A DNA stretch of 64,000 nucleotides from an uncultured Bacteroidales bacterium (GTDB lineage Bacteria; Bacteroidota; Bacteroidia; Bacteroidales; VadinHA17): the NCBI GenBank assembly GCA_963700275.1, contig CAVOWZ010000020.1:63855-127854 (forward strand), read 5' to 3'. Below, one piece after another: positions 1 through 64,000 of the stretch. The translations under genes and the position numbers were made by a program. The notes beneath the pieces are model-generated. The model saw only the letters and a list, made by a program, of their open reading frames with translations. It was not told the DNA's origin and ran no database searches. How positions within the stretch are numbered: the stretch's first letter is position 1; each line of letters begins with the position of its first letter.

Positions 1-993
1 GCAGATGAAGTTGCTCTTGCAATCACGATCATTATCATAACCTATTTTTCAATTGTAATAGGAGAACTCGTTCCCAAAACAATTGCTTTAAGCAATCCGG
101 AAAAAATTGCCATAAGGACCGCTCCGGTCATCTCGTTTATTAGCAAATTCTTTTACCCTTTCATCAAATTCCTTTCTTCCTCCACTATGCTCACAGTAAA
201 GCTACTGGGCATTACCAGGAAAAGTGAACCCGTAACTGAAGCTGAGCTCCGGCAGATGATAAAGATTGCATCAAGGGAGGGAGTGATAGAAAAAGACCAG
301 AACAGGATCCATGAAAAAGTTTTTTATTTTTCCGATAAAAGGGCAAAACATATTATGACCCACCGCACTGAGGTGGAGTGGATCAACCTTAAAAAATCTG
401 AAGAATCAATCAGGTCGGAAATACTTGCAACCCGTCACAGTAAAATACTGTGCTGTAATGGTTCTCTGGAAAATTTCGTCGGGGTCCTCTTAATAAAAGA
501 TTACCTGATAGCCCTTAATTCCGGCAAAGCAGTAAAAATCCCGGATCTTCTTGTTCAGCCACTGATACTTCCTGACAGTTCTGATGCACATAATGTACTG
601 GATCTCTTCAAGAAAAAACTAACACAGTTCTGCGTTGTTGTTAATGAGTACGGAAGCTTTGAAGGCATTATTACCCTTCATGATATAATGGAAAACATAC
701 TCGGCGATCTTCCGGAAGAAGGAGAACCATATGAACCTGATATCTTCATAAGAGATGATAAATCCGTACTTGTTAACGGCGATGCTCCGGCAGAAATATT
801 AGACGGAATTATTGAAGGTTTTACAATCGATTTTGAAAAGGTCGACTATTCAACAGTAGCCGGATTTGTTTTCAGCAGAATCAACAAAATCCCGCAAATT
901 GGCGATAAAACAGAATATGCCGGTTATTCTATCGAGATAGTTGATATCGATGGCAACAGAATTGATAAGGTATTGATAAGAAAATTACCATAG
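1..993 (+). CDS. CNNM/HlyC/CorC-family transporter (DUF21 membrane region + CBS pair + CorC_HlyC domain), 5' end cut by window edge
   Basis: Frame 1 is open from nt 1 (..IVIGELVPKTIALSNPEKIA.., a DUF21-type GELVPK motif). It runs into the listed 187..993 ORF, whose C-terminal half has the CBS plus transporter-associated layout. Confidence 0.8.
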   Translation, partial: ADEVALAITIIIITYFSIVIGELVPKTIALSNPEKIAIRTAPVISFISKFFYPFIKFLSSSTMLTVKLLGITRKSEPVTEAELRQMIKIASREGVIEKDQNRIHEKVFYFSDKRAKHIMTHRTEVEWINLKKSEESIRSEILATRHSKILCCNGSLENFVGVLLIKDYLIALNSGKAVKIPDLLVQPLILPDSSDAHNVLDLFKKKLTQFCVVVNEYGSFEGIITLHDIMENILGDLPEEGEPYEPDIFIRDDKSVLVNGDAPAEILDGIIEGFTIDFEKVDYSTVAGFVFSRINKIPQIGDKTEYAGYSIEIVDIDGNRIDKVLIRKLP

Positions 994-1083
994 GCATTTT
1001 CTCCGCAAACCCTTCAATCGTATCTTAACGCCTTTTTGCCTCTGCTCCTCATAACCGTTAACTTAAAGGAGTTATTGGGATAA

Positions 1084-1300
1084 AAGTTTCCCCTCCTTTT
1101 TTTAAGGAGGGGTGGCCAGACAACGAAATCATCTAACGTACAGAAATATAAATGGTCTGGCCGGGGTGGTTGATTTATTTCTGAGAAATAAGTCCACTTC
1201 AACTGAATCCGTTTCAACCACCCCGGCCGGGAAAGCAGAAATGTAAACATTTCAAAATCAGCAATCCCGGCCACCCCTCCTTTAAAAGTAGGGGAAACTT
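1084..1300. repeat. 217-nt nested inverted-repeat element (MITE-like or structured RNA)
   Basis: Outer arms are 1084-1117 (aagtttcccctcctttttttaaggaggggtggcc) and 1269-1300 (reverse complement aagtttcccctacttttaaaggaggggtggcc). The inner perfect 15-nt inverted repeat is 1159-1173 ggccggggtggttga / 1214-1228 tcaaccaccccggcc. About 40 nt of non-complementary sequence lies on each side between the outer and inner stems. Confidence 0.6.
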
Positions 1301-1426
1301 ATTTGTTTATTAACCAGTTATTATGCATATTAAGACCTGAAAACTGAACAACCAAAGAAGATTTTCACGATATTTGAAATTGATTTCCCCGCACCCATTA
1401 AGAATATTTTTATCAAAATATTTCAG

Positions 1427-2896
1427 ATGATTAAAAAACTTATTTTCCCGGCGAAACTTTCCCTTGTATTCCTGACAACCCTGATTGTTTTTTCCTGTGC
1501 CGTTAATCCGGTCACCGGGAAAAGACAGATCATGCTTATGTCAGAAGAGCAGGAAATACAGATGGGGATAGCCTACGATCCCCAGGTAGTTGCAACTTTT
1601 GGGGAATACAGAAGTGACAATATTCTGAACTTCCTTGCGGCAAAGACAAAGGAAATGGGAACAATTTCCCACAGGCCCAACCTCCAGTATCACATTAAGA
1701 TCCTTGATTCCCCGGTAGTAAATGCTTTTGCTGTTCCGGGAGGATACATTTATCTTACCCGCGGTATCCTGGCCCAGTTGAATAACGAAGCGGAGCTCAT
1801 GGGTGTTGTCGGCCATGAAATGGGTCATATAACAGCCCGCCATTCTGTAAGCCAACAGTCCAAACAGCAACTTGGTCAGCTATTACTGATTGGAGGAATG
1901 ATCGCATCGGAGAAATTTGCCCAGTATGCAGAATATGCACTTCAGGGAATGCAACTTCTTTTCCTGAAATTCAGTCGCGACGATGAACGGCAGGCCGATG
2001 CACTGGGAGTTGAATACTCTTCAAAAATAAAATATGATGCTCATAAAATGGCCGACTTTTTCAATGTGCTTAATAAAATGAGCTTGGCCGAAAGCGAGGG
2101 AGGTGTACCTACTTTCCTTTCAACGCATCCGGATCCGGGCGATCGCTACAACACCGTAAATCAATTATCTACGGAATGGCAGTCGCAACTGGGCTCCTCT
2201 GACTGGAAGGTTAACCAGGACAGCTACCTTCAAATGATTGACGGTATAATATATGGTGAAGATCCGAGGCAGGGTTTTGTTGAAGGAAATACATTTTATC
2301 ATCCTGAGCTGAAATTTAAATATACCTACCCTGCAGGGTGGAAATATGAGAACACACCAACCCAGGTAAACATGGGGCCGGAGGATGGAAAAGCTCTGAT
2401 GGTATTTACACTCTCCCGTCAGAAAACGCTTCAGAACGCAGCTGACACTACTCTGCAGCAACTTGGACTGACACTTCTGGAAACAAAAAACACAACTGTA
2501 AACGGAATGCAGGCAAAGGCCACAATAGCCAGACAGGTTAACCAGGACCAGCAGTCAGGGCAGCAGACATCCAATATGGTGCTTACTTATTTTATCCAGT
2601 ACAGCCCTTACATTTATGTATTCCATGGCGTATCGGCTGAAGCTGATTTCAATGCATATTTCAAAATGATGGAATCATCAATGCTTACATTTGCGAGACT
2701 TACGGATCCGTCGAAGATAAATGTTAAACCCACCAAATTACTTGTAAGAAAGGTTCAGAAAACTTCTACACTAGGTAATGCCCTGACCTCATACAATGTA
2801 CCTCAGGCAAAGCTGGAGGAAGTTGCCCTGCTCAACAACATGGAACTGACCAGTACAGTACAGGCCGGTAAGCTGATCAAGGTGATAGGACAATAA
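1427..2896 (+). CDS. M48-family zinc metallopeptidase with lipoprotein-type signal
   Basis: HExxH zinc site in VVGHEMGHITARH. N-terminal hydrophobic signal ending ..LIVFSC. Length is typical of the BepA/YfgC-like M48 group. Confidence 0.85.
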   Translation: MIKKLIFPAKLSLVFLTTLIVFSCAVNPVTGKRQIMLMSEEQEIQMGIAYDPQVVATFGEYRSDNILNFLAAKTKEMGTISHRPNLQYHIKILDSPVVNAFAVPGGYIYLTRGILAQLNNEAELMGVVGHEMGHITARHSVSQQSKQQLGQLLLIGGMIASEKFAQYAEYALQGMQLLFLKFSRDDERQADALGVEYSSKIKYDAHKMADFFNVLNKMSLAESEGGVPTFLSTHPDPGDRYNTVNQLSTEWQSQLGSSDWKVNQDSYLQMIDGIIYGEDPRQGFVEGNTFYHPELKFKYTYPAGWKYENTPTQVNMGPEDGKALMVFTLSRQKTLQNAADTTLQQLGLTLLETKNTTVNGMQAKATIARQVNQDQQSGQQTSNMVLTYFIQYSPYIYVFHGVSAEADFNAYFKMMESSMLTFARLTDPSKINVKPTKLLVRKVQKTSTLGNALTSYNVPQAKLEEVALLNNMELTSTVQAGKLIKVIGQ

Positions 2897-2911
2897 TTAA
2901 TACTGATAAAT

Positions 2912-3886
2912 ATGGAATATTATAATTTTGGCCCGGCAGGAAAACCTCCGGATTGGAAGAAATACCTGCCCTATTACAAATATATCATATCGGCCATAGT
3001 ACTTGTGGTACTTCTTCTGATGACATTTTTCCAGATAAGGCCCGAGGAGGCAGGCGTTATAACCAGGTTCGGCAGGTATATCCGTACTGAGGAGTCCGGA
3101 CTTCATCTTAAATTGCCAATACTCGAAAGACTTTATAAGGTTGCAGTTGAGAGGCAGCACAAGGAGGAATTCGGTTTCCGCACTTTAAGCAGTAACGTAA
3201 GATCAGAATACACAAAATCCGGGACCGCGGATGAATCCCTTATGCTGACGGGTGACCTTAACCTGGCAGATGTGGAATGGGTAGTCCAGTACCGCATTGA
3301 GGATCCCTATAAATATCTTTTTAAAGTCAGGGAACCTGTAAACACCATGCGGGATATCTCCGAAGCGATAATGAGACAGATAGTAGGTGACCGGACAGTA
3401 AACGAGGTACTTACAGTCGGGAGAGCAGAGATTTCAAGCATTGTGCAACTGGAAATACAGAAACTATGTACAGAATACTTACTTGGAATAAAAATAGAAC
3501 AAGTGATACTTCAGGATGTAAATCCTCCTGATCCCGTTAAGGATGCGTTTAATGCAGTAAACCAGGCACAGCAGGAAAAAGAAACCCTTATCAACCAGGC
3601 CAGATCGGAGTACAATAAGATCATCCCCAGGGCAAGCGGTCAGGCCGAGGAAACAATTCAGAAAGCTGAGGGATATGCCACGGAGCGCGTAAATAATGCA
3701 CTTGGCGAAGCTACAAGGTTCAATGCGTTGTTCAGGGAGTACATCAAAGCTCCTACAGTCACCAAACAGAGATTGTACCTCGAAACTATGCAGACCGTCA
3801 TTCCCCGGCTCGGAAACAAGATCATAACCGATGAGGATGGTAATAATGTTCTGCCGCTGCTTCAAATGCAAATGAATAACAAATAA
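2912..3886 (+). CDS. hflK: SPFH/band-7 protein, FtsH modulator HflK
   Basis: N-terminal TM segment followed by an SPFH domain (GVITRFGRY.., LNLADVEWVVQYRI). It is immediately followed by an HflC-like paralog. Confidence 0.8.
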   Translation: MEYYNFGPAGKPPDWKKYLPYYKYIISAIVLVVLLLMTFFQIRPEEAGVITRFGRYIRTEESGLHLKLPILERLYKVAVERQHKEEFGFRTLSSNVRSEYTKSGTADESLMLTGDLNLADVEWVVQYRIEDPYKYLFKVREPVNTMRDISEAIMRQIVGDRTVNEVLTVGRAEISSIVQLEIQKLCTEYLLGIKIEQVILQDVNPPDPVKDAFNAVNQAQQEKETLINQARSEYNKIIPRASGQAEETIQKAEGYATERVNNALGEATRFNALFREYIKAPTVTKQRLYLETMQTVIPRLGNKIITDEDGNNVLPLLQMQMNNK

Positions 3887-3897
3887 TACGGATAATC

Positions 3898-4842
3898 ATG
3901 CAATACAAGAAGATAATAATACAACTGGCTGTTGCAATTGTTGCACTGATCCTGATCCTCGAAACCGTTTTCATGGTTAAAGAAACTGAACAGGTAGTAA
4001 TAACCCAGTTCGGTAAACCAGTGGGTGATGCAAAAACAACCCCGGGACTTAAAATAAAGGTACCCTTCATCCAGAGAAAAAATTATTTTGAAAAAAGATA
4101 TATGGAGTGGGATGGCGATCCCAACCAGGTGCCTACCAAGGATAAAAAATTCATCTTTGTCGACACCTATGCCCGCTGGCAGATAACCGATCCGCTGCAA
4201 TTCTTCAAGCGTTTAACTGACGAAAGAGGCGCTCAGTCGAGACTCGCTGATATCCTCGACGGAGAAACCCGTGACTATATAGCAAATCATGATCTTGAGG
4301 AAGTTGTAAGATCAGTTAACAGGACACCCATTTCGTCCGGTTCTGTCAGTGAAGAAGTTGGAGATACTCTTGCGGTTATCGAAGAAGGCAGGCTTAAAAT
4401 CCAGGAAAAGATCCTGGTATCATCAAATCAGAAAGCCAGTGATCTCGGCATCGTAATACTTGACGTACGTATCAAGCGTCTCAACTATGTAACTGAAGTA
4501 CAGACTCAGGTCTACGAACGAATGAAAAGCGAAAGATTCCGTATAGCCGAGAAATTCAGATCTGAAGGCGCCGGTGAAGCTTCAAAGATCAACGGAGAAA
4601 AAGAAAGGGACCTGAAGACCATTCAATCAGAAGCTTACCGTAAGGCAGAAGAGATCAGAGGTCAGGCCGATGCAAGAGCAACCTCAATTTATGCAGGCGC
4701 TTATAACCAGTCGACAGCTTCCCAGAATCTTTACACTTTTATGAAATCGATGGAAACATTCGAAAAGACATTTGATACTACAACAACAATCATTCTTTCA
4801 ACCAGGAGTGAATTATATAAATACCTTATTAACATTAACTAA
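3898..4842 (+). CDS. hflC: SPFH/band-7 protein, FtsH modulator HflC
   Basis: TM segment plus SPFH domain (VVITQFGKPVG.., ILDVRIKRLNY). It is paired with hflK across an 11-nt gap. Confidence 0.8.
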   Translation: MQYKKIIIQLAVAIVALILILETVFMVKETEQVVITQFGKPVGDAKTTPGLKIKVPFIQRKNYFEKRYMEWDGDPNQVPTKDKKFIFVDTYARWQITDPLQFFKRLTDERGAQSRLADILDGETRDYIANHDLEEVVRSVNRTPISSGSVSEEVGDTLAVIEEGRLKIQEKILVSSNQKASDLGIVILDVRIKRLNYVTEVQTQVYERMKSERFRIAEKFRSEGAGEASKINGEKERDLKTIQSEAYRKAEEIRGQADARATSIYAGAYNQSTASQNLYTFMKSMETFEKTFDTTTTIILSTRSELYKYLININ

Positions 4843-4865
4843 TCCTAATTTCAATAAAATCTTAT

Positions 4866-6122
4866 ATGCAAATGAAGCTCCTCCTCGCAATGGTCTGCTG
4901 TATTATGATGATCAATCCTCTGTTCGCTCAGAAATATAATATAATTGTTAAGGGCGGCCACGTTATAGATCCTAAAAACAATATTAATGAAGTCATGGAT
5001 ATAGCCGTCAAAGACGGCAGAATAGCCATGGTAGCCAAAAACATTGATCCAAAAGAAGGAATACAGGTAGTGAATGCCGGTGGATTCTATGTAACACCCG
5101 GCCTAATCGACATGCATGTACATGTTTATCAGGGCACTAACCTCGATCAGCAATATATGAACGGCCCGGCTTCGGTAACACCTGACGGTTTTACATTCCG
5201 CGTTGGCGTTACAACAGTTGTTGATGCCGGATGTGCAGGGTGGAGGACCTACCCCGATTTTAAGAAAAATATCATTGACAGATCACAAACACGTGTGCTG
5301 GCCTTCCTCAATATTGTCGGTGACGGAATGAGAGGCGGACCTTTCGAACAGAACCTCAAGGACATGGATCCAAAAGTAACCGGTCAGTATGCAATTAAAA
5401 ACCGGGAGGAGATTGTAGGGATCAAGCTGGCACACTATTCCGGCCATGAATGGGAACCTACTGACCGGACTGTGGAAGCAGGGAAAATCTCAGACATGCC
5501 GGTAATGATCGATTTCGGTGGTGCAGATCCTCCCCTCTCCATCGAAGAACTCTTCATGAAACATCTGCGCCCTGGAGATATTTTCACCCATTGTTTTGCC
5601 CAGCTTGCAAACGGCAGGGAGTATGTTGTTGATCCTGTTGCCGGAAAAGTGAAACCATTCGTATGGGACGCGATCAAAAGAGGTATAATTTTCGATATCG
5701 GTTACGGAGGAATCAGCTTTGCGTACTCCCAGGGTATCCCGGCTGTAAAAAGCGGATTATACCCCCATGTGATAAGTACCGATTTGCACATTGGCAGTAT
5801 GAATGCAGCAATGAAGGATCTTCTTACAACCATGTCAAAATTCCTGGCTATGGGAATGGATCTGCAAAGTGTGATCAAAGCAACAACTTCCGAACCTGCA
5901 CGTGTAATCAAAAAGGAAGAATTAGGCAATCTGTCAGTAGGTTCCGATGCTGACATTACTGTACTGAACCTTAGAAAGGGAAAATTCGGATTATTCGATC
6001 ATACAGGTTATAAACTGGAAGCCGACAAAAAGTTTGAATGTGAAATGACAATCAGAGCCGGCCGGATCGTTTATGACCTCAATGGTATTGCAAATCCCGT
6101 AATAGTATCCGGCAGGAGATAA
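4866..6122 (+). CDS. Exported amidohydrolase/deacetylase-family metallohydrolase (dihydroorotase-like fold), paralog 1
   Basis: Sec-type signal (..MMINPLFAQ). Metal-binding DMHVHV motif, later THCF, FDIGYGG, ISTDLH and GSDADITVLN motifs typical of the amidohydrolase superfamily. Confidence 0.8.
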   Translation: MQMKLLLAMVCCIMMINPLFAQKYNIIVKGGHVIDPKNNINEVMDIAVKDGRIAMVAKNIDPKEGIQVVNAGGFYVTPGLIDMHVHVYQGTNLDQQYMNGPASVTPDGFTFRVGVTTVVDAGCAGWRTYPDFKKNIIDRSQTRVLAFLNIVGDGMRGGPFEQNLKDMDPKVTGQYAIKNREEIVGIKLAHYSGHEWEPTDRTVEAGKISDMPVMIDFGGADPPLSIEELFMKHLRPGDIFTHCFAQLANGREYVVDPVAGKVKPFVWDAIKRGIIFDIGYGGISFAYSQGIPAVKSGLYPHVISTDLHIGSMNAAMKDLLTTMSKFLAMGMDLQSVIKATTSEPARVIKKEELGNLSVGSDADITVLNLRKGKFGLFDHTGYKLEADKKFECEMTIRAGRIVYDLNGIANPVIVSGRR

Positions 6123-6192
6123 TCTTTTTACAATTAATCCAATATAACCATTGTTAACCATGAATAAATCGAGTGTCATAAAAGTATATTTA

Positions 6193-6265
6193 TTACCCCC
6201 TTCCCGGCCTTCCCCCAGGGGGAAGGACACTATTTCCCCCCTGGGGGAAATAAGAAAGGGGGTAA
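6193..6265. repeat. 73-nt G/C-run palindromic element, copy 1
   Basis: ttacccccttcccggccttcccccagggggaaggacactatttcccccctgggggaaataagaaagggggtaa. Its reverse complement matches 14162-14234 at 69/73 positions, and all 4 mismatches fall in the central 11 nt. Confidence 0.85.
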
Positions 6266-6362
6266 AAAATACGAAATAAGAATTGTAGGATAATTTTTTA
6301 TTCCTGAACAAACAAAAATTTAATAAATAACACAATTTATCTCACACTTAAATCAAATTATT

Positions 6363-6827
6363 ATGAAAACTGAAAGAAGATCTGCATTAAAGAAAATGTT
6401 CGCATCTGTTCTGGGTTTGGCCGGAGCAGGAATGGCAGTAAAAGCCGGAACCGGTATTAGGGAAGAAAAAGAGGCTGATAATATAACAAGCTTCCAGAAT
6501 GCCCCCCTGTTCTCGGGCCATACCAAGTTCGGTAATCTGGTATTCGTTGCCGGGAAAGGCGCTCATGTAGAACCATTCACCATCAAGGCTCATACCGAGA
6601 TAGTACTGAAAGAACTTGAGAACGAACTTATTAAAGCCGGTTCCTCTATGGAGAAGGTACTTAAGGTAAACGTTTATCTTAATGATATTGCAGATTACCA
6701 GGGCATGAATGAAGCTTATAAGGGTCGTTTCGGAAGCAAGCCTCCCGTGCGCACAACTGTTGCAGTGGCAAAAGGCGGAGTTCCCGGAAATTCGCTCGTC
6801 GAGATGGATTGCATAGCTTATATTTAA
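6363..6827 (+). CDS. RidA/YjgF/L-PSP-family enamine/imine deaminase with twin-arginine signal
   Basis: N-terminus MKTERRSALKKMFASVLGLAGAGMAV (RR followed by a hydrophobic stretch). Body has RidA-type motifs (VFVAGKGA.., VNVYLNDIADYQGMNEAY.., PVRTTVAV). Confidence 0.85.
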   Translation: MKTERRSALKKMFASVLGLAGAGMAVKAGTGIREEKEADNITSFQNAPLFSGHTKFGNLVFVAGKGAHVEPFTIKAHTEIVLKELENELIKAGSSMEKVLKVNVYLNDIADYQGMNEAYKGRFGSKPPVRTTVAVAKGGVPGNSLVEMDCIAYI

Positions 6828-6840
6828 TAATTTATCAGGT

Positions 6841-8049
6841 ATGAAACGCAGAGAAGCCATAAAAGGTCTTGCCATTCTGCCAGTTGCAGGGGCAGTGCTG
6901 GGCGCATCTTATCCTATAAGTCCGCTCATTGCTGCTCCTCCAAAACGTGATCTGTTCAGTGAGCTTGGATTAAGGAAGTTCATCAATGCAGCGGGCACCT
7001 ATACGTTTATGACGGGATCACTTCTCCCGGAAGAGGTTGTTGAAGCTATGGTGGCTGCTTCAAAAGAATTTGTGCTTCTAGATGATGTTCAGGACAAAGT
7101 TGGTGAGAGAATAGCTGCAATCTGTCATGCAGAAGCCGCTACGGTAACTGCAGGATGCTGGTCGGCAATGGTTCTCGGTACTGCAGGAGTACTGACGGGA
7201 AAAGATCAGAAAAAAATATCACTGCTGCCGGACGTCAGCAGCATGAAATCTGAGGTTATAACCCAGAACAGTCATAACTCGGGCTATGTTCATGCTCTAA
7301 AAAATACAGGTGTAAAAATTGTGGCAGTGGAAACTGCTCAGGAGCTTGAAAATGCAATAAATGAGAAGACAGCCATGCTCTGGTTCCTGAATTATGCTGC
7401 TCCATCAGGGAGTATTCAGCATCAGGAATTTGTAGCTCTGGGCAAAAAACATAATATCCCCGTAATGATCGATATAGCCGCAGATGTACCCCCGGTTGAA
7501 AATCTTTGGAAATACAACGACATGGGATTTGACCTGGTATGCATCTCGGGAGGAAAAGCTTTACGTGGTCCTCAGAGCGCCGGGATCCTGATGGGAAAAA
7601 AGGATCTCATCGAAGCGGCAAGACTGAATGCGCCTCCGCGGGGTGGAAATATCGGCCGTGGTATGAAGGTGAATAAGGAAGAAGTTTTCGGTATGTATGC
7701 AGCTATTGAAAGATATATCAATATCGATCATGAAAAGGAATGGAAGATCTGGGAAGAACGTGTAGCAGTTATTGAAAATGCTGCCAAAAAAGTAAGTGGT
7801 GTAACAACAACTGTCACCGTCCCTCCTATTGCCAATCACACACCCACTCTGACTATTTCGTGGGACATAAACAAGATCAAAGTAACCCGCGAAGAATTCC
7901 AGGACAGGTTACGAAAGGGTATTCCTTCTGTTGAAGTGGTTGCAGGGAAGGATAACAGCATAAACATAACGGTTTTCATGCTGGAACCAAAGCAGGAAAA
8001 GATAGTTGCAGCACGTATCTATGAGGAGCTGAGCAAAGCTTCGTTATGA
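6841..8049 (+). CDS. SelA/DgaE-like PLP-dependent enzyme with twin-arginine signal
   Basis: MKRREAIKGLAILPVAGAVLGA signal. The DLVCISGGKALRGPQSAGILMGKKDLI motif parallels the PLP-lysine region of the L-seryl-tRNA(Sec) selenium transferase family. Confidence 0.75.
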   Translation: MKRREAIKGLAILPVAGAVLGASYPISPLIAAPPKRDLFSELGLRKFINAAGTYTFMTGSLLPEEVVEAMVAASKEFVLLDDVQDKVGERIAAICHAEAATVTAGCWSAMVLGTAGVLTGKDQKKISLLPDVSSMKSEVITQNSHNSGYVHALKNTGVKIVAVETAQELENAINEKTAMLWFLNYAAPSGSIQHQEFVALGKKHNIPVMIDIAADVPPVENLWKYNDMGFDLVCISGGKALRGPQSAGILMGKKDLIEAARLNAPPRGGNIGRGMKVNKEEVFGMYAAIERYINIDHEKEWKIWEERVAVIENAAKKVSGVTTTVTVPPIANHTPTLTISWDINKIKVTREEFQDRLRKGIPSVEVVAGKDNSINITVFMLEPKQEKIVAARIYEELSKASL

Positions 8050-8085
8050 AATATATGACCTGATTGTAGCCTGTTAAGGAAGTTA

Positions 8086-9687
8086 TCAGGTATAGATCAC
8101 CATTTCACGTTCGGCATCCCATCCCATGCCTTTCACGTACATTGTGTACATGCCGGGCTGAGAGAATCCGTCCCAGACGACTTCATGTTTTCCGGGTTCG
8201 AGTCCGTCGGCTTTAAGGTGCCATACGACATCGCCGTAACGGTTCTTAATATCTACATATACATCGCTCTCTTCAGGAACATTCACTTCCATTACGATAC
8301 CGTTCCCGTTATCGGCACCCAGGGCTTTTATTGAGGGCTGGCTGTCGGAAGCGATCTTACCTGTTTTCCATGAAGTGTAATCAAATGGTTCATCAACCAT
8401 GTGATACTGATCTTCGGTCAGTCCGTCATAATTCTTTCTCATATAGAGAGTGAGCAGAGGTGTACGCTTAAAAGTGTCGAGACTGACCTTTTTAGCCTTT
8501 CCGTCCTCCCACAGGTAAACGGGTATGTCAAAAGGATTGAGCACATTGGATACCCCACGTTCGATTCCGATATGGAAGAGTCCGAAATTTCCCGGTTCAT
8601 GGCCTGCCAGCCAGTGGGCAATGATATCCACCCTGAAAGCATCTTTCCCGAAAATTACGTTATTGCTCATAAAATTCATTGGCTTTCCGTTATGAGGACC
8701 ACCTGAAAAACCGTCCCCGTCGCGGCCATAAACACCCTCCACTATATTTATCCCTGTCGGAGCAACACTGTAAGCATCGATCATTCTCTGTATCCAGTGT
8801 TCCATGAAAATACCGCCACCATAAGGCGGTCTCTCCTGGCGACTTTTCCACCTGGGCATCCCCTGATCTTCATGTTTCTTCTGAAGCTCGGTTATTCTGT
8901 CTATATAATCCGGCTGGAAGAACTTATGATAACGCTGGTCATAGGTCTTGAAAATATCATAATGACCGCCGCAGAACTGATGAAATTTTCTGCCTGTCAT
9001 TCCCTGCAGATTCTTAATCGCACCGGTTATCCCCATCTGGTGCGATTTTAGCTTGGCGATATTGATAAGGAAAGTATCTTCAGCAGTCATTGGCGCCATA
9101 AAACCAACTTCCTTGAAAACCACCCCGTCCACCTTCCTGAATAATATATCCCCTTCTGCCAGATCCCAATAGTCTTTTGAGCTGAGTTCCCTCAGGTCAA
9201 AATCATTTCTCTGAGCCATGGCGGTATAACCGGCTGCTTCCCATTGATGGGGACAAGCGCACTCTCTCAGGTAGAATTTTTCAGGACCAAAATTTTTCAC
9301 CGATTTCAGGAATCCTTCAATAAAATTCAGATCTGTGGTTATTCCCAGCTGAGAATCTGGATTTTTCGGATCGATTCTTCCTGTACATGTCCAGTTAGGC
9401 TTGCAGGTTATCCTTGTTGATGAAGGGTAGCCTTTCCCGTCAGTGGTTCTGATGAACATCTCTCCTGCCAGCTTAAATGCGGCATCATGAATTGCCTGCC
9501 TGTCATTGGGAGCAGAGGCTGATGTCAGATTAATAAAAACAGCTTCAGGATGTTCCTTAATAAAAGGATGAAGGTCAAAACCCTGACCGCTCATCCCGTA
9601 AGCACCTGAAACAGGATTGTATGCCGGATTAATAAGTCCCATTACTCCTGCTGCTGAAGAGACTTTAATGAAGTCGCGTCTTTTCAT
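8086..9687 (-). CDS. DUF362-domain protein with twin-arginine signal and C-terminal Ig-like beta-sandwich
   Basis: MKRRDFIKVSSAAGVMGL signal. DUF362-type motifs CKPNW and AKLKSHQMGITGAIKNLQG. The C-terminal ~80 aa (..EPGKHEVVWDGFSQPGMYTMYV..) resembles FlgD-Ig / T9SS-CTD-like sandwiches. Confidence 0.7.
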   Translation of the reverse strand: MKRRDFIKVSSAAGVMGLINPAYNPVSGAYGMSGQGFDLHPFIKEHPEAVFINLTSASAPNDRQAIHDAAFKLAGEMFIRTTDGKGYPSSTRITCKPNWTCTGRIDPKNPDSQLGITTDLNFIEGFLKSVKNFGPEKFYLRECACPHQWEAAGYTAMAQRNDFDLRELSSKDYWDLAEGDILFRKVDGVVFKEVGFMAPMTAEDTFLINIAKLKSHQMGITGAIKNLQGMTGRKFHQFCGGHYDIFKTYDQRYHKFFQPDYIDRITELQKKHEDQGMPRWKSRQERPPYGGGIFMEHWIQRMIDAYSVAPTGINIVEGVYGRDGDGFSGGPHNGKPMNFMSNNVIFGKDAFRVDIIAHWLAGHEPGNFGLFHIGIERGVSNVLNPFDIPVYLWEDGKAKKVSLDTFKRTPLLTLYMRKNYDGLTEDQYHMVDEPFDYTSWKTGKIASDSQPSIKALGADNGNGIVMEVNVPEESDVYVDIKNRYGDVVWHLKADGLEPGKHEVVWDGFSQPGMYTMYVKGMGWDAEREMVIYT

Positions 9688-9780
9688 GAATTTTCTTCTA
9701 TATTTATTTCAATTTAGATTTCTGTATTTATATTAACATCTGTAAGCCTGATATGTTTACCCACTCCTGAGAAATTCACG

Positions 9781-11388
9781 TCAGGTTGCAAGCGGTTGGC
9801 CTTTGGGAAATCTGATCTGTCTTCTGGCTCCCCTGTAATTATTACGGCTTGCTTTAAAGCTTGCATTAATATATTCACCCATATAAATTTGTCCGGTAAT
9901 TGTATCTCCCGAGAGAGTTCCCGAGAATATGAACGGTACATTATCAGCTATCATGCGTTCAGAGCTGCTAAGTTTAACAAGGTCTCCCTCGATGGTACCA
10001 ACCATTTCCCGGAATGAAAAATCTCCCTTATGGGAACCCTGTATCCAGTTACCATCCTGTTCAAGAATAAAAGTGTGCTGACTCCTGCTGCTGTAGAACT
10101 CAATATCGACAGTCCATCTCCCGGTAATATCCCCGGCAGGAGGAGCCATTTCTTTTGGTTTCGGATATTGCTTTGACAGCAGTTCAAATATCCGGTCAGC
10201 AGCGATCTTATCATTTCCGGGCTGCATCTGGCCGGATGTCACACGTAACGAAGTTGTCTTTTCCTGTTCATTATTTCCACTGTGAACCGCAATTCTTGGT
10301 TTGGTTTGTGCAAGCATCTCCGCGATCTCAGGCCCTGTAATATTAAATTTTGCTGGATCCCATGAAATGAGTATCCAGGGGCTCCTGTTATTAAGGTCGG
10401 TTGGTTCCCTTAATGTAACCTTTACTCCGTTGATCGCCGAAACACGTTTGGTAATTGTATCAAGATATCCCATCCATGTTCTGTATTTCTCCTCATGATC
10501 ACGCTTGACCCAGGCCTCGACAGCTGCCAGCATTCCAAGCATTTCCTCCTTACCGACTTTATTGTCCCGTCCTGTCCCATGATGTGGTGAACTGGCCTGC
10601 CATGCCGACATCAGGATATCTTTCCTTCCCAGGAGTAATCCTGCGCACTGAGGGCCGCAAATAGCTTTCCCTCCGCTGTAGGCCACAACGGTGGCTCCTG
10701 CCTGAAGATGAACATTCGGTATCGTAAGGTCTTCAGCTGCAGCATCAACAAGAAATGGTATGTTTAACGGCTTTGCAAGAGCGGCAATCTTATCAATGGC
10801 AAATTTATTTCCGGGAAGTGTATCATTTCCTGTCATTACATATATCATTGCTGTCCGCCCGTTCAGCGCCTTGCCCAGCTCTTCAAGAGTATCAACGGTA
10901 ATGATTGTAACACCGATGTTCCTTATTGCGTGATCATATGCATTCCTTGAACTTCTGGGTATAACCACCTCGGTCTTGTCAAAGCCTGAAAGATCAGGAA
11001 TGCGTACCAGCTTTTCGGGGTTGCCACCTGCAACACAGGCCGATGTAACATGCTTCATACCGGCGGCACAGCCTGCTGATATCATCCCCCACTCAGCTTT
11101 TGTAAGCTCGGCGAGTCTCCTCCCGATCCCAAGCGCCAGCTCATCATACTGAACAAAGAAACCAGAAGCAGCATGCATGGCTTCAACAACTTCCGGCCTT
11201 TCTATCGATCCACCGATAATTGTAAATGTTCCCACACAGTTTATAACAGGTTCCACTCCTATCGACTGGTAAATATTCTGCCCCGGCTCAATCTGCCCGT
11301 TGACGGGAGATAATACTGCCTCAAGGGGCCGGAAGCCTCCGGCAAACGGTAGAATTGTCAAACTCTTAATGATGTCTCTTCGTTCCAT
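9781..11388 (-). CDS. SelA/DgaE-like PLP-dependent enzyme with twin-arginine-type signal and an extra ~130-aa C-terminal domain
   Basis: MERRDIIKSLTILPFAGG N-terminus. VVAYSGGKAICGPQCAGLLLGRKDIL PLP-lysine motif. Paralog of 6841..8049 with a beta-rich C-terminal extension. Confidence 0.75.
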   Translation of the reverse strand: MERRDIIKSLTILPFAGGFRPLEAVLSPVNGQIEPGQNIYQSIGVEPVINCVGTFTIIGGSIERPEVVEAMHAASGFFVQYDELALGIGRRLAELTKAEWGMISAGCAAGMKHVTSACVAGGNPEKLVRIPDLSGFDKTEVVIPRSSRNAYDHAIRNIGVTIITVDTLEELGKALNGRTAMIYVMTGNDTLPGNKFAIDKIAALAKPLNIPFLVDAAAEDLTIPNVHLQAGATVVAYSGGKAICGPQCAGLLLGRKDILMSAWQASSPHHGTGRDNKVGKEEMLGMLAAVEAWVKRDHEEKYRTWMGYLDTITKRVSAINGVKVTLREPTDLNNRSPWILISWDPAKFNITGPEIAEMLAQTKPRIAVHSGNNEQEKTTSLRVTSGQMQPGNDKIAADRIFELLSKQYPKPKEMAPPAGDITGRWTVDIEFYSSRSQHTFILEQDGNWIQGSHKGDFSFREMVGTIEGDLVKLSSSERMIADNVPFIFSGTLSGDTITGQIYMGEYINASFKASRNNYRGARRQIRFPKGQPLAT

Positions 11389-11432
11389 ACTTTTTATTCT
11401 TAAATTTATTTTATAAGATCACTAACATTCTT

Positions 11433-12701
11433 TTAAAATTTTATCCCCTGGTTATCAATCCGTTTACCTGCTGAAATGCCATTCTGATCATAAACAATTC
11501 TCCCACCCCGGATGGTCAGCTCCGTCTCTATCCTCCTGTCTCCGTTCAGTCTGGTGCCACCAGTATCAATAAATCCAAAGGTACCTTTTCTTATTCTGAA
11601 AACAGCAATATCTGCATCAGATCCTTCGCTTAACTGTCCCAGATCCTCACGTTTGACAGATAATGCCGAATTCCATGTAGCCCGGAAAATGATATCCTCA
11701 AAGGTCATTCCCATATTCAGGTATTTCGACATGATATCGAGCATATTTTTCATACCGGAATTCATACTGGAACGGTGAAGGTCTGATCCGAAGGAATCCG
11801 GAAGAAGCCCCTGCCTGAGCGCTGGTATTGCCACATCGAAATGAAACATTCCCCCGCCGTGTCCCACATCAAACCTTATCCCTTTTTTCTTTGCTTCTGC
11901 AACGCAGGGCCTAATCTTTCCTTTCTCGTCGAGAATACAGGTTCTGTCGGAAGCCACGCAAAAAGAATGTGTGTAAATATCTCCCGGGTTCATTCGTTTA
12001 AGAATTTCTTCAAGGGGAAGCAAAGGCAGGTGGCATTCCACAAGGAGTGGAACTCCGGCAATCTGAGCCGCTTCCGCAGCCCTGTCAAACGGTATCCATT
12101 CACTTCCCCTGTAATGGCCAATCTTAATACCGACAATGACTTCCGGATACTGATCTGCAACAATTGAGGTCATCCGGGCATCCATATCATTAATATCCTC
12201 CTCTGTGGGGAATCCTGTCATACCGGAACCGGCAATATTCAGAAATGCAAGGACCCTTGTCAGTGAACGGTCAATAACCTGCTTCTTAAATACGGGGAAA
12301 TTCCTCCAGCCCGAAGTCCCGGCATCAACAACTGTTGTAATCCCTGCTTTAAAGGTGAAGTCATCGGGGGACACGCTCGAAAATCCATCTGCAAAACCCT
12401 GATTTGATCCCACAAATACATGGGTATGAATATCGATGAGCCCCGGTGTTACATACAGATCTTTTACATCAATAACTTTTTTTGCATCTGAGGGGCTGAT
12501 ATCCGGAGCTATACGAATTATTTTACCTCCGGCAACTGCCACATCCATCTGTGAATCAATATTGTTTTTTGGATCAATAACGTGACCGCCTTTAAGAAGA
12601 ATATCTATCTGCTGCGAACTGACTGGTCCTGTAAAAGAAACAATGAAGTAAATGACCACTAAAATGATCCTGAAAATTCCTGAAATATCCTTTTTCATCA
12701 T
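11433..12701 (-). CDS. Exported amidohydrolase/deacetylase-family metallohydrolase, paralog 2
   Basis: The start is moved to the MMKKD.. ATG at 12701, which removes the overlap with the upstream stop at 12716. TM/signal segment, then IDILLKGGHVIDP.., DIHTHV, FDVGHGG, GSDADIAVF. Confidence 0.8.
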   Translation of the reverse strand: MMKKDISGIFRIILVVIYFIVSFTGPVSSQQIDILLKGGHVIDPKNNIDSQMDVAVAGGKIIRIAPDISPSDAKKVIDVKDLYVTPGLIDIHTHVFVGSNQGFADGFSSVSPDDFTFKAGITTVVDAGTSGWRNFPVFKKQVIDRSLTRVLAFLNIAGSGMTGFPTEEDINDMDARMTSIVADQYPEVIVGIKIGHYRGSEWIPFDRAAEAAQIAGVPLLVECHLPLLPLEEILKRMNPGDIYTHSFCVASDRTCILDEKGKIRPCVAEAKKKGIRFDVGHGGGMFHFDVAIPALRQGLLPDSFGSDLHRSSMNSGMKNMLDIMSKYLNMGMTFEDIIFRATWNSALSVKREDLGQLSEGSDADIAVFRIRKGTFGFIDTGGTRLNGDRRIETELTIRGGRIVYDQNGISAGKRIDNQGIKF

Positions 12702-12715
12702 CTTTACAGCAGTTG

Positions 12716-13993
12716 TTAAGGAACGGCATCCCATAAAAGTGATCCAATACCATTAAGGTCCCATACTATTCTCCCTGAGCGTATTGTCAGTTCAGCTTCA
12801 AGCTTCTGACTCCCCTTCATTTTTGTTCCGCGGACATCGGTAAAACCGAACTCACCCTTTCGCAGGCTGAAAACGGCAATATCAGCCTCTGAACCTTCTC
12901 TCAGGTTAGCAAGGTCGGTCCTCTTAATGGCTTTTGCCGGATTCAGGGTGGCACGCCTGATGACATCCTGCAGGGGCAGTCCCATATTCAGGAATTTCGA
13001 CAAGAGGTTAGCCATATCTTTCATTCCGCTGTTCATGCTTCCGGTATGAAGATCGGAGCTTATAACATCTGCAATAAAACCCTGCTGAACCGATGGGATA
13101 GCCTGTTTCCAGTGAAATGCACCGCCTCCGTGGCCTACATCAAAGATTATTCCTCTTTTCTGAGCTTCGAAAATAAAAGGTTTTACCCTTCCCTTCTCAT
13201 CAACAGGCACCTCACGGTCCTTCGGAGCATTGGCATAGGTGTGGGTCCAGATATCACCGGGCCTCAGATGTTTCATAAAGAGTTCCTCAATCGGCAATGG
13301 CGGCTGATGTTCTCCGAGATCGACCATTACGGGAACATTTGCAAGCCTTCCTGCCTCCACGGCAAGGTCTACCTGTGTAAAATCGGGTCCCCAGTAATGT
13401 GCCGACTTAACACCAACAATAATGTCGGGAAATAATCTGTTGATCATGTAAGCAGCCATTACAGGATTCATATCATTTACATCCTGTTCTTCAAATCTTC
13501 CATACATACCCGACCCGACAATATTAAGGAAAGCAAGTATTCTTGTACGTGATCTGTCTATTGTCTGTTCCTTGAATTTCCGGAAATTCCGCCATCCGGC
13601 CGATCCTGCATCAACAACCGTGGTCACCCCTGCTCTGAAAGTAAAACCATCCGGGGGCAGCGCATCCCAGCCATCAGCAATATATGATCCCGGATCGGTT
13701 CCATGGAATGCATGAACATGCATATCAATCAGTCCCGGAGTCACATACATTCCTCTTACATCAATTACTTTAGCTGCATTGTCTGCAGGTATATCAGGAG
13801 CAACACGGAAGATCTTATCCTTAACTATGGCCACGTCCATCGGAGCGTCAATATTGCCTGCAGGATCTATAACGTGCCCTCCCTTCAGAAGGATATCAAT
13901 AGCCTGTCCAAAAGATGGCGAAGTTCCCTGATAACACCAAAACACTGGCAGCACCAGAGCTATCCTTAATAGTGATGAATAGCATTTCTTCAT
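12716..13993 (-). CDS. Exported amidohydrolase/deacetylase-family metallohydrolase, paralog 3
   Basis: The start is moved to MKKCYSSLL.. (ATG at 13993). Signal peptide, then IDILLKGGHVIDP.., DMHVHA, FDVGHGG, GSEADIAVF. It is in tandem with paralog 2. Confidence 0.8.
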   Translation of the reverse strand: MKKCYSSLLRIALVLPVFWCYQGTSPSFGQAIDILLKGGHVIDPAGNIDAPMDVAIVKDKIFRVAPDIPADNAAKVIDVRGMYVTPGLIDMHVHAFHGTDPGSYIADGWDALPPDGFTFRAGVTTVVDAGSAGWRNFRKFKEQTIDRSRTRILAFLNIVGSGMYGRFEEQDVNDMNPVMAAYMINRLFPDIIVGVKSAHYWGPDFTQVDLAVEAGRLANVPVMVDLGEHQPPLPIEELFMKHLRPGDIWTHTYANAPKDREVPVDEKGRVKPFIFEAQKRGIIFDVGHGGGAFHWKQAIPSVQQGFIADVISSDLHTGSMNSGMKDMANLLSKFLNMGLPLQDVIRRATLNPAKAIKRTDLANLREGSEADIAVFSLRKGEFGFTDVRGTKMKGSQKLEAELTIRSGRIVWDLNGIGSLLWDAVP

Positions 13994-14161
13994 TCGTAAA
14001 AGTTTATTTTCGCTTATCACATTGGAAATCGCGAATATTTGCAGGTAAGCAAAACAAATGAGCAATAAAGATAACATAATTACACAGATTTTATATTTTT
14101 ACAATTCAGTAAGATAAAATGCATCATGATTTATCAGCCAAAGACCTTCAACTTTATATAC

Positions 14162-14234
14162 TTACCCCCTTTCTTATTTCCCCCAGGGGGGAAAAGTTCT
14201 CCTTCCCCCTGGGGGAAGGCCGGGAAGGGGGTAA
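14162..14234. repeat. 73-nt G/C-run palindromic element, copy 2 (inverted relative to copy 1)
   Basis: ttaccccctttcttatttcccccaggggggaaaagttctccttccccctgggggaaggccgggaagggggtaa. It equals the reverse complement of 6193-6265 except for 4 central positions. Confidence 0.85.
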
Positions 14235-14303
14235 TTAATATTCTTTTGAAACATTTGAATAAAATAATTTAATATCATAGAATCCATAAATAATACAACT
14301 AAT

Positions 14304-15179
14304 ATGAAGAAATTAACAAGACGTCAGTTTATAGGCAGAAGCGCCCTCGGGATAGGCTCAGCTTTTGTTGCTTCGCATATTCCAATGGACCTTAAAGCCG
14401 GTTCATTGGCAAGACCTGTCAGATATCCTCTTGGCTTCCAGGTATGGACAATAAAGGACCAGCTTATCAAAGATTTTGCTGGAACACTTAAAATGATGGC
14501 CGGCATGGGGTATAAAAGTGTTGAAATGTGTTCTCCTCCCGGATATGAGAGTTCAGGATTTGGTCCGTTAATGAAAATGTCAGGAAAAGAAATGCGCAAA
14601 ATAATGAATGACCTCGGTTTGCAGTTTGAGAGCACGCATTATGGCATGAATGAACTCAGGAATAACCTTGATGAGCGTATAAAGTTCGCTTCAGAATCGG
14701 GACAGAAGCAAATGATCCTTTCCAGCTTCGGATTGCCAAAGGATGCCACAATGAGCGACTGGATGAAAGCTGCTGATGAACTGAATAAAATAGGTGAAAG
14801 AACAAAGAAAGCAGGTATCCAGACCGGATTCCATAATCATCACACAGAATTTACGAAGATCGATAATGTGCTGATATATGATGCACTGCTCAGGCAGTTC
14901 GATCCCGAACTTGTGAAAATGCAGTTCCAGGTTGCAGTGATCAGTATCGGCATTAAAGCTGCAGATTACTTTAATAAATATCCCGGAAGATTCATTTCGG
15001 CTCACCTCGCTGATTATTCGGTTCTCGAGGAGAAAAGTGTTCCCCTCGGAAAGGGTATCGTAGACTGGAAAGAATTCTTTGATTCAACAAACAAGGGTGG
15101 AGTAAAGAATGTCTTTATTGAGATGGATCCGGCAACCTTCAAGGAGAGCGCTCAGTTTATTCAGAATCTGCAGTATTGA
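14304..15179 (+). CDS. Xylose-isomerase-like TIM-barrel protein (sugar phosphate isomerase/epimerase family) with twin-arginine signal
   Basis: MKKLTRRQFIGRSALGIGSAFVAS signal. TIM-barrel family pattern (GYKSVEM.., GFHNHHTEF..). Confidence 0.8.
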   Translation: MKKLTRRQFIGRSALGIGSAFVASHIPMDLKAGSLARPVRYPLGFQVWTIKDQLIKDFAGTLKMMAGMGYKSVEMCSPPGYESSGFGPLMKMSGKEMRKIMNDLGLQFESTHYGMNELRNNLDERIKFASESGQKQMILSSFGLPKDATMSDWMKAADELNKIGERTKKAGIQTGFHNHHTEFTKIDNVLIYDALLRQFDPELVKMQFQVAVISIGIKAADYFNKYPGRFISAHLADYSVLEEKSVPLGKGIVDWKEFFDSTNKGGVKNVFIEMDPATFKESAQFIQNLQY

Positions 15180-15180
15180 T

Positions 15181-15316
15181 TCCAGGTTCCAGGCCTTGCC
15201 AGCCGAAGCCTTGGCGAAGGCTGGTTTCAGGTTTCACATGCAGGGCCTCGGCAAAGGCTCCCCTCCAGGGAGAGCCTGTCCCGCGAAAGCGGGAGGATGG
15301 GGGTGGGTTTTTTAGG
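15181..15316. repeat. GC-rich multi-hairpin intergenic element ending in a terminator-like hairpin
   Basis: ccagcc(15199-15204)/ggctgg(15219-15224); ctccc..gggag; cccgc-gaaa-gcggg (15280-15293), followed by a G-rich tract and a T-run at 15308-15313. It contrasts strongly with the flanking AT-rich DNA. Confidence 0.45.
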
Positions 15317-15402
15317 CGCAGAGATTAGTGCTCAGTCTTGAAATAGAAGCATGGAACCTTAGACTATAAACATCAAGTTAAATTAATACAACTTAATTCT
15401 CT

Positions 15403-16539
15403 ATGAAGAAATTATTAACCTTCGCAGCATTATGTCTGTTGGTTTCATGTAACAGCATTGAAAAAACAAAAATACCCTGTTATGCCTGGCTTAGCGGTCC
15501 GGGAAATGCCACTGATGCTGAACTGGAAGCAAATTTCAACGATTTAAAGGCCAAAGGAATAGACGGATTGATGTATTCAGGGGGACAGGATCCGGAAACC
15601 TATAAAAGGGTAGGAAAGCTTGTTAAAAAAGCAGGAATGGAATTTCATACCTGGATACCGACACTTGTACAGAACCCCCGGCCTGAGCTTAAACCGGAAT
15701 TGTATGCAGTGAACGGACTCGGGGAATCAGCTTACGACAAGCCTGCTTACGTCGATCATTATAAGTTCCTGTGCCCAAACCGTGAAGAAGTCTATCAGTT
15801 CCTCGAAAATATGTATGGAAAAATTGCAGATATTCCGGAAGTTGATGGCATTCATCTCGATTTTATAAGATTCCCTGATGTAATCCTCGCTCCTGGTCTC
15901 TGGGAAAAATACGGGCTTGTAATGGACAGGGAATTTCCTCAGTTTGACTACTGTTATTGCGATAAATGTTTGACAGATTTTAAGGCAAAAACAGGAATTG
16001 ATATTAAGTCGGTGCCTGATCCCTCCGCCGTACCGGAATGGAAACAGTTCCGCTATGACCTTATAACTGATATGGTTAACCGGCTTACTGTTATGGTTCA
16101 TTCGAAAAATAAACAGATGAATGCTGCTGTTTTTCCGGGACCGAATTCAATTGCGAAAAAAATAGTCAGACAGGAGTGGGATAAATGGGATATTGATGCC
16201 TTCTTCCCTATGAATTACAATGATTTTTACCTGGAAGGACCTGAATGGATAGGAGAAGTATCAAAAGAAGCGGTAATGACAATCAATAATTCCAAACCTG
16301 TTTACAGCGGATTATTCATCTGTCCGGAACCGGAGAAGAAAGCTTCAGAAAAGGATCCTGAAAATCATGGTCTTGTACCCGGAGAGCTCGAAGCAGCAAT
16401 AAGGGAATCAATGGAGAACGGATCTGCAGGTATCTGCTTATTTACACCAGACAGGATGACTTCAGAGGGCTGGAAAATATTTGAGAAGGCAATCCGGACA
16501 AAATATGTAAACAAAATCTTCCCGTCCGAAGAGTATTGA
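15403..16539 (+). CDS. Lipoprotein, glycoside-hydrolase-like GHL10 (YngK-like) TIM-barrel family
   Basis: Lipobox ..LLVSCNS. The GIHLDFIRFPD motif is typical of the GHL10 family. Assignment comes from motif recall only. Confidence 0.5.
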   Translation: MKKLLTFAALCLLVSCNSIEKTKIPCYAWLSGPGNATDAELEANFNDLKAKGIDGLMYSGGQDPETYKRVGKLVKKAGMEFHTWIPTLVQNPRPELKPELYAVNGLGESAYDKPAYVDHYKFLCPNREEVYQFLENMYGKIADIPEVDGIHLDFIRFPDVILAPGLWEKYGLVMDREFPQFDYCYCDKCLTDFKAKTGIDIKSVPDPSAVPEWKQFRYDLITDMVNRLTVMVHSKNKQMNAAVFPGPNSIAKKIVRQEWDKWDIDAFFPMNYNDFYLEGPEWIGEVSKEAVMTINNSKPVYSGLFICPEPEKKASEKDPENHGLVPGELEAAIRESMENGSAGICLFTPDRMTSEGWKIFEKAIRTKYVNKIFPSEEY

Positions 16540-16619
16540 GTTAAACAGGAAATAACCGGATGATGAAATACCTTTCAGTCAGGAGGTAGCTCACTTTCAA
16601 TAAATTTTGTTGGGTACTA

Positions 16620-16976
16620 ATGATAAAATACTACAGATCTGCTTCAGGACAGGTAATAGCGGAATTAACAGATGAAACAGAAAAAATCGTCGAAGTCGGG
16701 GATATCCTTGATATGATCGCTGAAATTGGCCAGAATGACTGCGGTGCCCTGATAATACGCGATTCTGCTTTAAACAAAGATTTTTTTGATCTTAAAACCG
16801 GATTTGCCGGTGAGATCCTTCAGAAATTCTCAAATTACAGGGTCAGACTGGCAATTACAGGAGATTTTTCGAAATATCCGGGTAAAAGCCTCAATGATTT
16901 TATCCGGGAATGTAACCGTGGGAATCAGATATTCTTTGTCCCGTCAGCCGGGGAAGCCCTAATCAGGTTAGGATAA
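16620..16976 (+). CDS. DUF4180-domain protein
   Basis: The motif series ..GEILQKFSNYRVRLAITGDFSKY..SLNDFIRECNRGNQIFFV matches my recollection of the DUF4180 family. Confidence 0.55.
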   Translation: MIKYYRSASGQVIAELTDETEKIVEVGDILDMIAEIGQNDCGALIIRDSALNKDFFDLKTGFAGEILQKFSNYRVRLAITGDFSKYPGKSLNDFIRECNRGNQIFFVPSAGEALIRLG

Positions 16977-16994
16977 ACATAAATTGAAGGAGTA

Positions 16995-17732
16995 ATGGAA
17001 AAGGGGGGAAATCAGAATACAGGTATATTGAAGAAAATAAGGACGTTCATTGAGATAGTGATCTCGATGGCCGGATTTGTTCCACACAGTGCTACCTTTT
17101 TCAGGATAATCATTATGGCAGCTTCCCTTGGGTTTTCATTTTACCTTACAATTTATAATCCTCTCAATCACGGGATAGCAATAATATATTTTATTCTTGC
17201 GGAAATTCTCTATCTCGGTTTTATATCATCTGTGCTTCCGGAGAACGGATTGCGCCATTGGTTCATGCGGAAATGGGGTGATGAAAAGAAAGGGTACCGT
17301 GCTTTTGAAACCATTCTTGGATTTCTGTTTTTTCATAATGGTGCAAGCATTGGTTATATAGCATCTTCTTCACCGGGTACATTATTTAACATTGATGACA
17401 GAGGTGTAATTTTCCTGTTCCTGCCGATTCTCATTGCCTTCGGGTTCATTATAAAAATATGGGCAGCAAAGGTGGTTTCTGTGGATATTTATTACTGGAA
17501 GGATATGTTCCTCGGGAGGAAGATCTGCGATTTCGCTGTAACCGGTCCTTATAAATACTTCAGCAACCCGATGTATGGTATCGGCCAGCTCCCGGCATAT
17601 GCAAGCGCTTTATGGTACGGATCTAAAATCGGGCTGATTGCAGCTGTTGTGAATCAGCTTCTTATTTTTACATTTTATTTCCTCGCCGAAAAGAAATTCA
17701 TTAAAAGGGTCTACCTGAGTGAAGGGAAATAA
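16995..17732 (+). CDS. Polytopic membrane protein, ICMT/PEMT-like methyltransferase family
   Basis: Multiple TM helices. The C-terminal GPYKYFSNPMY motif resembles the isoprenylcysteine carboxyl / phospholipid methyltransferase signature. Confidence 0.45.
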   Translation: MEKGGNQNTGILKKIRTFIEIVISMAGFVPHSATFFRIIIMAASLGFSFYLTIYNPLNHGIAIIYFILAEILYLGFISSVLPENGLRHWFMRKWGDEKKGYRAFETILGFLFFHNGASIGYIASSSPGTLFNIDDRGVIFLFLPILIAFGFIIKIWAAKVVSVDIYYWKDMFLGRKICDFAVTGPYKYFSNPMYGIGQLPAYASALWYGSKIGLIAAVVNQLLIFTFYFLAEKKFIKRVYLSEGK

Positions 17733-17856
17733 CTTCAACAACCACACATAAAAACTACGTATTAAAATACGTTTCTTAATACATATTATAATACGTAGAT
17801 AATATGCCTGTTACCACATCCGTTCTTAACGCCTTATTACCTTAACGCCGCAATAC

Positions 17857-17888
17857 GTAATGCCGTAATGCCGTAATGCCGTAATACC
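17857..17888. repeat. 8-nt tandem array (GTAATGCC x3 + GTAATACC)
   Basis: gtaatgcc gtaatgcc gtaatgcc gtaatacc, read directly. It is preceded by degenerate tacgta-containing copies from about 17750 onward. Confidence 0.85.
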
Positions 17889-17906
17889 TAAGACACCTTC
17901 CTTCCT

Positions 17907-17946
17907 CTGTGCCACTGCGCCCCTGCGCCGCTGTGCCTCTGCGCCC
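17907..17946. repeat. 8-nt tandem array (CTGYGCCN x5)
   Basis: ctgtgcca ctgcgccc ctgcgccg ctgtgcct ctgcgccc. It abuts the stop codon (17947-17949) of the minus-strand TIM-barrel gene. Confidence 0.85.
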
Positions 17947-18798
17947 TTATTTACACGCCATCACCCCTTTGAAGTATCCGATCGACTCGGCTATTCCTGC
18001 AGCAGGGTCTTTCATATCTTTTTCAAATTCAAGGCTGCATTTGCCGGTATATCTGATCTTACGAAGGGTAGCCACAAATCCCGGGATATCAATTACTCCC
18101 CTTCCCATTTCCAGGGTTTTGCCCTCTTTTGACGGTTTATCAACATCCTTTATATGAATGTCATAAATACGGTTTTTATATTTTAAAATGTCAACAGAGG
18201 GATTCTGGCCGTCGCGGGTTGTATGACCGATATCGATACATATTCCAATACGCGGGTCGAGGTCCTTTATATGATTCCAGATATCAGTTGCATTCGGATA
18301 AAGTGGATTATCCGGCCCATGATTATGAATAGCCAGTTTGAAGTCATACTCTTTTATTTTCTGCTCTACATACGGAAGCAGTTCGGTATTCGGAGCCCCA
18401 ACGATCATTTTAACTCCGGCCATCTTTGCATATTCGAAAGCCTGGTCAACTGATTCTTTTGTTCTCATATAAACAACTCCTACCGTGTAAACATTGATAC
18501 CTGCACTTTTTAATTTGACGATAGTCTCTTCAATTTTCTCACGGGTGCTGTTCAGAGGAAGATGCATTTCCTTAAGTGAGAGATTGGTCACTCCTACCCT
18601 TTTCATTATCTCAATCATTTTATCAAGACTAAGCTGGGCAAAAGTGAAACCTGCCATTCCTATTTCAAAGGAATCCTTCGATGCAAATTTCTTCGGCGGC
18701 ACGGGGCCTGAAGCTGATGCATAAACCGGAGAAATACCTGCTGCCAGGAGACCTGCTCCCGACAGTTTTAAAAACTGACGACGTGATTTCATAGTCAC
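17947..18798 (-). CDS. Xylose-isomerase-like TIM-barrel protein with canonical twin-arginine signal
   Basis: MTMKSRRQFLKLSGAGLLAAGISPVYASA (SRRQFLK). AIHNHGPD.. and CIDIGH.. are TIM-barrel family motifs. Confidence 0.8.
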   Translation of the reverse strand: MTMKSRRQFLKLSGAGLLAAGISPVYASASGPVPPKKFASKDSFEIGMAGFTFAQLSLDKMIEIMKRVGVTNLSLKEMHLPLNSTREKIEETIVKLKSAGINVYTVGVVYMRTKESVDQAFEYAKMAGVKMIVGAPNTELLPYVEQKIKEYDFKLAIHNHGPDNPLYPNATDIWNHIKDLDPRIGICIDIGHTTRDGQNPSVDILKYKNRIYDIHIKDVDKPSKEGKTLEMGRGVIDIPGFVATLRKIRYTGKCSLEFEKDMKDPAAGIAESIGYFKGVMACK

Positions 18799-18838
18799 TT
18801 GATTTTGTGGTTTATTAAACTGTTAGTTACTCTTTCAA

Positions 18839-20773
18839 TCAGGGTTTCCGTACAACCATGTTATTATCAATAAGCCTGCTGTTGTAGGATTGAATGATTG
18901 CTTTAAGCTTGTTTTCCATAAGCTGAAGCAGATCAGGGTCTTTATCCATAACATTTTTTTCAAGGAATTTGTCGGTCTTAAAGTTATATAATCCCACCGG
19001 TTTGTAATCGATCATGATGAGAATATGATCCTTCATATATAAATGGTATGTGGTGCCATTTGTATTAAATGCAAACGATTCGTATGAATCATCAAACAGG
19101 TTATTACCGAAAGCAATGAATTCTTCATCGTAATTAAGATAATTCAGGACTGTCGGCATAATATCGATCTGCTGGGCAATTCTGCTTTTCAACCCTTTAA
19201 GGTCGCTTCCCGGTTTATAAAGGATCACGGGAACGGAATAGGAACCAAGGCTGTTCTGGAACTCCTTATGGATCGACTCATTTGTATGATCGGCCGTAAT
19301 AATAAAAAGGGTATTATTAAAGAAAGGTTCGGTTGAGATCTTTTTAAAGAATTTCCCCAGGGCAAAATCGGTGTACCCGACGACCTCCGCAATCGGTACC
19401 GGCCCTTTTTTAAACCTGCCCTCGTATTTTTCAGGAACTATAAACGGATGATGGGATGAAAGAGAGAAGATTGATGCCAGGAAGGGTTGAGGAAATTCAG
19501 CCATTCTTTCGGCAAAAAACCTGAAAAAGGGTTCATCCCATATTCCCCACATTCCGTCGGTATCTCCCGAATAGGGATAATCTTCATAACTGACATAATC
19601 ATCAAAGCCCGACATTTTTGCAAATGAATCGAAACCCATTGATCCGCTGAGAGCGCCGTGGAAGAAGGTTGTATAATAACCTTTTCTTTTCAGCAGAGAT
19701 GCCAGACCTTCAATCTCGTTGTTTGCATAATGGGAAATCGTATATGGTGTTTCGAGCGAGGGTATTGATGCAAGTATGGAAGGCATTGCATCAATTGATT
19801 TCTTCCCGTTGGCAAGTGATACATCGAAAGTAAGGCCTATACTGATCAGAGAATCGATAAAAGGTGTATACCCGGTATAAGTTCCATCTTCCAGATCTCT
19901 GTTCAGGGACCCGATATATTCACGTCCGAAACTCTCGAGAATTATTACAACAACATTTTCTCCCGTCATCTGCCTGTCACCTGATGGGATATGGTGAGGA
20001 TTGTATAACGCTTTAAGCTGCTCATCATCAAAGAAATTTCTTTTTTCAAGAGGTTTCTTACCCGATGTTCTGAAAATACTGAAAGGTGTATTAAGAACAA
20101 TTGCCACATTCTTCGGGTCTTTAACATAACGTGCTGCATTACTGTTAGCTATAGGCCTTGTTGATTCATTCAGACTGCCCCGTGCCCCTCCGATTACAAG
20201 CCCTGCAGCAAGAGGTATCATAAGTATGTTTATAATTAAATAGGCAGTCCTGTTTGATGGCAGCGGTTTAACAGGTTTCACCCTGTTATATAAAAATACC
20301 ATCAGGAACCATATAAAAATGCAGAACAGTGTTGCAGGCCAGTAGTCTATGAGAAATCTGATGACCATCTTCACCACACCCGGCTCCCCTTCGAATGTCC
20401 CGAAAATATCAGAGGTGGCTCTCTTGAAGACGAACCTGTAATAAACAAAATCGGCAGTATTTGCGGCAAATGCAATTCCATTGGTGATAAAGAACAGCCA
20501 GGCCAGTGCTTTCTGATATATCCTTCCATACCTGAAATCAAATGGCAGCAGCTGAAAAAAGATGAAAACCATGTTTATATAGACTGTTGCCGAGATATCG
20601 AACAACAATCCTCCGCGCATGATTGAAAGGAACTCACCGGGAGTTAGCCCGGGAAACATTTTATGGTTGAAAATATAGAATCCCGCTCTGGATATTGAAA
20701 AAAGGAGCAGGATGAGTAACATCCTGTATATCAGGACAATATAAATATTTCTGGAAAACAACCAGTTTTTCAT
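18839..20773 (-). CDS. LtaS-like sulfatase-fold transferase (LTA synthase / phosphoglycerol transferase family)
   Basis: N-terminal multi-TM region plus an extracytoplasmic alkaline-phosphatase/sulfatase-fold domain (..VVIILESFGREY.., ..IITADHTNE..). The start is moved to the MKNWLF.. ATG at 20773; the track ORF begins at a TTG at 20797. Confidence 0.8.
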   Translation of the reverse strand: MKNWLFSRNIYIVLIYRMLLILLLFSISRAGFYIFNHKMFPGLTPGEFLSIMRGGLLFDISATVYINMVFIFFQLLPFDFRYGRIYQKALAWLFFITNGIAFAANTADFVYYRFVFKRATSDIFGTFEGEPGVVKMVIRFLIDYWPATLFCIFIWFLMVFLYNRVKPVKPLPSNRTAYLIINILMIPLAAGLVIGGARGSLNESTRPIANSNAARYVKDPKNVAIVLNTPFSIFRTSGKKPLEKRNFFDDEQLKALYNPHHIPSGDRQMTGENVVVIILESFGREYIGSLNRDLEDGTYTGYTPFIDSLISIGLTFDVSLANGKKSIDAMPSILASIPSLETPYTISHYANNEIEGLASLLKRKGYYTTFFHGALSGSMGFDSFAKMSGFDDYVSYEDYPYSGDTDGMWGIWDEPFFRFFAERMAEFPQPFLASIFSLSSHHPFIVPEKYEGRFKKGPVPIAEVVGYTDFALGKFFKKISTEPFFNNTLFIITADHTNESIHKEFQNSLGSYSVPVILYKPGSDLKGLKSRIAQQIDIMPTVLNYLNYDEEFIAFGNNLFDDSYESFAFNTNGTTYHLYMKDHILIMIDYKPVGLYNFKTDKFLEKNVMDKDPDLLQLMENKLKAIIQSYNSRLIDNNMVVRKP

Positions 20774-20793
20774 CAGCCGGCTGACAGCAACAA

Positions 20794-21447
20794 TCAATTA
20801 TGTTGCTGGTTTTCAATTTGCTCCTTAAAGTCTTCCTTATTGAAATCCTCCAGGAATTTACTTGCTTTCTTTTTTGCGCCTATCCCTATTATTGTGAAAA
20901 GAATGACCAGGGCTGCCAGGATGAGTACAACAATTTTAGATGTTCCGGTATCTGCTTTTAATGTCTGTGTCAGTCCATGGTAAAGAAGATATAAGCCATA
21001 CAGTGAAATGGCAAGGCCTACAATTGATCCGAGAGTAATGCTTAATCCGGTAATAAATCCCAGCAGTGCGGATATCGGCATCAAAACCATGGATGATGCT
21101 GTTACCCTTATATTAGATTCAAAATCCGTACTTCCCTTGCAGATTGCAGAAACAACAAGAAGTATTACTGCTCCTATGAATAATCCTATTACAGCGGCCA
21201 CGATATACCAAATAATTGCTAAGAAGCCGGCTGCTCCTCCAAGCAATCCTGATGAACCTCCGCCAATCTTAAAAAGGCTCCATATAAATGCGATTATTCC
21301 CGCAACTGCTCCATATATCAGGGCTTTGATCAATGGTTCTGCAATACCTCCCGTTGTTCTCATCGTGGAGAAGTATGTTTTCGGATCTTTCAGGACATCT
21401 TTAGATTCCTTAATAAGAGCATTAAAATCAATTGTTGAATTACTCAT
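20794..21447 (-). CDS. Yip1-family membrane protein
   Basis: Soluble N-terminal segment followed by five glycine-rich TM helices. DPKTYF.. is a Yip1/DUF1282-type start. Confidence 0.65.
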   Translation of the reverse strand: MSNSTIDFNALIKESKDVLKDPKTYFSTMRTTGGIAEPLIKALIYGAVAGIIAFIWSLFKIGGGSSGLLGGAAGFLAIIWYIVAAVIGLFIGAVILLVVSAICKGSTDFESNIRVTASSMVLMPISALLGFITGLSITLGSIVGLAISLYGLYLLYHGLTQTLKADTGTSKIVVLILAALVILFTIIGIGAKKKASKFLEDFNKEDFKEQIENQQHN

Positions 21448-21539
21448 AGTTATAAGATTTAGTTGTTTATAGTTAAGAACTACAAGGTAAAAATAAATTT
21501 GATCGGCAGAAAAAATTATGCAATAATTATCTGCAGTGG

Positions 21540-23432
21540 TTATTCAAGGTATGTATAACCGTAAAGACCCGACCGGTAATTTGAAAGAAATTCCCTTCCT
21601 TCCTCAAGTGTAATAATTCCCGATTTAACAGATGATGTAACCCATGATTCAACGGTCCTCACCATTTTTTTCGGATTATACTGTACATATTCAAGGACTT
21701 CAGCGATTGTCTCGCCGTCAATTATCTGGTCTATTTTATACCCGTCCTCATCAACCGAGACGTGTACTGCATTTGTATCACCGAAAAGATTATGGAGGTC
21801 ACCGAGTATTTCCTGGTAAGCACCGACGAGAAATACGCCCAGGTAATAAGGTTCTTTTTGTTTTAACTGATGAACCGGCAGATAATGTGAATTATTACGG
21901 GTTGCGATGAAATTATCGATCTTACCGTCGGAATCACAGGTCATATCCTGGATAGTGGAAGCTACTGTAGGTTGCTCATTAAGCCTGTGAATTGGTACAA
22001 CCGGAAAAATCTGATCGATGGCCCATGAATCCGGAAGTGATTGAAACAGGGAAAAATTACAGAAATATTTATCTGACAATATTCTGGAAATCTGTCGCAG
22101 TTCTTCCGGAACATGTCTCGATTTGCCTGCAATAAGGTAAATCTTCCTTGCGATGGACCAGAAGAGCCGTTCAATCTGTGCTCTTGTTTTAAGGTCAATG
22201 ATACCCAGGCTGAAACGATCGAGAGCCTCTTCCCTTATCTGCTGTGCATCATGCCATGTTTCAAGCATTCTGGGCTGACTGAAATTATCCCAGAGATCAT
22301 AGATCTCCTTTACAAGTTCATGATCATTTTCTCCTATTTCCTCCTCCATATCCCAGTCAGGCAGTGTGGCGGTTTCAAGCACCTCAAAAACAAGAACAGA
22401 ATGATGGGCAGTCAGCGACCTGCCCGATTCGGTTATGACATTCGGATGTGGAATGTTATTCTTATTGCTCGCATCAACAAATGTGCTTACCGAGTCATTT
22501 ACATACTCCTGGAGAGTATAATTAATACTGCTCTCACTGTTTGATGATCCTGTTCCGTCATAATCCACTCCAAGCCCTCCACCGATGTCGACAAATTCGA
22601 CGTTGAATCCGAGTTTACGAAGCTGTACATAGAACTGGGATGCTTCGCGTAAAGCTGTCTTGATCCTCCTGATCTTGGTAACCTGGCTGCCGATATGAAA
22701 ATGAATAAGACGGAGGCAGCTCTTCATCTTGTTCTTCTCAATGTAGTCGATCGCTTCAAGCAGCTCACTGGAAGTAAGTCCGAATTTACTGATATCACCT
22801 CCCGACTCCTCCCATTTTCCGCTGCCGATGCTGGCAAGCTTGATCCGGATGCCGATATTCGGCTTTACCTTCAGCCTTCTGGCAATTGAAGTAATGAGCT
22901 TCAGTTCATTTAACTTTTCAACAACGATAAAAATCCGCTTTCCCATTTTCTGGGCAAGAAGAGCAAGTTCGATATAATCCTCATCCTTATAGCCATTACA
23001 TATTATAAGTGATTCTGGATCAGTATTTATAGCAATTACAGCGTGTAATTCAGGTTTGGATCCTGCTTCCAGACCTATATTGAATTTCTTGCCATGACTT
23101 ACAATCTCTTCCACCACAGGTCTCATCTGGTTTACCTTGATAGGATAGATTATGAAGTTCTGAGCCGTATAGTCATATTCTTCCGAGGCTTTTTTAAAGC
23201 AGTTTGAAATATTTATGATCCGGTCGTCAAGGATATCGGGGAATCTGACAAGCACCGGGGTAGAGACATCCCTCAGCACAAGCTCGTCGATAAGTTCTTT
23301 CAGATCAACACTTACTCCGTTCTTCTGGGGCGTCACAATGATATTTCCCTTATCATTTATAGAGAAATAATCGACACCCCACCCGTTTATGTTATATAAC
23401 TCAGCAGAATCTTCAATACGCCATTTTCTCAT
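21540..23432 (-). CDS. speA: Biosynthetic arginine decarboxylase
   Basis: 630 aa. N-terminus ..YNINGWGVDYFSIN... The layout is an Orn/DAP/Arg decarboxylase fold throughout. Confidence 0.9.
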   Translation of the reverse strand: MRKWRIEDSAELYNINGWGVDYFSINDKGNIIVTPQKNGVSVDLKELIDELVLRDVSTPVLVRFPDILDDRIINISNCFKKASEEYDYTAQNFIIYPIKVNQMRPVVEEIVSHGKKFNIGLEAGSKPELHAVIAINTDPESLIICNGYKDEDYIELALLAQKMGKRIFIVVEKLNELKLITSIARRLKVKPNIGIRIKLASIGSGKWEESGGDISKFGLTSSELLEAIDYIEKNKMKSCLRLIHFHIGSQVTKIRRIKTALREASQFYVQLRKLGFNVEFVDIGGGLGVDYDGTGSSNSESSINYTLQEYVNDSVSTFVDASNKNNIPHPNVITESGRSLTAHHSVLVFEVLETATLPDWDMEEEIGENDHELVKEIYDLWDNFSQPRMLETWHDAQQIREEALDRFSLGIIDLKTRAQIERLFWSIARKIYLIAGKSRHVPEELRQISRILSDKYFCNFSLFQSLPDSWAIDQIFPVVPIHRLNEQPTVASTIQDMTCDSDGKIDNFIATRNNSHYLPVHQLKQKEPYYLGVFLVGAYQEILGDLHNLFGDTNAVHVSVDEDGYKIDQIIDGETIAEVLEYVQYNPKKMVRTVESWVTSSVKSGIITLEEGREFLSNYRSGLYGYTYLE

Positions 23433-23576
23433 TACCTGTTACTTAAATCTTTTATTAGTTTTATTTAGCCGGAATAATAATATTATTATGCAATGTTATT
23501 AAAATAACATGAACAAGGTATAATATATTAATAAAATTATGTAATTTAGCGGCCTTAATTTTAAAACAAGATTACA

Positions 23577-23771
23577 ATGAACAAAGGAACTGTTAAATTT
23601 TTTAATGTATCAAAAGGATTCGGATTCATCAAAGATGCTGATTCGGATAATGAATATTTTGTACACGCATCAGGCCTCGTTGACAAGATCAAGGAAAATG
23701 ACGAAGTATCATTTGAGCTTGCTGAAGGTAAAAAAGGCATTAATGCGGTAAATGTAAAAAGGGTACAATAA
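23577..23771 (+). CDS. Cold-shock protein (CspA family)
   Basis: MNKGTVKFFNVSKGFGFI....FVH contains the RNP1/RNP2 motifs. Length is 64 aa. Confidence 0.92.
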   Translation: MNKGTVKFFNVSKGFGFIKDADSDNEYFVHASGLVDKIKENDEVSFELAEGKKGINAVNVKRVQ

Positions 23772-23788
23772 GAAAATGAAAATAACGA

Positions 23789-23817
23789 AGAGGCTGTTTC
23801 GACAGCCTCTTTTTTTT
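23789..23817 (+). terminator. Rho-independent terminator after the csp gene
   Basis: agaggctgt-ttcg-acagcctct (9-bp stem) followed by a T7 run. Confidence 0.8.
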
Positions 23818-23887
23818 ATGATAACCTGCAGGACACACAGGACCTGCAAGCATAACAGTTAAAGCCTATTTATATTATATAATGCTA

Positions 23888-23995
23888 TTACTTCTTATCG
23901 GCTTTTTTGGCTTTCTTGGCGGTACGTTTCTCTTTTAACGTTTTTGTAGCTTTCTTCTTTACCTTTTCCTGTTGCTTGGCTTTTTCGTGTGACAT
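23888..23995 (-). CDS. Possible 35-aa lysine-rich small protein
   Basis: Manual translation gives MSHEKAKQQEKVKKKATKTLKEKRTAKKAKKADKK*. It falls below the ORF-track length cutoff. There is no homology evidence, only an intact ATG..TAA ORF in an otherwise empty 300-nt gap. Confidence 0.3.
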   Translation of the reverse strand: MSHEKAKQQEKVKKKATKTLKEKRTAKKAKKADKK

Positions 23996-24080
23996 GACAT
24001 TATATTTTTTGATTCAACAATCGGATCAATATAAAAAAAACATTTGATAAATCTCCTTTAAGTTTTTAACATCAGAATCA

Positions 24081-24803
24081 TCAAACGATGAGCCGGCCTG
24101 CTTTTTCATCGAGCAGCCAGCTAAGCCTGCCATGTGAAGGAATTATAAATGATGCCGGAAAATCAGAACCTTTTTTGAATATCCGTTCAACCATTTCTGC
24201 TTTCGAATGACCGGTTACAAGGAAGGTAACCGCATCGGAATTGTTGATAACTTTTCCTGTGATTGTAACACGCTTTTGTCCGGTTAAAGGATGAGTTGCC
24301 ACTTCACATATTTTATCGGAATAAAGCAGTTCTGAATTTGAAGGGAAGATCGATACCGTATGGCCGTCCTCTCCCATACCAAGAATAATATGGTCAAATA
24401 CCGGAAGGCCTCCGGAGGAACGGGTATTATCAATGATCTCTGAGGAATATCTCACAGCCTCAGCTGAAGGATCTGCCTCTCCCCTGATCCTGTGAATATT
24501 CATTTCAGGGATATCAATCCTGCTCAGAAATACCGAAGTGGCAGTCCCGAAATTACTTTCAGGGTCATCAGGTGGAACACAGCGCTCATCGCCCCAGAAA
24601 AAATGAACGGACCTCCAGTCAAATGCCTGACTATATTTTTCTGCCAGAACAGAATAGAGAATATTGGGAGTACTTCCGCCGGAAAGAGCTATTGTAAACG
24701 TAGATTTTTTACCTGCAGCTTCACTGATCTCATTTATGAGCTCTGTGGCAAAGGCTTCTGCAAGGTCATGAGTGGTTTTGTATATTCTGAAGGGTCTTTT
24801 CAA
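24081..24803 (-). CDS. pgl: 6-phosphogluconolactonase
   Basis: ALSGGSTP, FWGDERCVP and ILGMGEDGHTVSIFP motifs. The start is placed at the in-frame TTG (24803-24801) just downstream of the hexamer array. The longer track ORF would overlap zwf and translate the repeat. Confidence 0.8.
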   Translation of the reverse strand: MKRPFRIYKTTHDLAEAFATELINEISEAAGKKSTFTIALSGGSTPNILYSVLAEKYSQAFDWRSVHFFWGDERCVPPDDPESNFGTATSVFLSRIDIPEMNIHRIRGEADPSAEAVRYSSEIIDNTRSSGGLPVFDHIILGMGEDGHTVSIFPSNSELLYSDKICEVATHPLTGQKRVTITGKVINNSDAVTFLVTGHSKAEMVERIFKKGSDFPASFIIPSHGRLSWLLDEKAGRLIV

Positions 24804-24805
24804 TG

Positions 24806-24870
24806 GGTTGAGGTTGAGGTTGAGGTTAAGGTTAAGGTTGAGGTTGAGGTTAAGGTTAAGGTTGAGGTTA
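24806..24870. repeat. Hexamer tandem array (GGTTRA)n with 24-nt higher-order periodicity
   Basis: ggttga x3, ggttaa x2, ggttga x2, ggttaa x2, ggttga, ggtta. It fills exactly the gap between the zwf stop (24871-24873) and the proposed pgl start. Confidence 0.9.
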
Positions 24871-26397
24871 CTAAAGTTCGCAAAATTCGCCGTCCTCGGC
24901 AAGGTTACTGCATGGGTATCTCCAAGTAAGGCCGCATCCTTCCATAAGATCATTTGAGATCTCCGGTCCCCATGTTCCGGCCGGATATCCGTAGACCTTT
25001 ATATCCGGATTATTTGCCCAGGCATTCTGTACAGGTTCCAGAAATTTCCAGGCAGTTTCAACTTCGTCATCGCGTGAAAAGAGCGTTGAATCGCCGGTCA
25101 TCACATCATGCAGCAACCTCTCGTATGCCGGAGTAACCCTTAAATTTGCCAGCTGGCTGTAACGGAAATCCATGTTTACATTTTTGACATTAAATCCCGA
25201 TCCCGGTTCCTTCATGTCGAATTTCAGCAGAATGCCTTCGTCGGGCTGTATCCGGATTATGAGCTGGTTTGATGTAATTACCCCGTCATTTCTCTGGAAG
25301 AGGTGATGAGGAGTTCGTTTGAAGTGAATTACAATCTCTGTGACTCTGGTCGGAAGTCGTTTGCCAGTCCGCATGTAAAATGGCACTCCTCCCCATCGCC
25401 AGTTATTAATGAAGAATTTAATGGCGGCAAAGGTCTCGGTCCTGGAATCAGGCGGTACCCCCTTTTCCGATCTGTATGCTGAAACATTTTCACCGTGGAT
25501 CTTCGATCCTGTATACTGGCCTCTTATGACCTGATTCGGAACATCAGCTTCGCTTATAGGCTGAAGCGACTGAAAAACCTTGAGTATTTCATTCCGTATT
25601 GCATCAGGACTAAGCGACGAAGGTGGCTCCATGGCTGTGAGCCCGGCCATCTGAAGCAGGTGATTCTGTACCATATCCCTGAGAGCTCCTGATGAATCGT
25701 AATAACCTCCCCTGTCCTCCACACCAATACTCTCTGCCGCTGTTATTTCAACCCTGTGGATATAATTCCGGTTCCACAAAGGTTCGAAAATACCATTTGA
25801 AAATCTGGTAACCAGCACATTCTGAACTGTCTCCTTTCCCAGATAATGATCAATTCTGTAAATCTGGTCCTCCCCGATCAGTTCATGCAGCTTCCTGTTC
25901 AGATCTACAGCTGAACGGTGGTCATACCCGAAAGGTTTTTCAATTATGAACCTTCTGAATCCCTTTGTCTGGTCAGCCAGGCCGGCCTTCGACAGGTTCC
26001 GTGCAATTATCTCATACATACTCGGGGGTGTGGCCATATAGAAAATATAGTTCCCTCCGGTATCATTGGTTGAATTAAGCTGGTTAAGCTTTTCTGTCAG
26101 TTTACAACATTCACCTTCTGACGTACTATCCATCTGAAGATAAAAGAGACTATTTGTAAAACCTTCAGCCAGGCGGGGATCAGGGTTTTTATCTTCAGAA
26201 AAAGCAAAAATGCTCTCTTTCATTTTTCCCCTGAAATCATTATCAGTAAAATGAGTCCTCCCCGTTCCCAGTATCGCAAATTTTGATGGTAAAAGCTTCT
26301 GCCCCTTCATTGAAAACAGTGCAGGTATAAGCTTTCTTGAAGTCAGATCGCCTGATGCACCAAATATCACAATAACCATATTACCCGGATGCCTCAT
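24871..26397 (-). CDS. zwf: Glucose-6-phosphate 1-dehydrogenase
   Basis: FGASGDLTSRKLIPALF, EKPFG and RIDHYLGKE signature motifs. Length is 508 aa. Confidence 0.93.
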   Translation of the reverse strand: MRHPGNMVIVIFGASGDLTSRKLIPALFSMKGQKLLPSKFAILGTGRTHFTDNDFRGKMKESIFAFSEDKNPDPRLAEGFTNSLFYLQMDSTSEGECCKLTEKLNQLNSTNDTGGNYIFYMATPPSMYEIIARNLSKAGLADQTKGFRRFIIEKPFGYDHRSAVDLNRKLHELIGEDQIYRIDHYLGKETVQNVLVTRFSNGIFEPLWNRNYIHRVEITAAESIGVEDRGGYYDSSGALRDMVQNHLLQMAGLTAMEPPSSLSPDAIRNEILKVFQSLQPISEADVPNQVIRGQYTGSKIHGENVSAYRSEKGVPPDSRTETFAAIKFFINNWRWGGVPFYMRTGKRLPTRVTEIVIHFKRTPHHLFQRNDGVITSNQLIIRIQPDEGILLKFDMKEPGSGFNVKNVNMDFRYSQLANLRVTPAYERLLHDVMTGDSTLFSRDDEVETAWKFLEPVQNAWANNPDIKVYGYPAGTWGPEISNDLMEGCGLTWRYPCSNLAEDGEFCEL

Positions 26398-26558
26398 AAT
26401 TGTTTATTTAGGAAGTTAAACCGATGTATATTTCCATATTTCTGCAAGTTAAAAGTAATTGTTAACTAAACATATTACGGAAACTTACAATAAATAATTT
26501 TTGTAAATTTAGCAGTTATTTTTCACGGATTTGGATAAGGTAATATTAAGAATAACGG

Positions 26559-28212
26559 ATGGCTATTTTGAAAAATAAAATTCAGGGTATTACATATTTA
26601 TACATATTTCTTGCAACATTTACCCTGATTGTTTATATAACAGGCTTATTTCCCGAAACAACCGTTGATTCTGCCAAATATGCGGCAGTGAGCCGTGAGA
26701 TATATGAAAACGGAGACTTTATTCATCTGAAAATCCATGGGGAACCGTACGATCAGAAACCTCCGTTATTATTCTGGCTTGCAGCTATCACTTTTAATAT
26801 ATTCGGGGTTTCAATAATTGCCTTCAAGCTGCCAAATCTGCTCTTTACATTTCTGGGTATCTATTCAACCTATCGGCTGGGATTATTAATATTTGATAAG
26901 AGGACCGGCATAATTGCCGCTGTTATTTACACGACCAGCGAAGCAATGTTCCTTTACAACATGGATGTGCATACATGATGCACTTCTGATGTCGAATATT
27001 ATTTTCGGTACCTGGCAACTGGCGGAATATCTCGACAAACGCAGAGCACTGAATTTTATACTGGGGTTTGTCGGTGTAGGCCTGGCAATGATCTCAAAGG
27101 GAATGATAGGACTGGCTGTCCCGGTGTTTGCAGTGGCCGGATTCCTGATCGTTAAAAGGGACTGGCAAACCATGTTTTCATTAAAATGGCTGGCAGGCCT
27201 GCCTCTCCTTGCGATAATCCTTTACCCCACTCTTAAAGGATTATATGATCAGTTCGGGATGGACGGTATTAAGTTCTACTTCTGGTCCAATAATGTTGAC
27301 AGGATCCGTGGAGCTTACACCAGCGGAGGACCTGATTATTTCTTTGTCCTTCACACGATTGCATATATCTTTGTGCCCTGGTCTCTTTATACTTACACGG
27401 CAATTGTCAGGGATTTAAGGATATGGCACAGAAACAAATTTTCATTTAAGAATTTTAAATCTGCATATTGTTACTCTGTTATAATTATTCTTGCTCTTAT
27501 CCTGACTGTCTCAAGTCAGCAGTCACCGCATTATCTTTTGCCGATGATGCCATTCATTTCGATTATTACCGCCGGTTTAATAAATGATGTCTCATTCACC
27601 GGCCTCTATCCAAAAACATACAAATGGATGCTCATTTTCAGAAATATTCTTGTTGTGCTGATGTGGCCGATGGCAATAGTATTTTTAACCTTTTTCTTCC
27701 CGACAAAAAATCTGCTGATATGGATTCCGGTCGTGATACTGTTCCTTCTTCAGATATGGAGTTTTCTGAGATTAGAAACAAAATTTCAAAAACTGATAAT
27801 CCCGCCGCTGATTACAATACTGGCGGTGGGTTTTGTGGCAAACACCAATTATATGCCGCCTGCTCTTATGTATCACGGACCGATCCAGGCATCATATCTT
27901 TATAACAGAACAGCGCCTGACAATTCAGTCCTTTACACCTATGACTACCCGCATTTTGAAACATATTTCTATCCTAAAAACGTTTCCGTGCTGGTCTATA
28001 AAGAACAACTGGGAAGTGTACTGTCAGAGGGATCATGCTGGTTTATTACAAGCGAAGCCGGACTTAACGAAATAAAGGCGTTTAATAATGAAATAATAAC
28101 TGAACAACACCTGTTCCCCTACAAGAAGCTGACTAACCTTTCCCTTAAATTCCTTAATCCGAAAACAAGGGAATCTACACTTCAGAAAATCTACTTATTG
28201 AAAATACGATAG
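26559..28212 (+). pseudogene. ArnT/PMT-like (GT39/GT83) polyprenyl-phosphate-sugar-dependent glycosyltransferase, split by one +1 frameshift near 26975
   Basis: ORF 26559..26978 ends ..LYNMDVHT*. ORF 26914..28212 (frame +1) continues ..HDALLMSNIIFGTW... Joined, they read as a continuous multi-TM ArnT-like protein. Confidence 0.7.
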
Positions 28213-28214
28213 AA

Positions 28215-29156
28215 ATGATAAACCTGTCGGTAATTATTGCAGTTTATAATGAGGAAGAAAACATTAAACCATTGATAACAGGCATCAATATGGCTCTCAT
28301 TAATAGCGGATTAGAGTATGAAGTTATTTTCGTTGATGACGGATCATCCGATAATACAATTAAGAAGATCAGGGAAAATATTGACGGTAATATCACTCTC
28401 ATTGAACTTAAGAGGAATTTCGGACAGACAGCAGCCATGAAAGCCGGTATTGATCTGGCAGGAGGTGAATATATTGCCACTCTGGATGGCGACCTTCAGA
28501 ATGATCCGGAAGACCTGCTAATGATGCTTGATCTGTTAAGAAAAAATGACATCGATATTGTAACCGGCATCAGGGCCGAAAGACAGGATGATTTCTTTTT
28601 TAGAAGGATCCCGTCTGTTGTTGCAAACTTCATTGTGCGTAAGGTTACCCACACAAATATAATGGACAACGGCTGCGGGATCAAGGTTTTTAAATCCCCG
28701 GTTTTGAAAGAACTTCCGTTATATGGAGAGAGACATCGCTTTCTGGCATCGCTGGCAGCAATGGAAGGTGCAACTGTGGCGCAGGTAGAGGTAAAACACC
28801 ATCCCAGAGTGCATGGCAAATCAAAGTATGGTTTAGGCAGAACAATGAAAGTAATAAGTGATCTGATGCTGATGAGTTTCTCAAGAAAATACAGACAGAA
28901 ACCGATGTACCTTTTTGGCACAATAGGGATCATCACCATACTGTCCGGATCTGTAATTTTGTTGTGGCTGCTCATCCAGAAGATTATGGGACAGGATATA
29001 TGGGGAAGACCTGTGATGATACTTGGTGTATTACTGATGTTTATCGGATTCCAGATAATTTCAACCGGGCTTATACTTGAGTTGGTGATCAGGAATGATT
29101 ATGAATCAAATTCGGCTAAACCTTACAAAATCAAGAGGATCTCACGTGCTGAATAA
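28215..29156 (+). CDS. GT2 polyprenyl-phosphate glycosyltransferase (ArnC / DPM1-like)
   Basis: SVIIAVYNEEENI.., DDGSSD, DGDLQNDPED motifs plus two C-terminal TM helices. Confidence 0.85.
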   Translation: MINLSVIIAVYNEEENIKPLITGINMALINSGLEYEVIFVDDGSSDNTIKKIRENIDGNITLIELKRNFGQTAAMKAGIDLAGGEYIATLDGDLQNDPEDLLMMLDLLRKNDIDIVTGIRAERQDDFFFRRIPSVVANFIVRKVTHTNIMDNGCGIKVFKSPVLKELPLYGERHRFLASLAAMEGATVAQVEVKHHPRVHGKSKYGLGRTMKVISDLMLMSFSRKYRQKPMYLFGTIGIITILSGSVILLWLLIQKIMGQDIWGRPVMILGVLLMFIGFQIISTGLILELVIRNDYESNSAKPYKIKRISRAE

Positions 29157-30036
29157 AAAAGTAAAGGACAGGCTGATCTTTATATTAAAGGTTGTAGTTT
29201 CTCTCCTTGCTATCATCTATGTTCTGAAAAGGGTGAATTTTGGTGACATAGTGAATGTCTTCGGTTCCGCCCGTGATCTTTATCTTGTTTTTGCATTTCT
29301 TTTATTTATTGCTTCCAAGATTATATCTGCACACAGAACGCTTATAATATTGCACAGATACGATATTCAGATTTCAGCCTGGGATAACCTGAAGTTGTAC
29401 TGGACAGGGATGTTCTATAATCTGTTCCTTCCGGGTGGAATAGGTGGTGATGTGTACAAAACAGTGATTATAAATAATATGCACAACAGCGGCATCAGGT
29501 TAAGCGCCGGTTCGGTGATTACCGACAGGATAGCTGGCGTTGCAGCCTTAATTGTTCTTGCACTGCTTTGCATACCGTTAACAGATTTTTCATCAGATTA
29601 TCTCCTGATAACCCTGACCGGAGTTCCCGTTACAATCATAGGCTTCATCATCCTGATAATTATTTTTATGCCCGGATTGAAAAGTATCACAGCCCTGCTC
29701 CTTTTTTGGTCCTTTATTGTACAGATCCTGCAAATGCTGGCAATATTTATGATATTAACAGCATTCGGAATTAAAACCGGTCAGATTGAATACCTTCTTA
29801 TATTTCTTATTTCATCAGTTGCCGCAATGTTGCCAATTTCGGTGGGTGGAATCGGTATCCGTGAGATAGTTTTTTTGAAAATGTCCGAATACCTGTTACT
29901 CGATCAGAAAATTGCCGTAACAATAAGCCTTACTTTCTACTTCCTGACAGTTCTCGGCTCATTGCTCGGCTTAATTACAGCTCTTGAGAAAAGGAGAAAT
30001 AAAAAAACAGACACTAATGAAATAATTAACACCTGA
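29095..30036 (+). CDS. UPF0104 / lysylphosphatidylglycerol-synthase-TM-like (flippase-like) membrane protein
   Basis: LPGGIGGDVYK motif and multiple TM helices. The true start may be the in-frame GTG at 29146, which would overlap the upstream gene by only 11 nt. Confidence 0.7.
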   Translation: MIMNQIRLNLTKSRGSHVLNKKVKDRLIFILKVVVSLLAIIYVLKRVNFGDIVNVFGSARDLYLVFAFLLFIASKIISAHRTLIILHRYDIQISAWDNLKLYWTGMFYNLFLPGGIGGDVYKTVIINNMHNSGIRLSAGSVITDRIAGVAALIVLALLCIPLTDFSSDYLLITLTGVPVTIIGFIILIIIFMPGLKSITALLLFWSFIVQILQMLAIFMILTAFGIKTGQIEYLLIFLISSVAAMLPISVGGIGIREIVFLKMSEYLLLDQKIAVTISLTFYFLTVLGSLLGLITALEKRRNKKTDTNEIINT

Positions 30037-30042
30037 CTTAAA

Positions 30043-30999
30043 TTGAAGAAGACCAATTGCATACTTGTAACAGGGGGAGCCGGTTTCATAGGATCACATT
30101 TATGTGAATCACTGTTAAAGGCTCATTATAAGGTGGTTTGCGTTGATAATTTCAACACTTTTTACGATCCCGGAATCAAGGGGAGGAACATCTCATCAAT
30201 TATAAATAATAAAGAATTCAGTCTGATTAAGGCAGATATACGGAACAGGGAACAACTGGCAGAAGCATTTGGAAGATACAAACCGGAACTGGTAATTCAT
30301 CTTGCAGCAATGCCGGGCGTAAGGCCATCTATTGAGAATCCCTTCCTGTATTATGATGTCAATGTAACCGGGACGTTGACAGTTCTGGAGACGATGCGGA
30401 GTTTTGGGGTTAATAAAATGATATTTGCCTCCAGTTCTTCTGTCTATGGCAATAATTCAAAGGTCCCCTTCTCAGAGTCGGATCCTGTGGAAAATCAGAT
30501 CTCACCATATGCTTCATCAAAAAGAGCCGGAGAATTGCTATGCTTTACTTATCACAGTCTGTACGGATTTGATATTTTCTGCCTTCGGTTCTTCACCGTT
30601 TACGGCCCCAGGCAAAGACCCGATCTTGCGATCCATATGTTTACAAGTAAAATCATTGAAGATAAGCCCTTACAGATTTTCGGTGACTGTAATACCTCAA
30701 GGGATTACACATTTATATCAGATGCAATAGAAGGTATCATTAATTCTGTAAGCCGACTGAAAGGATTCAATATTTACAATATCGGAGAATCCAGGACAAT
30801 TTCTCTGAGTACTATGATCGAAACGATTGAAAATGCACTCGGCAAGAAAGCAATCAGGGAGTTTTTGCCAAAACAACAGGGAGACGTGGAAAGAACACTT
30901 GCTGATATAACTAAGGCCAGGAAGGAATTAAAGTATAATCCTGCTTTCGATTTTAAACACGGAATAGAAGAATTTATAAAGTGGAAACTCGGTCACTGA
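30043..30999 (+). CDS. NAD-dependent nucleotide-sugar epimerase (UDP-glucuronate 4-epimerase-like SDR)
   Basis: TGGAGFIGSH Rossmann motif, DNFNTFYDPGIK region, YASSK catalytic motif. TTG start. Confidence 0.75.
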   Translation: MKKTNCILVTGGAGFIGSHLCESLLKAHYKVVCVDNFNTFYDPGIKGRNISSIINNKEFSLIKADIRNREQLAEAFGRYKPELVIHLAAMPGVRPSIENPFLYYDVNVTGTLTVLETMRSFGVNKMIFASSSSVYGNNSKVPFSESDPVENQISPYASSKRAGELLCFTYHSLYGFDIFCLRFFTVYGPRQRPDLAIHMFTSKIIEDKPLQIFGDCNTSRDYTFISDAIEGIINSVSRLKGFNIYNIGESRTISLSTMIETIENALGKKAIREFLPKQQGDVERTLADITKARKELKYNPAFDFKHGIEEFIKWKLGH

Positions 31000-31121
31000 T
31001 CTATTTTGAAGACGCCGGATTATAAATATTTCGGTAAACATTTTAATAACTATTTTAACAAAATGTCAAAATATTATTAATTTTTTTATGCCTTTTAGAT
31101 TAGAATTTAAAGTAATATCAA

Positions 31122-31129
31122 TATATTTG
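31122..31129 (+). promoter_or_regulatory. Candidate Bacteroidota -7 box (TAnnTTTG) upstream of the gltB leader
   Basis: tatatttg at 31122-31129, about 170 nt upstream of the gltB ATG. No clear -33 TTTG was seen. Confidence 0.3.
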
Positions 31130-31239
31130 CATCAAAATTTAAATAATGAAAAGGATTAAATTCATAATTTTGATTGTAAATGCCAGGCATAGGAATTCGT
31201 GGGAATACTGAGAATGGTAAATTGGTTTTTGATTAAGGT

Positions 31240-31273
31240 AACCGTTCTCCTGAAATAAGAGAACGGTTTTTTT
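31240..31273 (+). terminator. Intrinsic-terminator-like hairpin 23 nt upstream of the gltB start (possible attenuator)
   Basis: aaccgttctc-ctgaaataa-gagaacggtt is a perfect 10-bp stem, followed by a T-run to 31273. Confidence 0.55.
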
Positions 31274-31295
31274 GCAGGTATTAAATAATTGAAAA

Positions 31296-34200
31296 ATGAA
31301 AAGAACACAACAAACCGGAGATACCGGGCTTTACAGCAGTGAATATGAACATGACAGCTGCGGGATAGGCTTTGTTGCACATTTGAAAGGCAGAAAATCC
31401 CATAATATAATTACCCAGGGTCTTGATATATTAAGGAATATGACTCACAGGGGCGCCGAAGGAGCCGACAGTAAAACCGGGGATGGAGCGGGTGTCCTTA
31501 TTCAGATTCCCCGCGACTTTTATCTTATTCAGGGCTATGAATTACCTCCTCAGGGTCAGTTCGGGACCGGTTTGCTTTTTCTCCCCCGCGACAAAGAAGA
31601 TGCTTCCGAATGTGAGAAGATCCTGCTCGGGATCATTAAGGAAGAAGGAGTGAGCTTAATTGGATTTCGCGATGTTCCTGTTAACAACTCCGTCCTAGGT
31701 GAAATATCTCTTGCCGCCGAACCATTTATCAAACAGATCCTTCTGGAAGCTGATATTAGTCAGGATGAACTGGAGCGCAGATTATATATTATAAGGAAAA
31801 GAGTCGAAAAAGCTATCCGTGAATCTGATATCGGTCAGAAGAAGTCGTTCTATATTCCCAGTCTTTCGACAAAGGTTCTTGTTTACAAGGGAATGCTTAC
31901 ATCAATGCAGCTCGGGGAATATTTTGGTGACCTTACTGATAAAAGATTACAGAGTGCAATAGCCCTTGTCCATTCGAGGTTCAGCACCAATACCTTTCCG
32001 AGCTGGGACCTGGCCCAGCCATTCCGCATGCTGGGTCATAACGGGGAGATCAATACAATAAAAGGCAACAGGCTCTGGATGGAAGCAAGGGAATCTATCC
32101 TCAGGTCGGAAAAGCTTGGTGATCTTTCAAGGATCTACCCGATCATTGAGCCTGACATGAGCGATTCGGCATCACTTGATAATGTTCTTGAATTCCTGAT
32201 AATGAGTGGTAAATCACTACCATATGCAATGTCAATTCTGATTCCCGAGTCAATCAATGCAAAAAACCCCATTTCCCCCGAACTCCGTGATTTCTTTCAT
32301 TATCATTCTACATTCATGGAACCATGGGACGGACCGGCATCACTTATCTTCTCCGACGGAAGATATATAGGGGGCATGCTCGACAGGAACGGTCTACGGC
32401 CTTCAAGATACCTTATAACAAAGAATGATCTGATAGTCATGGGATCCGAATCGGGTGTTCTTACTTTTCCTCCTGAGGAAATACAGGAAAAAGGACGTCT
32501 GAAAGCGGGTAAAATGCTGCTGGTGGATACTGAGGAAGGCAGGATATATTATGATAATGAGCTTAAAAATAAGCTTGCAGCCGAATTTCCCTATGGAAAA
32601 TGGATACAGGAGAACATGGTGACCCTCGATGAAATTGAAACCGGTCATACTGTTACTCCCGACATGGGTGCAGATTATGATAAATATTCAACCGTATTCA
32701 ATTATTCGGTTGAAGATACTGAGAAGATCATTAAAGAGATGGCTGCAACTGGTAAAGAACCTATCGGGTCCATGGGCAACGATATACCTCTTGTGGTTCT
32801 TTCCGAAAAACCCTGCAGGCTGTTCAACTATTTCAAACAGCTCTTTGCCCAGGTTACAAACCCCCCGATCGACCCCATCAGGGAGGAACTGGTAATGACA
32901 CTTTCAGGTTACCTTGGCTCACTTCAGCAAAACCTTCTGGATGAATCTCCCGACAAGGTAAAAATGGTCAGATTCAGAAATCCTGTAATATCAAATACTT
33001 ATTTCCAGGTGGTTAAGAACCTCAGGTATAAAGGATTTTCATCAGCAGATCTTTATATGCATTTCGATCCCTCAGAAGGTGCTGATGGTCTCGGAAAGGC
33101 CATTGGCCGGCTTTGTCAGGATGCTGAAAAGGCTGTGGATGAGGGAAAGAACTATATTATACTGACTGACAGAGGCATAAACAAAAATACTGCTCCCATT
33201 CCATCTCTTATGGCGGTTTCGGCAGTACATCATTACCTTATTGAAAAGCGCAAGCGGATGCAGATCGACCTTGTTGTGGAAAGCGCCGAGCCCCGCGAAG
33301 TTATGCATTTTGCCCTGCTGTTCGGCTATGGGGCAAGCATCATCAATCCTTATATGAGCTTTGCAATAATTGACAGGCTTGTAAAAAATAAAGCCATCCA
33401 GCTCGATTACCAGAAAGCTGAATCAAATTACATCGATTCAATCAACAAGGGATTACTCAAGATAATGTCGAAGATGGGAATAAGTACTCTGAGAAGCTAC
33501 CGCTCATCGCAGATATTTGAAGCTGTCGGGATACATCAGGATGTTATTGACAGATATTTCTCAGGTACTACATCGCGTATCGGAGGTATCGGCATAGATG
33601 AAATTGCTGAAGAGGTGCTTATCCCTCACAGGAAAGCATTCGGAAATGAGGCAGTACCTCAACTGCTTGTAGAAGGTGTATATGCCTGGCGAAAACATGG
33701 TGAGCACCATGGCTGGAACCCCGAAACTGTATCACTTCTGCAGTGGAGTACCAGGAACGGGGACAGATCAATATTCAGAAAATATACTGCTTTGGCTGAT
33801 GCCGACACTACTAAGCCCGGCTTTATACGTGGCCTGTTAAAATGGAAAAAGAATCCCATCCCTGTTGAGGAAGTTGAGCCGGCTGAAAATATAATGAAGC
33901 GCTTTGTAACCGGCGCCATGTCGTATGGCGCTATCAGCCTGGAGGCCCACGAAACGCTTGCCCTTGCCATGAACAGTATAGGAGGAAGAAGCAATACCGG
34001 AGAAGGCGGAGAAGATCCGCTCCGTTTCAAGCCCAGGGAGGACGGAACAAGTACCCGGAGCGCCATTAAGCAGGTTGCAAGCGGTAGGTTCGGCGTGACT
34101 ACCGAATATCTTGTCAATGCTGACGAGATCCAGATCAAGATCGCACAGGGAGCAAAGCCAGGTGAAGGAGGCCAGCTGCCCGGTCATAAAATTGATAAGA

Positions 34201-35828
34201 TCATTGCCAAAACGAGGTATTCGATACCGGGTATTACTCTTATCTCACCTCCACCACATCACGATATTTATTCTATTGAGGATCTGGCACAGCTGATCTT
34301 CGACCTTAAAAATGTAAATCCTGCTGCAAAGATCAGTGTCAAGCTTGTATCGGAAGCCGGAGTCGGAACAATAGCCGCCGGTGTTACAAAGGCCGGTGCC
34401 GATCTTATTACAATAAGCGGATACGAAGGTGGTACAGGTGCCAGCCCTACATCCTCAATCCAGCATGCAGGTTTGCCTCTCGAACTGGGTCTTGTTGAAA
34501 CACAACAGACCCTTGTAATGAACAACCTGCGGCGGAAAGTTATGTTACAGGCTGACGGACAGTTAAAAACAGCCCGCGACATCATAATGGCAGCACTGAT
34601 GGGTGCCGAGGAATACGGTTTTTCAACAAGTGCGCTCGTGGTACTTGGCTGTATAATGATGAGGAAATGCCATCTTAATACCTGCCCTGCCGGTGTTGCA
34701 ACACAGAATCCGGAGCTGAGAAAAAGATTTCAGGGTAAAGTCGGTTATCTCGTTAATTTCTTCAGCTTCCTTGCGGAAGATGTAAGGGAATACCTGGCGG
34801 AACTCGGATTCAGAAAACTTGACGATATTATCGGACGTCTCGACCTTCTGGAACGTAATGACGAGAATGATAACTGGAAAACTATAAAACTCAATCTGAA
34901 CTCTCTCCTGTCTGTCCCCGCCGGAGCGGAATCCAATCCTGCTCGTTGTATTGAAAAGCAAAGCAGCAAGCTGGACGATGTACTCGATCACGAACTGATC
35001 AGGGAGGCTGATAAAGCAATTCATGAGAAGCAGCCGGTAATTATTGAAATGACAATAAGGAATACTGACAGGACAACCGGAGCCATGTTATCAGGTATCA
35101 TAACAAAGCTTCACGGACCGGCAGGACTCCCCGATGGAACGATCAGCTGCAGGTTCGCTGGATCAGCAGGCCAGAGCTTCGGAGCATTCCTGGCTCCCGG
35201 TATTGAACTCCGTCTTGAAGGGGATTCAAATGATTACCTGGGAAAAGGTCTTTCCGGGGGAAGAATAATTGTTGTCCCGCCTCCCGGTTCGTCTTTCGAA
35301 CCCGACAGGAATATAATTACAGGTAATACAGTGCTCTATGGCGCTACAAAAGGTGAAATATATATCTCAGGAGTTGCCGGTGAACGTTTCGGGGTAAGGA
35401 ACAGCGGTGCAACAGCCGTCGTTGAGGGTGTTGGTAACCACTGTTGCGAATATATGACCGGAGGAAGGATAGTTGTGCTTGGTACCACAGGCAGCAATTT
35501 CGCGGCAGGTATGAGCGGCGGGATTGCATACGTGCTTAATGAATCGGGCAACTTCGATTACTTCTGCAATATGGGTATGGTTGAACTTTCCCTTGTTGAA
35601 GAGTCAGGCGACCTGAAAGAGCTTCAGGAACTTATCAGACGTCATTTTGAATTTACCGGAAGTAAAAAAGCAGAAATGATCCTGCAGGATCCCGGTAAGT
35701 ATTTACAAATGTTCATAAAGGTTATTCCTTATGATTATAAGAGAGTCCTCGGGGAGCAAAAGCTCGAAGAGCTGAAAAAGAAGATTGCGGGTGTGGAGAT
35801 GGATGTGGAATTTGGACCGCGGGTTTAA
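31296..35828 (+). CDS. gltB: Glutamate synthase large subunit
   Basis: 1510 aa. Has the N-terminal CGIGFVAH amidotransferase nucleophile, FMN and 3Fe-4S regions, and the C-terminal GXGXG beta-helix domain. Confidence 0.95.
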   Translation: MKRTQQTGDTGLYSSEYEHDSCGIGFVAHLKGRKSHNIITQGLDILRNMTHRGAEGADSKTGDGAGVLIQIPRDFYLIQGYELPPQGQFGTGLLFLPRDKEDASECEKILLGIIKEEGVSLIGFRDVPVNNSVLGEISLAAEPFIKQILLEADISQDELERRLYIIRKRVEKAIRESDIGQKKSFYIPSLSTKVLVYKGMLTSMQLGEYFGDLTDKRLQSAIALVHSRFSTNTFPSWDLAQPFRMLGHNGEINTIKGNRLWMEARESILRSEKLGDLSRIYPIIEPDMSDSASLDNVLEFLIMSGKSLPYAMSILIPESINAKNPISPELRDFFHYHSTFMEPWDGPASLIFSDGRYIGGMLDRNGLRPSRYLITKNDLIVMGSESGVLTFPPEEIQEKGRLKAGKMLLVDTEEGRIYYDNELKNKLAAEFPYGKWIQENMVTLDEIETGHTVTPDMGADYDKYSTVFNYSVEDTEKIIKEMAATGKEPIGSMGNDIPLVVLSEKPCRLFNYFKQLFAQVTNPPIDPIREELVMTLSGYLGSLQQNLLDESPDKVKMVRFRNPVISNTYFQVVKNLRYKGFSSADLYMHFDPSEGADGLGKAIGRLCQDAEKAVDEGKNYIILTDRGINKNTAPIPSLMAVSAVHHYLIEKRKRMQIDLVVESAEPREVMHFALLFGYGASIINPYMSFAIIDRLVKNKAIQLDYQKAESNYIDSINKGLLKIMSKMGISTLRSYRSSQIFEAVGIHQDVIDRYFSGTTSRIGGIGIDEIAEEVLIPHRKAFGNEAVPQLLVEGVYAWRKHGEHHGWNPETVSLLQWSTRNGDRSIFRKYTALADADTTKPGFIRGLLKWKKNPIPVEEVEPAENIMKRFVTGAMSYGAISLEAHETLALAMNSIGGRSNTGEGGEDPLRFKPREDGTSTRSAIKQVASGRFGVTTEYLVNADEIQIKIAQGAKPGEGGQLPGHKIDKIIAKTRYSIPGITLISPPPHHDIYSIEDLAQLIFDLKNVNPAAKISVKLVSEAGVGTIAAGVTKAGADLITISGYEGGTGASPTSSIQHAGLPLELGLVETQQTLVMNNLRRKVMLQADGQLKTARDIIMAALMGAEEYGFSTSALVVLGCIMMRKCHLNTCPAGVATQNPELRKRFQGKVGYLVNFFSFLAEDVREYLAELGFRKLDDIIGRLDLLERNDENDNWKTIKLNLNSLLSVPAGAESNPARCIEKQSSKLDDVLDHELIREADKAIHEKQPVIIEMTIRNTDRTTGAMLSGIITKLHGPAGLPDGTISCRFAGSAGQSFGAFLAPGIELRLEGDSNDYLGKGLSGGRIIVVPPPGSSFEPDRNIITGNTVLYGATKGEIYISGVAGERFGVRNSGATAVVEGVGNHCCEYMTGGRIVVLGTTGSNFAAGMSGGIAYVLNESGNFDYFCNMGMVELSLVEESGDLKELQELIRRHFEFTGSKKAEMILQDPGKYLQMFIKVIPYDYKRVLGEQKLEELKKKIAGVEMDVEFGPRV

Positions 35829-35854
35829 AATATTCAATTTTTATTCTGGTTTTT

Positions 35855-37279
35855 ATGGGAGATATTTCAGGATTTTTAAAAATAAAGAGGAAAGATGCAG
35901 GCAACAGGCCGCTTCATGAAAGGATCTGTGATTACAGTGAAGTTGAACAGACGCTCAACAGTGAGGACAGGATGCTTCAGGCATCCAGGTGCATGGATTG
36001 CGGAATACCATTTTGTCACTGGGGCTGTGCTGTGGATAATCTGATTCCCGAGTGGAACGATCTTCTTTACCGGGGTGACTGGAGAGGGGCCTATGAAAGG
36101 CTTCATGCAACAAATAATTTCCCGGAGTTTACCGGTAGGATATGTCCTGCCGGCTGTGAACATGCCTGTGTTCTTAATATAAACAGGGAGCCGGTAACAA
36201 TCCGTGAGAACGAGGTTGCCATTACCGAAAAGGCTTTTGCTGAAGGATACATTAAACCTCTTCCTCCCAAAAACCGGTCCGGAAAAAGGGTTGCTGTCAT
36301 CGGGAGTGGTCCTGCAGGCCTTGCAGCTGCCGACCTTCTGAACAGGGCCGGCCACATGGTCACTCTTTTCGAGAAGGATGAAAAAGCCGGAGGTATACTT
36401 CGTTTTGGTATTCCTGATTTTAAGCTCAGTAAGACAGTTATTGACCGACGGCTCGATCTGATGATACTTGAAGGTCTGGAGGTAAGGACAGGAGTCAATA
36501 TAGGAAAAGACATTCCCTTTGGAGAAATAATGGTTAAATATGATGCTGTATGCCTTGCCATAGGATCAGGGTATCCACGCGATCTTAATGTTGAAGGTCG
36601 TGAATTTGAAGGTATTTATTTCGCAATGGATTTTCTTACTGCCCAGAACAGGCTGAATGCAGGTCTCGCGGGAGAAGCAGACAGGAAAAAAAATGCGGAA
36701 GGAAAGAAAGTCCTTGTCATCGGGGGCGGAGATACAGGTTCAGACTGTGTCGGGACTGCCATCAGGCAGCGAGCGGCCGGTGTTACACAGATCGAGATAC
36801 TTCCGAAACCTCCGGTTGAAAGAACACCGGATAATCCCTGGCCTTATTACGGAAAGATACTGAAGACATCCACATCGCATGAAGAAGGCTGCGAAAGGCA
36901 ATGGGGTGTCTCTACCTTAAGGTTCGTAGGGGACGGAATTATAACCCGTGGGGCCGAAATAGAGGAAGTAAAATGGGAATCCGTCAACGGCAGATATGTA
37001 ATGTCGGCTGTTCCCGGAACCAGGAGAGTCATAGAAGCTGATATTATCTTGCTGGCTCTGGGCTTTTTACATCCGGTTACGTCCGGCTTTTCCTACGGTA
37101 CGGGGATCGAACTCGACAACAGACATAATATCAAGGTAAGTAATAATCAACATACTAACCTCGCCGGAGTCTTTGCTGCCGGTGATGCTGTAAGCGGTGC
37201 CAGCCTGGTAGTTAATGCTATAGCTTCCGGAAGGAAAAGTGCATTTGAAATTGATAAGTTTTTAAGAAAAAATGACTGA
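35855..37279 (+). CDS. gltD: Glutamate synthase small subunit (NADPH-dependent)
   Basis: Cys clusters (CMDCGIPFC.., CPAGCEHAC) and two dinucleotide-binding motifs (VAVIGSGPAGLAAA, VLVIGGGDTGSDC). Confidence 0.93.
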   Translation: MGDISGFLKIKRKDAGNRPLHERICDYSEVEQTLNSEDRMLQASRCMDCGIPFCHWGCAVDNLIPEWNDLLYRGDWRGAYERLHATNNFPEFTGRICPAGCEHACVLNINREPVTIRENEVAITEKAFAEGYIKPLPPKNRSGKRVAVIGSGPAGLAAADLLNRAGHMVTLFEKDEKAGGILRFGIPDFKLSKTVIDRRLDLMILEGLEVRTGVNIGKDIPFGEIMVKYDAVCLAIGSGYPRDLNVEGREFEGIYFAMDFLTAQNRLNAGLAGEADRKKNAEGKKVLVIGGGDTGSDCVGTAIRQRAAGVTQIEILPKPPVERTPDNPWPYYGKILKTSTSHEEGCERQWGVSTLRFVGDGIITRGAEIEEVKWESVNGRYVMSAVPGTRRVIEADIILLALGFLHPVTSGFSYGTGIELDNRHNIKVSNNQHTNLAGVFAAGDAVSGASLVVNAIASGRKSAFEIDKFLRKND

Positions 37280-37515
37280 ATTTTTTGTTAAATCTTAAAA
37301 AATTTTGACGAACGTATATTTCCCGTAGGCCGGGAATCCTATAATTACATTAAAATTTATATTCCTCTTCAATTTGTATTTAAATTTATCAAAGCTTTGG
37401 GTATGGAGTCCAAAGCTGTGTAAAGATTAATAAGAATTGAAAGTCAAAATACAGGGTGCCTGAAAGAAAGGATTGCCCGTGTATGGTAAGGTTTTACGCT
37501 TAGAATTGAAGAGAA

Positions 37516-38169
37516 ATGAAAGAACAGGAAATTGAAATCAGTAACAGTATCCTCTTTGAATTCCAGCGCTACGTAAGAGGAGAAATGACAAAGAGAGAAG
37601 AGTTTACTTTCCAGAAGAATATCAGGAAAGATCTTTATGCTGAAGCAGCAATTGAAGGTTTTACCGAAGTTCCGGAAGAAGAACCCTCCTTCTTTACAAA
37701 TATGGCCGAGGAGGAAGAAGAAAAAAGAATAAGAAACAGGAAGCGATTGATTTACAGCATTGTTGCTTCGGTAATAATACTTATAGTCGCTACATCAGCC
37801 TATCTTGTGGTTGAAAAGAAAATTACTGTAAGGCAGTTCAGACCACTCAAATTTTTAAACAGCGGTACTCCGGCTCTTGTGAAGACTGTAAATGATCAGA
37901 TTCAGATCGCAGGTTTCCAGGCATTTGAATCAATGTCACGAATGACGATACCTGATATCAGGACTGCTCCGGTACTTCCCGCTATTGTTCCCGATCCGGC
38001 ACCCGCCACAGTTATGGCTGATTCCCTTAATACAGGAAGGAATGGAGTCCTTGCCACGGCTGCTATTGGCGACACAACCGTAACAATACCGGCCGATACA
38101 GCCTCAGGCTCTGTTCTTCAGAATAAAGCCGACACTACTGCTGCTGTTTTGACGCCACAACCTGAATAG
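37516..38169 (+). CDS. Hypothetical single-pass membrane protein with low-complexity Pro/Ala/Thr tail
   Basis: Intact ORF with one TM (LIYSIVASVIILIVATSAYLVV). No recognisable catalytic motif. Confidence 0.5.
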   Translation: MKEQEIEISNSILFEFQRYVRGEMTKREEFTFQKNIRKDLYAEAAIEGFTEVPEEEPSFFTNMAEEEEEKRIRNRKRLIYSIVASVIILIVATSAYLVVEKKITVRQFRPLKFLNSGTPALVKTVNDQIQIAGFQAFESMSRMTIPDIRTAPVLPAIVPDPAPATVMADSLNTGRNGVLATAAIGDTTVTIPADTASGSVLQNKADTTAAVLTPQPE

Positions 38170-38211
38170 TTTCAAATAAGAACTTTCAAAAACCAAAGAT
38201 AATTTAAGCCC

Positions 38212-38246
38212 AAAAAAAGCGGATGCCGTAACGACATCCGCTTTTT
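38212..38246. terminator. Bidirectional rho-independent terminator between convergent genes
   Basis: A7 - gcggatg - ccgtaacga - catccgc - T5. Confidence 0.75.
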
Positions 38247-38257
38247 GATTATGCACC

Positions 38258-41200
38258 TTAATCACGGATATTCTTTAATTCGACTTCCCTTAAAGTCAAT
38301 ATTTTTAAGCTATCTATCAGCCCGGATTTTCTAAGGAACTGTTCTTTATCACTGCCCTCGAATTTAAGAACATTGGTACGCGTACTTCGTTGTTCAACAG
38401 GCAAGTAGCTGTCTCCTATCAGCCGGTTAACCCAGGAATTCACAACCCTTACAGTGAGTTTATTTTCCCCTTCCTTCAGTAAACCTGAAATTTCCGTAAC
38501 GAAGGGAGCGATCCAGCTTGTTCCTGCTCTCTGATCATTGATATAGACCTCTGCTATTTCTTTAACATTTCCCAGGTCGATAAGTACCTTTTCACCAGGA
38601 TGATTTTCAGGATTGTAACTAAAGGTCGCTGAATATTCAGCCGGTCCGCTGTAATACCTTATCCTTTTATCGTTGAAATCAGTCCATGATTTAAATTCTT
38701 CAATTACAAGAGGATCCTCCGGTCCCCATTGATTTATGAACTTAAGACTTACAGGAGATGTCAGCCGGATTTCTGAAACAGGAGTGCCACATGCTACTGT
38801 TTCATCAGTTCCGTCGGACCATTGCATTGTATAATTCCCTGGCAGGGAAAACCTTGCCACTGCTTTATCTTCCGAATAATAACAATCTAAAGCCGGAAAC
38901 CGTGCACCAATAATTCCCGGCTCAGGAAATATTTCTTTGCCATCCTTCATCACCCTAACAATATGTTTCTGCGGTTGCTTATCCGTGAATACCACGAAGA
39001 CTGAACCTTCGGGATTCAGATGTAAAGGAATGTAAGTGTAAACACCGTCATCCTTGTATACAGCAATCTGTTTTATCTCTCCTGTCATCGGATCCCACAA
39101 TTCAGGCACCTTTCCGGTAACTCTGAATTTACAGATAATCTCCTCATACCTGTCAGGCAGATCTGTGAGATACCTGTATTTGGTATCATAAATTCCAAAC
39201 CTTGCCAGCCGGTTAACAACAAAATAAATTTCCTTCTGTCCGTCAGTCCGGTGAATATATTCAATATGTGAACTATCCGTGACCGACGTAAAGCTGAAAT
39301 CGGGTTCTATACCAAGAGATTTTAATGTTTCACCTGGTGTAAGTCCCCATATCACTTTACCCTTTCCGGAATTCTTTACCTTAGTATTTATGCTGTCAAT
39401 GTCTCCCCATAACCGGCCGGCTATTTTCCTTACCTCACTGTCTGATTCAGGATAAGCTCTGAGTCCTGTTGCTTTTTCAGGTTTTGGGCCGACAAGGATA
39501 AGGCCTTCGCGCACAAATTTATCAAGTTTTTTAAGCAGATCAGCGTTTATTGCTCTCTCAGGCGGTAAAACCAGAATTGAGTAAGACATTCCATCGGGCA
39601 ACACTATTCTCCCATTTTCGATCCGCACCCTTTCAAGTAATACATCAATACTGCATTTGTCCCAGTCATATCCGTAGCCGAGGTCAGTGACCTCCTCCTT
39701 GAGGAAGACGAAATTTGGTGTGTCATCTCCGTAATAATAAAGGGCATCTGCCACAAATTTCCCCTGAGAAAGGAGGAATGAACAGCGGTTCATGTACCTG
39801 ACAAATGCTTCAGATTCTTTCCACCAGGTAACATGACGGTTAAAGTGGGTTCCGGCGAAGTATTCATTACCAGGTTCACCATATTCATCCGGCGATGCTG
39901 TAAATGTATGCCAGACAATGCGGTTCACTCCAGAGCAGAAAATCCTGTCTATCACATTTTTACAATCCGATGGCGGCCGCTCCCAATGAGGGCCGATACT
40001 TGTTGGTCCTTCGGCGGCAACAAACTGTCTGCCATATACATGTGCCACGCTGGCGCTTTGTTTCACACACAAACGCTGGGCATCAGAAACACGATGAGTA
40101 TTTGAACGGACCCAGAATTCACCCATGGGAACGTCGTTATACCCCATTGTTTTAATAGCATCTATTGGCGCCGAATGAGGGCCTCCCGATTCCGGATGAG
40201 TGTAAAGATTATTCTGATGGGCAATACCGGCGAATGTTTTATAGAAATCGTCCGCGATAAGATCACTGACAGTACGTCGGAAATCGTGAAGAAAACGGTT
40301 TGAAATATCACGGTTACCGACAATCCGGTTGGTAAGTACAGGCATATATTGCGTCATATCGTAACCCCGCAATTCTCTGAATTTTTCAGGAAAACCATGG
40401 GTCCAGTTGGCCACTCCCATTTCCCAGCTGTCGGTATGAATGAATTTCAATGAGTTACCTGCCTCCTGAGCACCGGTAATGAGCTTAGAGATCACATCCT
40501 CATTAAATTTCAGTAAGGCATCTTTACTCAGATGATCTATTGACAGACCATCCCAGCCGTCGCTTGAGGTTGAGACCTTAACCCCGGTGCATGTCATCCC
40601 ATACCGGATAATAGTCCACTCACCATCGGGAACATCCCAGGAAAGTATTCCATTTTTAAAAAATTCCGTTATATCATAAATTTCTCCGGATTTGAGCTGA
40701 TAAGCCGGTTCCTCTGAATAATCTTCCCGCAGCTTATAAAGCGGATAGATACCTGACCAGCCGATACGTTCCCTGAGGCTCTTTATACCATGATTTTTTA
40801 TCCCGGGTGAATTTTCATTTTCAGGAAATTTCCTGATTGCCTGTACAAGGATATCCTTGTAATACAGTTTAGAGGGAGGTTCCGGCAGGCTGTCATTAAT
40901 TTTCCCGGGACCGGTAACATTTTTTTCGCTCCAGGTAATTGTTTTCATGGCATACTCGGGAGTGACTGATGGTCCTCCCGGATTCCAGCCGCTCTGAACG
41001 TTGATAGTCAGTTCCAGTCCAAGCCGGTCAGCTTCCCTGATGGCATGTTTATACAATTCCATCCATCTGTCGCTGAGGAAAGCTGGTCCGGGTTCAGTCT
41101 TAAGAGCAACTGAATAATTGGAAGAACCGGCATCAAAAATTATTGCACCACCGTACCCGTTTGCCTTCATGGCTTCCAGGTCCTTTGTAATGCAATCTTC

Positions 41201-41395
41201 GGTTACATTGCTGTTAAGCCACCACCAGAAAGCTCTTAATCGTGCATAAGATGGCGGATTCAGGAAGTCCGCCTCAAAGTCATTGCTTATTTCCTTCCTG
41301 AATCCGTCATTTTTACCGGTTGTATTACATGTGATGCAGACAACCGAGCAGAATAATATAGCCGGCAGCAGGCTGCCGGAAAGAGTTTTTTTCAT
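38258..41395 (-). CDS. Large exported glycoside hydrolase, GH106-like (alpha-L-rhamnosidase-related) with C-terminal jelly-roll domain
   Basis: The N-terminal ..ARLRAFWWWLNSNVTEDCITKDLEAMKANGYGGAIIFD and the C-terminal ..IAEVYINDQRAGTSWIAPF..NKLTVRVVNSWVNRLIGD motifs match my recollection of this family. The MKK start at 41395 forms an ATGA overlap with the SusD stop. Confidence 0.55.
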   Translation of the reverse strand: MKKTLSGSLLPAILFCSVVCITCNTTGKNDGFRKEISNDFEADFLNPPSYARLRAFWWWLNSNVTEDCITKDLEAMKANGYGGAIIFDAGSSNYSVALKTEPGPAFLSDRWMELYKHAIREADRLGLELTINVQSGWNPGGPSVTPEYAMKTITWSEKNVTGPGKINDSLPEPPSKLYYKDILVQAIRKFPENENSPGIKNHGIKSLRERIGWSGIYPLYKLREDYSEEPAYQLKSGEIYDITEFFKNGILSWDVPDGEWTIIRYGMTCTGVKVSTSSDGWDGLSIDHLSKDALLKFNEDVISKLITGAQEAGNSLKFIHTDSWEMGVANWTHGFPEKFRELRGYDMTQYMPVLTNRIVGNRDISNRFLHDFRRTVSDLIADDFYKTFAGIAHQNNLYTHPESGGPHSAPIDAIKTMGYNDVPMGEFWVRSNTHRVSDAQRLCVKQSASVAHVYGRQFVAAEGPTSIGPHWERPPSDCKNVIDRIFCSGVNRIVWHTFTASPDEYGEPGNEYFAGTHFNRHVTWWKESEAFVRYMNRCSFLLSQGKFVADALYYYGDDTPNFVFLKEEVTDLGYGYDWDKCSIDVLLERVRIENGRIVLPDGMSYSILVLPPERAINADLLKKLDKFVREGLILVGPKPEKATGLRAYPESDSEVRKIAGRLWGDIDSINTKVKNSGKGKVIWGLTPGETLKSLGIEPDFSFTSVTDSSHIEYIHRTDGQKEIYFVVNRLARFGIYDTKYRYLTDLPDRYEEIICKFRVTGKVPELWDPMTGEIKQIAVYKDDGVYTYIPLHLNPEGSVFVVFTDKQPQKHIVRVMKDGKEIFPEPGIIGARFPALDCYYSEDKAVARFSLPGNYTMQWSDGTDETVACGTPVSEIRLTSPVSLKFINQWGPEDPLVIEEFKSWTDFNDKRIRYYSGPAEYSATFSYNPENHPGEKVLIDLGNVKEIAEVYINDQRAGTSWIAPFVTEISGLLKEGENKLTVRVVNSWVNRLIGDSYLPVEQRSTRTNVLKFEGSDKEQFLRKSGLIDSLKILTLREVELKNIRD

Positions 41396-43178
41396 TCCCA
41401 TCCAGGATTCTGTTCCAGAACTTTATCCTTATTGGTATCTATAACTGTCTGGGGTATAGGCCACAGGTTGTAATCGAAAGTCAGGGTAGCCTGAGCTTCT
41501 GGCCAGTATGCATACTGTGCTATCCTGTCAACAGCTATGGTCCCTCCCATTCTCAGCAAAGTGTTCCATCTGCACTCTTCGTAAACAAGTTCACGTGCAC
41601 GCTCATCAAGGATAAGATTGAAATTATCGTCTACATCAGCAGCAGTCACCAGATAAGTACACTGAGCACGGTTCCTCAGCAGGTTTATATCATCTGCAGC
41701 ACCATTTTTGTTACCGCTGCGCTGTTTGGCTTCAGCACGGAGAAGGATCGTTTCAGGAAGACGGATGAAATAGTCATCGCGGAATAGATTACTTCTGTTT
41801 TCTCCTGCATCAAGTCCGGTGTATTTATCGGTTGCTATTTTACACGAAACAGGATAGCAAAGACTGCGGTTATTATTATTTGTGGATTCATCCGCACCGC
41901 CATTATAAATTACCCCCCATGGAACAGTCATGATTGATAATAGGGCGATGTAGCAACATTACCTATAAATGTTCTGCGGAACACTACATCTGAATTGCGC
42001 AAGTCTGCAGCCCATTTATCTTCATAAATAATATCTCTCGTGTACATTGTTGGAATTATCTGAGAAATCCCCCTTCCTCCAACATCTTCAAGTGTACCTG
42101 TAAGATGGTTTTTTGCACCATCACGGAAGACTGGTCCGTAGGTCCTGGAATAAGGCAATCTTGCTCTGCCGTCCTCTGCTTTATATGCCGCGTAGTCAGT
42201 CTGAATAGACCAGATACATTCGGTATTTCCATCCTGGAAGTTAACATTACCCTCCTGGAACAAATCCCAATAATGATTTGTGGTTTGCTCCAGATTACCT
42301 ACAGGTGTGCTTGTACTGCCTTGTCTGTAAACAGGGATTTTTATAGTCAGTTCACTTTTTCTTTTACCGAAGCGGCTATTGATAAGTGAGTATATTCCTC
42401 CATCTATCACCTTGTTGCCATAAGAGATTGAACTGGTATAGGCAGTCTGGGCACCTGAGGAATTACCATCAGCTGCCAGCTGGATGCCAAGAGCAAGGTA
42501 TAGTTCACACAGATTATGTTGTGCAGCTGCCCTTACCAGACGGCCTCCTGATGAAGTTGTTTCCGGAAGATCATTCTCGATAGCAAGAAGCTCATCAATG
42601 GCAAACTGGTACGTTTCCACCCTTGAGGAACGTTCAAAATCATATTTTGAAGTTTTGGAAATCTCCGTAACAATTGGCACACCTCCAAAAAGTTCACCAA
42701 GATTACGGTATGCAAAAGCCCTGAAAAACCTTGCCTGAGCTATAACATAAGCTTTTTCCGCAGGTGAGGTCCATGATATCTGTGGTAACTCTGCGGCATA
42801 CAATGCCAGATTGGATTTTGATATTATCTGATACCATGCACTGTAAATATCGAGGAAATGGGAATGATCGGGATTGATTGTCCCGTAATTATTAAAGGTA
42901 TTACCTCTCCTGATACTTGCCACATCAAACATATCAGTTCCGTTACCGCGGAAAACAAATACCCATGCAGCTTCTGTGGAGTTTGCCCAAAGGTCTCTGA
43001 GCTGGGAATAAACACCAACAAGGACCTGGTCGATCTGTGCAGATGTTGAAAATGCGTTATCTGTAGTGTAAAATGTTGTTGGTTCCTCTGTAAGAAATTC
43101 ATTATCTGATTCGCATCCTGTGAATGCAATTACAAGGAAAAGGACCAGTATCTGTACAAAAATTATTATCTTTTTCAT
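41392..43178 (-). pseudogene. SusD/RagB-family outer-membrane lipoprotein, split into two ORFs by a frameshift near 41930
   Basis: ORF 41928..43178 has the lipobox (..AFTGCES) and the SusD N-terminal region. ORF 41392..41931 carries the C-terminal RagB/SusD region (..RARELVYEECRWNTLLRMG..). The two frames differ by 2 (equivalent to -1). Confidence 0.8.
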
Positions 43179-43196
43179 TTTCTTAACATTTTTTGG

Positions 43197-46100
43197 TTAA
43201 AAGGTAGCATTTACACCAACTGAAAATGTTGATGGAACAGGGTAGGTATTTTCCCGGACCGGAGTACCTGTTTCAGGATCGCCTCCAAACCAGTCGGTAA
43301 AGGTTGCCAGATTCTGAATACTGATAAAAGCCTTCAATGAGTTTATTTTTATAACATCAATCAGCTTCTTATCAAAAGTGTAGGATAATGAAACGTCCTG
43401 GATCCTGACGAACCCCCTTGACTGGAGAGCCTGATATCTTCCATCTCCGGCAAATATTGCTGACGGATAAACATTACTCTTGTTTTCAGCTGTCCAGTAA
43501 GGTTTTGATGTCATGTTGGCATTAAACAAACCCGTACCCGATGTCAGATATGCTGCAGTATTACTCTTCAGATAGTGGTCATTTCCTCCGAAAACACCGG
43601 ATATCATTACATAGAGCTCTACATTCTTATATCCGGCTACATTGCTCAGGCTCGAACGGAAATTCTCCTTGTTATAACCCAGGATAATTCTGTCGGCTGC
43701 CGTGATACCGGGGACGTTATCATGATCTCTGTATTTAGGTGCTCCGGGAGCGGCTCCCGTAAGACCAATATATTCCGTATCCTCTGCCTGGACAATACCA
43801 TCCTGATCATAACCGAATATTGCTCCCAGCGACTTACCTATAAAGAGACTGCTTGCAATATCGTCATCCTCTTTACCGTCACCATTCAGATCATCACCAT
43901 AAAGATGAACCAGTTTATTATTGTTTTTCCAGAAAGTAAAGGTAGTGTTCCAGTACCAGTCAGCGCTCTTGATATTTACAGTATTTATCTTAAATTCAAC
44001 ACCTGTATTGTTTACCTGTCCCATTGAAGTTTTAATAGTATTGAAACCTGTCATTGCAGGGATGTTTCTGGTAAAGATCTGATCGGTGGTCTTTGAAAAA
44101 TAGAAGTCCAGATCAAACAAAATACGACTGTTGAAAATCTCCGATTCAAACCCGGCATTCCACGATTCGGTTGTTTCCCATCCAAGGTCAGCATTACCAA
44201 GTGCACTCTGAAATAGTCCGTAATTTATTGTGCTTCCCGTGTTCGAGTATTCATACCTTGAACCTCCTGATGCAGCATTCGCCACTGTTGAAAGTGTTCC
44301 ATAAGGACTAATCCCCTGGTTACCGTTCTGACCCCATGACAGTTTAAGCTTCAAACTGTTAATTGCATCGATATTAAAGAAAGGTTCATTGGATATCTTA
44401 TAAGCCACCCCTGCGGCGAAGAAATTTGCCCATTTATTGTTTGCTCCAAACACAGAAGCACCATCACGGCGATAAGATCCGGTGAAGAAGTATTTGTCAC
44501 CAAAAGAGTAATTCAAGCGACCATAGTATCCTATATTGGCTCTGTCTTCCGCATTGAGTATAACCTTCTGGACGGTTGCTTTATGCAATCCCCACATACC
44601 AAGGGTTGTGTTTCCATTAGCAGCAAAATCAGAACCTGTTGTATTAACCTGCTTGTATTGACGGAGGTCTCTCGTGGCAACAGCGGTAACATCAACACTA
44701 TGCAGTCCAAATACATGCTTGTAATTGAGGATATTGTCAAGTACATAGCTGAATGTACTGTTGTTGTCAATATTACCATTTGCTCTTGAAAGGAATCCCT
44801 GCACCACTGCTGCAGAATATCTCGCTAGTCCTTCGCCTTCGGCAATATAATTGTCTTCATAATAGAAACTTCCCGACTGGTTTTTATCAAGGTTTGTCTG
44901 AAGATTGAGCCGGTAGCTGAGTCCTTCCACCCAGGGAATATCTACAACAGTATATGCATTAAACCTGAAATTATTTCTGATATCATCGTTGTCGGAAACA
45001 TCATTTGTAACTCCCCATAATGGATTGGTACCGGACTGGGTATAAGGGTACTTTTCAAGATTCCCCAAATCATCGCGATACATTACTCCGTAGGGCGACA
45101 TAACTTGTGCCGTACCGATATTAGCGGAAAATCCTGAATAATCGCGTCTTGAATAACCGGCATCCATTCCCAGTTCAAGCCATTTAGTGACATTGGTCTT
45201 AAGTTTTGCCAGAAATGACAGGCGATTGAAATCATCACCCATAACTATTCCTTTGTTATTATCGTATGCAGTTGACAGGTAATAGTTTACATTAGGATTT
45301 GCGCCTGAAACTGATAACTGGTAATCCTGCACCACACCTGTACGGGTAGATTCATCGAGCCAGACTGTTTCATTTCCTGCGGCAAGGTTTGCAAGTTCAC
45401 CCGGCTTCATCCACTCAGTAGAACCAGGAGTGTACTGATTACGTGCATTAACAACTGTTATCCACTCTTCACCTTTCATCATTACCGGTTTATTCTGCCA
45501 TGTCTGAACACCGGTTGAAGCTTTAAAACTTATTATAGGTTTCCCTATAAGCCCTTTTTTAGTTGTTATGGCTATTACACCGTTTGCAGACCGTGAACCA
45601 TAAGCAGCTGCGGAAACAGCATCTTTAAGTACATCGAAACTGGAAATGTCATTTGGATTAATATCCCCCAGGCTGCCGAGAAATATCACTCCATCGAGAA
45701 CAATGAGAGGGTCGTTTGATCCGGAAATTGAATTCTGACCCCTGATAAGCATACTTGGTTGTCCTCCTGCAGTATTTGTAGCGCCAATATCCAGACCGGA
45801 TATACTTCCCTTAAGACTTTCGAGCGCATTGAATTTCGGAAGCTGGGCAACAGGAGAGTTCTCCACATTCAAAGAACCGACAGTCCCTGTAAAATCCCTT
45901 CTCAGTGCTGTACCATAACCTATCACAACTACTTCAGCCAGCCCGATAGCTTCCTCTTCCATTTGAACATCTATTGAAGTCTGGCCTGAAACAGGAATTT
46001 CCTGTGCTTTTAATCCGACAAATGAAAATACAAGAACCGCACCATCCGGAATATTACTGATTGTAAACCTTCCATCGATATCGGTTAATGAACCAAGATT

Positions 46101-46334
46101 GGTACCTTTTACGGCAACCGTTACCCCCGGCAACGGTTCACCATCAGAATCTGTAACCCGGCCGGAAACGGTATTCTGGACAGAATAGACTTCCGTACCG
46201 TTAATTTGCGGGTCGGCGGCTGACACATTCATCGCAGGTAAAAGTACCATTAACAACAGTAACCCAGCCACAATAATGCTTCTTACCATCCTTCCCGGCA
46301 GGAATGTAAAATTCCTCTTAAATTGATTTTCCAT
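43197..46334 (-). CDS. SusC/RagA-family TonB-dependent outer-membrane transporter
   Basis: Carboxypeptidase-regulatory-like N-domain (VSGRVTDSDGEPLPGVTVAVKGT..DGRFTI), plug and barrel, C-terminal aromatic residue. It lies immediately upstream of SusD. Confidence 0.92.
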   Translation of the reverse strand: MENQFKRNFTFLPGRMVRSIIVAGLLLLMVLLPAMNVSAADPQINGTEVYSVQNTVSGRVTDSDGEPLPGVTVAVKGTNLGSLTDIDGRFTISNIPDGAVLVFSFVGLKAQEIPVSGQTSIDVQMEEEAIGLAEVVVIGYGTALRRDFTGTVGSLNVENSPVAQLPKFNALESLKGSISGLDIGATNTAGGQPSMLIRGQNSISGSNDPLIVLDGVIFLGSLGDINPNDISSFDVLKDAVSAAAYGSRSANGVIAITTKKGLIGKPIISFKASTGVQTWQNKPVMMKGEEWITVVNARNQYTPGSTEWMKPGELANLAAGNETVWLDESTRTGVVQDYQLSVSGANPNVNYYLSTAYDNNKGIVMGDDFNRLSFLAKLKTNVTKWLELGMDAGYSRRDYSGFSANIGTAQVMSPYGVMYRDDLGNLEKYPYTQSGTNPLWGVTNDVSDNDDIRNNFRFNAYTVVDIPWVEGLSYRLNLQTNLDKNQSGSFYYEDNYIAEGEGLARYSAAVVQGFLSRANGNIDNNSTFSYVLDNILNYKHVFGLHSVDVTAVATRDLRQYKQVNTTGSDFAANGNTTLGMWGLHKATVQKVILNAEDRANIGYYGRLNYSFGDKYFFTGSYRRDGASVFGANNKWANFFAAGVAYKISNEPFFNIDAINSLKLKLSWGQNGNQGISPYGTLSTVANAASGGSRYEYSNTGSTINYGLFQSALGNADLGWETTESWNAGFESEIFNSRILFDLDFYFSKTTDQIFTRNIPAMTGFNTIKTSMGQVNNTGVEFKINTVNIKSADWYWNTTFTFWKNNNKLVHLYGDDLNGDGKEDDDIASSLFIGKSLGAIFGYDQDGIVQAEDTEYIGLTGAAPGAPKYRDHDNVPGITAADRIILGYNKENFRSSLSNVAGYKNVELYVMISGVFGGNDHYLKSNTAAYLTSGTGLFNANMTSKPYWTAENKSNVYPSAIFAGDGRYQALQSRGFVRIQDVSLSYTFDKKLIDVIKINSLKAFISIQNLATFTDWFGGDPETGTPVRENTYPVPSTFSVGVNATF

Positions 46335-46621
46335 CGACTTAGTTGATTTATTTGAATTTAAAAATTTAAGCCAGCATAAAATATCTGCTATACTTTATTA
46401 GTGTGTCTCTGACAACTTAATATTAAGATTAATAAAATTTAGATATGATGTCATAGGCTTTTGGTATTAGTTAAATAAATGGGTTGTCAATTATCTTCAG
46501 TTATTTGATGAGTTATCAAGTGAATTAGTTGCGTTCTGTCGGTATGTTCTGATAACTTATCCTGTAACAAACTTACGATTTATAAAGGATTTAATATTTT
46601 TAAAGGCTTAATAAATTTTGT

Positions 46622-48658
46622 ATGAAAGGCTTCAGAAAAATATTCTCCATCTGCATTTTATTTACCTTCCTTCCAATTAATACGGGTCTTTCACAAAAGA
46701 CTGATTCGCTGGCATTCAGAATGAACACCAGATACTCATTTTATACCACCGAAAAGGATGCGGAAATGATCCTTCATGTTCCTCAGAGCTATATCACCAA
46801 TAAAATATCTGTTCTTCTTACGGGAACTACTTACGATACCCCTGTCAAATGGGAAGGTGTTCCCGGAAAAAAATTATTAAGAATTCCTCTCAAAACAGCC
46901 GTTAGAAATGGATTCCACAAGGTAAAAGCTGAAATAGAAGTCAGCGGAAGTATCACCAGGTTTGTTGCAGAAGCTGATCTGATAAAACTCAGTTATAAAC
47001 CAAATGAGGTAAAAACGGACAGACTCACCGGGGGATTAATAGTAAACAGAAGACCGTTTTTTCCTGCTGGATTCTACTGCTATTCACCGGTAAATCCCTC
47101 ACTCCCAGAAGAAGAGGCAGTTAAGGGATTCAATGTGATATCACCTTACCAGAAAATATTACAATCATCTTTTAATGAAAGAAAATCATACATGGACCGC
47201 TGTGCCCAAGTGGGACTGAAAGTGCACTATAATCTGTTGTCTGTTTCAGGAGGCGGTGGTGTGAGTTCAATAATTGAAGGTCTCACATGGTCACAGAAAA
47301 AGACTCTTCTCCTGAATGAAATAAAGGCCTTCCGCGATCATCCTGCCCTCCTGGTCTGGTATATTGCGGATGAACCAAACGGTTACAGGATCCCTCCTGA
47401 CACTCTGAAAACAATCTACAGGCTGGTAAGGGAAAATGATCCCTGGCACCCTGTTTCAATGGTTTTCATGGCGCCATGGCTGGCTTCACGGAATTATATC
47501 GATGCACTGGATATCGTAATGGCTGATCCATATCCTATTCCTGACTCACCTGTTACCCTTCCCGGCAATGTGGCAGGGACTCTGTCAAACGAATTCAGGG
47601 GAAAAAGACCCGTCTGGATGGTTCCACAGGTGTTCGGCGGCGGAGAGATATGGAGCAGGGAACCCACCATTCAGGAGGTGAGGACTATGACCTACCAGTC
47701 AGTAATAAATGGGTGCAAGGGCATTCAGTTCTTTGTGAGGGAAGGACTTAATCTGTTTCCAAAATCAACTGCGCTCTGGAATGAATGCGGAAGGATGGCT
47801 GTTGAATTATCGGAAATGACTCCATGGCTTCTGTCGGATGAGGTGACCATGCCGGTAACCACTTCTTCGGGGAATATAATGGTAACATCATTTATGCACC
47901 AGGGACAGCTTATGATAGTTGCAGCCAACAGGGCCAACTCTCCTCAGAGGGCTGACTTTTCAATTTCCGGAATTTCTTCAGTAAGAGCCAGGGTACTATT
48001 TGAAAACAGATCTGTCCAGGTCACCAGTGGTCGCTTTACTGATCAGCTGTCTGCGCTGGGGACACAGGTTTATTTAATTAATACGGGAAAAGTCAGGGAA
48101 ACTTTCAAACCATGGAGTGGAAACCTTATCAGGGACCCTGGATTTGAGGATACTGCAAGCCCGGGAATACCTGCATCCTGCTACGCATGGAACAATGGCG
48201 ACCGGGGTGCAACATTTTTCCTCGATTCTCGCGAACATTACGAAGGAAATCACTCGCTGCGTATGATAACTCCCGTTATTAACCGCAGTGCAAGACTGAG
48301 ATTTTTCCCCTTTAAAATCAGGCCGGGAATGACATACTATATTTCTGTGAGGGCAAAAGCAGATCATGACCAGATTCCCGACACCACACAAAGAAATAAA
48401 CCGCAATACTTTGAGGTTACCTTAGGGGATTACGGATCCAAACGATTTGAGCTGAGCGATGAGTGGCAGGAATACATGACCGTAATAACAATTCCAAACC
48501 TGGCTGGTCTTCCGCCAAAAACTAATGTTATTTTGAAGATGCCATCGGCGGGGGTTGCATGGTTCGATATGTTACAGGCAATAGAAGGCGTTGATATTAA
48601 CCAATCTATAAATCCGGAATTGAGAGCTTTTCCGGGGAATTTTCCTCGTGGACGATAA
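46622..48658 (+). CDS. Exported protein of unknown function, putative glycoside hydrolase with C-terminal CBM-like beta-sandwich
   Basis: Signal peptide. The central ..LLVWYIADEPNG.. and ..DIVMADPYPIP.. resemble TIM-barrel hydrolase strands. The C-terminal ..DPGFEDTAS..GNHSLRM.. resembles a CBM4/9-type module. No family could be assigned by eye. Confidence 0.4.
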   Translation: MKGFRKIFSICILFTFLPINTGLSQKTDSLAFRMNTRYSFYTTEKDAEMILHVPQSYITNKISVLLTGTTYDTPVKWEGVPGKKLLRIPLKTAVRNGFHKVKAEIEVSGSITRFVAEADLIKLSYKPNEVKTDRLTGGLIVNRRPFFPAGFYCYSPVNPSLPEEEAVKGFNVISPYQKILQSSFNERKSYMDRCAQVGLKVHYNLLSVSGGGGVSSIIEGLTWSQKKTLLLNEIKAFRDHPALLVWYIADEPNGYRIPPDTLKTIYRLVRENDPWHPVSMVFMAPWLASRNYIDALDIVMADPYPIPDSPVTLPGNVAGTLSNEFRGKRPVWMVPQVFGGGEIWSREPTIQEVRTMTYQSVINGCKGIQFFVREGLNLFPKSTALWNECGRMAVELSEMTPWLLSDEVTMPVTTSSGNIMVTSFMHQGQLMIVAANRANSPQRADFSISGISSVRARVLFENRSVQVTSGRFTDQLSALGTQVYLINTGKVRETFKPWSGNLIRDPGFEDTASPGIPASCYAWNNGDRGATFFLDSREHYEGNHSLRMITPVINRSARLRFFPFKIRPGMTYYISVRAKADHDQIPDTTQRNKPQYFEVTLGDYGSKRFELSDEWQEYMTVITIPNLAGLPPKTNVILKMPSAGVAWFDMLQAIEGVDINQSINPELRAFPGNFPRGR

Positions 48659-48661
48659 TTC

Positions 48662-51434
48662 TTACTTTGTGTATTCAATCACTATTCTCCCTTCAGACCT
48701 GCCTGCTTTCCTGATTGTAAATTCATACTTCCCTGCTTCCAGATTCAGGATCAGATCTTTCCCTTGCCTGACCGGTTTAATATATTTATTTCTGTTGATA
48801 TCAGCTTTATCCTCCAGAACATCATCTGATCCGGGATAAAATGTTGCCGTACTGTTTGCAGGAATTATAACTCTGTAGATTATATCATCACCATCTCTTT
48901 CCCATGAGGATACAATGGTTCCATAAGGGCTTTCATGCCTTGCTTCAAATTTATCAAGTCCTGTTACAAACTGAGGCTTAAGGATTACATTCTTGAATCC
49001 GGGTTTCTCCTCATCGGGAAAGATACCCCCCGGAGCTTTATACATCCATGCTCCTATCTCACCGAACATGATGTGGTTCATTGAAATATCAGATTCAGGG
49101 TTTATATCCCAGTTCTCATATAATGTTGTTGCTCCGTTTACTATCCACCAGCCCCAGGAAGGATAGCTGTCCTTCACGGCAAGCCTGAAAGCAAGATCAG
49201 AATACCCGTTTTCGCTCAAAGCATTCAGTATTGCTTTTGTACCCAGCAGCCCCACATCGATCTTTTCTCCGTCTGCCAGTACCTTTCCGGCAAGATTATC
49301 TGCAACTTTCTGCCTGAGTTCACCGGGAACCACATCCCACATCAGCGGAACACTGAGTTCAGTCTGAAATCCGCTACTATAAACAGCCCTGTCCCGGTCA
49401 AGATATTTTTCATTTATTGCATTCCTTATTTTCTCAGCCAGGGCATTGTATTTCTCAAGATCAGCCTGATAACCAAATAATCCGGCAGCTTTGGCAAGAA
49501 TAGTCACATCAATAAAATAATAGATAGATGAAGTTAGTTCCTTCGGTGAGACGGATTTTACCGGGATCCAGTCTCCAAGCCCCCAGTCTGTCAGACCCGA
49601 AGGGCTTAATCCGGTAATATGATCCACATACCTTTTAATATTATTATAGCATTTATGAAGGAGATGAGAATCACCATAAAAAAGGTAAATATTCCATGGA
49701 ATGATAGCAATTGTGCTGGTCCAGTCGGGTCCGTTTGCCCAGTGATAGCCCCATCCGCTTGTGGGGATTATTGCAGGAAGGACCCCGTTAGGTTGTTGCT
49801 CGTCAAGATGGTCATTCAGCCATTTCTCATAAACTGTTATTCCGTCAAAATTGTATAATCCGGTTTCGATTGCGATATGAGCATCTCCCGTCCAGCCGTT
49901 CTTTTCGCGCTGGGGACAATCTGTCGGGTAACCATACAGATTTGAAAGGTATGAATTGTTGGTTGCTTGCCATATAAGGTTCAGCAGGGTATCTGAAGAC
50001 TCAATATTTCCTGCAGGCGGTACATCGCTATGCATGAAATATCCCGAAAGGCTCTCCTTTGTCAGTGAAAGGGGCCTGTCAGAAGTAACTTCAACATATT
50101 GAAATCCTTTGTAGTTGAACCTTGCCTTAAAGGTCTCCTCACCTTTTCCTGACAGGATAAAAATATCTGTCTGGAAAGGATCGCTGTCATCCGTCGGACG
50201 GTAATGAACATCGATATTTGACTGATCCGCTGTTCCGTCGGCATTAAGCCTCTCTGCATGTTTAATCCGGATGACCGTTCCTTTTTCACCTGTTACCTTC
50301 AGACTGCTGACACCGGCAATATTCCGGCCAAGGTCAAAGACATATTTAAGATCACTAAACTTTTTCATCGCTCTGGCAGGGATCTCTGCTTCAGCCCTCA
50401 CCGGATGCATCGCCTGTGCACTTATATTCGTCGAGGGCGCGGGAACATTGATAGCATTCCGCCACATTGAATCATCAAACCCTGGCATATCCCATCCTTG
50501 TTTTTCAAGCCTGGCATCATAATGTTCAGCCGTATAGATACTGTTGAAAATCAATGGACTTAATGAAGTCTTCCAGTCTGTTGCGGTCGGAACAATTATT
50601 TCACTGCCATCCCCAAGAACTATATGAATTTCCATGCAGAACTTTGGTCTGGCACGCCATGGGGCTTCATGGAAGAACCACACTGCTGTTGACTGGTGAT
50701 TATACCAGCCGTTTCCCAGCAGCACCCCTGCAGCATTTTCCCCCGTTTTCAGAAGAGATGTGATATCATGTGTCAGGTAGAGAGTCCGGCGATCAAATCG
50801 TGTATATGTGGGATCAAGAAGATGATCCCCGACTTTTTTACCATTGATATAGAGTTCGTAGAGACCTGCAACAGCAATATAGGCCCGGGCAGATCTGATC
50901 TCTCCCGGAATAGTGAATGACTTTCTGAAAAATGGTGCAGGTTTGAGATTGATATCACGGGTATCGCTGATCCAGCTGCCTTTCCAGTTTCCCGGCTCCA
51001 TCATCCCTGTTTCGAATGAAGCTACCCCGGATATGGCGGAAGGCTTTCCTTTTTTATCCCACAAGCTGTATGCTCCAGAAATACCTGGTCAAAGGATTTA
51101 GCGGTATCCCCTCGTAAGCAATCAGATTCAGGTCTGATCCGGTCTTACCGGAATCCATCACATCGCCTTTCCCATGAGAAACTTCAGATGAATCCCGTCC
51201 TACAACGATCCTGAAAGCGCTTTGCCGTGCTCCCATCCTTTCATCTCTCATCTGCCATGTAAATCTGGGATTCGGGGCATCTATCCCAAGAGGATTGATC
51301 AGATGCTCACATTTCAGATTATTTGCTGAAAACCCGCCTTTATTGTCCGAGCAGGCGGAGGCTATCGCCAAAAGAATTAATCCAGGGATAAAATACCTGT
51401 ACGAAAATTTACAAATCATATAATCACCTTTCAT
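48662..51434 (-). pseudogene. GH78 alpha-L-rhamnosidase lipoprotein, split by one +1 frameshift near 51060
   Basis: ORF 51054..51434 carries the signal/lipobox (..LAIASACSD) and the GH78 N-terminus (NLKCEHLINPLGIDAPNPRFTWQM). ORF 48662..51064 carries the Bac_rhamnosid N-domain and the catalytic region (GYPTDCPQREKNGWTGDAH). Confidence 0.8.
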
Positions 51435-52885
51435 AAGCTCTTTACCTCATTTACAAGGTTCTGCAGACTGCTTTTTGCATCGCCGAACAGCATCCTTGTC
51501 TTGGCATCAAAGAACAGCAGGTTTTCGATTGCTGCATAACCTTTACCCATGCCCCTCTTCATCACAATTATATTCCTTGCATTTCTTGCTTTTATAATTG
51601 GCATTCCGTAGATGGGGCTTGAAGGGTCATCTTCTGCAGCAGGATTGACAACATCATTTGCGCCGATCACCACTACCACATCAGTATTCGGCAGGTCGGG
51701 ATTGATCTCATCGCTCTCAATCAGCTGTTCATACGGAACATCGGCTTCAGCCAGCAAAACATTCATATGTCCCGGCATTCTTCCGGCAACAGGATGAATT
51801 GCATATTTTACCTCCACTCCTTTCTCTTCCAGGACTTTATCGAGCTCGTGGCAGATATGCTGTGCCTGTGCCACGGCAAGTCCGTAACCCGGTACAATAA
51901 CAACTTTTTTCGAATAGCTGAGGAGAACGGCTGCATCAGAGAGGGAAATTTCTTTTATCGATCCCGTAGTTTCGATGGCAGACTGACCTCCTCCGCCGAA
52001 AACCCCAACGATTACATTCAGCAACGACCTGTTCATTGCCTTGCACATAAGTATTGTTAGGATTGTACCTGCAGATCCTACAAGGATGCCGCCTGTAAGC
52101 ATGGCCTGATTATCATAGAGGAATCCGCCCATGGCAGCGGCAACGCCTGTAAAAGAGTTCAGAAGGGAAATAACTACAGGCATGTCGGCGCCTCCTATGG
52201 GCATCACAAAGAGAACACCATAAATCACTGCAACAGCGAACATAATATAGATCCAGTGTGTCAGTTCGGAAGCTGCCTGTACATCCCGCGTCATAATAAA
52301 TACGATAAACCCAATCAGGATGATCAGGATGGCGATGTTAACATACTTTAGCGACTTAATCCTGAGATCGCCAATCCAACCGTCAAGCTTGCCAAATGCT
52401 ATCATACTTCCCGCCCATGATACCGTTCCGATCATAAGTCCGAGCAGGATGGCCAGCACCTGTCCGTTTGCCATCCCGTGTTCTGCGATAAGATCGGGCC
52501 TTACATGAGGAAATTCCATCATGGATATCAGAGCAGCAGCTGCTCCTCCCATACCATTGAAAAATGAGACCAGCTGGGGCATGGCTGTCATCCTGACTTT
52601 TTTTGCAATTATCCACCCGATGACAGTACCTATTATTATTGCAGCAAGGATCCATGGTATATTTCCAATAGGTTCACCATCCTTTTTATGAAAGAGGATT
52701 GTTGCTATTATTGCGAAGCCCATCCCGAAAGCTGCCAGGGTATTTCCCCTGCGGGCAGTAAGAGGATGGCTCAGCATTTTCAGGCCCATAATAAAGAGGA
52801 CGGAAGCCACCACATAGGTAATTTCCAAAACAGAGATACCATAGGGAAATTGAGACATATCATTCATTCCGTTGAAATTTAACAT
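51431..52885 (-). CDS. pntB: NAD(P) transhydrogenase subunit beta
   Basis: Multi-TM N-terminal half plus the C-terminal NADP(H)-binding dIII domain (..VIVPGYGLAVAQAQ.., ..HPVAGRMPGHMNVLLAEA..). Confidence 0.9.
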   Translation of the reverse strand: MLNFNGMNDMSQFPYGISVLEITYVVASVLFIMGLKMLSHPLTARRGNTLAAFGMGFAIIATILFHKKDGEPIGNIPWILAAIIIGTVIGWIIAKKVRMTAMPQLVSFFNGMGGAAAALISMMEFPHVRPDLIAEHGMANGQVLAILLGLMIGTVSWAGSMIAFGKLDGWIGDLRIKSLKYVNIAILIILIGFIVFIMTRDVQAASELTHWIYIMFAVAVIYGVLFVMPIGGADMPVVISLLNSFTGVAAAMGGFLYDNQAMLTGGILVGSAGTILTILMCKAMNRSLLNVIVGVFGGGGQSAIETTGSIKEISLSDAAVLLSYSKKVVIVPGYGLAVAQAQHICHELDKVLEEKGVEVKYAIHPVAGRMPGHMNVLLAEADVPYEQLIESDEINPDLPNTDVVVVIGANDVVNPAAEDDPSSPIYGMPIIKARNARNIIVMKRGMGKGYAAIENLLFFDAKTRMLFGDAKSSLQNLVNEVKSL

Positions 52886-52897
52886 TACAATTGGATC

Positions 52898-53200
52898 CTA
52901 TTTCTTCTTTTTAAACATCTCCAGCATCCTGTCTGTTACCACAAAACCTCCTACAACATTGAGAGTACCGAGAACCACTGCAAGGAAACCCAGGATCATC
53001 GATCCGGTTGTTTCAGCATGCCCCATAACTATGATAGCTCCGATTATTACAACTCCGTGAATTGCATTAGCCCCTGACATGAGAGGTGTATGAAGTATAG
53101 CCGGAACATGGCTGATAACTTCAATCCCCAGAAATACTGACAGAATTACAATAAATATAGCTTCTCTGTGCTGCAGGAAGAATCCAAGTATATTTTCCAT
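52898..53200 (-). CDS. pntA: NAD(P) transhydrogenase subunit alpha, membrane part 2
   Basis: 100-aa protein with three TM helices, lying between the alpha-1 and beta subunits. This is the typical split-pntA arrangement. Confidence 0.85.
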   Translation of the reverse strand: MENILGFFLQHREAIFIVILSVFLGIEVISHVPAILHTPLMSGANAIHGVVIIGAIIVMGHAETTGSMILGFLAVVLGTLNVVGGFVVTDRMLEMFKKKK

Positions 53201-53208
53201 ATTATAGT

Positions 53209-54339
53209 CTATTTGATATTTAGCAATTGTTTAGCTCTCTGGCTCACAAACTCTCCGGCATGTACTGCCGTGGTACCATTAATTATCTCATCCTGCATGT
53301 TCAGGTTCAGGTTGCCTTCCTTATTCAGTATTATTTTAAGAAGGTTGATAATGTTATTACCGAACATTTTACTTGCATCTGCGGGCATATCAGATGGATA
53401 ATCGGACTTACCTATTATTTTCACCCCGTTAACCAGAACTGTTTTTCCATTCTCTGTCAGTTCACAGTTTCCTCCGCTTGAAGCAGCCAGATCAATAATA
53501 ACTGAACCGGGCTTCATTGAATGAACTGTATCCTTTGACACAAGTACAGGGGCTTTCCTTCCCGGTATCTGAGCGGTAGCGATCACAACATCTGCTGCTA
53601 TGGCACGTTGCTGGATAAGCTCCCTCTGTTTGTTCTTAAACTCTTCTGTCTGTTCAACTGCATAACCACCGGCTGCAGCATCTTCTTTTGCACCTTCAAC
53701 TTCGATGAATTTTCCTCCCAGACTTTTCACTTCTTCTTTTACAGCAGACCGGACATCAAAAACCTCAACGACTGCACCAAGTTTCCTTGCAACAGCTATT
53801 GCCTGCAATCCTGCCACACCTGCTCCCAGTATGAGTACCTTTGAAGGTTTGATAGTTCCTGCAGCAGACATGAACATCGGAAAAAATCGTGGTAGAAGGG
53901 CAGCAGCATCCAGCACCGCTTTATAACCTGAAACTGTTGCCATGGAAGAGAGGATGTCCATTGCCTGCGCCCTGGTTGTACGTGGAATAATATCAAGCGC
54001 GAGGACCGTCAGACCCGCTGATCTGGCACTCTCCAGCCATTCGCTGTTCTCCGCAACATTAACCACGGAACAAAGAACCTGTCCTGCGTGACAGTATTTC
54101 AGATCATCATCAGGCAAAGAATTAACTGAAAGAATAAGGTCTGACTTCGAAAAGATCTCTTCACGGGACACTGTTGTAACACCAGACTTCCTGTACTCTT
54201 CATCGGCGGAAAAAGCATTCAATCCGGCATCATTTTCAATAATAACTTGAGGGCCAAGCTTCTGTAATACAGCCGCTTCTCCAGGAAGCATTGCAACTCT
54301 CTTTTCATTGCCGCATTCCCTGAGTATACCTGTAATCAT
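53209..54339 (-). CDS. pntA: NAD(P) transhydrogenase subunit alpha, part 1 (dI, NAD(H)-binding)
   Basis: Alanine-dehydrogenase/PNT fold with VLILGAGVAGLQAIAVARKLGA. The start is moved to MITGILRECGNEKRVAMLP (ATG at 54339). Confidence 0.9.
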   Translation of the reverse strand: MITGILRECGNEKRVAMLPGEAAVLQKLGPQVIIENDAGLNAFSADEEYRKSGVTTVSREEIFSKSDLILSVNSLPDDDLKYCHAGQVLCSVVNVAENSEWLESARSAGLTVLALDIIPRTTRAQAMDILSSMATVSGYKAVLDAAALLPRFFPMFMSAAGTIKPSKVLILGAGVAGLQAIAVARKLGAVVEVFDVRSAVKEEVKSLGGKFIEVEGAKEDAAAGGYAVEQTEEFKNKQRELIQQRAIAADVVIATAQIPGRKAPVLVSKDTVHSMKPGSVIIDLAASSGGNCELTENGKTVLVNGVKIIGKSDYPSDMPADASKMFGNNIINLLKIILNKEGNLNLNMQDEIINGTTAVHAGEFVSQRAKQLLNIK

Positions 54340-54432
54340 ATATACTGAATTAATTTGTGTCCCAATATAGCAAACAAAAGGCAAAAATCAATTCTTCAGG
54401 CTTCAGAAAGGTGAGAATCCATAAACTACAAA

Positions 54433-56328
54433 TCACTCCGGAGATGTCAGCCTGACACTGATAATCCCCTTTCCGCCAGTAAAGATATATGCAGGAATCC
54501 TAATCTCCAGTCTTTTCAGATCAGGTATCCGTCTGTCGAGCTTCAGAGGAGGAGGATCCATCATTATTGTCGAAATCCTCACCCCTGATGGTGATGATAT
54601 CCTCAAATGTAATTCCTTACCGTCCTGCTTCAGAACAGCTCCGTCAACTGCCGGGACCACCTCAGCTGTGGTCATAAGCGCCCACGTCAGGCTATTTGTT
54701 GAATCACTCAATACAATCTGATCTTCAATGATTAATGAATGATCCGAATCCTTAACAAATTTTCTGTATGCACTTTTTACCCGTCCGTCATAGACAGGTG
54801 TCATATCTATTGTTGCTTCAGGCACCGGAGCTGTTTTAAAATCAACTATCCCCGCAGTTGCATCAACTTTGAACCTGGCATCATCAACAGTAAGAGTACC
54901 GTGTCCATGATTACCTTTTGTAAGCAAAGTCCATCGCTGACAATCCTGACACTGACCCCAGAGATCGAAACCTGCCTGCTCGAGGGTATTATAGTCCTGA
55001 ACACCCGGATCCACAGCCCACCTCACTCCGTCGAGTTCGAAAACGAAACTTCCTGCATCCATATTACCATGGCTCAGATTGGCTCTGCCCCCCTTGCCAC
55101 CAAAATAATATTCATGAGGATCATCCTTTCCTCCCCTGAAAATTACAAGAGGGTTTGAGCCCTCACCTTTCCAAACCAGAGGCAGATCTGTTTCATTTTT
55201 TAACTGGAATTGTGAAAGCCAGACGAGTCCCGGACCAGCCAGCCGTGAGAGATTACCCGTTTTTTTTGCCGGCATCAGGAACTTCTCCTTTTCCAGGTAG
55301 AGGGGATTACCGGTTTTTTGAGCGAACCATGCCAGAACAATATCACCACCTGAACCTTCACTGTCGCCGCAATCAGCAAAATTGAAATAGTTGCCCGACG
55401 GAGCCACAGTTAACATTCTGAAACCAGCGCTTTCAAGAAAAGAAGGGTAATCCGCAATACCAAAATCACTGCCGAATGCACTTTCAAGCATTGAGGAGGT
55501 TACTATAGAGAAACTTGTTCCATAACCCCAGTAGGTAGCTCCTTCGGGATATACTCCGGCGGGCGCATACTGCTTCAGGGCTGCCGGTATACCCTCCAGC
55601 GATCTGCTGATTGTCTTTGCCGCCAGTACCGGGTCCTTTTCAGCAATTGCTATCGCAGCGGCAATCATTCCCCCGTTACATACCTGGTTCCAGTTATTTG
55701 TTCCGTTAACCCATCCAAAATTACCTTTCTCATAGCCTGGATTTATTCCCTTTTCGATCAGTGCTTTTTTTGCTAGTTCAGTGGTTGCCTTCGGCAGGAA
55801 ACCTCCAACCCAGTCAACTGCTATGGCAACTGCAAGTGACATTTCAGCAACATCGAGGAAATGTGATGGATTCCAGTCAGAAAAATTACAGACTGCAATA
55901 AGTTCCTCATTGATCTTTTTCAGAACAGCAGGTTCTTTGTCGATCCTGTAAACCATCGACAGGATGGTCATCCGCTGAAGCATCGACCTGGATGTACTCA
56001 ATAACCTCCGCCCGACAACATTTCTCGTAAGAACGGGACTGCTCAGGATGTTTTCTGCATTCAACTTCATTGCTGCATAGTAGTTTTTCACTACAGGATC
56101 AGTCTTAAGCCTGGTTTTGAGATTCTTCTCAATACCAGGGGTTAGTATTATGCGGGGAGTTGTCTTTTTTAGGTTTGTCCTGATATATTGGGTTGTCACA
56201 GGATTCTGAAGCTTCTGAACCTCATTACCTGAATTCTGGTTTGACTGTGGAATGGCTGTCCCGCAAATCATAAAAATTATTACGGCAATGAATATAAACC
56301 TCGGGAGAAAATCAGATTTTTGTCTCAT
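54433..56328 (-). CDS. Heparinase II/III-family protein (polysaccharide-lyase-like), exported
   Basis: Signal/TM at the N-terminus. (alpha/alpha) toroid-type region (..NWNQVCNGGMIAAAIAI..) and the C-terminal ..LSHGNMDAGSFVFELDGVRWAVDPG.. motif. Confidence 0.7.
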   Translation of the reverse strand: MRQKSDFLPRFIFIAVIIFMICGTAIPQSNQNSGNEVQKLQNPVTTQYIRTNLKKTTPRIILTPGIEKNLKTRLKTDPVVKNYYAAMKLNAENILSSPVLTRNVVGRRLLSTSRSMLQRMTILSMVYRIDKEPAVLKKINEELIAVCNFSDWNPSHFLDVAEMSLAVAIAVDWVGGFLPKATTELAKKALIEKGINPGYEKGNFGWVNGTNNWNQVCNGGMIAAAIAIAEKDPVLAAKTISRSLEGIPAALKQYAPAGVYPEGATYWGYGTSFSIVTSSMLESAFGSDFGIADYPSFLESAGFRMLTVAPSGNYFNFADCGDSEGSGGDIVLAWFAQKTGNPLYLEKEKFLMPAKKTGNLSRLAGPGLVWLSQFQLKNETDLPLVWKGEGSNPLVIFRGGKDDPHEYYFGGKGGRANLSHGNMDAGSFVFELDGVRWAVDPGVQDYNTLEQAGFDLWGQCQDCQRWTLLTKGNHGHGTLTVDDARFKVDATAGIVDFKTAPVPEATIDMTPVYDGRVKSAYRKFVKDSDHSLIIEDQIVLSDSTNSLTWALMTTAEVVPAVDGAVLKQDGKELHLRISSPSGVRISTIMMDPPPLKLDRRIPDLKRLEIRIPAYIFTGGKGIISVRLTSPE

Positions 56329-56349
56329 ATCATTTGGTTTTATTTAATT

Positions 56350-56390
56350 TGTGTAACTCTGTGTAACCTCTGTGTCCCTCTGTGTAATTG
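56350..56390. repeat. 10-11-nt tandem array (TGTGTAACYTC-like x4)
   Basis: tgtgtaactc tgtgtaacctc tgtgtccctc tgtgtaattg, in the gap between the two heparinase-like genes. A partial extra copy (taactctgtga) lies near 56425. Confidence 0.8.
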
Positions 56391-56454
56391 AAAGTTATCT
56401 TTATTAATGTTCCCAAATTTTTTAACGGGTGTATAACTCTGTGATAAAAAATTA

Positions 56455-58419
56455 TTAAAGTATGGGTAATTCATAGCCAATCTGCTTTGAAATTCTACCT
56501 GACCGGACCTTAAGAAGGATTTTTTGATCCCCGGGTTGCGGTCTGCCCGAAAGTTTAACCTTAATTTCGGGCTGAGATCCTGTGTATGGAGCAACAACCG
56601 TAATAAATCTTACGATCTGGTCTTTTCTTTCCTTTTTTATATTAAAACTGAATGCCGGACGAGGTTCCTTTATGGTATACCGGAAAGATACCTGCCCCTC
56701 TTCCTCAACAAGTTTCATATTTTCCTGTTCCAGGGTCTGCACCATAACGTTCCATCCTTCAGAAAAATCAGAACTGACAGTGAATTTTTCATTGTCAAAC
56801 ACCGCTTTCCCCGGTGCAAGCTGAAAATGAAGATCAATATCCCCTGTTGCTTCGCCAAGGGCTTCATCAATAATTATGAAATATTTTTTATCCACAAAGA
56901 AGAGAGACCTGCGATGTTTCAGGTCCGGGTAGCTTGTATTTTCAACTACCAGGATATCGAGGTCATCCCCAGGTTCCCATAGTAAGAGTTCCGGAGCATA
57001 GTTCGAATTTGTACCGTTAAGTGTAAGAGTCTGATGAACCTTTGTCTGGCGGAACCAGTTCCGGCCTTCAGGATCGCCGCTGTATATATAGCTCCCGGCA
57101 TCAGGCATAAGATTACGTCCTCCCGCGTAAAGTTCGAAAGTACCGTTATCGGGCTGACAGTGACCTCCCCCATCCGGACCGCATTTAAGAATGAGGCAAA
57201 TCGCGTCTTTATTCCACCCGCTTCTCATCGAATAAAATCCGCTCACTGGATATGCCCAGGCTGTCGAATCAGGCATAACTCCTTCCCTGCCTTCGGATGC
57301 GACAAACAAAAAATCTTTCCTGTCAAACATTTTTGACCACTCCCTGAGCCTTCCGAAATACTGCCCCGGAATGCCGGCCCACGAATCTCCGAACTGTGTT
57401 GAAGAACCATCAGGAAATGTAAGTTTCATCGGAACTTCACACATTTTTTCGACAGTCTTAAGATAGCTGTCAGGAAAGGCATCTCCGAATCCATTCATAC
57501 GGGCAAGTTCTACTGTATTAAGAAACCAGTTTATACAGCCGGTATGATAACCGGTAGCCAGTTCACGCTGATAACCATCAGGATATACCTGAATATTTAT
57601 CTCGGCATTCAATCGTCTGAAAGCTTCCGCCCTCCATTTGCCGGAATCTTTGAATTCGGGGAAGGTTACAGCAATAAAAGCAAGACCTTCAGCCTCCATA
57701 AGGCTCCAGTTGCTCCCTGTACGGTATTGTGTCATAAGATAAGTGGCATGGTCGTAACAGCTGTTAAGAAAAGCAACAAGAACTTCAGGAGTAAAATGAG
57801 CAGAACCAATGAAATGCTGATAAAGGCCTGTCCAGCTGTGTCCCCTGATACCGGCTTCTATTGATCTCCAGGCATAACCATGCTTCCCGTCATTGGGATT
57901 TTTTCTCGTCCAGTCAATCAGCTGATAGCACCATTCTGCGGCATATTTTTCATCTCCGGTGTGCAGGTAAGCTTTTGCCATAGCATCCCAGAAATACATC
58001 CTGTTAAGCTGCCAGACCCATTCATTATCAGGTACGGGTCTCATCCCCCAGTTGATATCATCTCCGCAAAAAACCGGAGGATAAGCACTCTGTCCGGTAA
58101 AGATATGCTTCAGCGCATTGTCTGCCATTTTTATTTCATCCTCAGTGGCAGCCTTACCGCGCATTTCTGATGCTGAGAACTTTCCTGCAGGGTGCTTTAC
58201 GGAGGTGCGTGACCTGAAAAAATTCATCAGCTGAACCGCCGTTATTGAAGGATTACCATAAGATCTCCTTACTGTTTCGAGCTCAGGCCTGTCCAGATCG
58301 AGCCGCGACATCAGCTTATAAAGATCAACGGATCTTACCTTGTTCTCCTGAATACCATCTGCATACATAAGGTTGACAAACAATATGTATAATATGACCA
58401 GCAACAATACCTTCTTCAT
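56455..58419 (-). CDS. Heparinase II/III-family protein with alginate-lyase-like N-domain, exported
   Basis: Signal peptide. ..GGHCQPDNGTFELYAGGRNLMPDAGSYIYSGD.. is a heparinase II/III C-domain motif. The N-terminal half is helical. Confidence 0.7.
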   Translation of the reverse strand: MKKVLLLVILYILFVNLMYADGIQENKVRSVDLYKLMSRLDLDRPELETVRRSYGNPSITAVQLMNFFRSRTSVKHPAGKFSASEMRGKAATEDEIKMADNALKHIFTGQSAYPPVFCGDDINWGMRPVPDNEWVWQLNRMYFWDAMAKAYLHTGDEKYAAEWCYQLIDWTRKNPNDGKHGYAWRSIEAGIRGHSWTGLYQHFIGSAHFTPEVLVAFLNSCYDHATYLMTQYRTGSNWSLMEAEGLAFIAVTFPEFKDSGKWRAEAFRRLNAEINIQVYPDGYQRELATGYHTGCINWFLNTVELARMNGFGDAFPDSYLKTVEKMCEVPMKLTFPDGSSTQFGDSWAGIPGQYFGRLREWSKMFDRKDFLFVASEGREGVMPDSTAWAYPVSGFYSMRSGWNKDAICLILKCGPDGGGHCQPDNGTFELYAGGRNLMPDAGSYIYSGDPEGRNWFRQTKVHQTLTLNGTNSNYAPELLLWEPGDDLDILVVENTSYPDLKHRRSLFFVDKKYFIIIDEALGEATGDIDLHFQLAPGKAVFDNEKFTVSSDFSEGWNVMVQTLEQENMKLVEEEGQVSFRYTIKEPRPAFSFNIKKERKDQIVRFITVVAPYTGSQPEIKVKLSGRPQPGDQKILLKVRSGRISKQIGYELPIL

Positions 58420-58461
58420 ACCGTTTCACAATTTATTGACAACAAAGCTTACTTAACCACA

Positions 58462-58519
58462 AAGGACACGAAGTTCACACTAAGGACATAAAGGATTAAG
58501 ACGCATTGGACATTAAGGC
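58462..58519. repeat. Degenerate AAGGA(C/T)-motif cluster in an intergenic gap
   Basis: aaggaca (58462), aaggaca (58482), aaggatt (58491), aaggc (58515). Spacing is irregular, so this is weaker than the other arrays. Confidence 0.35.
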
Positions 58520-58523
58520 TTAT

Positions 58524-60684
58524 TTACCGAAAAAACATCTCAAGCCAGAAATTATTTGCTTCATTTCTTGAATGAAAAGCTTTTGCACCGCCCCAGCCAT
58601 GACGTCCGTTAGGGTAAAGCATGAACCGGAATATTTTACCTTCATCCTGCAGCTTTGAAATCAGATATATTGAATTCTGCATGTGGACGTTATCATCCAG
58701 ATCGCCGTGAGTCAGGTAGAGTTTCCCCTTGTAATCCTTAACCCAGGTCAGGGCCGAACCATCCCTGTAACCTTCCGGATTATCCTGAGGTGTGTCCATA
58801 AAACGTTCGGTATAAATATTATCATAAAGCCTGTAATCTGTGACTGAGGATCCTGCGAAACCATGAGTCCAGTACTCCGCCCCTTTTGTAAGTGCGAGGC
58901 AGGTCATATATCCTCCGTATGAACTTCCGGTTATCCCCATCCTGGAGGGATCAACAAACGTCTTTGAGCGAAGCCACTTAACAGCATCGGCATAATCAAG
59001 TATCTCCCATTTTCCCAGGTTGCGGTGAAGATAATCGAGCCCTTTTTTCCCAAACTGACCCGATCCCCTGTGATCAACAGAGAAGGTAATTATCCCGTTC
59101 TGTGCATACCACGAAGCATTATTCCCCTGCCACCTGTTACTTACATTTTTGGAATCAGGTCCGCCATATATTGTAAAAACAACAGGGTATTTACCTGCCG
59201 GATCAAAATTCAAGGGGTAAGTAATTATTGCAGGCATATTGAACAGTCCGTCGGCTGTAGGTATCCTTATCATTTCAGCTCTTGAATTCTTTAGCCGGAT
59301 CGAAAGAATTATCAAATTTATGGATCTCCCTTACAAGCTTACCCTTTCTGTCATAAGCAAGTATTGAACCCGGACTGGAAATATTGCTCCATGAATCAAT
59401 ATAATAACTTCCTTTTGGTGAAATGTTTACAGTATGGGTTCCTTCACCTTTTGTAAGCTGTAACAGGTTTGTGCCATCAAGACCGACCCTGAAGGCATGA
59501 TTATCTGTTGACTCAGTTCCGGTCGCAGTAAAATACAGCAGCTTCAGATCTTCATCCACCCTGCTTATCGAGTTCACCCTGAAATCAAAGTCTGTCAGCC
59601 TGACCTTCAAACTTCCGTCCCAGCCGTAATAATAAAGGTTTTCCCAATCGTCCCTGTAACTCCTGATTATGAAGCCTGATCCGTTTTCCATTACATAAAT
59701 ATCTTCTCTGAACTCAACCCAGGTTTTACGGGATTCGTTATATATCTGCCTGAAGTCGCCGGTTTCAGCATCGGCAAGTATTATCTTTAGATCATTCTGA
59801 TCGCGGTTAACGATCTGGACAGCCAGATTCCTGCTATCGGGTGTCCAGAATGGCCAGGCAATGTACTGATCGATGGAATAGTCAGTCTTAACCCAAACTG
59901 TTTTCGAAGTGGATATATCAGCAATTCCCATTTTGACTTTCGGATTAGGATCACCAGACTTGGGATAAGGCACCTGTTCAAGCTTCCCATGAAGACCATC
60001 AGCCTCATCGAGCCTGTTGAGAGTGAAAAGAGGCACATCACTTTCATCAGTCCTGAGATATGCTATTTTTGTCCCGTCAGGTGACCACCAGAATGCTGCA
60101 TAACTGCTTGCCCTGCCAAGGATCTCCTCCATATAGACCCATGAAGCATAACCATTATAGACCCTGTCAGAAGCATCAGATGTAAGGCGGATTTCTTTTA
60201 AACCGATGAGATCAAAAACATACATGTCCTTGTCGCGTGTATAAGCAATTTTTGTTCCGTCATCACAAAACCTGACATTTACCTCATCTGAACTGCTGTT
60301 TGTTATCCGGCGGAGTTCCCTGTCACCTTTCTTAAAATAGAAAAGGTCATTGTCTTTTGTTTTAATCAGGCTCTTATTATCAGGGCTGATGACATCATCC
60401 GGACTGAGTTCCAATCCTGGAGGAAGAGATTTCCCGAGGAGCTCCCGGTCTGTTTCAGGCATTGAAACAACTGCAGCTTTCCCGCTTCTGATGTCAACAA
60501 TCTGAATTACAGTCTTCTTTTCAGAATCAAAGGTCCTTATAAGGTAATGAGTGTCATCTAACCATCCAAGTACAGCAACCTGATTCTGATTGCGAAAGGG
60601 CATCTGCCCGAATGCCTGTTTCCCTTGTATGGTAAATAAAAAAAGCAGGGTAACGGAGGTAAGGGATATAAGTAGTTTTTTCAT
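58524..60684 (-). pseudogene. Dipeptidyl-peptidase IV-like S9B serine peptidase, split by one +1 frameshift near 59280
   Basis: ORF 59275..60684 is the DPPIV N-terminal propeller (..YASWVYMEEILGR..WWSPDGTKIAYLR..). ORF 58524..59315 is the S9 catalytic domain (GITGSSYGGYM, ..HGDLDDNVH..). The junction reads ..DPAKEFK/RAEMIRIP... Confidence 0.85.
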
Positions 60685-60936
60685 CAGTATATAATTTTTA
60701 TTTTAATGGTCTGATGGAACCCACATGTCTGAAAATTATATAAATACGTGTTTGTGTATGCAATACATGTGGGTTTCATCATTAATATTATTTTTATTGC
60801 CGGAAACGGATTTTGTACCTGTTAAGTTATCTGACCGGTAAAAATAGAAATTATGGACAGCTGTTCAGTATCTTCGAACAGTTTTTTAAACATAATATTT
60901 TACTTTAAATTCGATGTTGTTATAAACCTGATAGAG

Positions 60937-62574
60937 ATGAACAGAACATTTATCCTTTTATTGATACTTTTTATCGTCAGCTCCTGCGCTTCACATAAGC
61001 AGGACTTTAGCAAAGCGCTGAAAAGCATAACAACCAGTGATATTGAATGTTATGTTGCAGACCTTGGAAGCGACATGTTCATGGGCAGGAAGCCTTTTAC
61101 CGAAGGGGAAAGAATTACTGTTAATTATCTTGCAGAGCAGTTAAAAAATATTGGTTTTGAACCGGCATTCAGCGGAAGCTATTTTCAGAAAGTCCCGATG
61201 GTAGAGATAAGCTCCTCTGTTGATGAACTTGTAATAACAAGATCTTCAAAAACTTTGTTCAGGTTCAAAACACCGGATGAAGTAGCTGTTGTAAGCCCGA
61301 TGGAAACCAGCCGGGTGTTTGTTTCAAATATGCCTGTCGTTTTTGCCGGATTCGGTATAGTTGCACCAGAATATGGCTGGAATGATTATGCAGGACTTGA
61401 TGTAAAGGACAAAATCGTCGTCGTTCTGATAAATGATCCGGGTTTATATACTGGTGACAGCACGCTTTTCAGGGGAAGGGAGATGACCTATTACGGCAGA
61501 TGGACTTACAAGTATGAAGAAGCTGCACGGCAGGGTGCTGCCGGCATAATTATAATTCATGAGACTGAAGGTGCAGGATATGAATATACAATTCCAAGGA
61601 AGAGCTCACTATCTCCCAAACTTTATATAAAGGATTACAGTAAAAACAATCCGGTATGTAATTTTACCGGTTGGTTTTCATCGGAAGCAGCGGACAGGTT
61701 ATTGGGAAGTTGTGGTATGCGGGTCGACAGCCTGAGACTGGCTGCCTGCACGAAAGGATTCAGGGGTTTCCCCCTTAATTTAAATGGGTCACTAAGCTGC
61801 AATAATGAGATAGTAAACAATGAATCGTCAAATGTAGCCGGTATTCTTAAGGGATCAGAAAAGCCGGATGAATGTATAATTTATACCGCGCACTGGGATC
61901 ATTTCGGGATCGGAGAAAAAGAAAACGGGGATTCCATATATAACGGGGCAATCGACAACGGAACATCCATGGCATGGGAACTTGCTATCGGCAAAGCCTT
62001 CGCATCCCTTGAAAACAGACCGTCGAGGAGCATCATGCTTCTCTTCCCTACAGCTGAAGAACAAGGTCTGGTTGGTTCAGCATATTATACCGAACACCCG
62101 GTTATCCCAATGGACAATACTGTAGCCTGCCTGAATAATGATCTTATGCTTCCCATTGGTAAAATGAAGGATGTTATGATAACCGGATACGGGCAGTCTG
62201 AACTGGATGAGTATGCTGCCAGGGCTGCCCTGGCTCAGGACAGGTACATTACCGGCGACCCGAATCCTCATACGGGAATGTATTTCAGATCGGATCATTT
62301 TGCATTTGCAGCAAAGGGAGTACCCTCTTTGTTCGCCAGAGGAAATATTGAAAGCCGGAAATATGGTAAAGAGTGGGCAGCAGGCCAGGAGAAAGATTTT
62401 ATCCTGAATATATACCACAGACCTGCTGATAATTATTACCCTGAGAAATGGGATCTTGAGGGAATTGCAGAAGATGCCGGCTTTGCATTTACTATAGGAT
62501 ACAAGCTGGCAACATCTGATCATTTTCCCGGATGGAATTCTGGCTCTGAGTTTAAACATTTAAGAAACAGATAA
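60937..62574 (+). CDS. M28-family aminopeptidase with PA domain, lipoprotein
   Basis: The start is moved to MNRTFILLLILFIVSSC (ATG at 60937). Metal-ligand motifs are AHWDHFG, DNGTSMA and EEQGLVGS. Confidence 0.85.
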   Translation: MNRTFILLLILFIVSSCASHKQDFSKALKSITTSDIECYVADLGSDMFMGRKPFTEGERITVNYLAEQLKNIGFEPAFSGSYFQKVPMVEISSSVDELVITRSSKTLFRFKTPDEVAVVSPMETSRVFVSNMPVVFAGFGIVAPEYGWNDYAGLDVKDKIVVVLINDPGLYTGDSTLFRGREMTYYGRWTYKYEEAARQGAAGIIIIHETEGAGYEYTIPRKSSLSPKLYIKDYSKNNPVCNFTGWFSSEAADRLLGSCGMRVDSLRLAACTKGFRGFPLNLNGSLSCNNEIVNNESSNVAGILKGSEKPDECIIYTAHWDHFGIGEKENGDSIYNGAIDNGTSMAWELAIGKAFASLENRPSRSIMLLFPTAEEQGLVGSAYYTEHPVIPMDNTVACLNNDLMLPIGKMKDVMITGYGQSELDEYAARAALAQDRYITGDPNPHTGMYFRSDHFAFAAKGVPSLFARGNIESRKYGKEWAAGQEKDFILNIYHRPADNYYPEKWDLEGIAEDAGFAFTIGYKLATSDHFPGWNSGSEFKHLRNR

Positions 62575-62709
62575 ATAACTATTCGATTGTACCTGTTGTT
62601 TTTTAACTAACACATACAAAAATCAACTTACAACAGCACTACCTATTTAAATTGCATTTTATTTAGTGTTATTTTTTTCACATTGTTATTTATTTCACAC
62701 TAAAATTAT

Positions 62710-62717
62710 TATCTTTG
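62710..62717 (+). promoter_or_regulatory. Candidate -7 box (TAnnTTTG) upstream of the ferredoxin/NuoF-like operon
   Basis: tatctttg lies about 130 nt upstream of the 62844 ATG in a long AT-rich gap. Confidence 0.3.
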
Positions 62718-62843
62718 CATCGTCATTCTAACCAGAAAATAAAAGATAAACCGCTTAACATAAAGAACATCATATTTTGAATAATTTTAAGCAGAATATC
62801 TGTTCTGAATTAATTAACTGAAATAAACTAAATAATAAAAAGC

Positions 62844-63191
62844 ATGTCACAAATCAAGTCACTTGCGGATCTTAAAAAGAAGCGCGAGGAAATCAAGGCT
62901 GGGCTGGACGTCAGAATAAAGGCGATTGATTCCGAGAATCACGTTCAGGTAAAAGTAGCCATGGCTACATGCGGGATTGCTGCAGGAGCTAAATCCATCA
63001 TGGAGTTTTTTGTGGAACAGTTGGACAGGAGGAACATACCCGGGGTTGTTACACAGACCGGATGTATGGGTTACTGTTATGCTGAACCAACAATCGAAGT
63101 AAAACTTCCGGGAAGTGATCCGGTTGTTTTCGGGTTTGTCGATTTGAAAAGAGCCGATCAGATCATCGAGAAGTATATTAAAGGAAGGTGA
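62844..63191 (+). CDS. Thioredoxin-like [2Fe-2S] ferredoxin-domain protein (small hydrogenase/diaphorase-associated subunit)
   Basis: ..VKVAMATCGIAAGA.. and ..TGCMGYCYAEPTIEV.. are cysteine motifs. The 3' end is uncertain because the adjacent frame stays open (..GELIDGIIPVNYETIDSKK..) into the next gene. Confidence 0.65.
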   Translation: MSQIKSLADLKKKREEIKAGLDVRIKAIDSENHVQVKVAMATCGIAAGAKSIMEFFVEQLDRRNIPGVVTQTGCMGYCYAEPTIEVKLPGSDPVVFGFVDLKRADQIIEKYIKGR

Positions 63192-63258
63192 ACTTATCGA
63201 TGGCATCATCCCTGTTAATTATGAAACAATAGATTCAAAGAAGAATAGGAGGACAGAC

Positions 63259-64000
63259 ATGTCAAAATACAACATGCATATACTCGTTTGCGGAGGTACA
63301 GGATGCCAGTGCTTCGGAAAGCGATGCAATTGTCGAGCAACTTAAGGAAGGAACTCAAGGCAAAAGGACTTGATGACAAGGTACAGGTGATTATTACAGG
63401 ATGTTTCGGTTTCTGTGAAAAGGGTCCGATTGTAAAAGTAATGCCTGATAATACATTCTACTACCCAGGTAAACCTGAAGATGCCCAGGACAATTGTCGA
63501 GGAACACGTTATCAAAGGCCGAAAAGTCACCAGGCTTTTATTTAAAGATCCTGAAACAGAAGAACCATTGGATGATTCGAAACAAATGGGATTCTACAAG
63601 AAACAAATCAGGATCGCCCTCCGGAACTGCGGCTTCATCAATCCGGAAAATATTGATGAATATATAGCCAGGGATGGATACCATGGCACTTGGAAAGGTG
63701 CTTATCGGAAATGACACCCGCAGGAAGACATTAAAGTAATAAAAACATCCGGACTGAGGGGCCGTGGCGGTGCTGGATTCCCAACCGGACTGAAATGGGA
63801 AATAGCATGCGAAGAATCAGGCGGACCAGAAATATGTGGTTTGCAATGCGGATGAAGGTGACCCGGGAGCATTCATGGACCGTTCGGTCCTCGAAGGTGA
63901 TCCGCATTCGGTTCTTGAAGCTATGGCAATTATGCGGGTACAGTACGGTGCTTCAAATGGTGTTATATATATCCGGGCTGAATATCCCGCTGGCAATTGA
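63259..64000 (+). pseudogene. NuoF/HydB-like NADH-binding flavoprotein subunit, N-terminal ~240 codons, riddled with frameshifts; continues past the window edge
   Basis: Stitching across frames gives [123 protein letters not shown]../[34 protein letters not shown]... The [10 protein letters not shown] and [10 protein letters not shown] motifs are diagnostic. Confidence 0.75.

What the first reader, a model, noticed from the sequence alone, without database searches (positions are those of the whole stretch)
4866..18798. Block of exported PLP, RidA, amidohydrolase, DUF362 and TIM-barrel enzymes: candidate periplasmic deacylation/deamination pathway with no known substrate
Ten enzyme genes within about 14 kb carry export signals.
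- Six have twin-arginine motifs that I can read directly: RRSALK, RREAIK, RRDFIK, RRDIIK, TRRQFI and SRRQFLK.
- Three amidohydrolases have Sec-type signals.
- One GHL10-like protein has a lipobox.

The families fit one chemical sequence:
- Amidohydrolase/deacetylase-family metallohydrolases (three paralogs) would remove an acyl group or open an amide.
- SelA-fold PLP enzymes (two paralogs, same fold family as D-glucosaminate-6-phosphate ammonia-lyase DgaE) would eliminate ammonia through an enamine/imine intermediate.
- RidA would hydrolyse that imine.
- Xylose-isomerase-like TIM barrels would process the resulting keto product.

Tat export would be the expected route for cofactor-loaded PLP enzymes, and PLP chemistry outside the cytoplasm is rarely described. 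I see no transporter, regulator or kinase in the block. This is compatible with a periplasmic pathway acting on non-phosphorylated substrates, unlike the cytoplasmic Dga system. I cannot name a characterised system with this composition.
Basis: partly seen in the sequence, partly recalled or inferred. Interest (0 to 1): 0.75.

Follow-up and report, generated by a model that had tools for sequence, protein, structure and literature searches.

The report
Exported deacylase, PLP-lyase and RidA module
Seven adjacent genes in a Bacteroidales genome encode a widely conserved but uncharacterised enzyme set (three amidohydrolases, two vitamin-B6 lyases, a RidA and a DUF362 protein) that all carry export signals and probably strip the acyl and amino groups from oxidised amino sugars outside the cytoplasm.

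Summary
All ten proteins have the stated N-terminal motifs and nine of ten family calls are confirmed; GHL10 is below threshold. Tat-like N-termini occur in 6 of 12 genes at 6363-18798 and in none of about 36 elsewhere.

Only seven genes form a conserved unit: AH1-RidA-SelA1, converging on DUF362-SelA2-AH2-AH3 (4866-13993). The two TIM barrels and the GHL10-like lipoprotein are not conserved with it.

In 83 loci from related genomes (58 of them at least 14 kb):
- A COG3964 amidohydrolase lies near the exported SelA/DgaE-like PLP enzyme in 55 of 58.
- RidA is present in 45 of 58.
- The Tat motif is on 109 of 114 SelA-like proteins.
- The same module occurs in Acidobacteriota (Granulicella).
- Recurrent partners are PQQ sugar dehydrogenase-cytochrome c, lactonases, SusC/SusD, RraA-like aldolase, SBF/MFS transporters and DgoK/KDPG aldolase.

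Best reading (0.5): a periplasmic pathway from N-acyl-2-amino-2-deoxy-aldonate through the amino-aldonate to a 2-keto-3-deoxy-aldonate plus NH3. It parallels the cytoplasmic Ong and Dga pathways.

The PLP enzymes keep the PLP lysine and carboxylate site but lack DgaE's phosphate-binding arginines and His-His pair. DUF362 remains unexplained.

Verdict: new variant of a known kind.

The parts
4866..6122 (+). AH1: COG3964/PRK09237 amidohydrolase/deacetylase-family metallohydrolase with a Sec signal (MQMKLLLAMVCCIMMINPLFA|Q). Proposed N-acyl deacylase.
   Evidence: NCBIfam NF006689 scores 445 bits against a cutoff of 371. HxH (H84, H86), K187, H242 and D306 are conserved in at least 95% of 110 homologues. 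PDB relatives are 8je0, 2ogj and 2ics.
6169..6265 (.). Copy 1 of a 97-nt GC-rich palindromic repeat (REP/MITE-like), in the AH1-RidA gap.
   Evidence: It forms an inverted pair with 14162-14258, 89% complementary. The predicted fold is -45.3 kcal/mol, z = -3.2. The core pattern occurs in 27 metagenome contigs.
6363..6827 (+). RidA-family imine/enamine deaminase with a Tat signal (RRSALK).
   Evidence: PF01042 scores 67.7 bits against a cutoff of 27.3. R130 is conserved; that it is the catalytic Arg is inferred. 49 of 58 homologues in related loci carry a Tat motif.
6841..8049 (+). SelA1: fold-type I PLP enzyme of the SelA/DgaE-like group with a Tat signal (RREAIK). Proposed amino-aldonate ammonia-lyase.
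   Evidence: Matches DgaE structure 7lc0 at E = 1.3e-32. PLP Lys K239 is invariant. The mature domain begins at about residue 37, where cytoplasmic homologues start. DgaE Arg301/332/346 are replaced by T/V/F.
8086..9687 (-). DUF362-domain protein with a Tat signal (RRDFIK) and a C-terminal Ig-like domain. Function unknown.
   Evidence: PF04015 scores 66.3 bits. The catalytic-domain AF2 model has pLDDT 88 and no PDB neighbour (best E = 0.35). The C-terminal domain matches Ig-like/FlgD folds. It is conserved next to SelA2 in seven loci (L001, L002, L004, L005, L006, L009, L038).
9781..11388 (-). SelA2: second SelA/DgaE-like PLP enzyme with a Tat signal (RRDIIK), plus a C-terminal extension of about 130 aa of unknown fold.
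   Evidence: TIGR01437 scores 147 bits, below its cutoff. The PLP Lys is kept, and DgaE Arg301/332/346 are replaced by W/H/G. The long form is also present in Granulicella (537 aa).
11433..12701 (-). AH2: COG3964 amidohydrolase. The Sec signal is counted from Met12 (MMKKDISGIFRIILVVIYFIVSFTGPVSS|Q).
   Evidence: NF006689 scores 418 bits. N-terminus shown.
12716..13993 (-). AH3: COG3964 amidohydrolase. The Sec signal is counted from Met29 (MKKCYSSLLRIALVLPVFWCYQGTSPSFG|Q).
   Evidence: NF006689 scores 434 bits. N-terminus shown.
14162..14258 (.). Copy 2 of the palindromic repeat, inverted, in the AH3/TIM1 divergent gap.
14304..15179 (+). TIM1: xylose-isomerase-like TIM barrel with a Tat signal. 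A neighbour, not part of the conserved module.
   Evidence: PF01261 scores 48 bits. Absent from all related loci. Best PDB relatives are 8tcd, 8tcs and 8tct at about 1e-22.
15403..16539 (+). Lipoprotein of uncertain family ('GHL10-like'). A neighbour, not part of the module.
   Evidence: The lipobox LLVSC is present. GHL10 and GHL13 match only at E = 0.03. No PDB relative by sequence. Absent from related loci.
17947..18798 (-). TIM2: xylose-isomerase-like TIM barrel with a Tat signal (SRRQFLK). A neighbour, retained only in the closest relatives, next to the DUF4180 and PEMT genes.
   Evidence: PF01261 scores 79.5 bits, and TIGR01409 (Tat signal) scores 21.4 against a cutoff of 16.7. Matches 3lmz at 5.6e-91. 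Found only in L001 and L002.

Best explanation
**What it is.** The seven genes at 4866-13993 form two convergent operons: AH1-RidA-SelA1, and DUF362-SelA2-AH2-AH3. Together they are a duplicated copy of a widespread periplasmic catabolic module.

**Proposed steps**
1. A Sec-exported COG3964 metallo-amidohydrolase removes the N-acyl group from an N-acyl-2-amino-2-deoxy-aldonate. Examples are N-acetyl-glucosaminate and N-acetyl-galactosaminate, the acids formed when amino sugars are oxidised at C1.
2. A SelA/DgaE-like fold-type I PLP enzyme, folded with PLP in the cytoplasm and exported by Tat, eliminates the 3-hydroxyl and releases an enamine/imine.
3. A Tat-exported RidA hydrolyses that intermediate to a 2-keto-3-deoxy-aldonate plus ammonium.
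4. The keto-acid is then imported or cleaved.

**Shown**
- The enzyme families and their catalytic residues.
- The signal motifs and their conservation.
- The gene linkage across two phyla.

**Inferred**
- Export itself.
- The lyase reaction.
- The substrate class.

The paralogues (three AH, two PLP enzymes) probably cover different acyl groups or sugar configurations. The role of DUF362 is unknown. The TIM barrels and the GHL10-like lipoprotein are neighbours, not members.
For: **Families and catalytic residues**
- The PLP lysine is invariant in 42 of 42 exported and 48 of 48 cytoplasmic representatives. The Arg226 position that binds the carboxylate is kept as R or K.
- The AH metal ligands and RidA R130, which I infer is the catalytic Arg, are conserved.

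**Export**
- The Tat motif is on 109 of 114 SelA-like and 49 of 58 RidA proteins. Sec signals are on 99 of 115 AH proteins. The cytoplasmic/inner-membrane controls scored 0 of 30 (ECF sigma) and 0 of 36 (FecR anti-sigma).
- Cytoplasmic homologues begin exactly where the mature domain begins.

**Linkage**
- In loci of at least 14 kb, AH is present in 55 of 58 and RidA in 45 of 58.
- Granulicella arctica has TBDT-RraA-SelA-RidA-SelA(long)-AH, all with signals.
- P0262 is an AH::SelA-like fusion.

**Substrate and product clues from partner genes**
- PQQ GSDH with cytochrome c, or a lactonase, is present in 41 of 58 loci, and SusC/SusD in 29 of 58. CBM9-like proteins, RraA-like aldolase and SBF transporter also recur.
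- DGOK, KDPG aldolase, an MFS transporter, a Tat-signal GlcNAc 2-epimerase, heparinase-like proteins and sulfatases also appear.

**Non-phosphorylated substrate**
- DgaE's phosphate-binding Arg301/332/346 are absent.
- The His162-His163 pair, which the DgaE paper links to avoiding release of the enamine, is absent. This gives a rationale for an obligatory RidA.

**Precedent for the chemistry**
- OngB deacetylase, OngC PLP deaminase and OngD RidA convert GlcNAc1A to KDG, NH3 and acetate, and all three are essential for growth on it (PMC9537276).
Against: - The window itself has no dehydrogenase, lactonase, aldolase, transporter or SusC/SusD next to the block. The substrate is inferred from other genomes.
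- No signal-peptide predictor was run, and there are no localisation data.
- The heuristic gives false positives: it called G6PD as Sec.
- Six loci carry S15 or M19 peptidases instead of carbohydrate genes.
- From memory, not verified here, characterised COG3964 enzymes act on acyl-mandelate or N-acyl-D-amino-acid-like compounds rather than sugar acids.
- The PLP enzymes score below the DgaE family cutoffs and lack its His-His pair, so a reaction other than beta-elimination is possible.
- The related loci are the 80 best hits of one scan and share ancestry, so the counts are not independent.
- DUF362 is unexplained.
Confidence: 0.5

Rival explanations
1. The module has the same three-step periplasmic chemistry but a different substrate. 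It would act on N-acyl-D-amino acids or D-amino-acid peptides with a beta-hydroxyl, such as D-Ser or D-Thr derivatives from cell walls or lipopeptides. The products would be pyruvate or 2-oxobutyrate plus NH3.
For: - S15 X-Pro dipeptidyl peptidase or a Tat-signal M19 dipeptidase sits in the operon in 6 of 83 loci.
- The Ong enzymes themselves descend from D-amino-acid enzymes.
- The window has no carbohydrate partner adjacent to the block.
- From memory, COG3964 members prefer acyl-(R)-mandelate or D-configured N-acyl compounds.
Against: - Partners related to carbohydrates and sugar acids are far commoner. GSDH or a lactonase is present in 41 of 58 loci and SusC/SusD in 29 of 58. CBM9-like, DGOK/KDPG aldolase, RraA-like aldolase and GlcNAc 2-epimerase genes also recur.
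- The nearest characterised relative of the PLP enzyme is a sugar-acid lyase.
Confidence: 0.2
2. All ten exported enzymes in 4866-18798 form one pathway. In that reading the TIM barrels isomerise or process the keto product and the GHL10-like protein supplies the sugar.
For: - The genes are physically close, and every Tat signal of the window lies in this block.
- The TIM-barrel family includes enzymes that act on keto sugars.
Against: - TIM1 and GHL10-like are missing from the 82%-identical syntenic relative and from all 80 other Bacteroidota loci. TIM2 is kept only in L001 and L002, next to unrelated DUF4180 and PEMT genes.
- The GHL10 family call is below threshold.
- Cytoplasmic or membrane genes (DUF4180, PEMT) interrupt the block.
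Confidence: 0.1
3. The SelA-like proteins are not ammonia-lyases. They could be aminotransferases, racemases/epimerases or desulfurase-like enzymes acting on periplasmic amines, and the module would have a role other than catabolism, such as detoxification or envelope modification.
For: - Scores are below the DgaE cutoffs, at 171 against 385 and 138 against 600 bits.
- DgaE's conserved His162-His163 is absent.
- There are weak hits to Cys/Met-metabolism and class-V aminotransferase models.
Against: - Tight linkage to RidA, which acts on enamine/imine products of PLP eliminations, holds in 45 of 58 loci.
- The module is also linked to keto-acid aldolases, kinases and transporters.
- DgaE is the closest characterised relative, with an E-value of 1.6e-58 for the profile.
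Confidence: 0.12

Closest known systems
Ong pathway of Pseudoalteromonas prydzensis (OngB GlcNAc1A deacetylase, OngC PLP deaminase, OngD RidA; PMC9537276, PMC12017989)
   Same: - It has the same three-part logic: an amidohydrolase-superfamily de-N-acylase, a PLP-dependent deaminating lyase and a RidA.
- It converts an N-acetyl-amino-aldonate to a 2-keto-3-deoxy-aldonate, NH3 and acetate.
- It is fed through TonB-dependent outer-membrane receptors.
   Different: - The Ong enzymes are cytoplasmic, and GlcNAc1A is imported first by an SSS transporter.
- OngB is D-aminoacylase-like rather than COG3964.
- OngC is described as a D-amino-acid deaminase rather than SelA/DgaE-like.
- Here all three enzymes carry export signals, two of them Tat.
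- Homology to OngB and OngC was not tested because their sequences were not at hand.
[quoted passage not shown]
   Same: - DgaE is the closest characterised homologue of SelA1 and SelA2, with the same fold, PLP lysine and carboxylate-binding position.
- Relatives of the module add an aldolase step, either RraA-like or KDPG aldolase.
   Different: - DgaE is cytoplasmic, linked to a PTS, and acts on the 6-phosphate.
- The window proteins lack the phosphate-binding Arg301/332/346 and the strictly conserved His162-His163.
- They score below the equivalog cutoff and are Tat-exported.
EF_0837-type operons (TIGR03583 amidohydrolase with a TIGR01437 SelA-related protein)
   Same: They show the same pairing of a COG3964-type amidohydrolase with a SelA-related PLP enzyme. 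The AHs hit TIGR03583 at 218-226 bits and the 2ics structure.
   Different: - Those proteins are cytoplasmic. My recollection that they are PTS-associated was not verified here.
- The window AHs fall below the TIGR03583 cutoff (432) and belong to PRK09237 instead.
Periplasmic 3-keto-glycoside pathway of Bacteroides (AL1/BT1 'sugar phosphate isomerase' TIM barrels; bioRxiv 10.1101/2024.03.25.586180)
   Same: It involves exported xylose-isomerase-like TIM barrels in Bacteroidota, one partner of which has a twin-arginine signal. TIM1's best PDB relatives are 'sugar phosphate isomerase' entries 8tcd, 8tcs and 8tct.
   Different: - No Gfo/Idh/MocA oxidoreductase or DUF1080 partner is adjacent here.
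- This comparison concerns only TIM1 and TIM2, which are not part of the conserved module.
- I could not verify that 8tcd-8tct are the AL1/BT1 structures.

Membership tests
[quoted passage not shown] | Fold-type I SelA-like PLP domain with the Schiff-base lysine | tested here: met
   K239 in SGGKAL aligns with the DgaE lysine. It is invariant in 35 of 35 and in 90 of 90 exported plus cytoplasmic representatives.
[quoted passage not shown] | Score above the curated family cutoffs | tested here: not met
   SelA1 scores 137.6 against 600 (NF047797) and 170.7 against 385.3 (TIGR01437). SelA2 scores 133.9 and 147.3.
[quoted passage not shown] | Strictly conserved His162-His163 and the phosphate-binding Arg301/Arg332/Arg346 (PMC9529869) | tested here: not met
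   At those five positions SelA1 has A, A, T, V, F and SelA2 has N, D, W, H, G. Arg301 is kept in only 5 of 42 exported representatives.
SelA (selenocysteine synthase, TIGR00474) | Score above the cutoff, and an N-terminal tRNA-binding domain | tested here: not met
   Scores are 45.5 and 18.3 bits against a cutoff of 267.9. The alignment to SelA structures starts at SelA residue 67-78, and the N-terminus here is a signal peptide.
COG3964 / PRK09237 amidohydrolase/deacetylase-family metallohydrolase | Score above the equivalog cutoff, and amidohydrolase metal ligands | tested here: met
   Scores are 445, 418 and 434 bits against a cutoff of 371. HxH, Lys187, His242 and Asp306 are conserved in at least 95% of 110 sequences.
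RidA (Rid family imine/enamine deaminase) | YjgF/L-PSP fold with the catalytic arginine | tested here: met
   PF01042 scores 67.7 against 27.3. TIGR00004 scores 61.9, below its subfamily cutoff of 106. R130 is conserved in at least 95% of 58 homologues. Its equivalence to the catalytic Arg of S. enterica RidA is my inference from the motif.
Tat substrates | Twin-arginine motif, hydrophobic region, and actual Tat-dependent export of a folded, cofactor-loaded protein | tested here: inconclusive
   The motif and hydrophobic region are present in six proteins and conserved across homologues and phyla. Only TIM2 exceeds the TIGR01409 cutoff. No predictor or experiment was available, and no tat genes lie in the window.
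Ong-type N-acetyl-amino-aldonate catabolism | Deacetylase, PLP deaminase and RidA acting on GlcNAc1A to give KDG | not testable with these tools
   The composition is analogous. Enzyme activity and substrate cannot be tested in silico, and sequence homology to OngB and OngC was not examined.
Polysaccharide utilisation locus (SusC/SusD-linked) | An adjacent SusC/SusD pair | tested here: not met
   There is none next to the block in the window; the nearest SusC is at 43197-46334, in a separate rhamnosidase/heparinase locus. The feature is met in 29 of 58 related loci.
DUF362 (PF04015; Pfam clan shared with LarA/DUF2088) | Pfam domain above the cutoff; structural likeness to LarA | tested here: inconclusive
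   The domain scores 66.3 against 24. The clan link comes from PMC11770544. The confident AF2 model (pLDDT 88) retrieved no LarA or any other PDB neighbour (best E = 0.35).
GHL10 (PF02638) | Score above the Pfam cutoff | tested here: not met
   The score is 14.0 bits against 27.9, E = 0.027, and GHL13 is equally weak. There is no PDB relative.

The most novel reading that the evidence does not exclude
Bacteroidota, Acidobacteriota and probably other phyla would carry out a complete amino-sugar catabolic branch outside the cytoplasm. In this reading:
- PQQ dehydrogenase-cytochrome c enzymes oxidise imported amino sugars, feeding electrons to the respiratory chain.
- Lactonases open the lactones.
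- A Tat-exported PLP lyase module (AH, SelA-like, RidA) releases acetate and ammonium in the periplasm.
- Only a keto-deoxy acid crosses the inner membrane.

This would make Tat-exported PLP lyases and exported RidA a major, overlooked class. It would also tie DUF362 to the module as a new cofactor enzyme in anaerobic Bacteroidales.
Probability: 0.35. Interest if true: 0.75.

Novelty: new variant of a known kind. Interest (0 to 1): 0.62.

Why it matters
If the reading is right:
- PLP-dependent elimination chemistry and RidA 'damage control', both regarded as cytoplasmic, would operate routinely in the periplasm of abundant soil, sediment and gut-related bacteria.
- A very large protein family would gain a function. 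It has more than 4,400 representative clusters at 50% identity and is now mislabelled 'selenocysteine synthase' or 'L-seryl-tRNA selenium transferase'.
- There would be a route by which oxidised amino sugars, for example from LPMO-cleaved chitin or periplasmic sugar oxidation, are mineralised with ammonium released outside the cell. That bears on carbon and nitrogen cycling and on cross-feeding.
- The hypothesis can be tested in cultured carriers such as Dyadobacter, Spirosoma, Larkinella, Fodinibius and Granulicella.

Tried and rejected
- **DUF362 structure.** The full-length AF2 model was poor (pLDDT 64), and Foldseek matched only the C-terminal Ig-like domain. The trimmed catalytic domain gave a confident model (pLDDT 88) but no significant PDB neighbour. 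Sequence search of the PDB was also empty. Its function stays unknown.
- **Promoters and terminators.** The sigma-70 and terminator scans and the Bacteroidetes -7 motif TAnnTTTG were at or below chance, so operon boundaries rest on spacing only.
- **Rfam.** No RNA family was found in the window.
- **Literature.** I found no paper describing exported SelA-like/RidA/amidohydrolase clusters. Searches for COG3964/Atu3266, 8JE0, PvdN and 8TCD-8TCT returned nothing usable. Statements about those rest on memory and are marked as such.
- **Genome scan.** The 35-sequence cross-phylum alignment was too divergent for the scan, so a closer 12-sequence alignment was used. All 80 returned loci are therefore Bacteroidota.
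- **GHL10 assignment.** Rejected as unsupported.
- **SelA-RidA fusion.** P0518 keeps an internal Tat signal and is probably a read-through, so it is not counted as a fusion.
- **True SelA.** Rejected: the proteins score below the cutoff and lack the tRNA-binding domain.

Full report
**1. What is in the sequence**

The region holds twelve genes.
- AH1 4866-6122 (+)
- RidA 6363-6827 (+)
- SelA1 6841-8049 (+)
- DUF362 8086-9687 (-)
- SelA2 9781-11388 (-)
- AH2 11433-12701 (-)
- AH3 12716-13993 (-)
- TIM1 14304-15179 (+)
- a lipoprotein 15403-16539 (+)
- DUF4180 16620-16976 (+)
- a PEMT-like membrane protein 16995-17732 (+)
- TIM2 17947-18798 (-)

- The three amidohydrolases exceed the PRK09237/COG3964 cutoff, at 418-445 bits against 371.
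- RidA, DUF362 and both AP_endonuc_2 barrels pass their Pfam cutoffs.
- The two PLP proteins hit the DgaE/SelA-related models at 134-171 bits, well below those models' cutoffs.
- 'GHL10' is unsupported, at 14 bits against 27.9.

All six twin-arginine strings, the Sec-type N-termini and the lipobox are present.
- AH2 and AH3 need internal starts (Met12/13 and Met29) to show their signals. That choice also removes the AH2/AH3 overlap.
- In all three AHs the signal ends just before a Gln that is conserved in at least 95% of 110 homologues. This fits the pattern I recall for Bacteroidetes signal-peptidase-I substrates, which I did not verify here.
- A single crude heuristic run over every long ORF finds Tat-like N-termini in 6 of the 12 genes between 6363 and 18798, and in none of about 36 elsewhere in the window.

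**2. Which genes belong together**

An 82%-identical relative (L001/L002) keeps AH1-RidA-SelA1 converging on DUF362-SelA2-AH2-AH3, with the same left flank. It has a different gene where TIM1 and the lipoprotein sit.

A scan of one genome per species returned 80 further Bacteroidota loci. I called ORFs in them, matched them to the window proteins and clustered the remainder.
- Counts in the 58 loci of at least 14 kb: a COG3964 amidohydrolase is present in 55 (usually directly downstream of the SelA-like gene), RidA or a second Rid type in 45, and DUF362 in only 4 (7 of all 83 loci, all close Bacteroidales relatives).
- TIM1 and the lipoprotein never recur.
- TIM2 recurs only in L001 and L002.

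The conserved unit is therefore the seven genes at 4866-13993, and its core is SelA-like plus AH plus RidA.

The linkage extends beyond Bacteroidota.
- Granulicella arctica (Acidobacteriota) has TonB-dependent receptor, RraA-like, SelA-like, RidA, long SelA-like and AH, in that order.
- A metagenomic contig (L085) whose SelA-like protein groups with Acidobacteriota homologues has SGL lactonase, SelA-like and RidA.
- A 762-aa protein (P0262) fuses the amidohydrolase to the SelA-like domain.

**3. Export**

- Among 150 representatives at 50% clustering, homologues fall into two groups. One starts directly at the mature domain (M..IYE.LGV..INA). The other carries an N-terminal extension of 30-60 residues with a twin-arginine motif.
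- R3 and R4 are invariant in a 35-sequence cross-clade alignment.
- In the related loci, 109 of 114 SelA-like and 49 of 58 RidA proteins score as Tat, and 99 of 115 AH proteins as Sec. The cytoplasmic/inner-membrane controls scored 0 of 30 (ECF sigma) and 0 of 36 (FecR anti-sigma).
- The Granulicella proteins carry SRRKFL, SRRGLL and SRREVL.
- Export is thus a conserved property of the module, but it remains an inference. No dedicated predictor or experiment was available, and the heuristic has false positives.

**4. Chemistry**

*PLP enzymes*
- SelA1 and SelA2 are closest to DgaE: 7lc0 at E = 1.3e-32 for the single sequence and 1.6e-58 for the profile.
- The PLP lysine is invariant, and the residue at DgaE Arg226, which binds the carboxylate, is kept as K or R.
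- DgaE's phosphate-binding Arg301/332/346 and its strictly conserved His162-His163 (PMC9529869) are replaced. SelA1 has T/V/F and A/A at those positions, and SelA2 has W/H/G and N/D.
- This argues for an alpha-amino acid substrate without a phosphate. Since His163 is proposed to prevent release of the reactive enamine, it also gives a reason why RidA is so tightly linked.

*Other core enzymes*
- RidA keeps the conserved Arg (R130), and the AHs keep their metal ligands.
- The proteins are not SelA. They score far below its cutoff and lack its N-terminal domain.

**5. Substrate clues**

Recurrent partners in the related loci were identified by Pfam and counted.
- PQQ-type glucose/sorbosone dehydrogenase fused to or paired with cytochrome c (47 of 83 loci)
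- SGL or seven-bladed lactonases (21 loci)
- CBM9-like proteins (26 loci)
- SusC/SusD (37 loci), usually with ECF sigma/anti-sigma
- RraA-like aldolase with a signal peptide (8 loci)
- SBF transporter (9 loci)
- 2-keto-3-deoxy-galactonokinase, KDPG aldolase, an MFS transporter and an MR_MLE dehydratase (10 loci)
- Also sulfatases, a Tat-signal GlcNAc 2-epimerase, a heparinase II/III-like protein and a BNR protein

Upstream genes that make and open sugar lactones, and downstream genes that handle 2-keto-3-deoxy acids, bracket a deacylase and a deaminating lyase. The simplest fit is N-acyl-2-amino-2-deoxy-aldonate, then the amino-aldonate, then a 2-keto-3-deoxy-aldonate plus NH3.

The Ong pathway shows that exactly this chemistry exists and needs a RidA. 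OngB, OngC and OngD are all essential for growth on GlcNAc1A. There it runs in the cytoplasm, with a D-aminoacylase-like deacetylase and a D-amino-acid-deaminase-like PLP enzyme (PMC12017989).

A minority of loci carry S15 or M19 peptidases (6 of 83), which keeps a D-amino-acid or peptide substrate alive as a rival. The window copy has none of the partner genes adjacent, so its own substrate source is unknown. As this is a Bacteroidales genome without the cytochrome-linked dehydrogenase, it may take up pre-oxidised amino sugars.

**6. Unresolved parts**

- **DUF362.** It is a genuine DUF362 with a Tat signal and many invariant His and Cys residues. Pfam places it in the LarA clan. A confident model of the catalytic domain found no PDB neighbour.
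- **SelA2.** It carries a conserved C-terminal extension of about 130 aa with no family match.
- **TIM1.** Its best PDB relatives are 'sugar phosphate isomerase' structures. Exported members of this family in Bacteroides are 3-keto-glycoside lyases, which suggests a separate function.

**7. Verdict**

- The chemistry is known from the Ong and Dga systems. The periplasmic, Tat-dependent implementation by a distinct SelA/DgaE-like clade paired with COG3964 amidohydrolases appears uncharacterised in the literature I could search.
- I classify it as a new variant of a known kind, with interest of about 0.6.

Noticed in passing
window 6169-6265 and 14162-14258: A 97-nt GC-rich palindromic element occurs as an inverted pair, 89% complementary and 7896 nt apart. 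Its core is TTCCCCCAGGGGGAA...TTCCCCCTGGGGGAA inside a TACCCCC/GGGGGTA stem. The pair brackets exactly RidA to AH3, six of the seven core genes. It is absent from all 85 related loci, including the syntenic relative. Its core pattern occurs in 27 metagenome contigs, so it looks like a dispersed REP/MITE-like repeat. Whether it mediates inversion, mobility or transcript insulation is unknown.
   Followed up: partly
window 41392-41931 and 41928-43178 (-): A SusD-like gene is split into two overlapping ORFs, SusD-like_3 N-terminal and SusD_RagB C-terminal. This is a probable frameshift or sequencing error. It lies next to SusC (43197-46334) in a locus with GH106 and GH78 rhamnosidases and two heparinase II/III-like proteins.
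   Followed up: no
window 58524-59315 and 59275-60684 (-): A dipeptidyl-peptidase IV gene appears split. The DPPIV_N beta-propeller and the Peptidase_S9 catalytic domain fall in two overlapping ORFs.
   Followed up: no
window 9781-10200 (-), SelA2 residues about 400-535: The long SelA-like paralogue has a C-terminal extension of about 130 aa with no Pfam match. The same long form (537-547 aa) recurs in Acidobacteriota and in other representatives.
   Followed up: partly
P0262, P0518 (database proteins): P0262 is a signal-less fusion of the COG3964 amidohydrolase and the SelA-like domain. P0518 joins RidA and the SelA-like domain but keeps an internal Tat signal, so it is probably a read-through of adjacent genes. 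Its cluster includes RidA proteins named from 'Candidatus Aquilonibacter'.
   Followed up: partly
window 24081-24953 (-): The 6-phosphogluconolactonase/NagB-family ORF begins with an (LN)n repeat (NLNLNLNLNLNLNLNLNLN) if read from the first ATG. The true start is probably downstream. It overlaps the G6PD gene end at 24871-24953.
   Followed up: no
database annotations of homologues: Members of the exported clade are widely annotated as 'selenocysteine synthase' or 'L-seryl-tRNA(Ser) selenium transferase'. That label is not supported by domain content or scores.
   Followed up: yes

Follow-up and report, generated by a model that had tools for sequence, protein, structure and literature searches.

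A gene in the window analysed here, a stretch of 64,000 nucleotides from an uncultured Bacteroidales bacterium, encodes a Rid-family protein with a conserved twin-arginine (RR) leader, and the next gene encodes a PLP enzyme that also carries an RR leader. We consider it rather likely that the Rid protein is a periplasmic imine/enamine hydrolase with a cleavable leader of the twin-arginine type and that it serves as a dedicated partner of the adjacent exported DgaE-like PLP ammonia-lyases. Judging from the sequences, a deamination step that in bacteria is known only intracellularly would thus probably run in the periplasm.

Results

Fold and active site of the Rid protein

The RidA-family reading frame and leader described in the initial annotation were confirmed by translation and profile search. 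Features of the gene are as follows.

6363..6827, forward strand: exported Rid-family gene, 154-aa precursor (translation, PF01042, AlphaFold2, Foldseek)
6363..6446, forward strand: predicted signal peptide, residues 1-28, about 28 aa (RR invariance, codon switches, hydrophobicity, TatP expression, pLDDT)
6375-6380, forward strand: twin-Arg codons AGA AGA in the n-region, R5 and R6 (translation)
6447..6494, forward strand: variable linker from leader to Rid core, residues 29-44 (weakly conserved, low pLDDT, Pfam match from residue 49)
6750..6752, forward strand: codon of Arg130 (CGC), which corresponds to RidA Arg105 (alignments; PAR/PVR motif of solved RidA)

The product matched PF01042 (Rid/YjgF/L-PSP) with 67.7 bits over residues 49-153, well above the cut-off of 27.3. 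In the AlphaFold2 monomer model, the core reached pLDDT values of 93-98, while the leader stayed below 50 and the first ~45 residues were disordered. Foldseek superposed the core on RutC, Rv2704, YabJ and plant RidA with target-normalised TM-scores of 0.77-0.88 (E ~1e-11), RutC (3v4d) being the top match, and the best sequence match in the PDB was Pyrococcus PH0854 (E = 1.2e-12). As modelled, the protein has the chorismate-mutase-like alpha/beta fold of solved Rid proteins.

Arg130 occupies the position of RidA Arg105, which is needed for imine deaminase activity and is found in RidA and Rid1-3. The initial annotation had considered that the protein might belong to a subfamily lacking this catalytic Arg, but Arg130 was invariant in 36/36 members of the exported clade. 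N116 was likewise kept in 36/36 and E147 in 30/36; we take these residues to be the equivalents of Asn88 and Glu120 of E. coli, and the Phe of this Rid to stand at the position of Tyr17 (Phe in 21/36 clade members, Tyr in 10/36). With close homologs excluded, identity within the clade is 37-64%, and the retention of the Arg105, Asn88 and Glu120 equivalents at such divergence fits a maintained carboxylate-binding active site. By fold and catalytic Arg, the protein would be a real RidA-type imine-hydrolysing protein, with a putative deaminase activity.

Several activities have been reported for Rid-family proteins, and a Rid that lost or never had deaminase activity might have a non-catalytic role instead, be it as a subunit, in ligand binding or as an envelope holdase activated by stress. 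The Phe in place of Tyr17 and the score under the curated RidA cut-off (see below) could be read in this way. We regard this as very improbable, because the three active-site equivalents are conserved in so divergent a clade and because deaminase chemistry suits a protein so closely tied to a PLP enzyme that carries out beta-elimination.

A clade apart from housekeeping RidA

The top NCBIfam match of the exported Rid was TIGR00004 (RidA), with 61.9 bits against a cut-off of 106.25, and the best E-value of this model over the 36 clade members was 1.4e-23. This genome encodes one exported Rid and, separately, a leaderless canonical RidA (a 125-aa ORF, 145.8 bits for PF01042), and four other Bacteroidota genomes likewise pair an exported Rid with a canonical RidA. 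Since the canonical leaderless RidA is also present, the exported Rid can be seen as an extra paralog for a second compartment. In a maximum-likelihood tree, a 99/91 branch split the exported clade from the canonical RidAs of six genomes; the bootstrap of this tree was short of full convergence, and two PF14588 lipoproteins on long branches lay inside the exported polytomy. Scoring below the TIGR00004 cut-off and placed outside housekeeping RidA, the exported Rid is not a RidA sensu stricto.

The leader is translated and under selection

The leader consists of an n-region with the RR pair, a Gly/Ala-rich h-region, K27 and the sequence V-K-A followed by G, which is the likely signal-peptidase site. 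Cleavage after residue 28 was read by eye from the sequence and is predicted only; the V-K-A reads A-x-A in most relatives. Both leader Arg residues were invariant in 17 relatives of 38-64% identity, and the leader was present in 118/120 close homologs, the other two (P0037 and P0062) having been called from Met12. In 29 Bacteroidota orthologs, the Arg codons swap synonymously between AGA and CGN (CGC/CGT/CGA), which indicates that it is the residue and not the DNA sequence that is under selection. In the same orthologs, conservation of codons 1-11 at positions 1/2/3 was 0.73/0.91/0.71, and that of the 60 nt upstream of the ATG was 0.46. It is evident from this coding-type conservation together with the synonymous change that the leader is translated.

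The initial annotation had pointed out that a downstream start would remove the RR region. A true start at Met12 or Met24, giving a cytoplasmic protein, agrees with the database gene calls of P0037 and P0062 but is ruled out by the codon-level conservation in the 29 orthologs, and we leave it next to no chance. In addition, a start at Met12 would leave a functionless hydrophobic N-terminus, and the length of the extension is as expected by comparison with cytoplasmic RidA. Export of the Rid is well supported.

Tat or Sec

With regard to the export route, the RR-S-A-L-K of this Rid satisfies the default TatP expression RR.[FGAVML][LITMVF] (PMC1182353). The expression was met in 117/120 close Rid homologs, as compared with 0-6% in four Sec-type neighbour families and 2/13 in a fifth. 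The h-region, scored as the best 12-residue Kyte-Doolittle mean, gave 1.78 for this Rid, whereas the Sec and lipoprotein leaders within the window gave 2.15-3.16. Medians were 1.85 for the Rid clade and 1.64 for the lyases, both of which are rich in Gly/Ala/Ser/Thr, while the Sec-type leaders of the neighbouring amidohydrolase, CBM9-like, PQQ-dehydrogenase, RraA-like and PF14588 proteins scored 2.4-2.7. K27, ahead of the V-K-A site, supplies the basic c-region residue of Tat leaders, and the genome encodes TatC (228 bits).

On the other hand, the curated Tat models PF10518 and TIGR01409, run on the first 45 residues, gave no match to this Rid leader even at E up to 10; its motif has Ala at the consensus Phe position. 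With the same models, lyase 2 did not match and lyase 1 stayed below threshold, and the DUF362 protein and two TIM-barrel neighbours passed. In favour of Tat, canonical leaders of clade members from outside Bacteroidota matched TIGR01409 (6/36) or TIGR02811 (9/36). Because the curated models are silent on this leader, we relied on conservation, codons, hydrophobicity and the TatP expression.

The Rid may instead be exported by Sec, or its leader may stay uncleaved and anchor it to the inner membrane on the periplasmic side; in either case it would still be paired with the lyase. The silent Tat models are in line with this possibility, as are the plainly Sec-like leaders of five members of the exported clade and the documented use of Sec by some RR-bearing leaders, including cases in B. 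subtilis (PMC1182353). Such a route is nevertheless unlikely in view of the invariance of both Arg residues under synonymous codon switching, the h-region far less hydrophobic than that of adjoining Sec leaders, the small-x-small site after it, and the canonical Tat motifs in distant orthologs. Sec n-regions tolerate Lys. Tat is thus the probable route of Rid export, predicted and not proven. Of the twin-arginine signal proposed in the initial annotation, the conserved and translated RR export leader stands, and the Tat part is a prediction that the curated models miss.

The exported partner lyases

The Rid stop codon TAA ends at 6827 and the ATG of the next gene lies at 6841, leaving the 13-nt gap that had been noted before. 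Two PLP enzymes of this type are encoded nearby.

6841..8049, forward strand: DgaE/SelA-like PLP enzyme 1, 402 aa, RR leader, start MKRREAIK; probable direct partner of the Rid (PF03841, TIGR01437)
9781..11388, reverse strand: DgaE/SelA-like PLP enzyme 2, 535 aa, RR leader, extra C-terminal domain of ~130 aa (NCBIfam, leader, genome search)

These are the only members of the lyase family in this genome. Lyase 1 scored 39.8 bits with PF03841, 170.7 with TIGR01437 (cut-off 385.3) and 137.6 with NF047797 (cut-off 600). The RR leader of the neighbouring PLP enzyme was borne out: the RR pair and the PLP lysine K239, aligned to the lysine of SGAKAF in 7LC0, were invariant in 36 exported lyases. A profile built from these 36 proteins matched DGL 7LC0 over its full length (E = 3.7e-64). 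The database names of the module genes are generic ("RidA family protein"), and the closest structural relatives of the lyase are deposited as "putative selenocysteine synthase".

In Salmonella DGL (DgaE), His162-His163 is strictly conserved, and His163 protonates C-3 on the enzyme so that the imine, not the enamine, is released; the H163A variant releases the enamine (PMC9529869). In the exported lyases, the corresponding loop carries N/A/G/I with no conserved His (3/36 at column 184, 6/36 at column 181), a comparison that falls in a flexible loop of uncertain alignment, where another residue could donate the proton. Modelling of the DGL substrate placed its phosphate close to Arg301, Arg332 and Arg346, and its carboxylate close to Arg226 (PMC9529869). 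The three phosphate positions are T/S, V/G/N and W/Y in the exported lyases, and the Arg226 position is Lys/Arg in 30/36. The exported lyases therefore share with DGL/DgaE the same fold-type family, the PLP lysine and the basic Arg226 position, but differ in the RR leader, in scores below both curated cut-offs, and in having neither His162/163 nor Arg301/332/346 conserved. By these residues and scores, they are not DGL in the strict sense. The missing phosphate arginines suggest that the substrate is unphosphorylated, which an extracytoplasmic location would lead one to expect, and the missing proton donor suggests that an enamine/imine is released for the Rid. No score above the curated DgaE-family cut-off was obtained in 401 Bacteroidota genomes (0/401), nor did the sampled phylum yield a cytoplasmic DgaE.

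Surroundings of the Rid gene in the window

Other features around the Rid gene are listed below.

4866..6122, forward strand: cog3964-type amidohydrolase/deacetylase 1, Sec-type leader (NF006689 445 bits, match from residue 23; h-region 3.09)
6169..6265, no strand: 97-nt repeat arm just before the Rid gene, inverted copy at 14162-14258 (repeat search, 89% complementary)
8086..9687, reverse strand: DUF362 protein, canonical Tat leader (PF04015; TIGR01409 20.5 bits, cut-off 16.7)
11433..14077, reverse strand: two more paralogs of the cog3964 amidohydrolase, listed as 11433-12734 and 12716-14077, each with a Sec-type leader (NF006689 418 and 434 bits)

The true starts of the last two paralogs are probably internal Met codons. 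Every enzyme of the block at ~4866-18798 carries a leader; its further members are two xylose-isomerase-like TIM barrels with canonical Tat leaders and a GHL10-like lipoprotein. The inverted pair of 97-nt repeats brackets the genes from the Rid through the third amidohydrolase. In the 240 nt that separate the Rid gene from the gene before it, we found no sigma-70-type promoter, no terminator and no Bacteroidetes -7 motif (TAnnTTTG).

Conservation of the association across genomes

A locus scan with an alignment of six Rid sequences as query, taking one genome per species, yielded 80 loci: 52 from Bacteroidota, 25 from Acidobacteriota and one each from a Ktedonobacteraceae member, Streptomyces and Rhodohalobacter, covering four or more phyla. 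Cultured bacteria such as Chitinophaga filiformis DSM 527, Spirosoma fluviale DSM 29961 and Mucilaginibacter roseus are among the carriers. The initial annotation had asked how often Rid homologs carry RR leaders and lie beside SelA-like genes. In these loci, an RR leader was found on 65/72 Rid orthologs, a count taken from the genome loci since, among representatives at 50% identity, about one in three is a fragment or a metagenome ORF with a wrong start. For 38/72 Rid genes, a DgaE-like lyase gene lay no more than 100 bp away, and for 60/72 no more than 5 kb; a cog3964 amidohydrolase was found within 5 kb of 55/72. Several of the exceptions are located at contig ends. Within Bacteroidota, the lyase was immediately downstream of 34/56 Rid genes and was present in 49/52 loci, usually adjacent to the Rid. 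The association of the three genes is thus conserved. Other neighbours recurred as follows in the 80 loci.

CBM9-like protein: 38 loci
PQQ glucose/sorbosone-type dehydrogenase fused to cytochrome c: 26 loci, all Bacteroidota (26/52)
RraA-like aldolase: 23 loci
BASS/SBF carrier: 16 loci
SusC/SusD pair (SusD counted): 13 loci
Second Rid-like lipoprotein (PF14588): 13 loci

The neighbours in this list are recurrent and exported. In addition, a FAD oxidoreductase with a Tat leader occurred in 6/52 Bacteroidota loci.

Co-occurrence was assessed in one evenly drawn sample of 400 Bacteroidota genomes (Rid at E <= 1e-25, TIGR01437 at E <= 1e-20). Nine genomes had the exported Rid and ten had a TIGR01437 match, all nine being among the ten. 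The tenth genome, without the Rid, had a weak match of 74.8 bits, and no strong lyase match was without a Rid. The Rid and the lyase were on one contig, within ~3 kb of each other, in 9/9 genomes, which belong to five families, so that kinship inflates the count somewhat. The association of Rid and lyase is essentially complete in this sample, and the pairing of an exported Rid with an exported PLP enzyme, first seen in a single window, is conserved and phyletically near-perfect. The module itself is patchy, occurring in ~2% of the sampled Bacteroidota species, and it was not found in seven sampled genomes of the order to which the window belongs. A search of longer proteins revealed no Rid-lyase fusion; tandem Rid repeats were seen in the same search, as well as a few singleton amidohydrolase-Rid ORFs that are possibly read-through calls.

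These counts also bear on a different partner for the Rid. It might serve imines formed by exported flavin or PQQ dehydrogenases and not the PLP lyase, in the manner of LAO1/LAO2 of Chlamydomonas or DauA and Rid2 of Pseudomonas, with gene adjacency reflecting shared regulation only. The sole described extracytoplasmic Rid does partner an amino-acid oxidase, and genes for Tat-leader FAD oxidoreductases and PQQ dehydrogenase-cytochrome c proteins recur in some loci. Their frequencies in Bacteroidota loci (6/52 and 26/52) are, however, well below that of the lyase (49/52), no FAD/PQQ oxidoreductase was found within the block of this window, and it is with the lyase that the Rid co-occurs at the genome level (9/9). 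A dehydrogenase as the true partner is accordingly quite improbable, and the PLP lyases are preferred.

Discussion

The proposed reaction sequence would begin with an exported cog3964 amidohydrolase, which strips the acyl group from an N-acyl D-2-amino-3-hydroxy acid. The lyase would then eliminate the 3-hydroxyl and, having no on-enzyme proton donor of the kind in true DgaE, would release an enamine/imine, which the Rid trimer would turn into a 2-keto-3-deoxy acid and ammonia. Proteins of the Rid family are homotrimers whose active sites lie between subunits. Such action of the Rid may both speed the flux and protect the exported PLP enzymes. The initial annotation saw in the gene pair a sign that enamine stress is managed outside the cytoplasm. 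An extracytoplasmic coupling of Rid and lyase agrees with our results, but the Rid is better described as a hydrolase dedicated to one pathway, like TdcF, RutC and OngD, than as a factor of general stress management.

TdcF (threonine dehydratase operon), RutC (pyrimidine utilisation) and OngD are, like the Rid of the window, small Rid proteins of the same fold, with an Arg105 equivalent, encoded beside an enzyme that releases enamines or imines. Unlike the window Rid, which has an RR leader and falls in its own clade, they are cytoplasmic and leaderless. In the N-acetyl-glucosaminate pathway of Pseudoalteromonas prydzensis, OngD comes after the deacetylation and deamination of an amino-sugar acid, and its gene ongD is genetically essential; OngB and OngC, annotated as a D-aminoacylase and a D-amino-acid deaminase, are both reported as cytoplasmic (PMC9537276). 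In this Ong pathway for oxidised chitin, then, OngB and OngC work inside the cell, whereas the Rid, the lyase and the amidohydrolase studied here all have leaders. The likeness lies in pathway logic only and not in demonstrated homology; the module here would be a periplasmic counterpart. With housekeeping RidA (TIGR00004; RidA of E. coli/Salmonella, YabJ of B. subtilis, PH0854), the window Rid shares the active-site Arg/Asn/Glu equivalents but differs in the Phe for Tyr17, in a ~40-aa N-terminal extension and in its position across the 99/91 branch.

Rid proteins outside the cytosol are known from eukaryotes. In Chlamydomonas reinhardtii, LAO2/RIDA (the M-beta subunit) works with the periplasmic L-amino-acid oxidase LAO1 (PMC10805672, PMC5053998). 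It is likewise a Rid in a non-cytosolic compartment beside an imine-releasing enzyme, and a targeted paralog additional to the cytosolic function. On the other hand, this system, compared here at the family level, is eukaryotic, its partner is a flavin oxidase and not a PLP lyase, and its targeting is not by Tat. Organelle-targeted RidA paralogs, such as that of plant chloroplasts (5hp7) and the yeast mitochondrial Mmf1 (3quw), are also eukaryotic and not Tat-targeted. The initial annotation took the role to be undescribed. This was right for bacteria as far as our literature search went, which found no periplasmic or Tat-exported bacterial RidA and no Tat-exported DgaE-like enzyme, but the Chlamydomonas pair was already known. 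A search on Tat-exported PLP enzymes and cog3964 substrates found nothing directly relevant, signals and periplasm are not mentioned in the Rid-family survey of Niehaus et al., and no Rid gene is named in the dga operon as described (PTS, DgaE, DgaF aldolase; PMC9529869). Thus, the extracytoplasmic Rid as a kind is already known, but the exported bacterial clade with its PLP partner is not known from the literature searched.

With regard to the substrate, our tentative guess is oxidised amino sugars, for example N-acetyl-glucosaminate. The recurrent set of exported neighbours fits a route of oxidation, deacetylation, beta-elimination/deamination, and aldolase cleavage or uptake. In such a route, an amino sugar would be oxidised to the aldonic acid and deacetylated, and Rid-assisted beta-elimination/deamination would then give a 2-keto-3-deoxy acid for aldolase cleavage or uptake. 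Substrates of the D-serine or D-threonine type, derived from N-acyl D-amino acids, are possible as well. Counter to the guess, a search of this genome (80% complete) with the query used revealed no gene for a PQQ dehydrogenase-cytochrome c protein, and the RraA-like aldolase genes of this genome are elsewhere, outside the block.

A wider proposal, which we put forward as doubtful, is that soil and freshwater Bacteroidota, Acidobacteriota and some others possess, in the periplasm, all steps of a route for N-acyl D-2-amino-3-hydroxy acids, which are probably oxidised amino sugars. In this route, a Tat-exported PLP beta-eliminase would have lost the proton donor of DgaE and a co-exported Rid would process the resulting enamine/imine. 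The keto acid would then either be split by an RraA-like aldolase, itself exported, or enter the cell through a carrier of the BASS type. A prediction follows that the lyase alone should give the enamine and non-stereospecific protonation, which the Rid should correct.

Finally, if the complete route exists, no earlier case would be known in which bacteria deal with reactive enamines outside the cytoplasm. The biology of RidA has so far been framed on cytoplasmic and organellar PLP metabolism, and the exported clade, tied as it is to an exported PLP lyase, would widen this frame to include the bacterial envelope. With the lyase, the rare cases of PLP enzymes exported through Tat would gain another, and the pair points to a catabolic module of the periplasm, as yet uncharacterised, in many environmental bacteria.

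The Rid/lyase block and related genes of the same genome

The seven genes from the exported Rid gene to the third amidohydrolase gene are enclosed by a pair of 97-nt inverted repeats, the arms of which are 89% complementary. Within this block, lyase 2 carries an extra C-terminal domain, for which no Pfam match was found. Long lyases, of 540-560 aa, are seen repeatedly across the loci (L013, L015-L017, L021, L022, L039, L049 and L050). Outside the block, the window's own genome (G000) encodes three paralogs of the RraA-like aldolase family, whose identity to the exported aldolase of locus L010 is 39-64%.

Repeat arms, lyase 2 domain and RraA-like aldolase genes
Window 6169-6265: left arm of the inverted repeat, 97 nt, in the intergenic space that immediately precedes the Rid gene
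Window 14162-14258: right arm of the inverted repeat, 97 nt
Window 9781-10230, minus strand: extra C-terminal domain of lyase 2, about 130 aa
G000:C8:220558-221475: RraA-like aldolase paralog
G000:C19:326989-327846: RraA-like aldolase paralog
G000:C6:230047-230973: RraA-like aldolase paralog

Distribution, domain forms and origins of exported Rid proteins

Genes for both the lyase and Rid with RR leaders are also present in a Gram-positive actinomycete, Streptomyces yanii (L083), where the amidohydrolase likewise has an RR motif, and in a Chloroflexota genome (L075, Ktedonobacteraceae). With regard to copy number, one Bacteroidota genome (G388) has the exported Rid gene in three tandem copies (G388:C2:358393-359842) together with four DgaE-like genes.

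Rid domains also occur in longer chains. Many proteins of ~400 aa (P0152, P0154, P0172, P0180, P0182 and about 40 more) are made up of three Rid domains, an arrangement that may reproduce the Rid trimer within one polypeptide, and about half of them have Sec-type leaders. Similarly, the exported clade includes tandem forms with two (about 270 aa) or three (381 aa) domains (P0124, P0274 and P0275). Moreover, two singleton ORFs, P0285 (566 aa) and P0286 (320 aa), combine a Rid domain with a cog3964 amidohydrolase in one frame. Either these are genuine but rare fusions, or the gene calls have read through a gene boundary in contigs of high GC content.

Soil Bacteroidota encode several additional paralogs of the Rid family whose leaders are of the Sec or lipoprotein type (L093, L094, L095, L109-L111 and L114); among the 80 loci, 13 include a Rid-like lipoprotein of PF14588 (for instance L040:4695-5294). 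Since two of these leadered paralogs are enclosed by the canonical RidA clade in the tree, export of Rid proteins has more than one origin.
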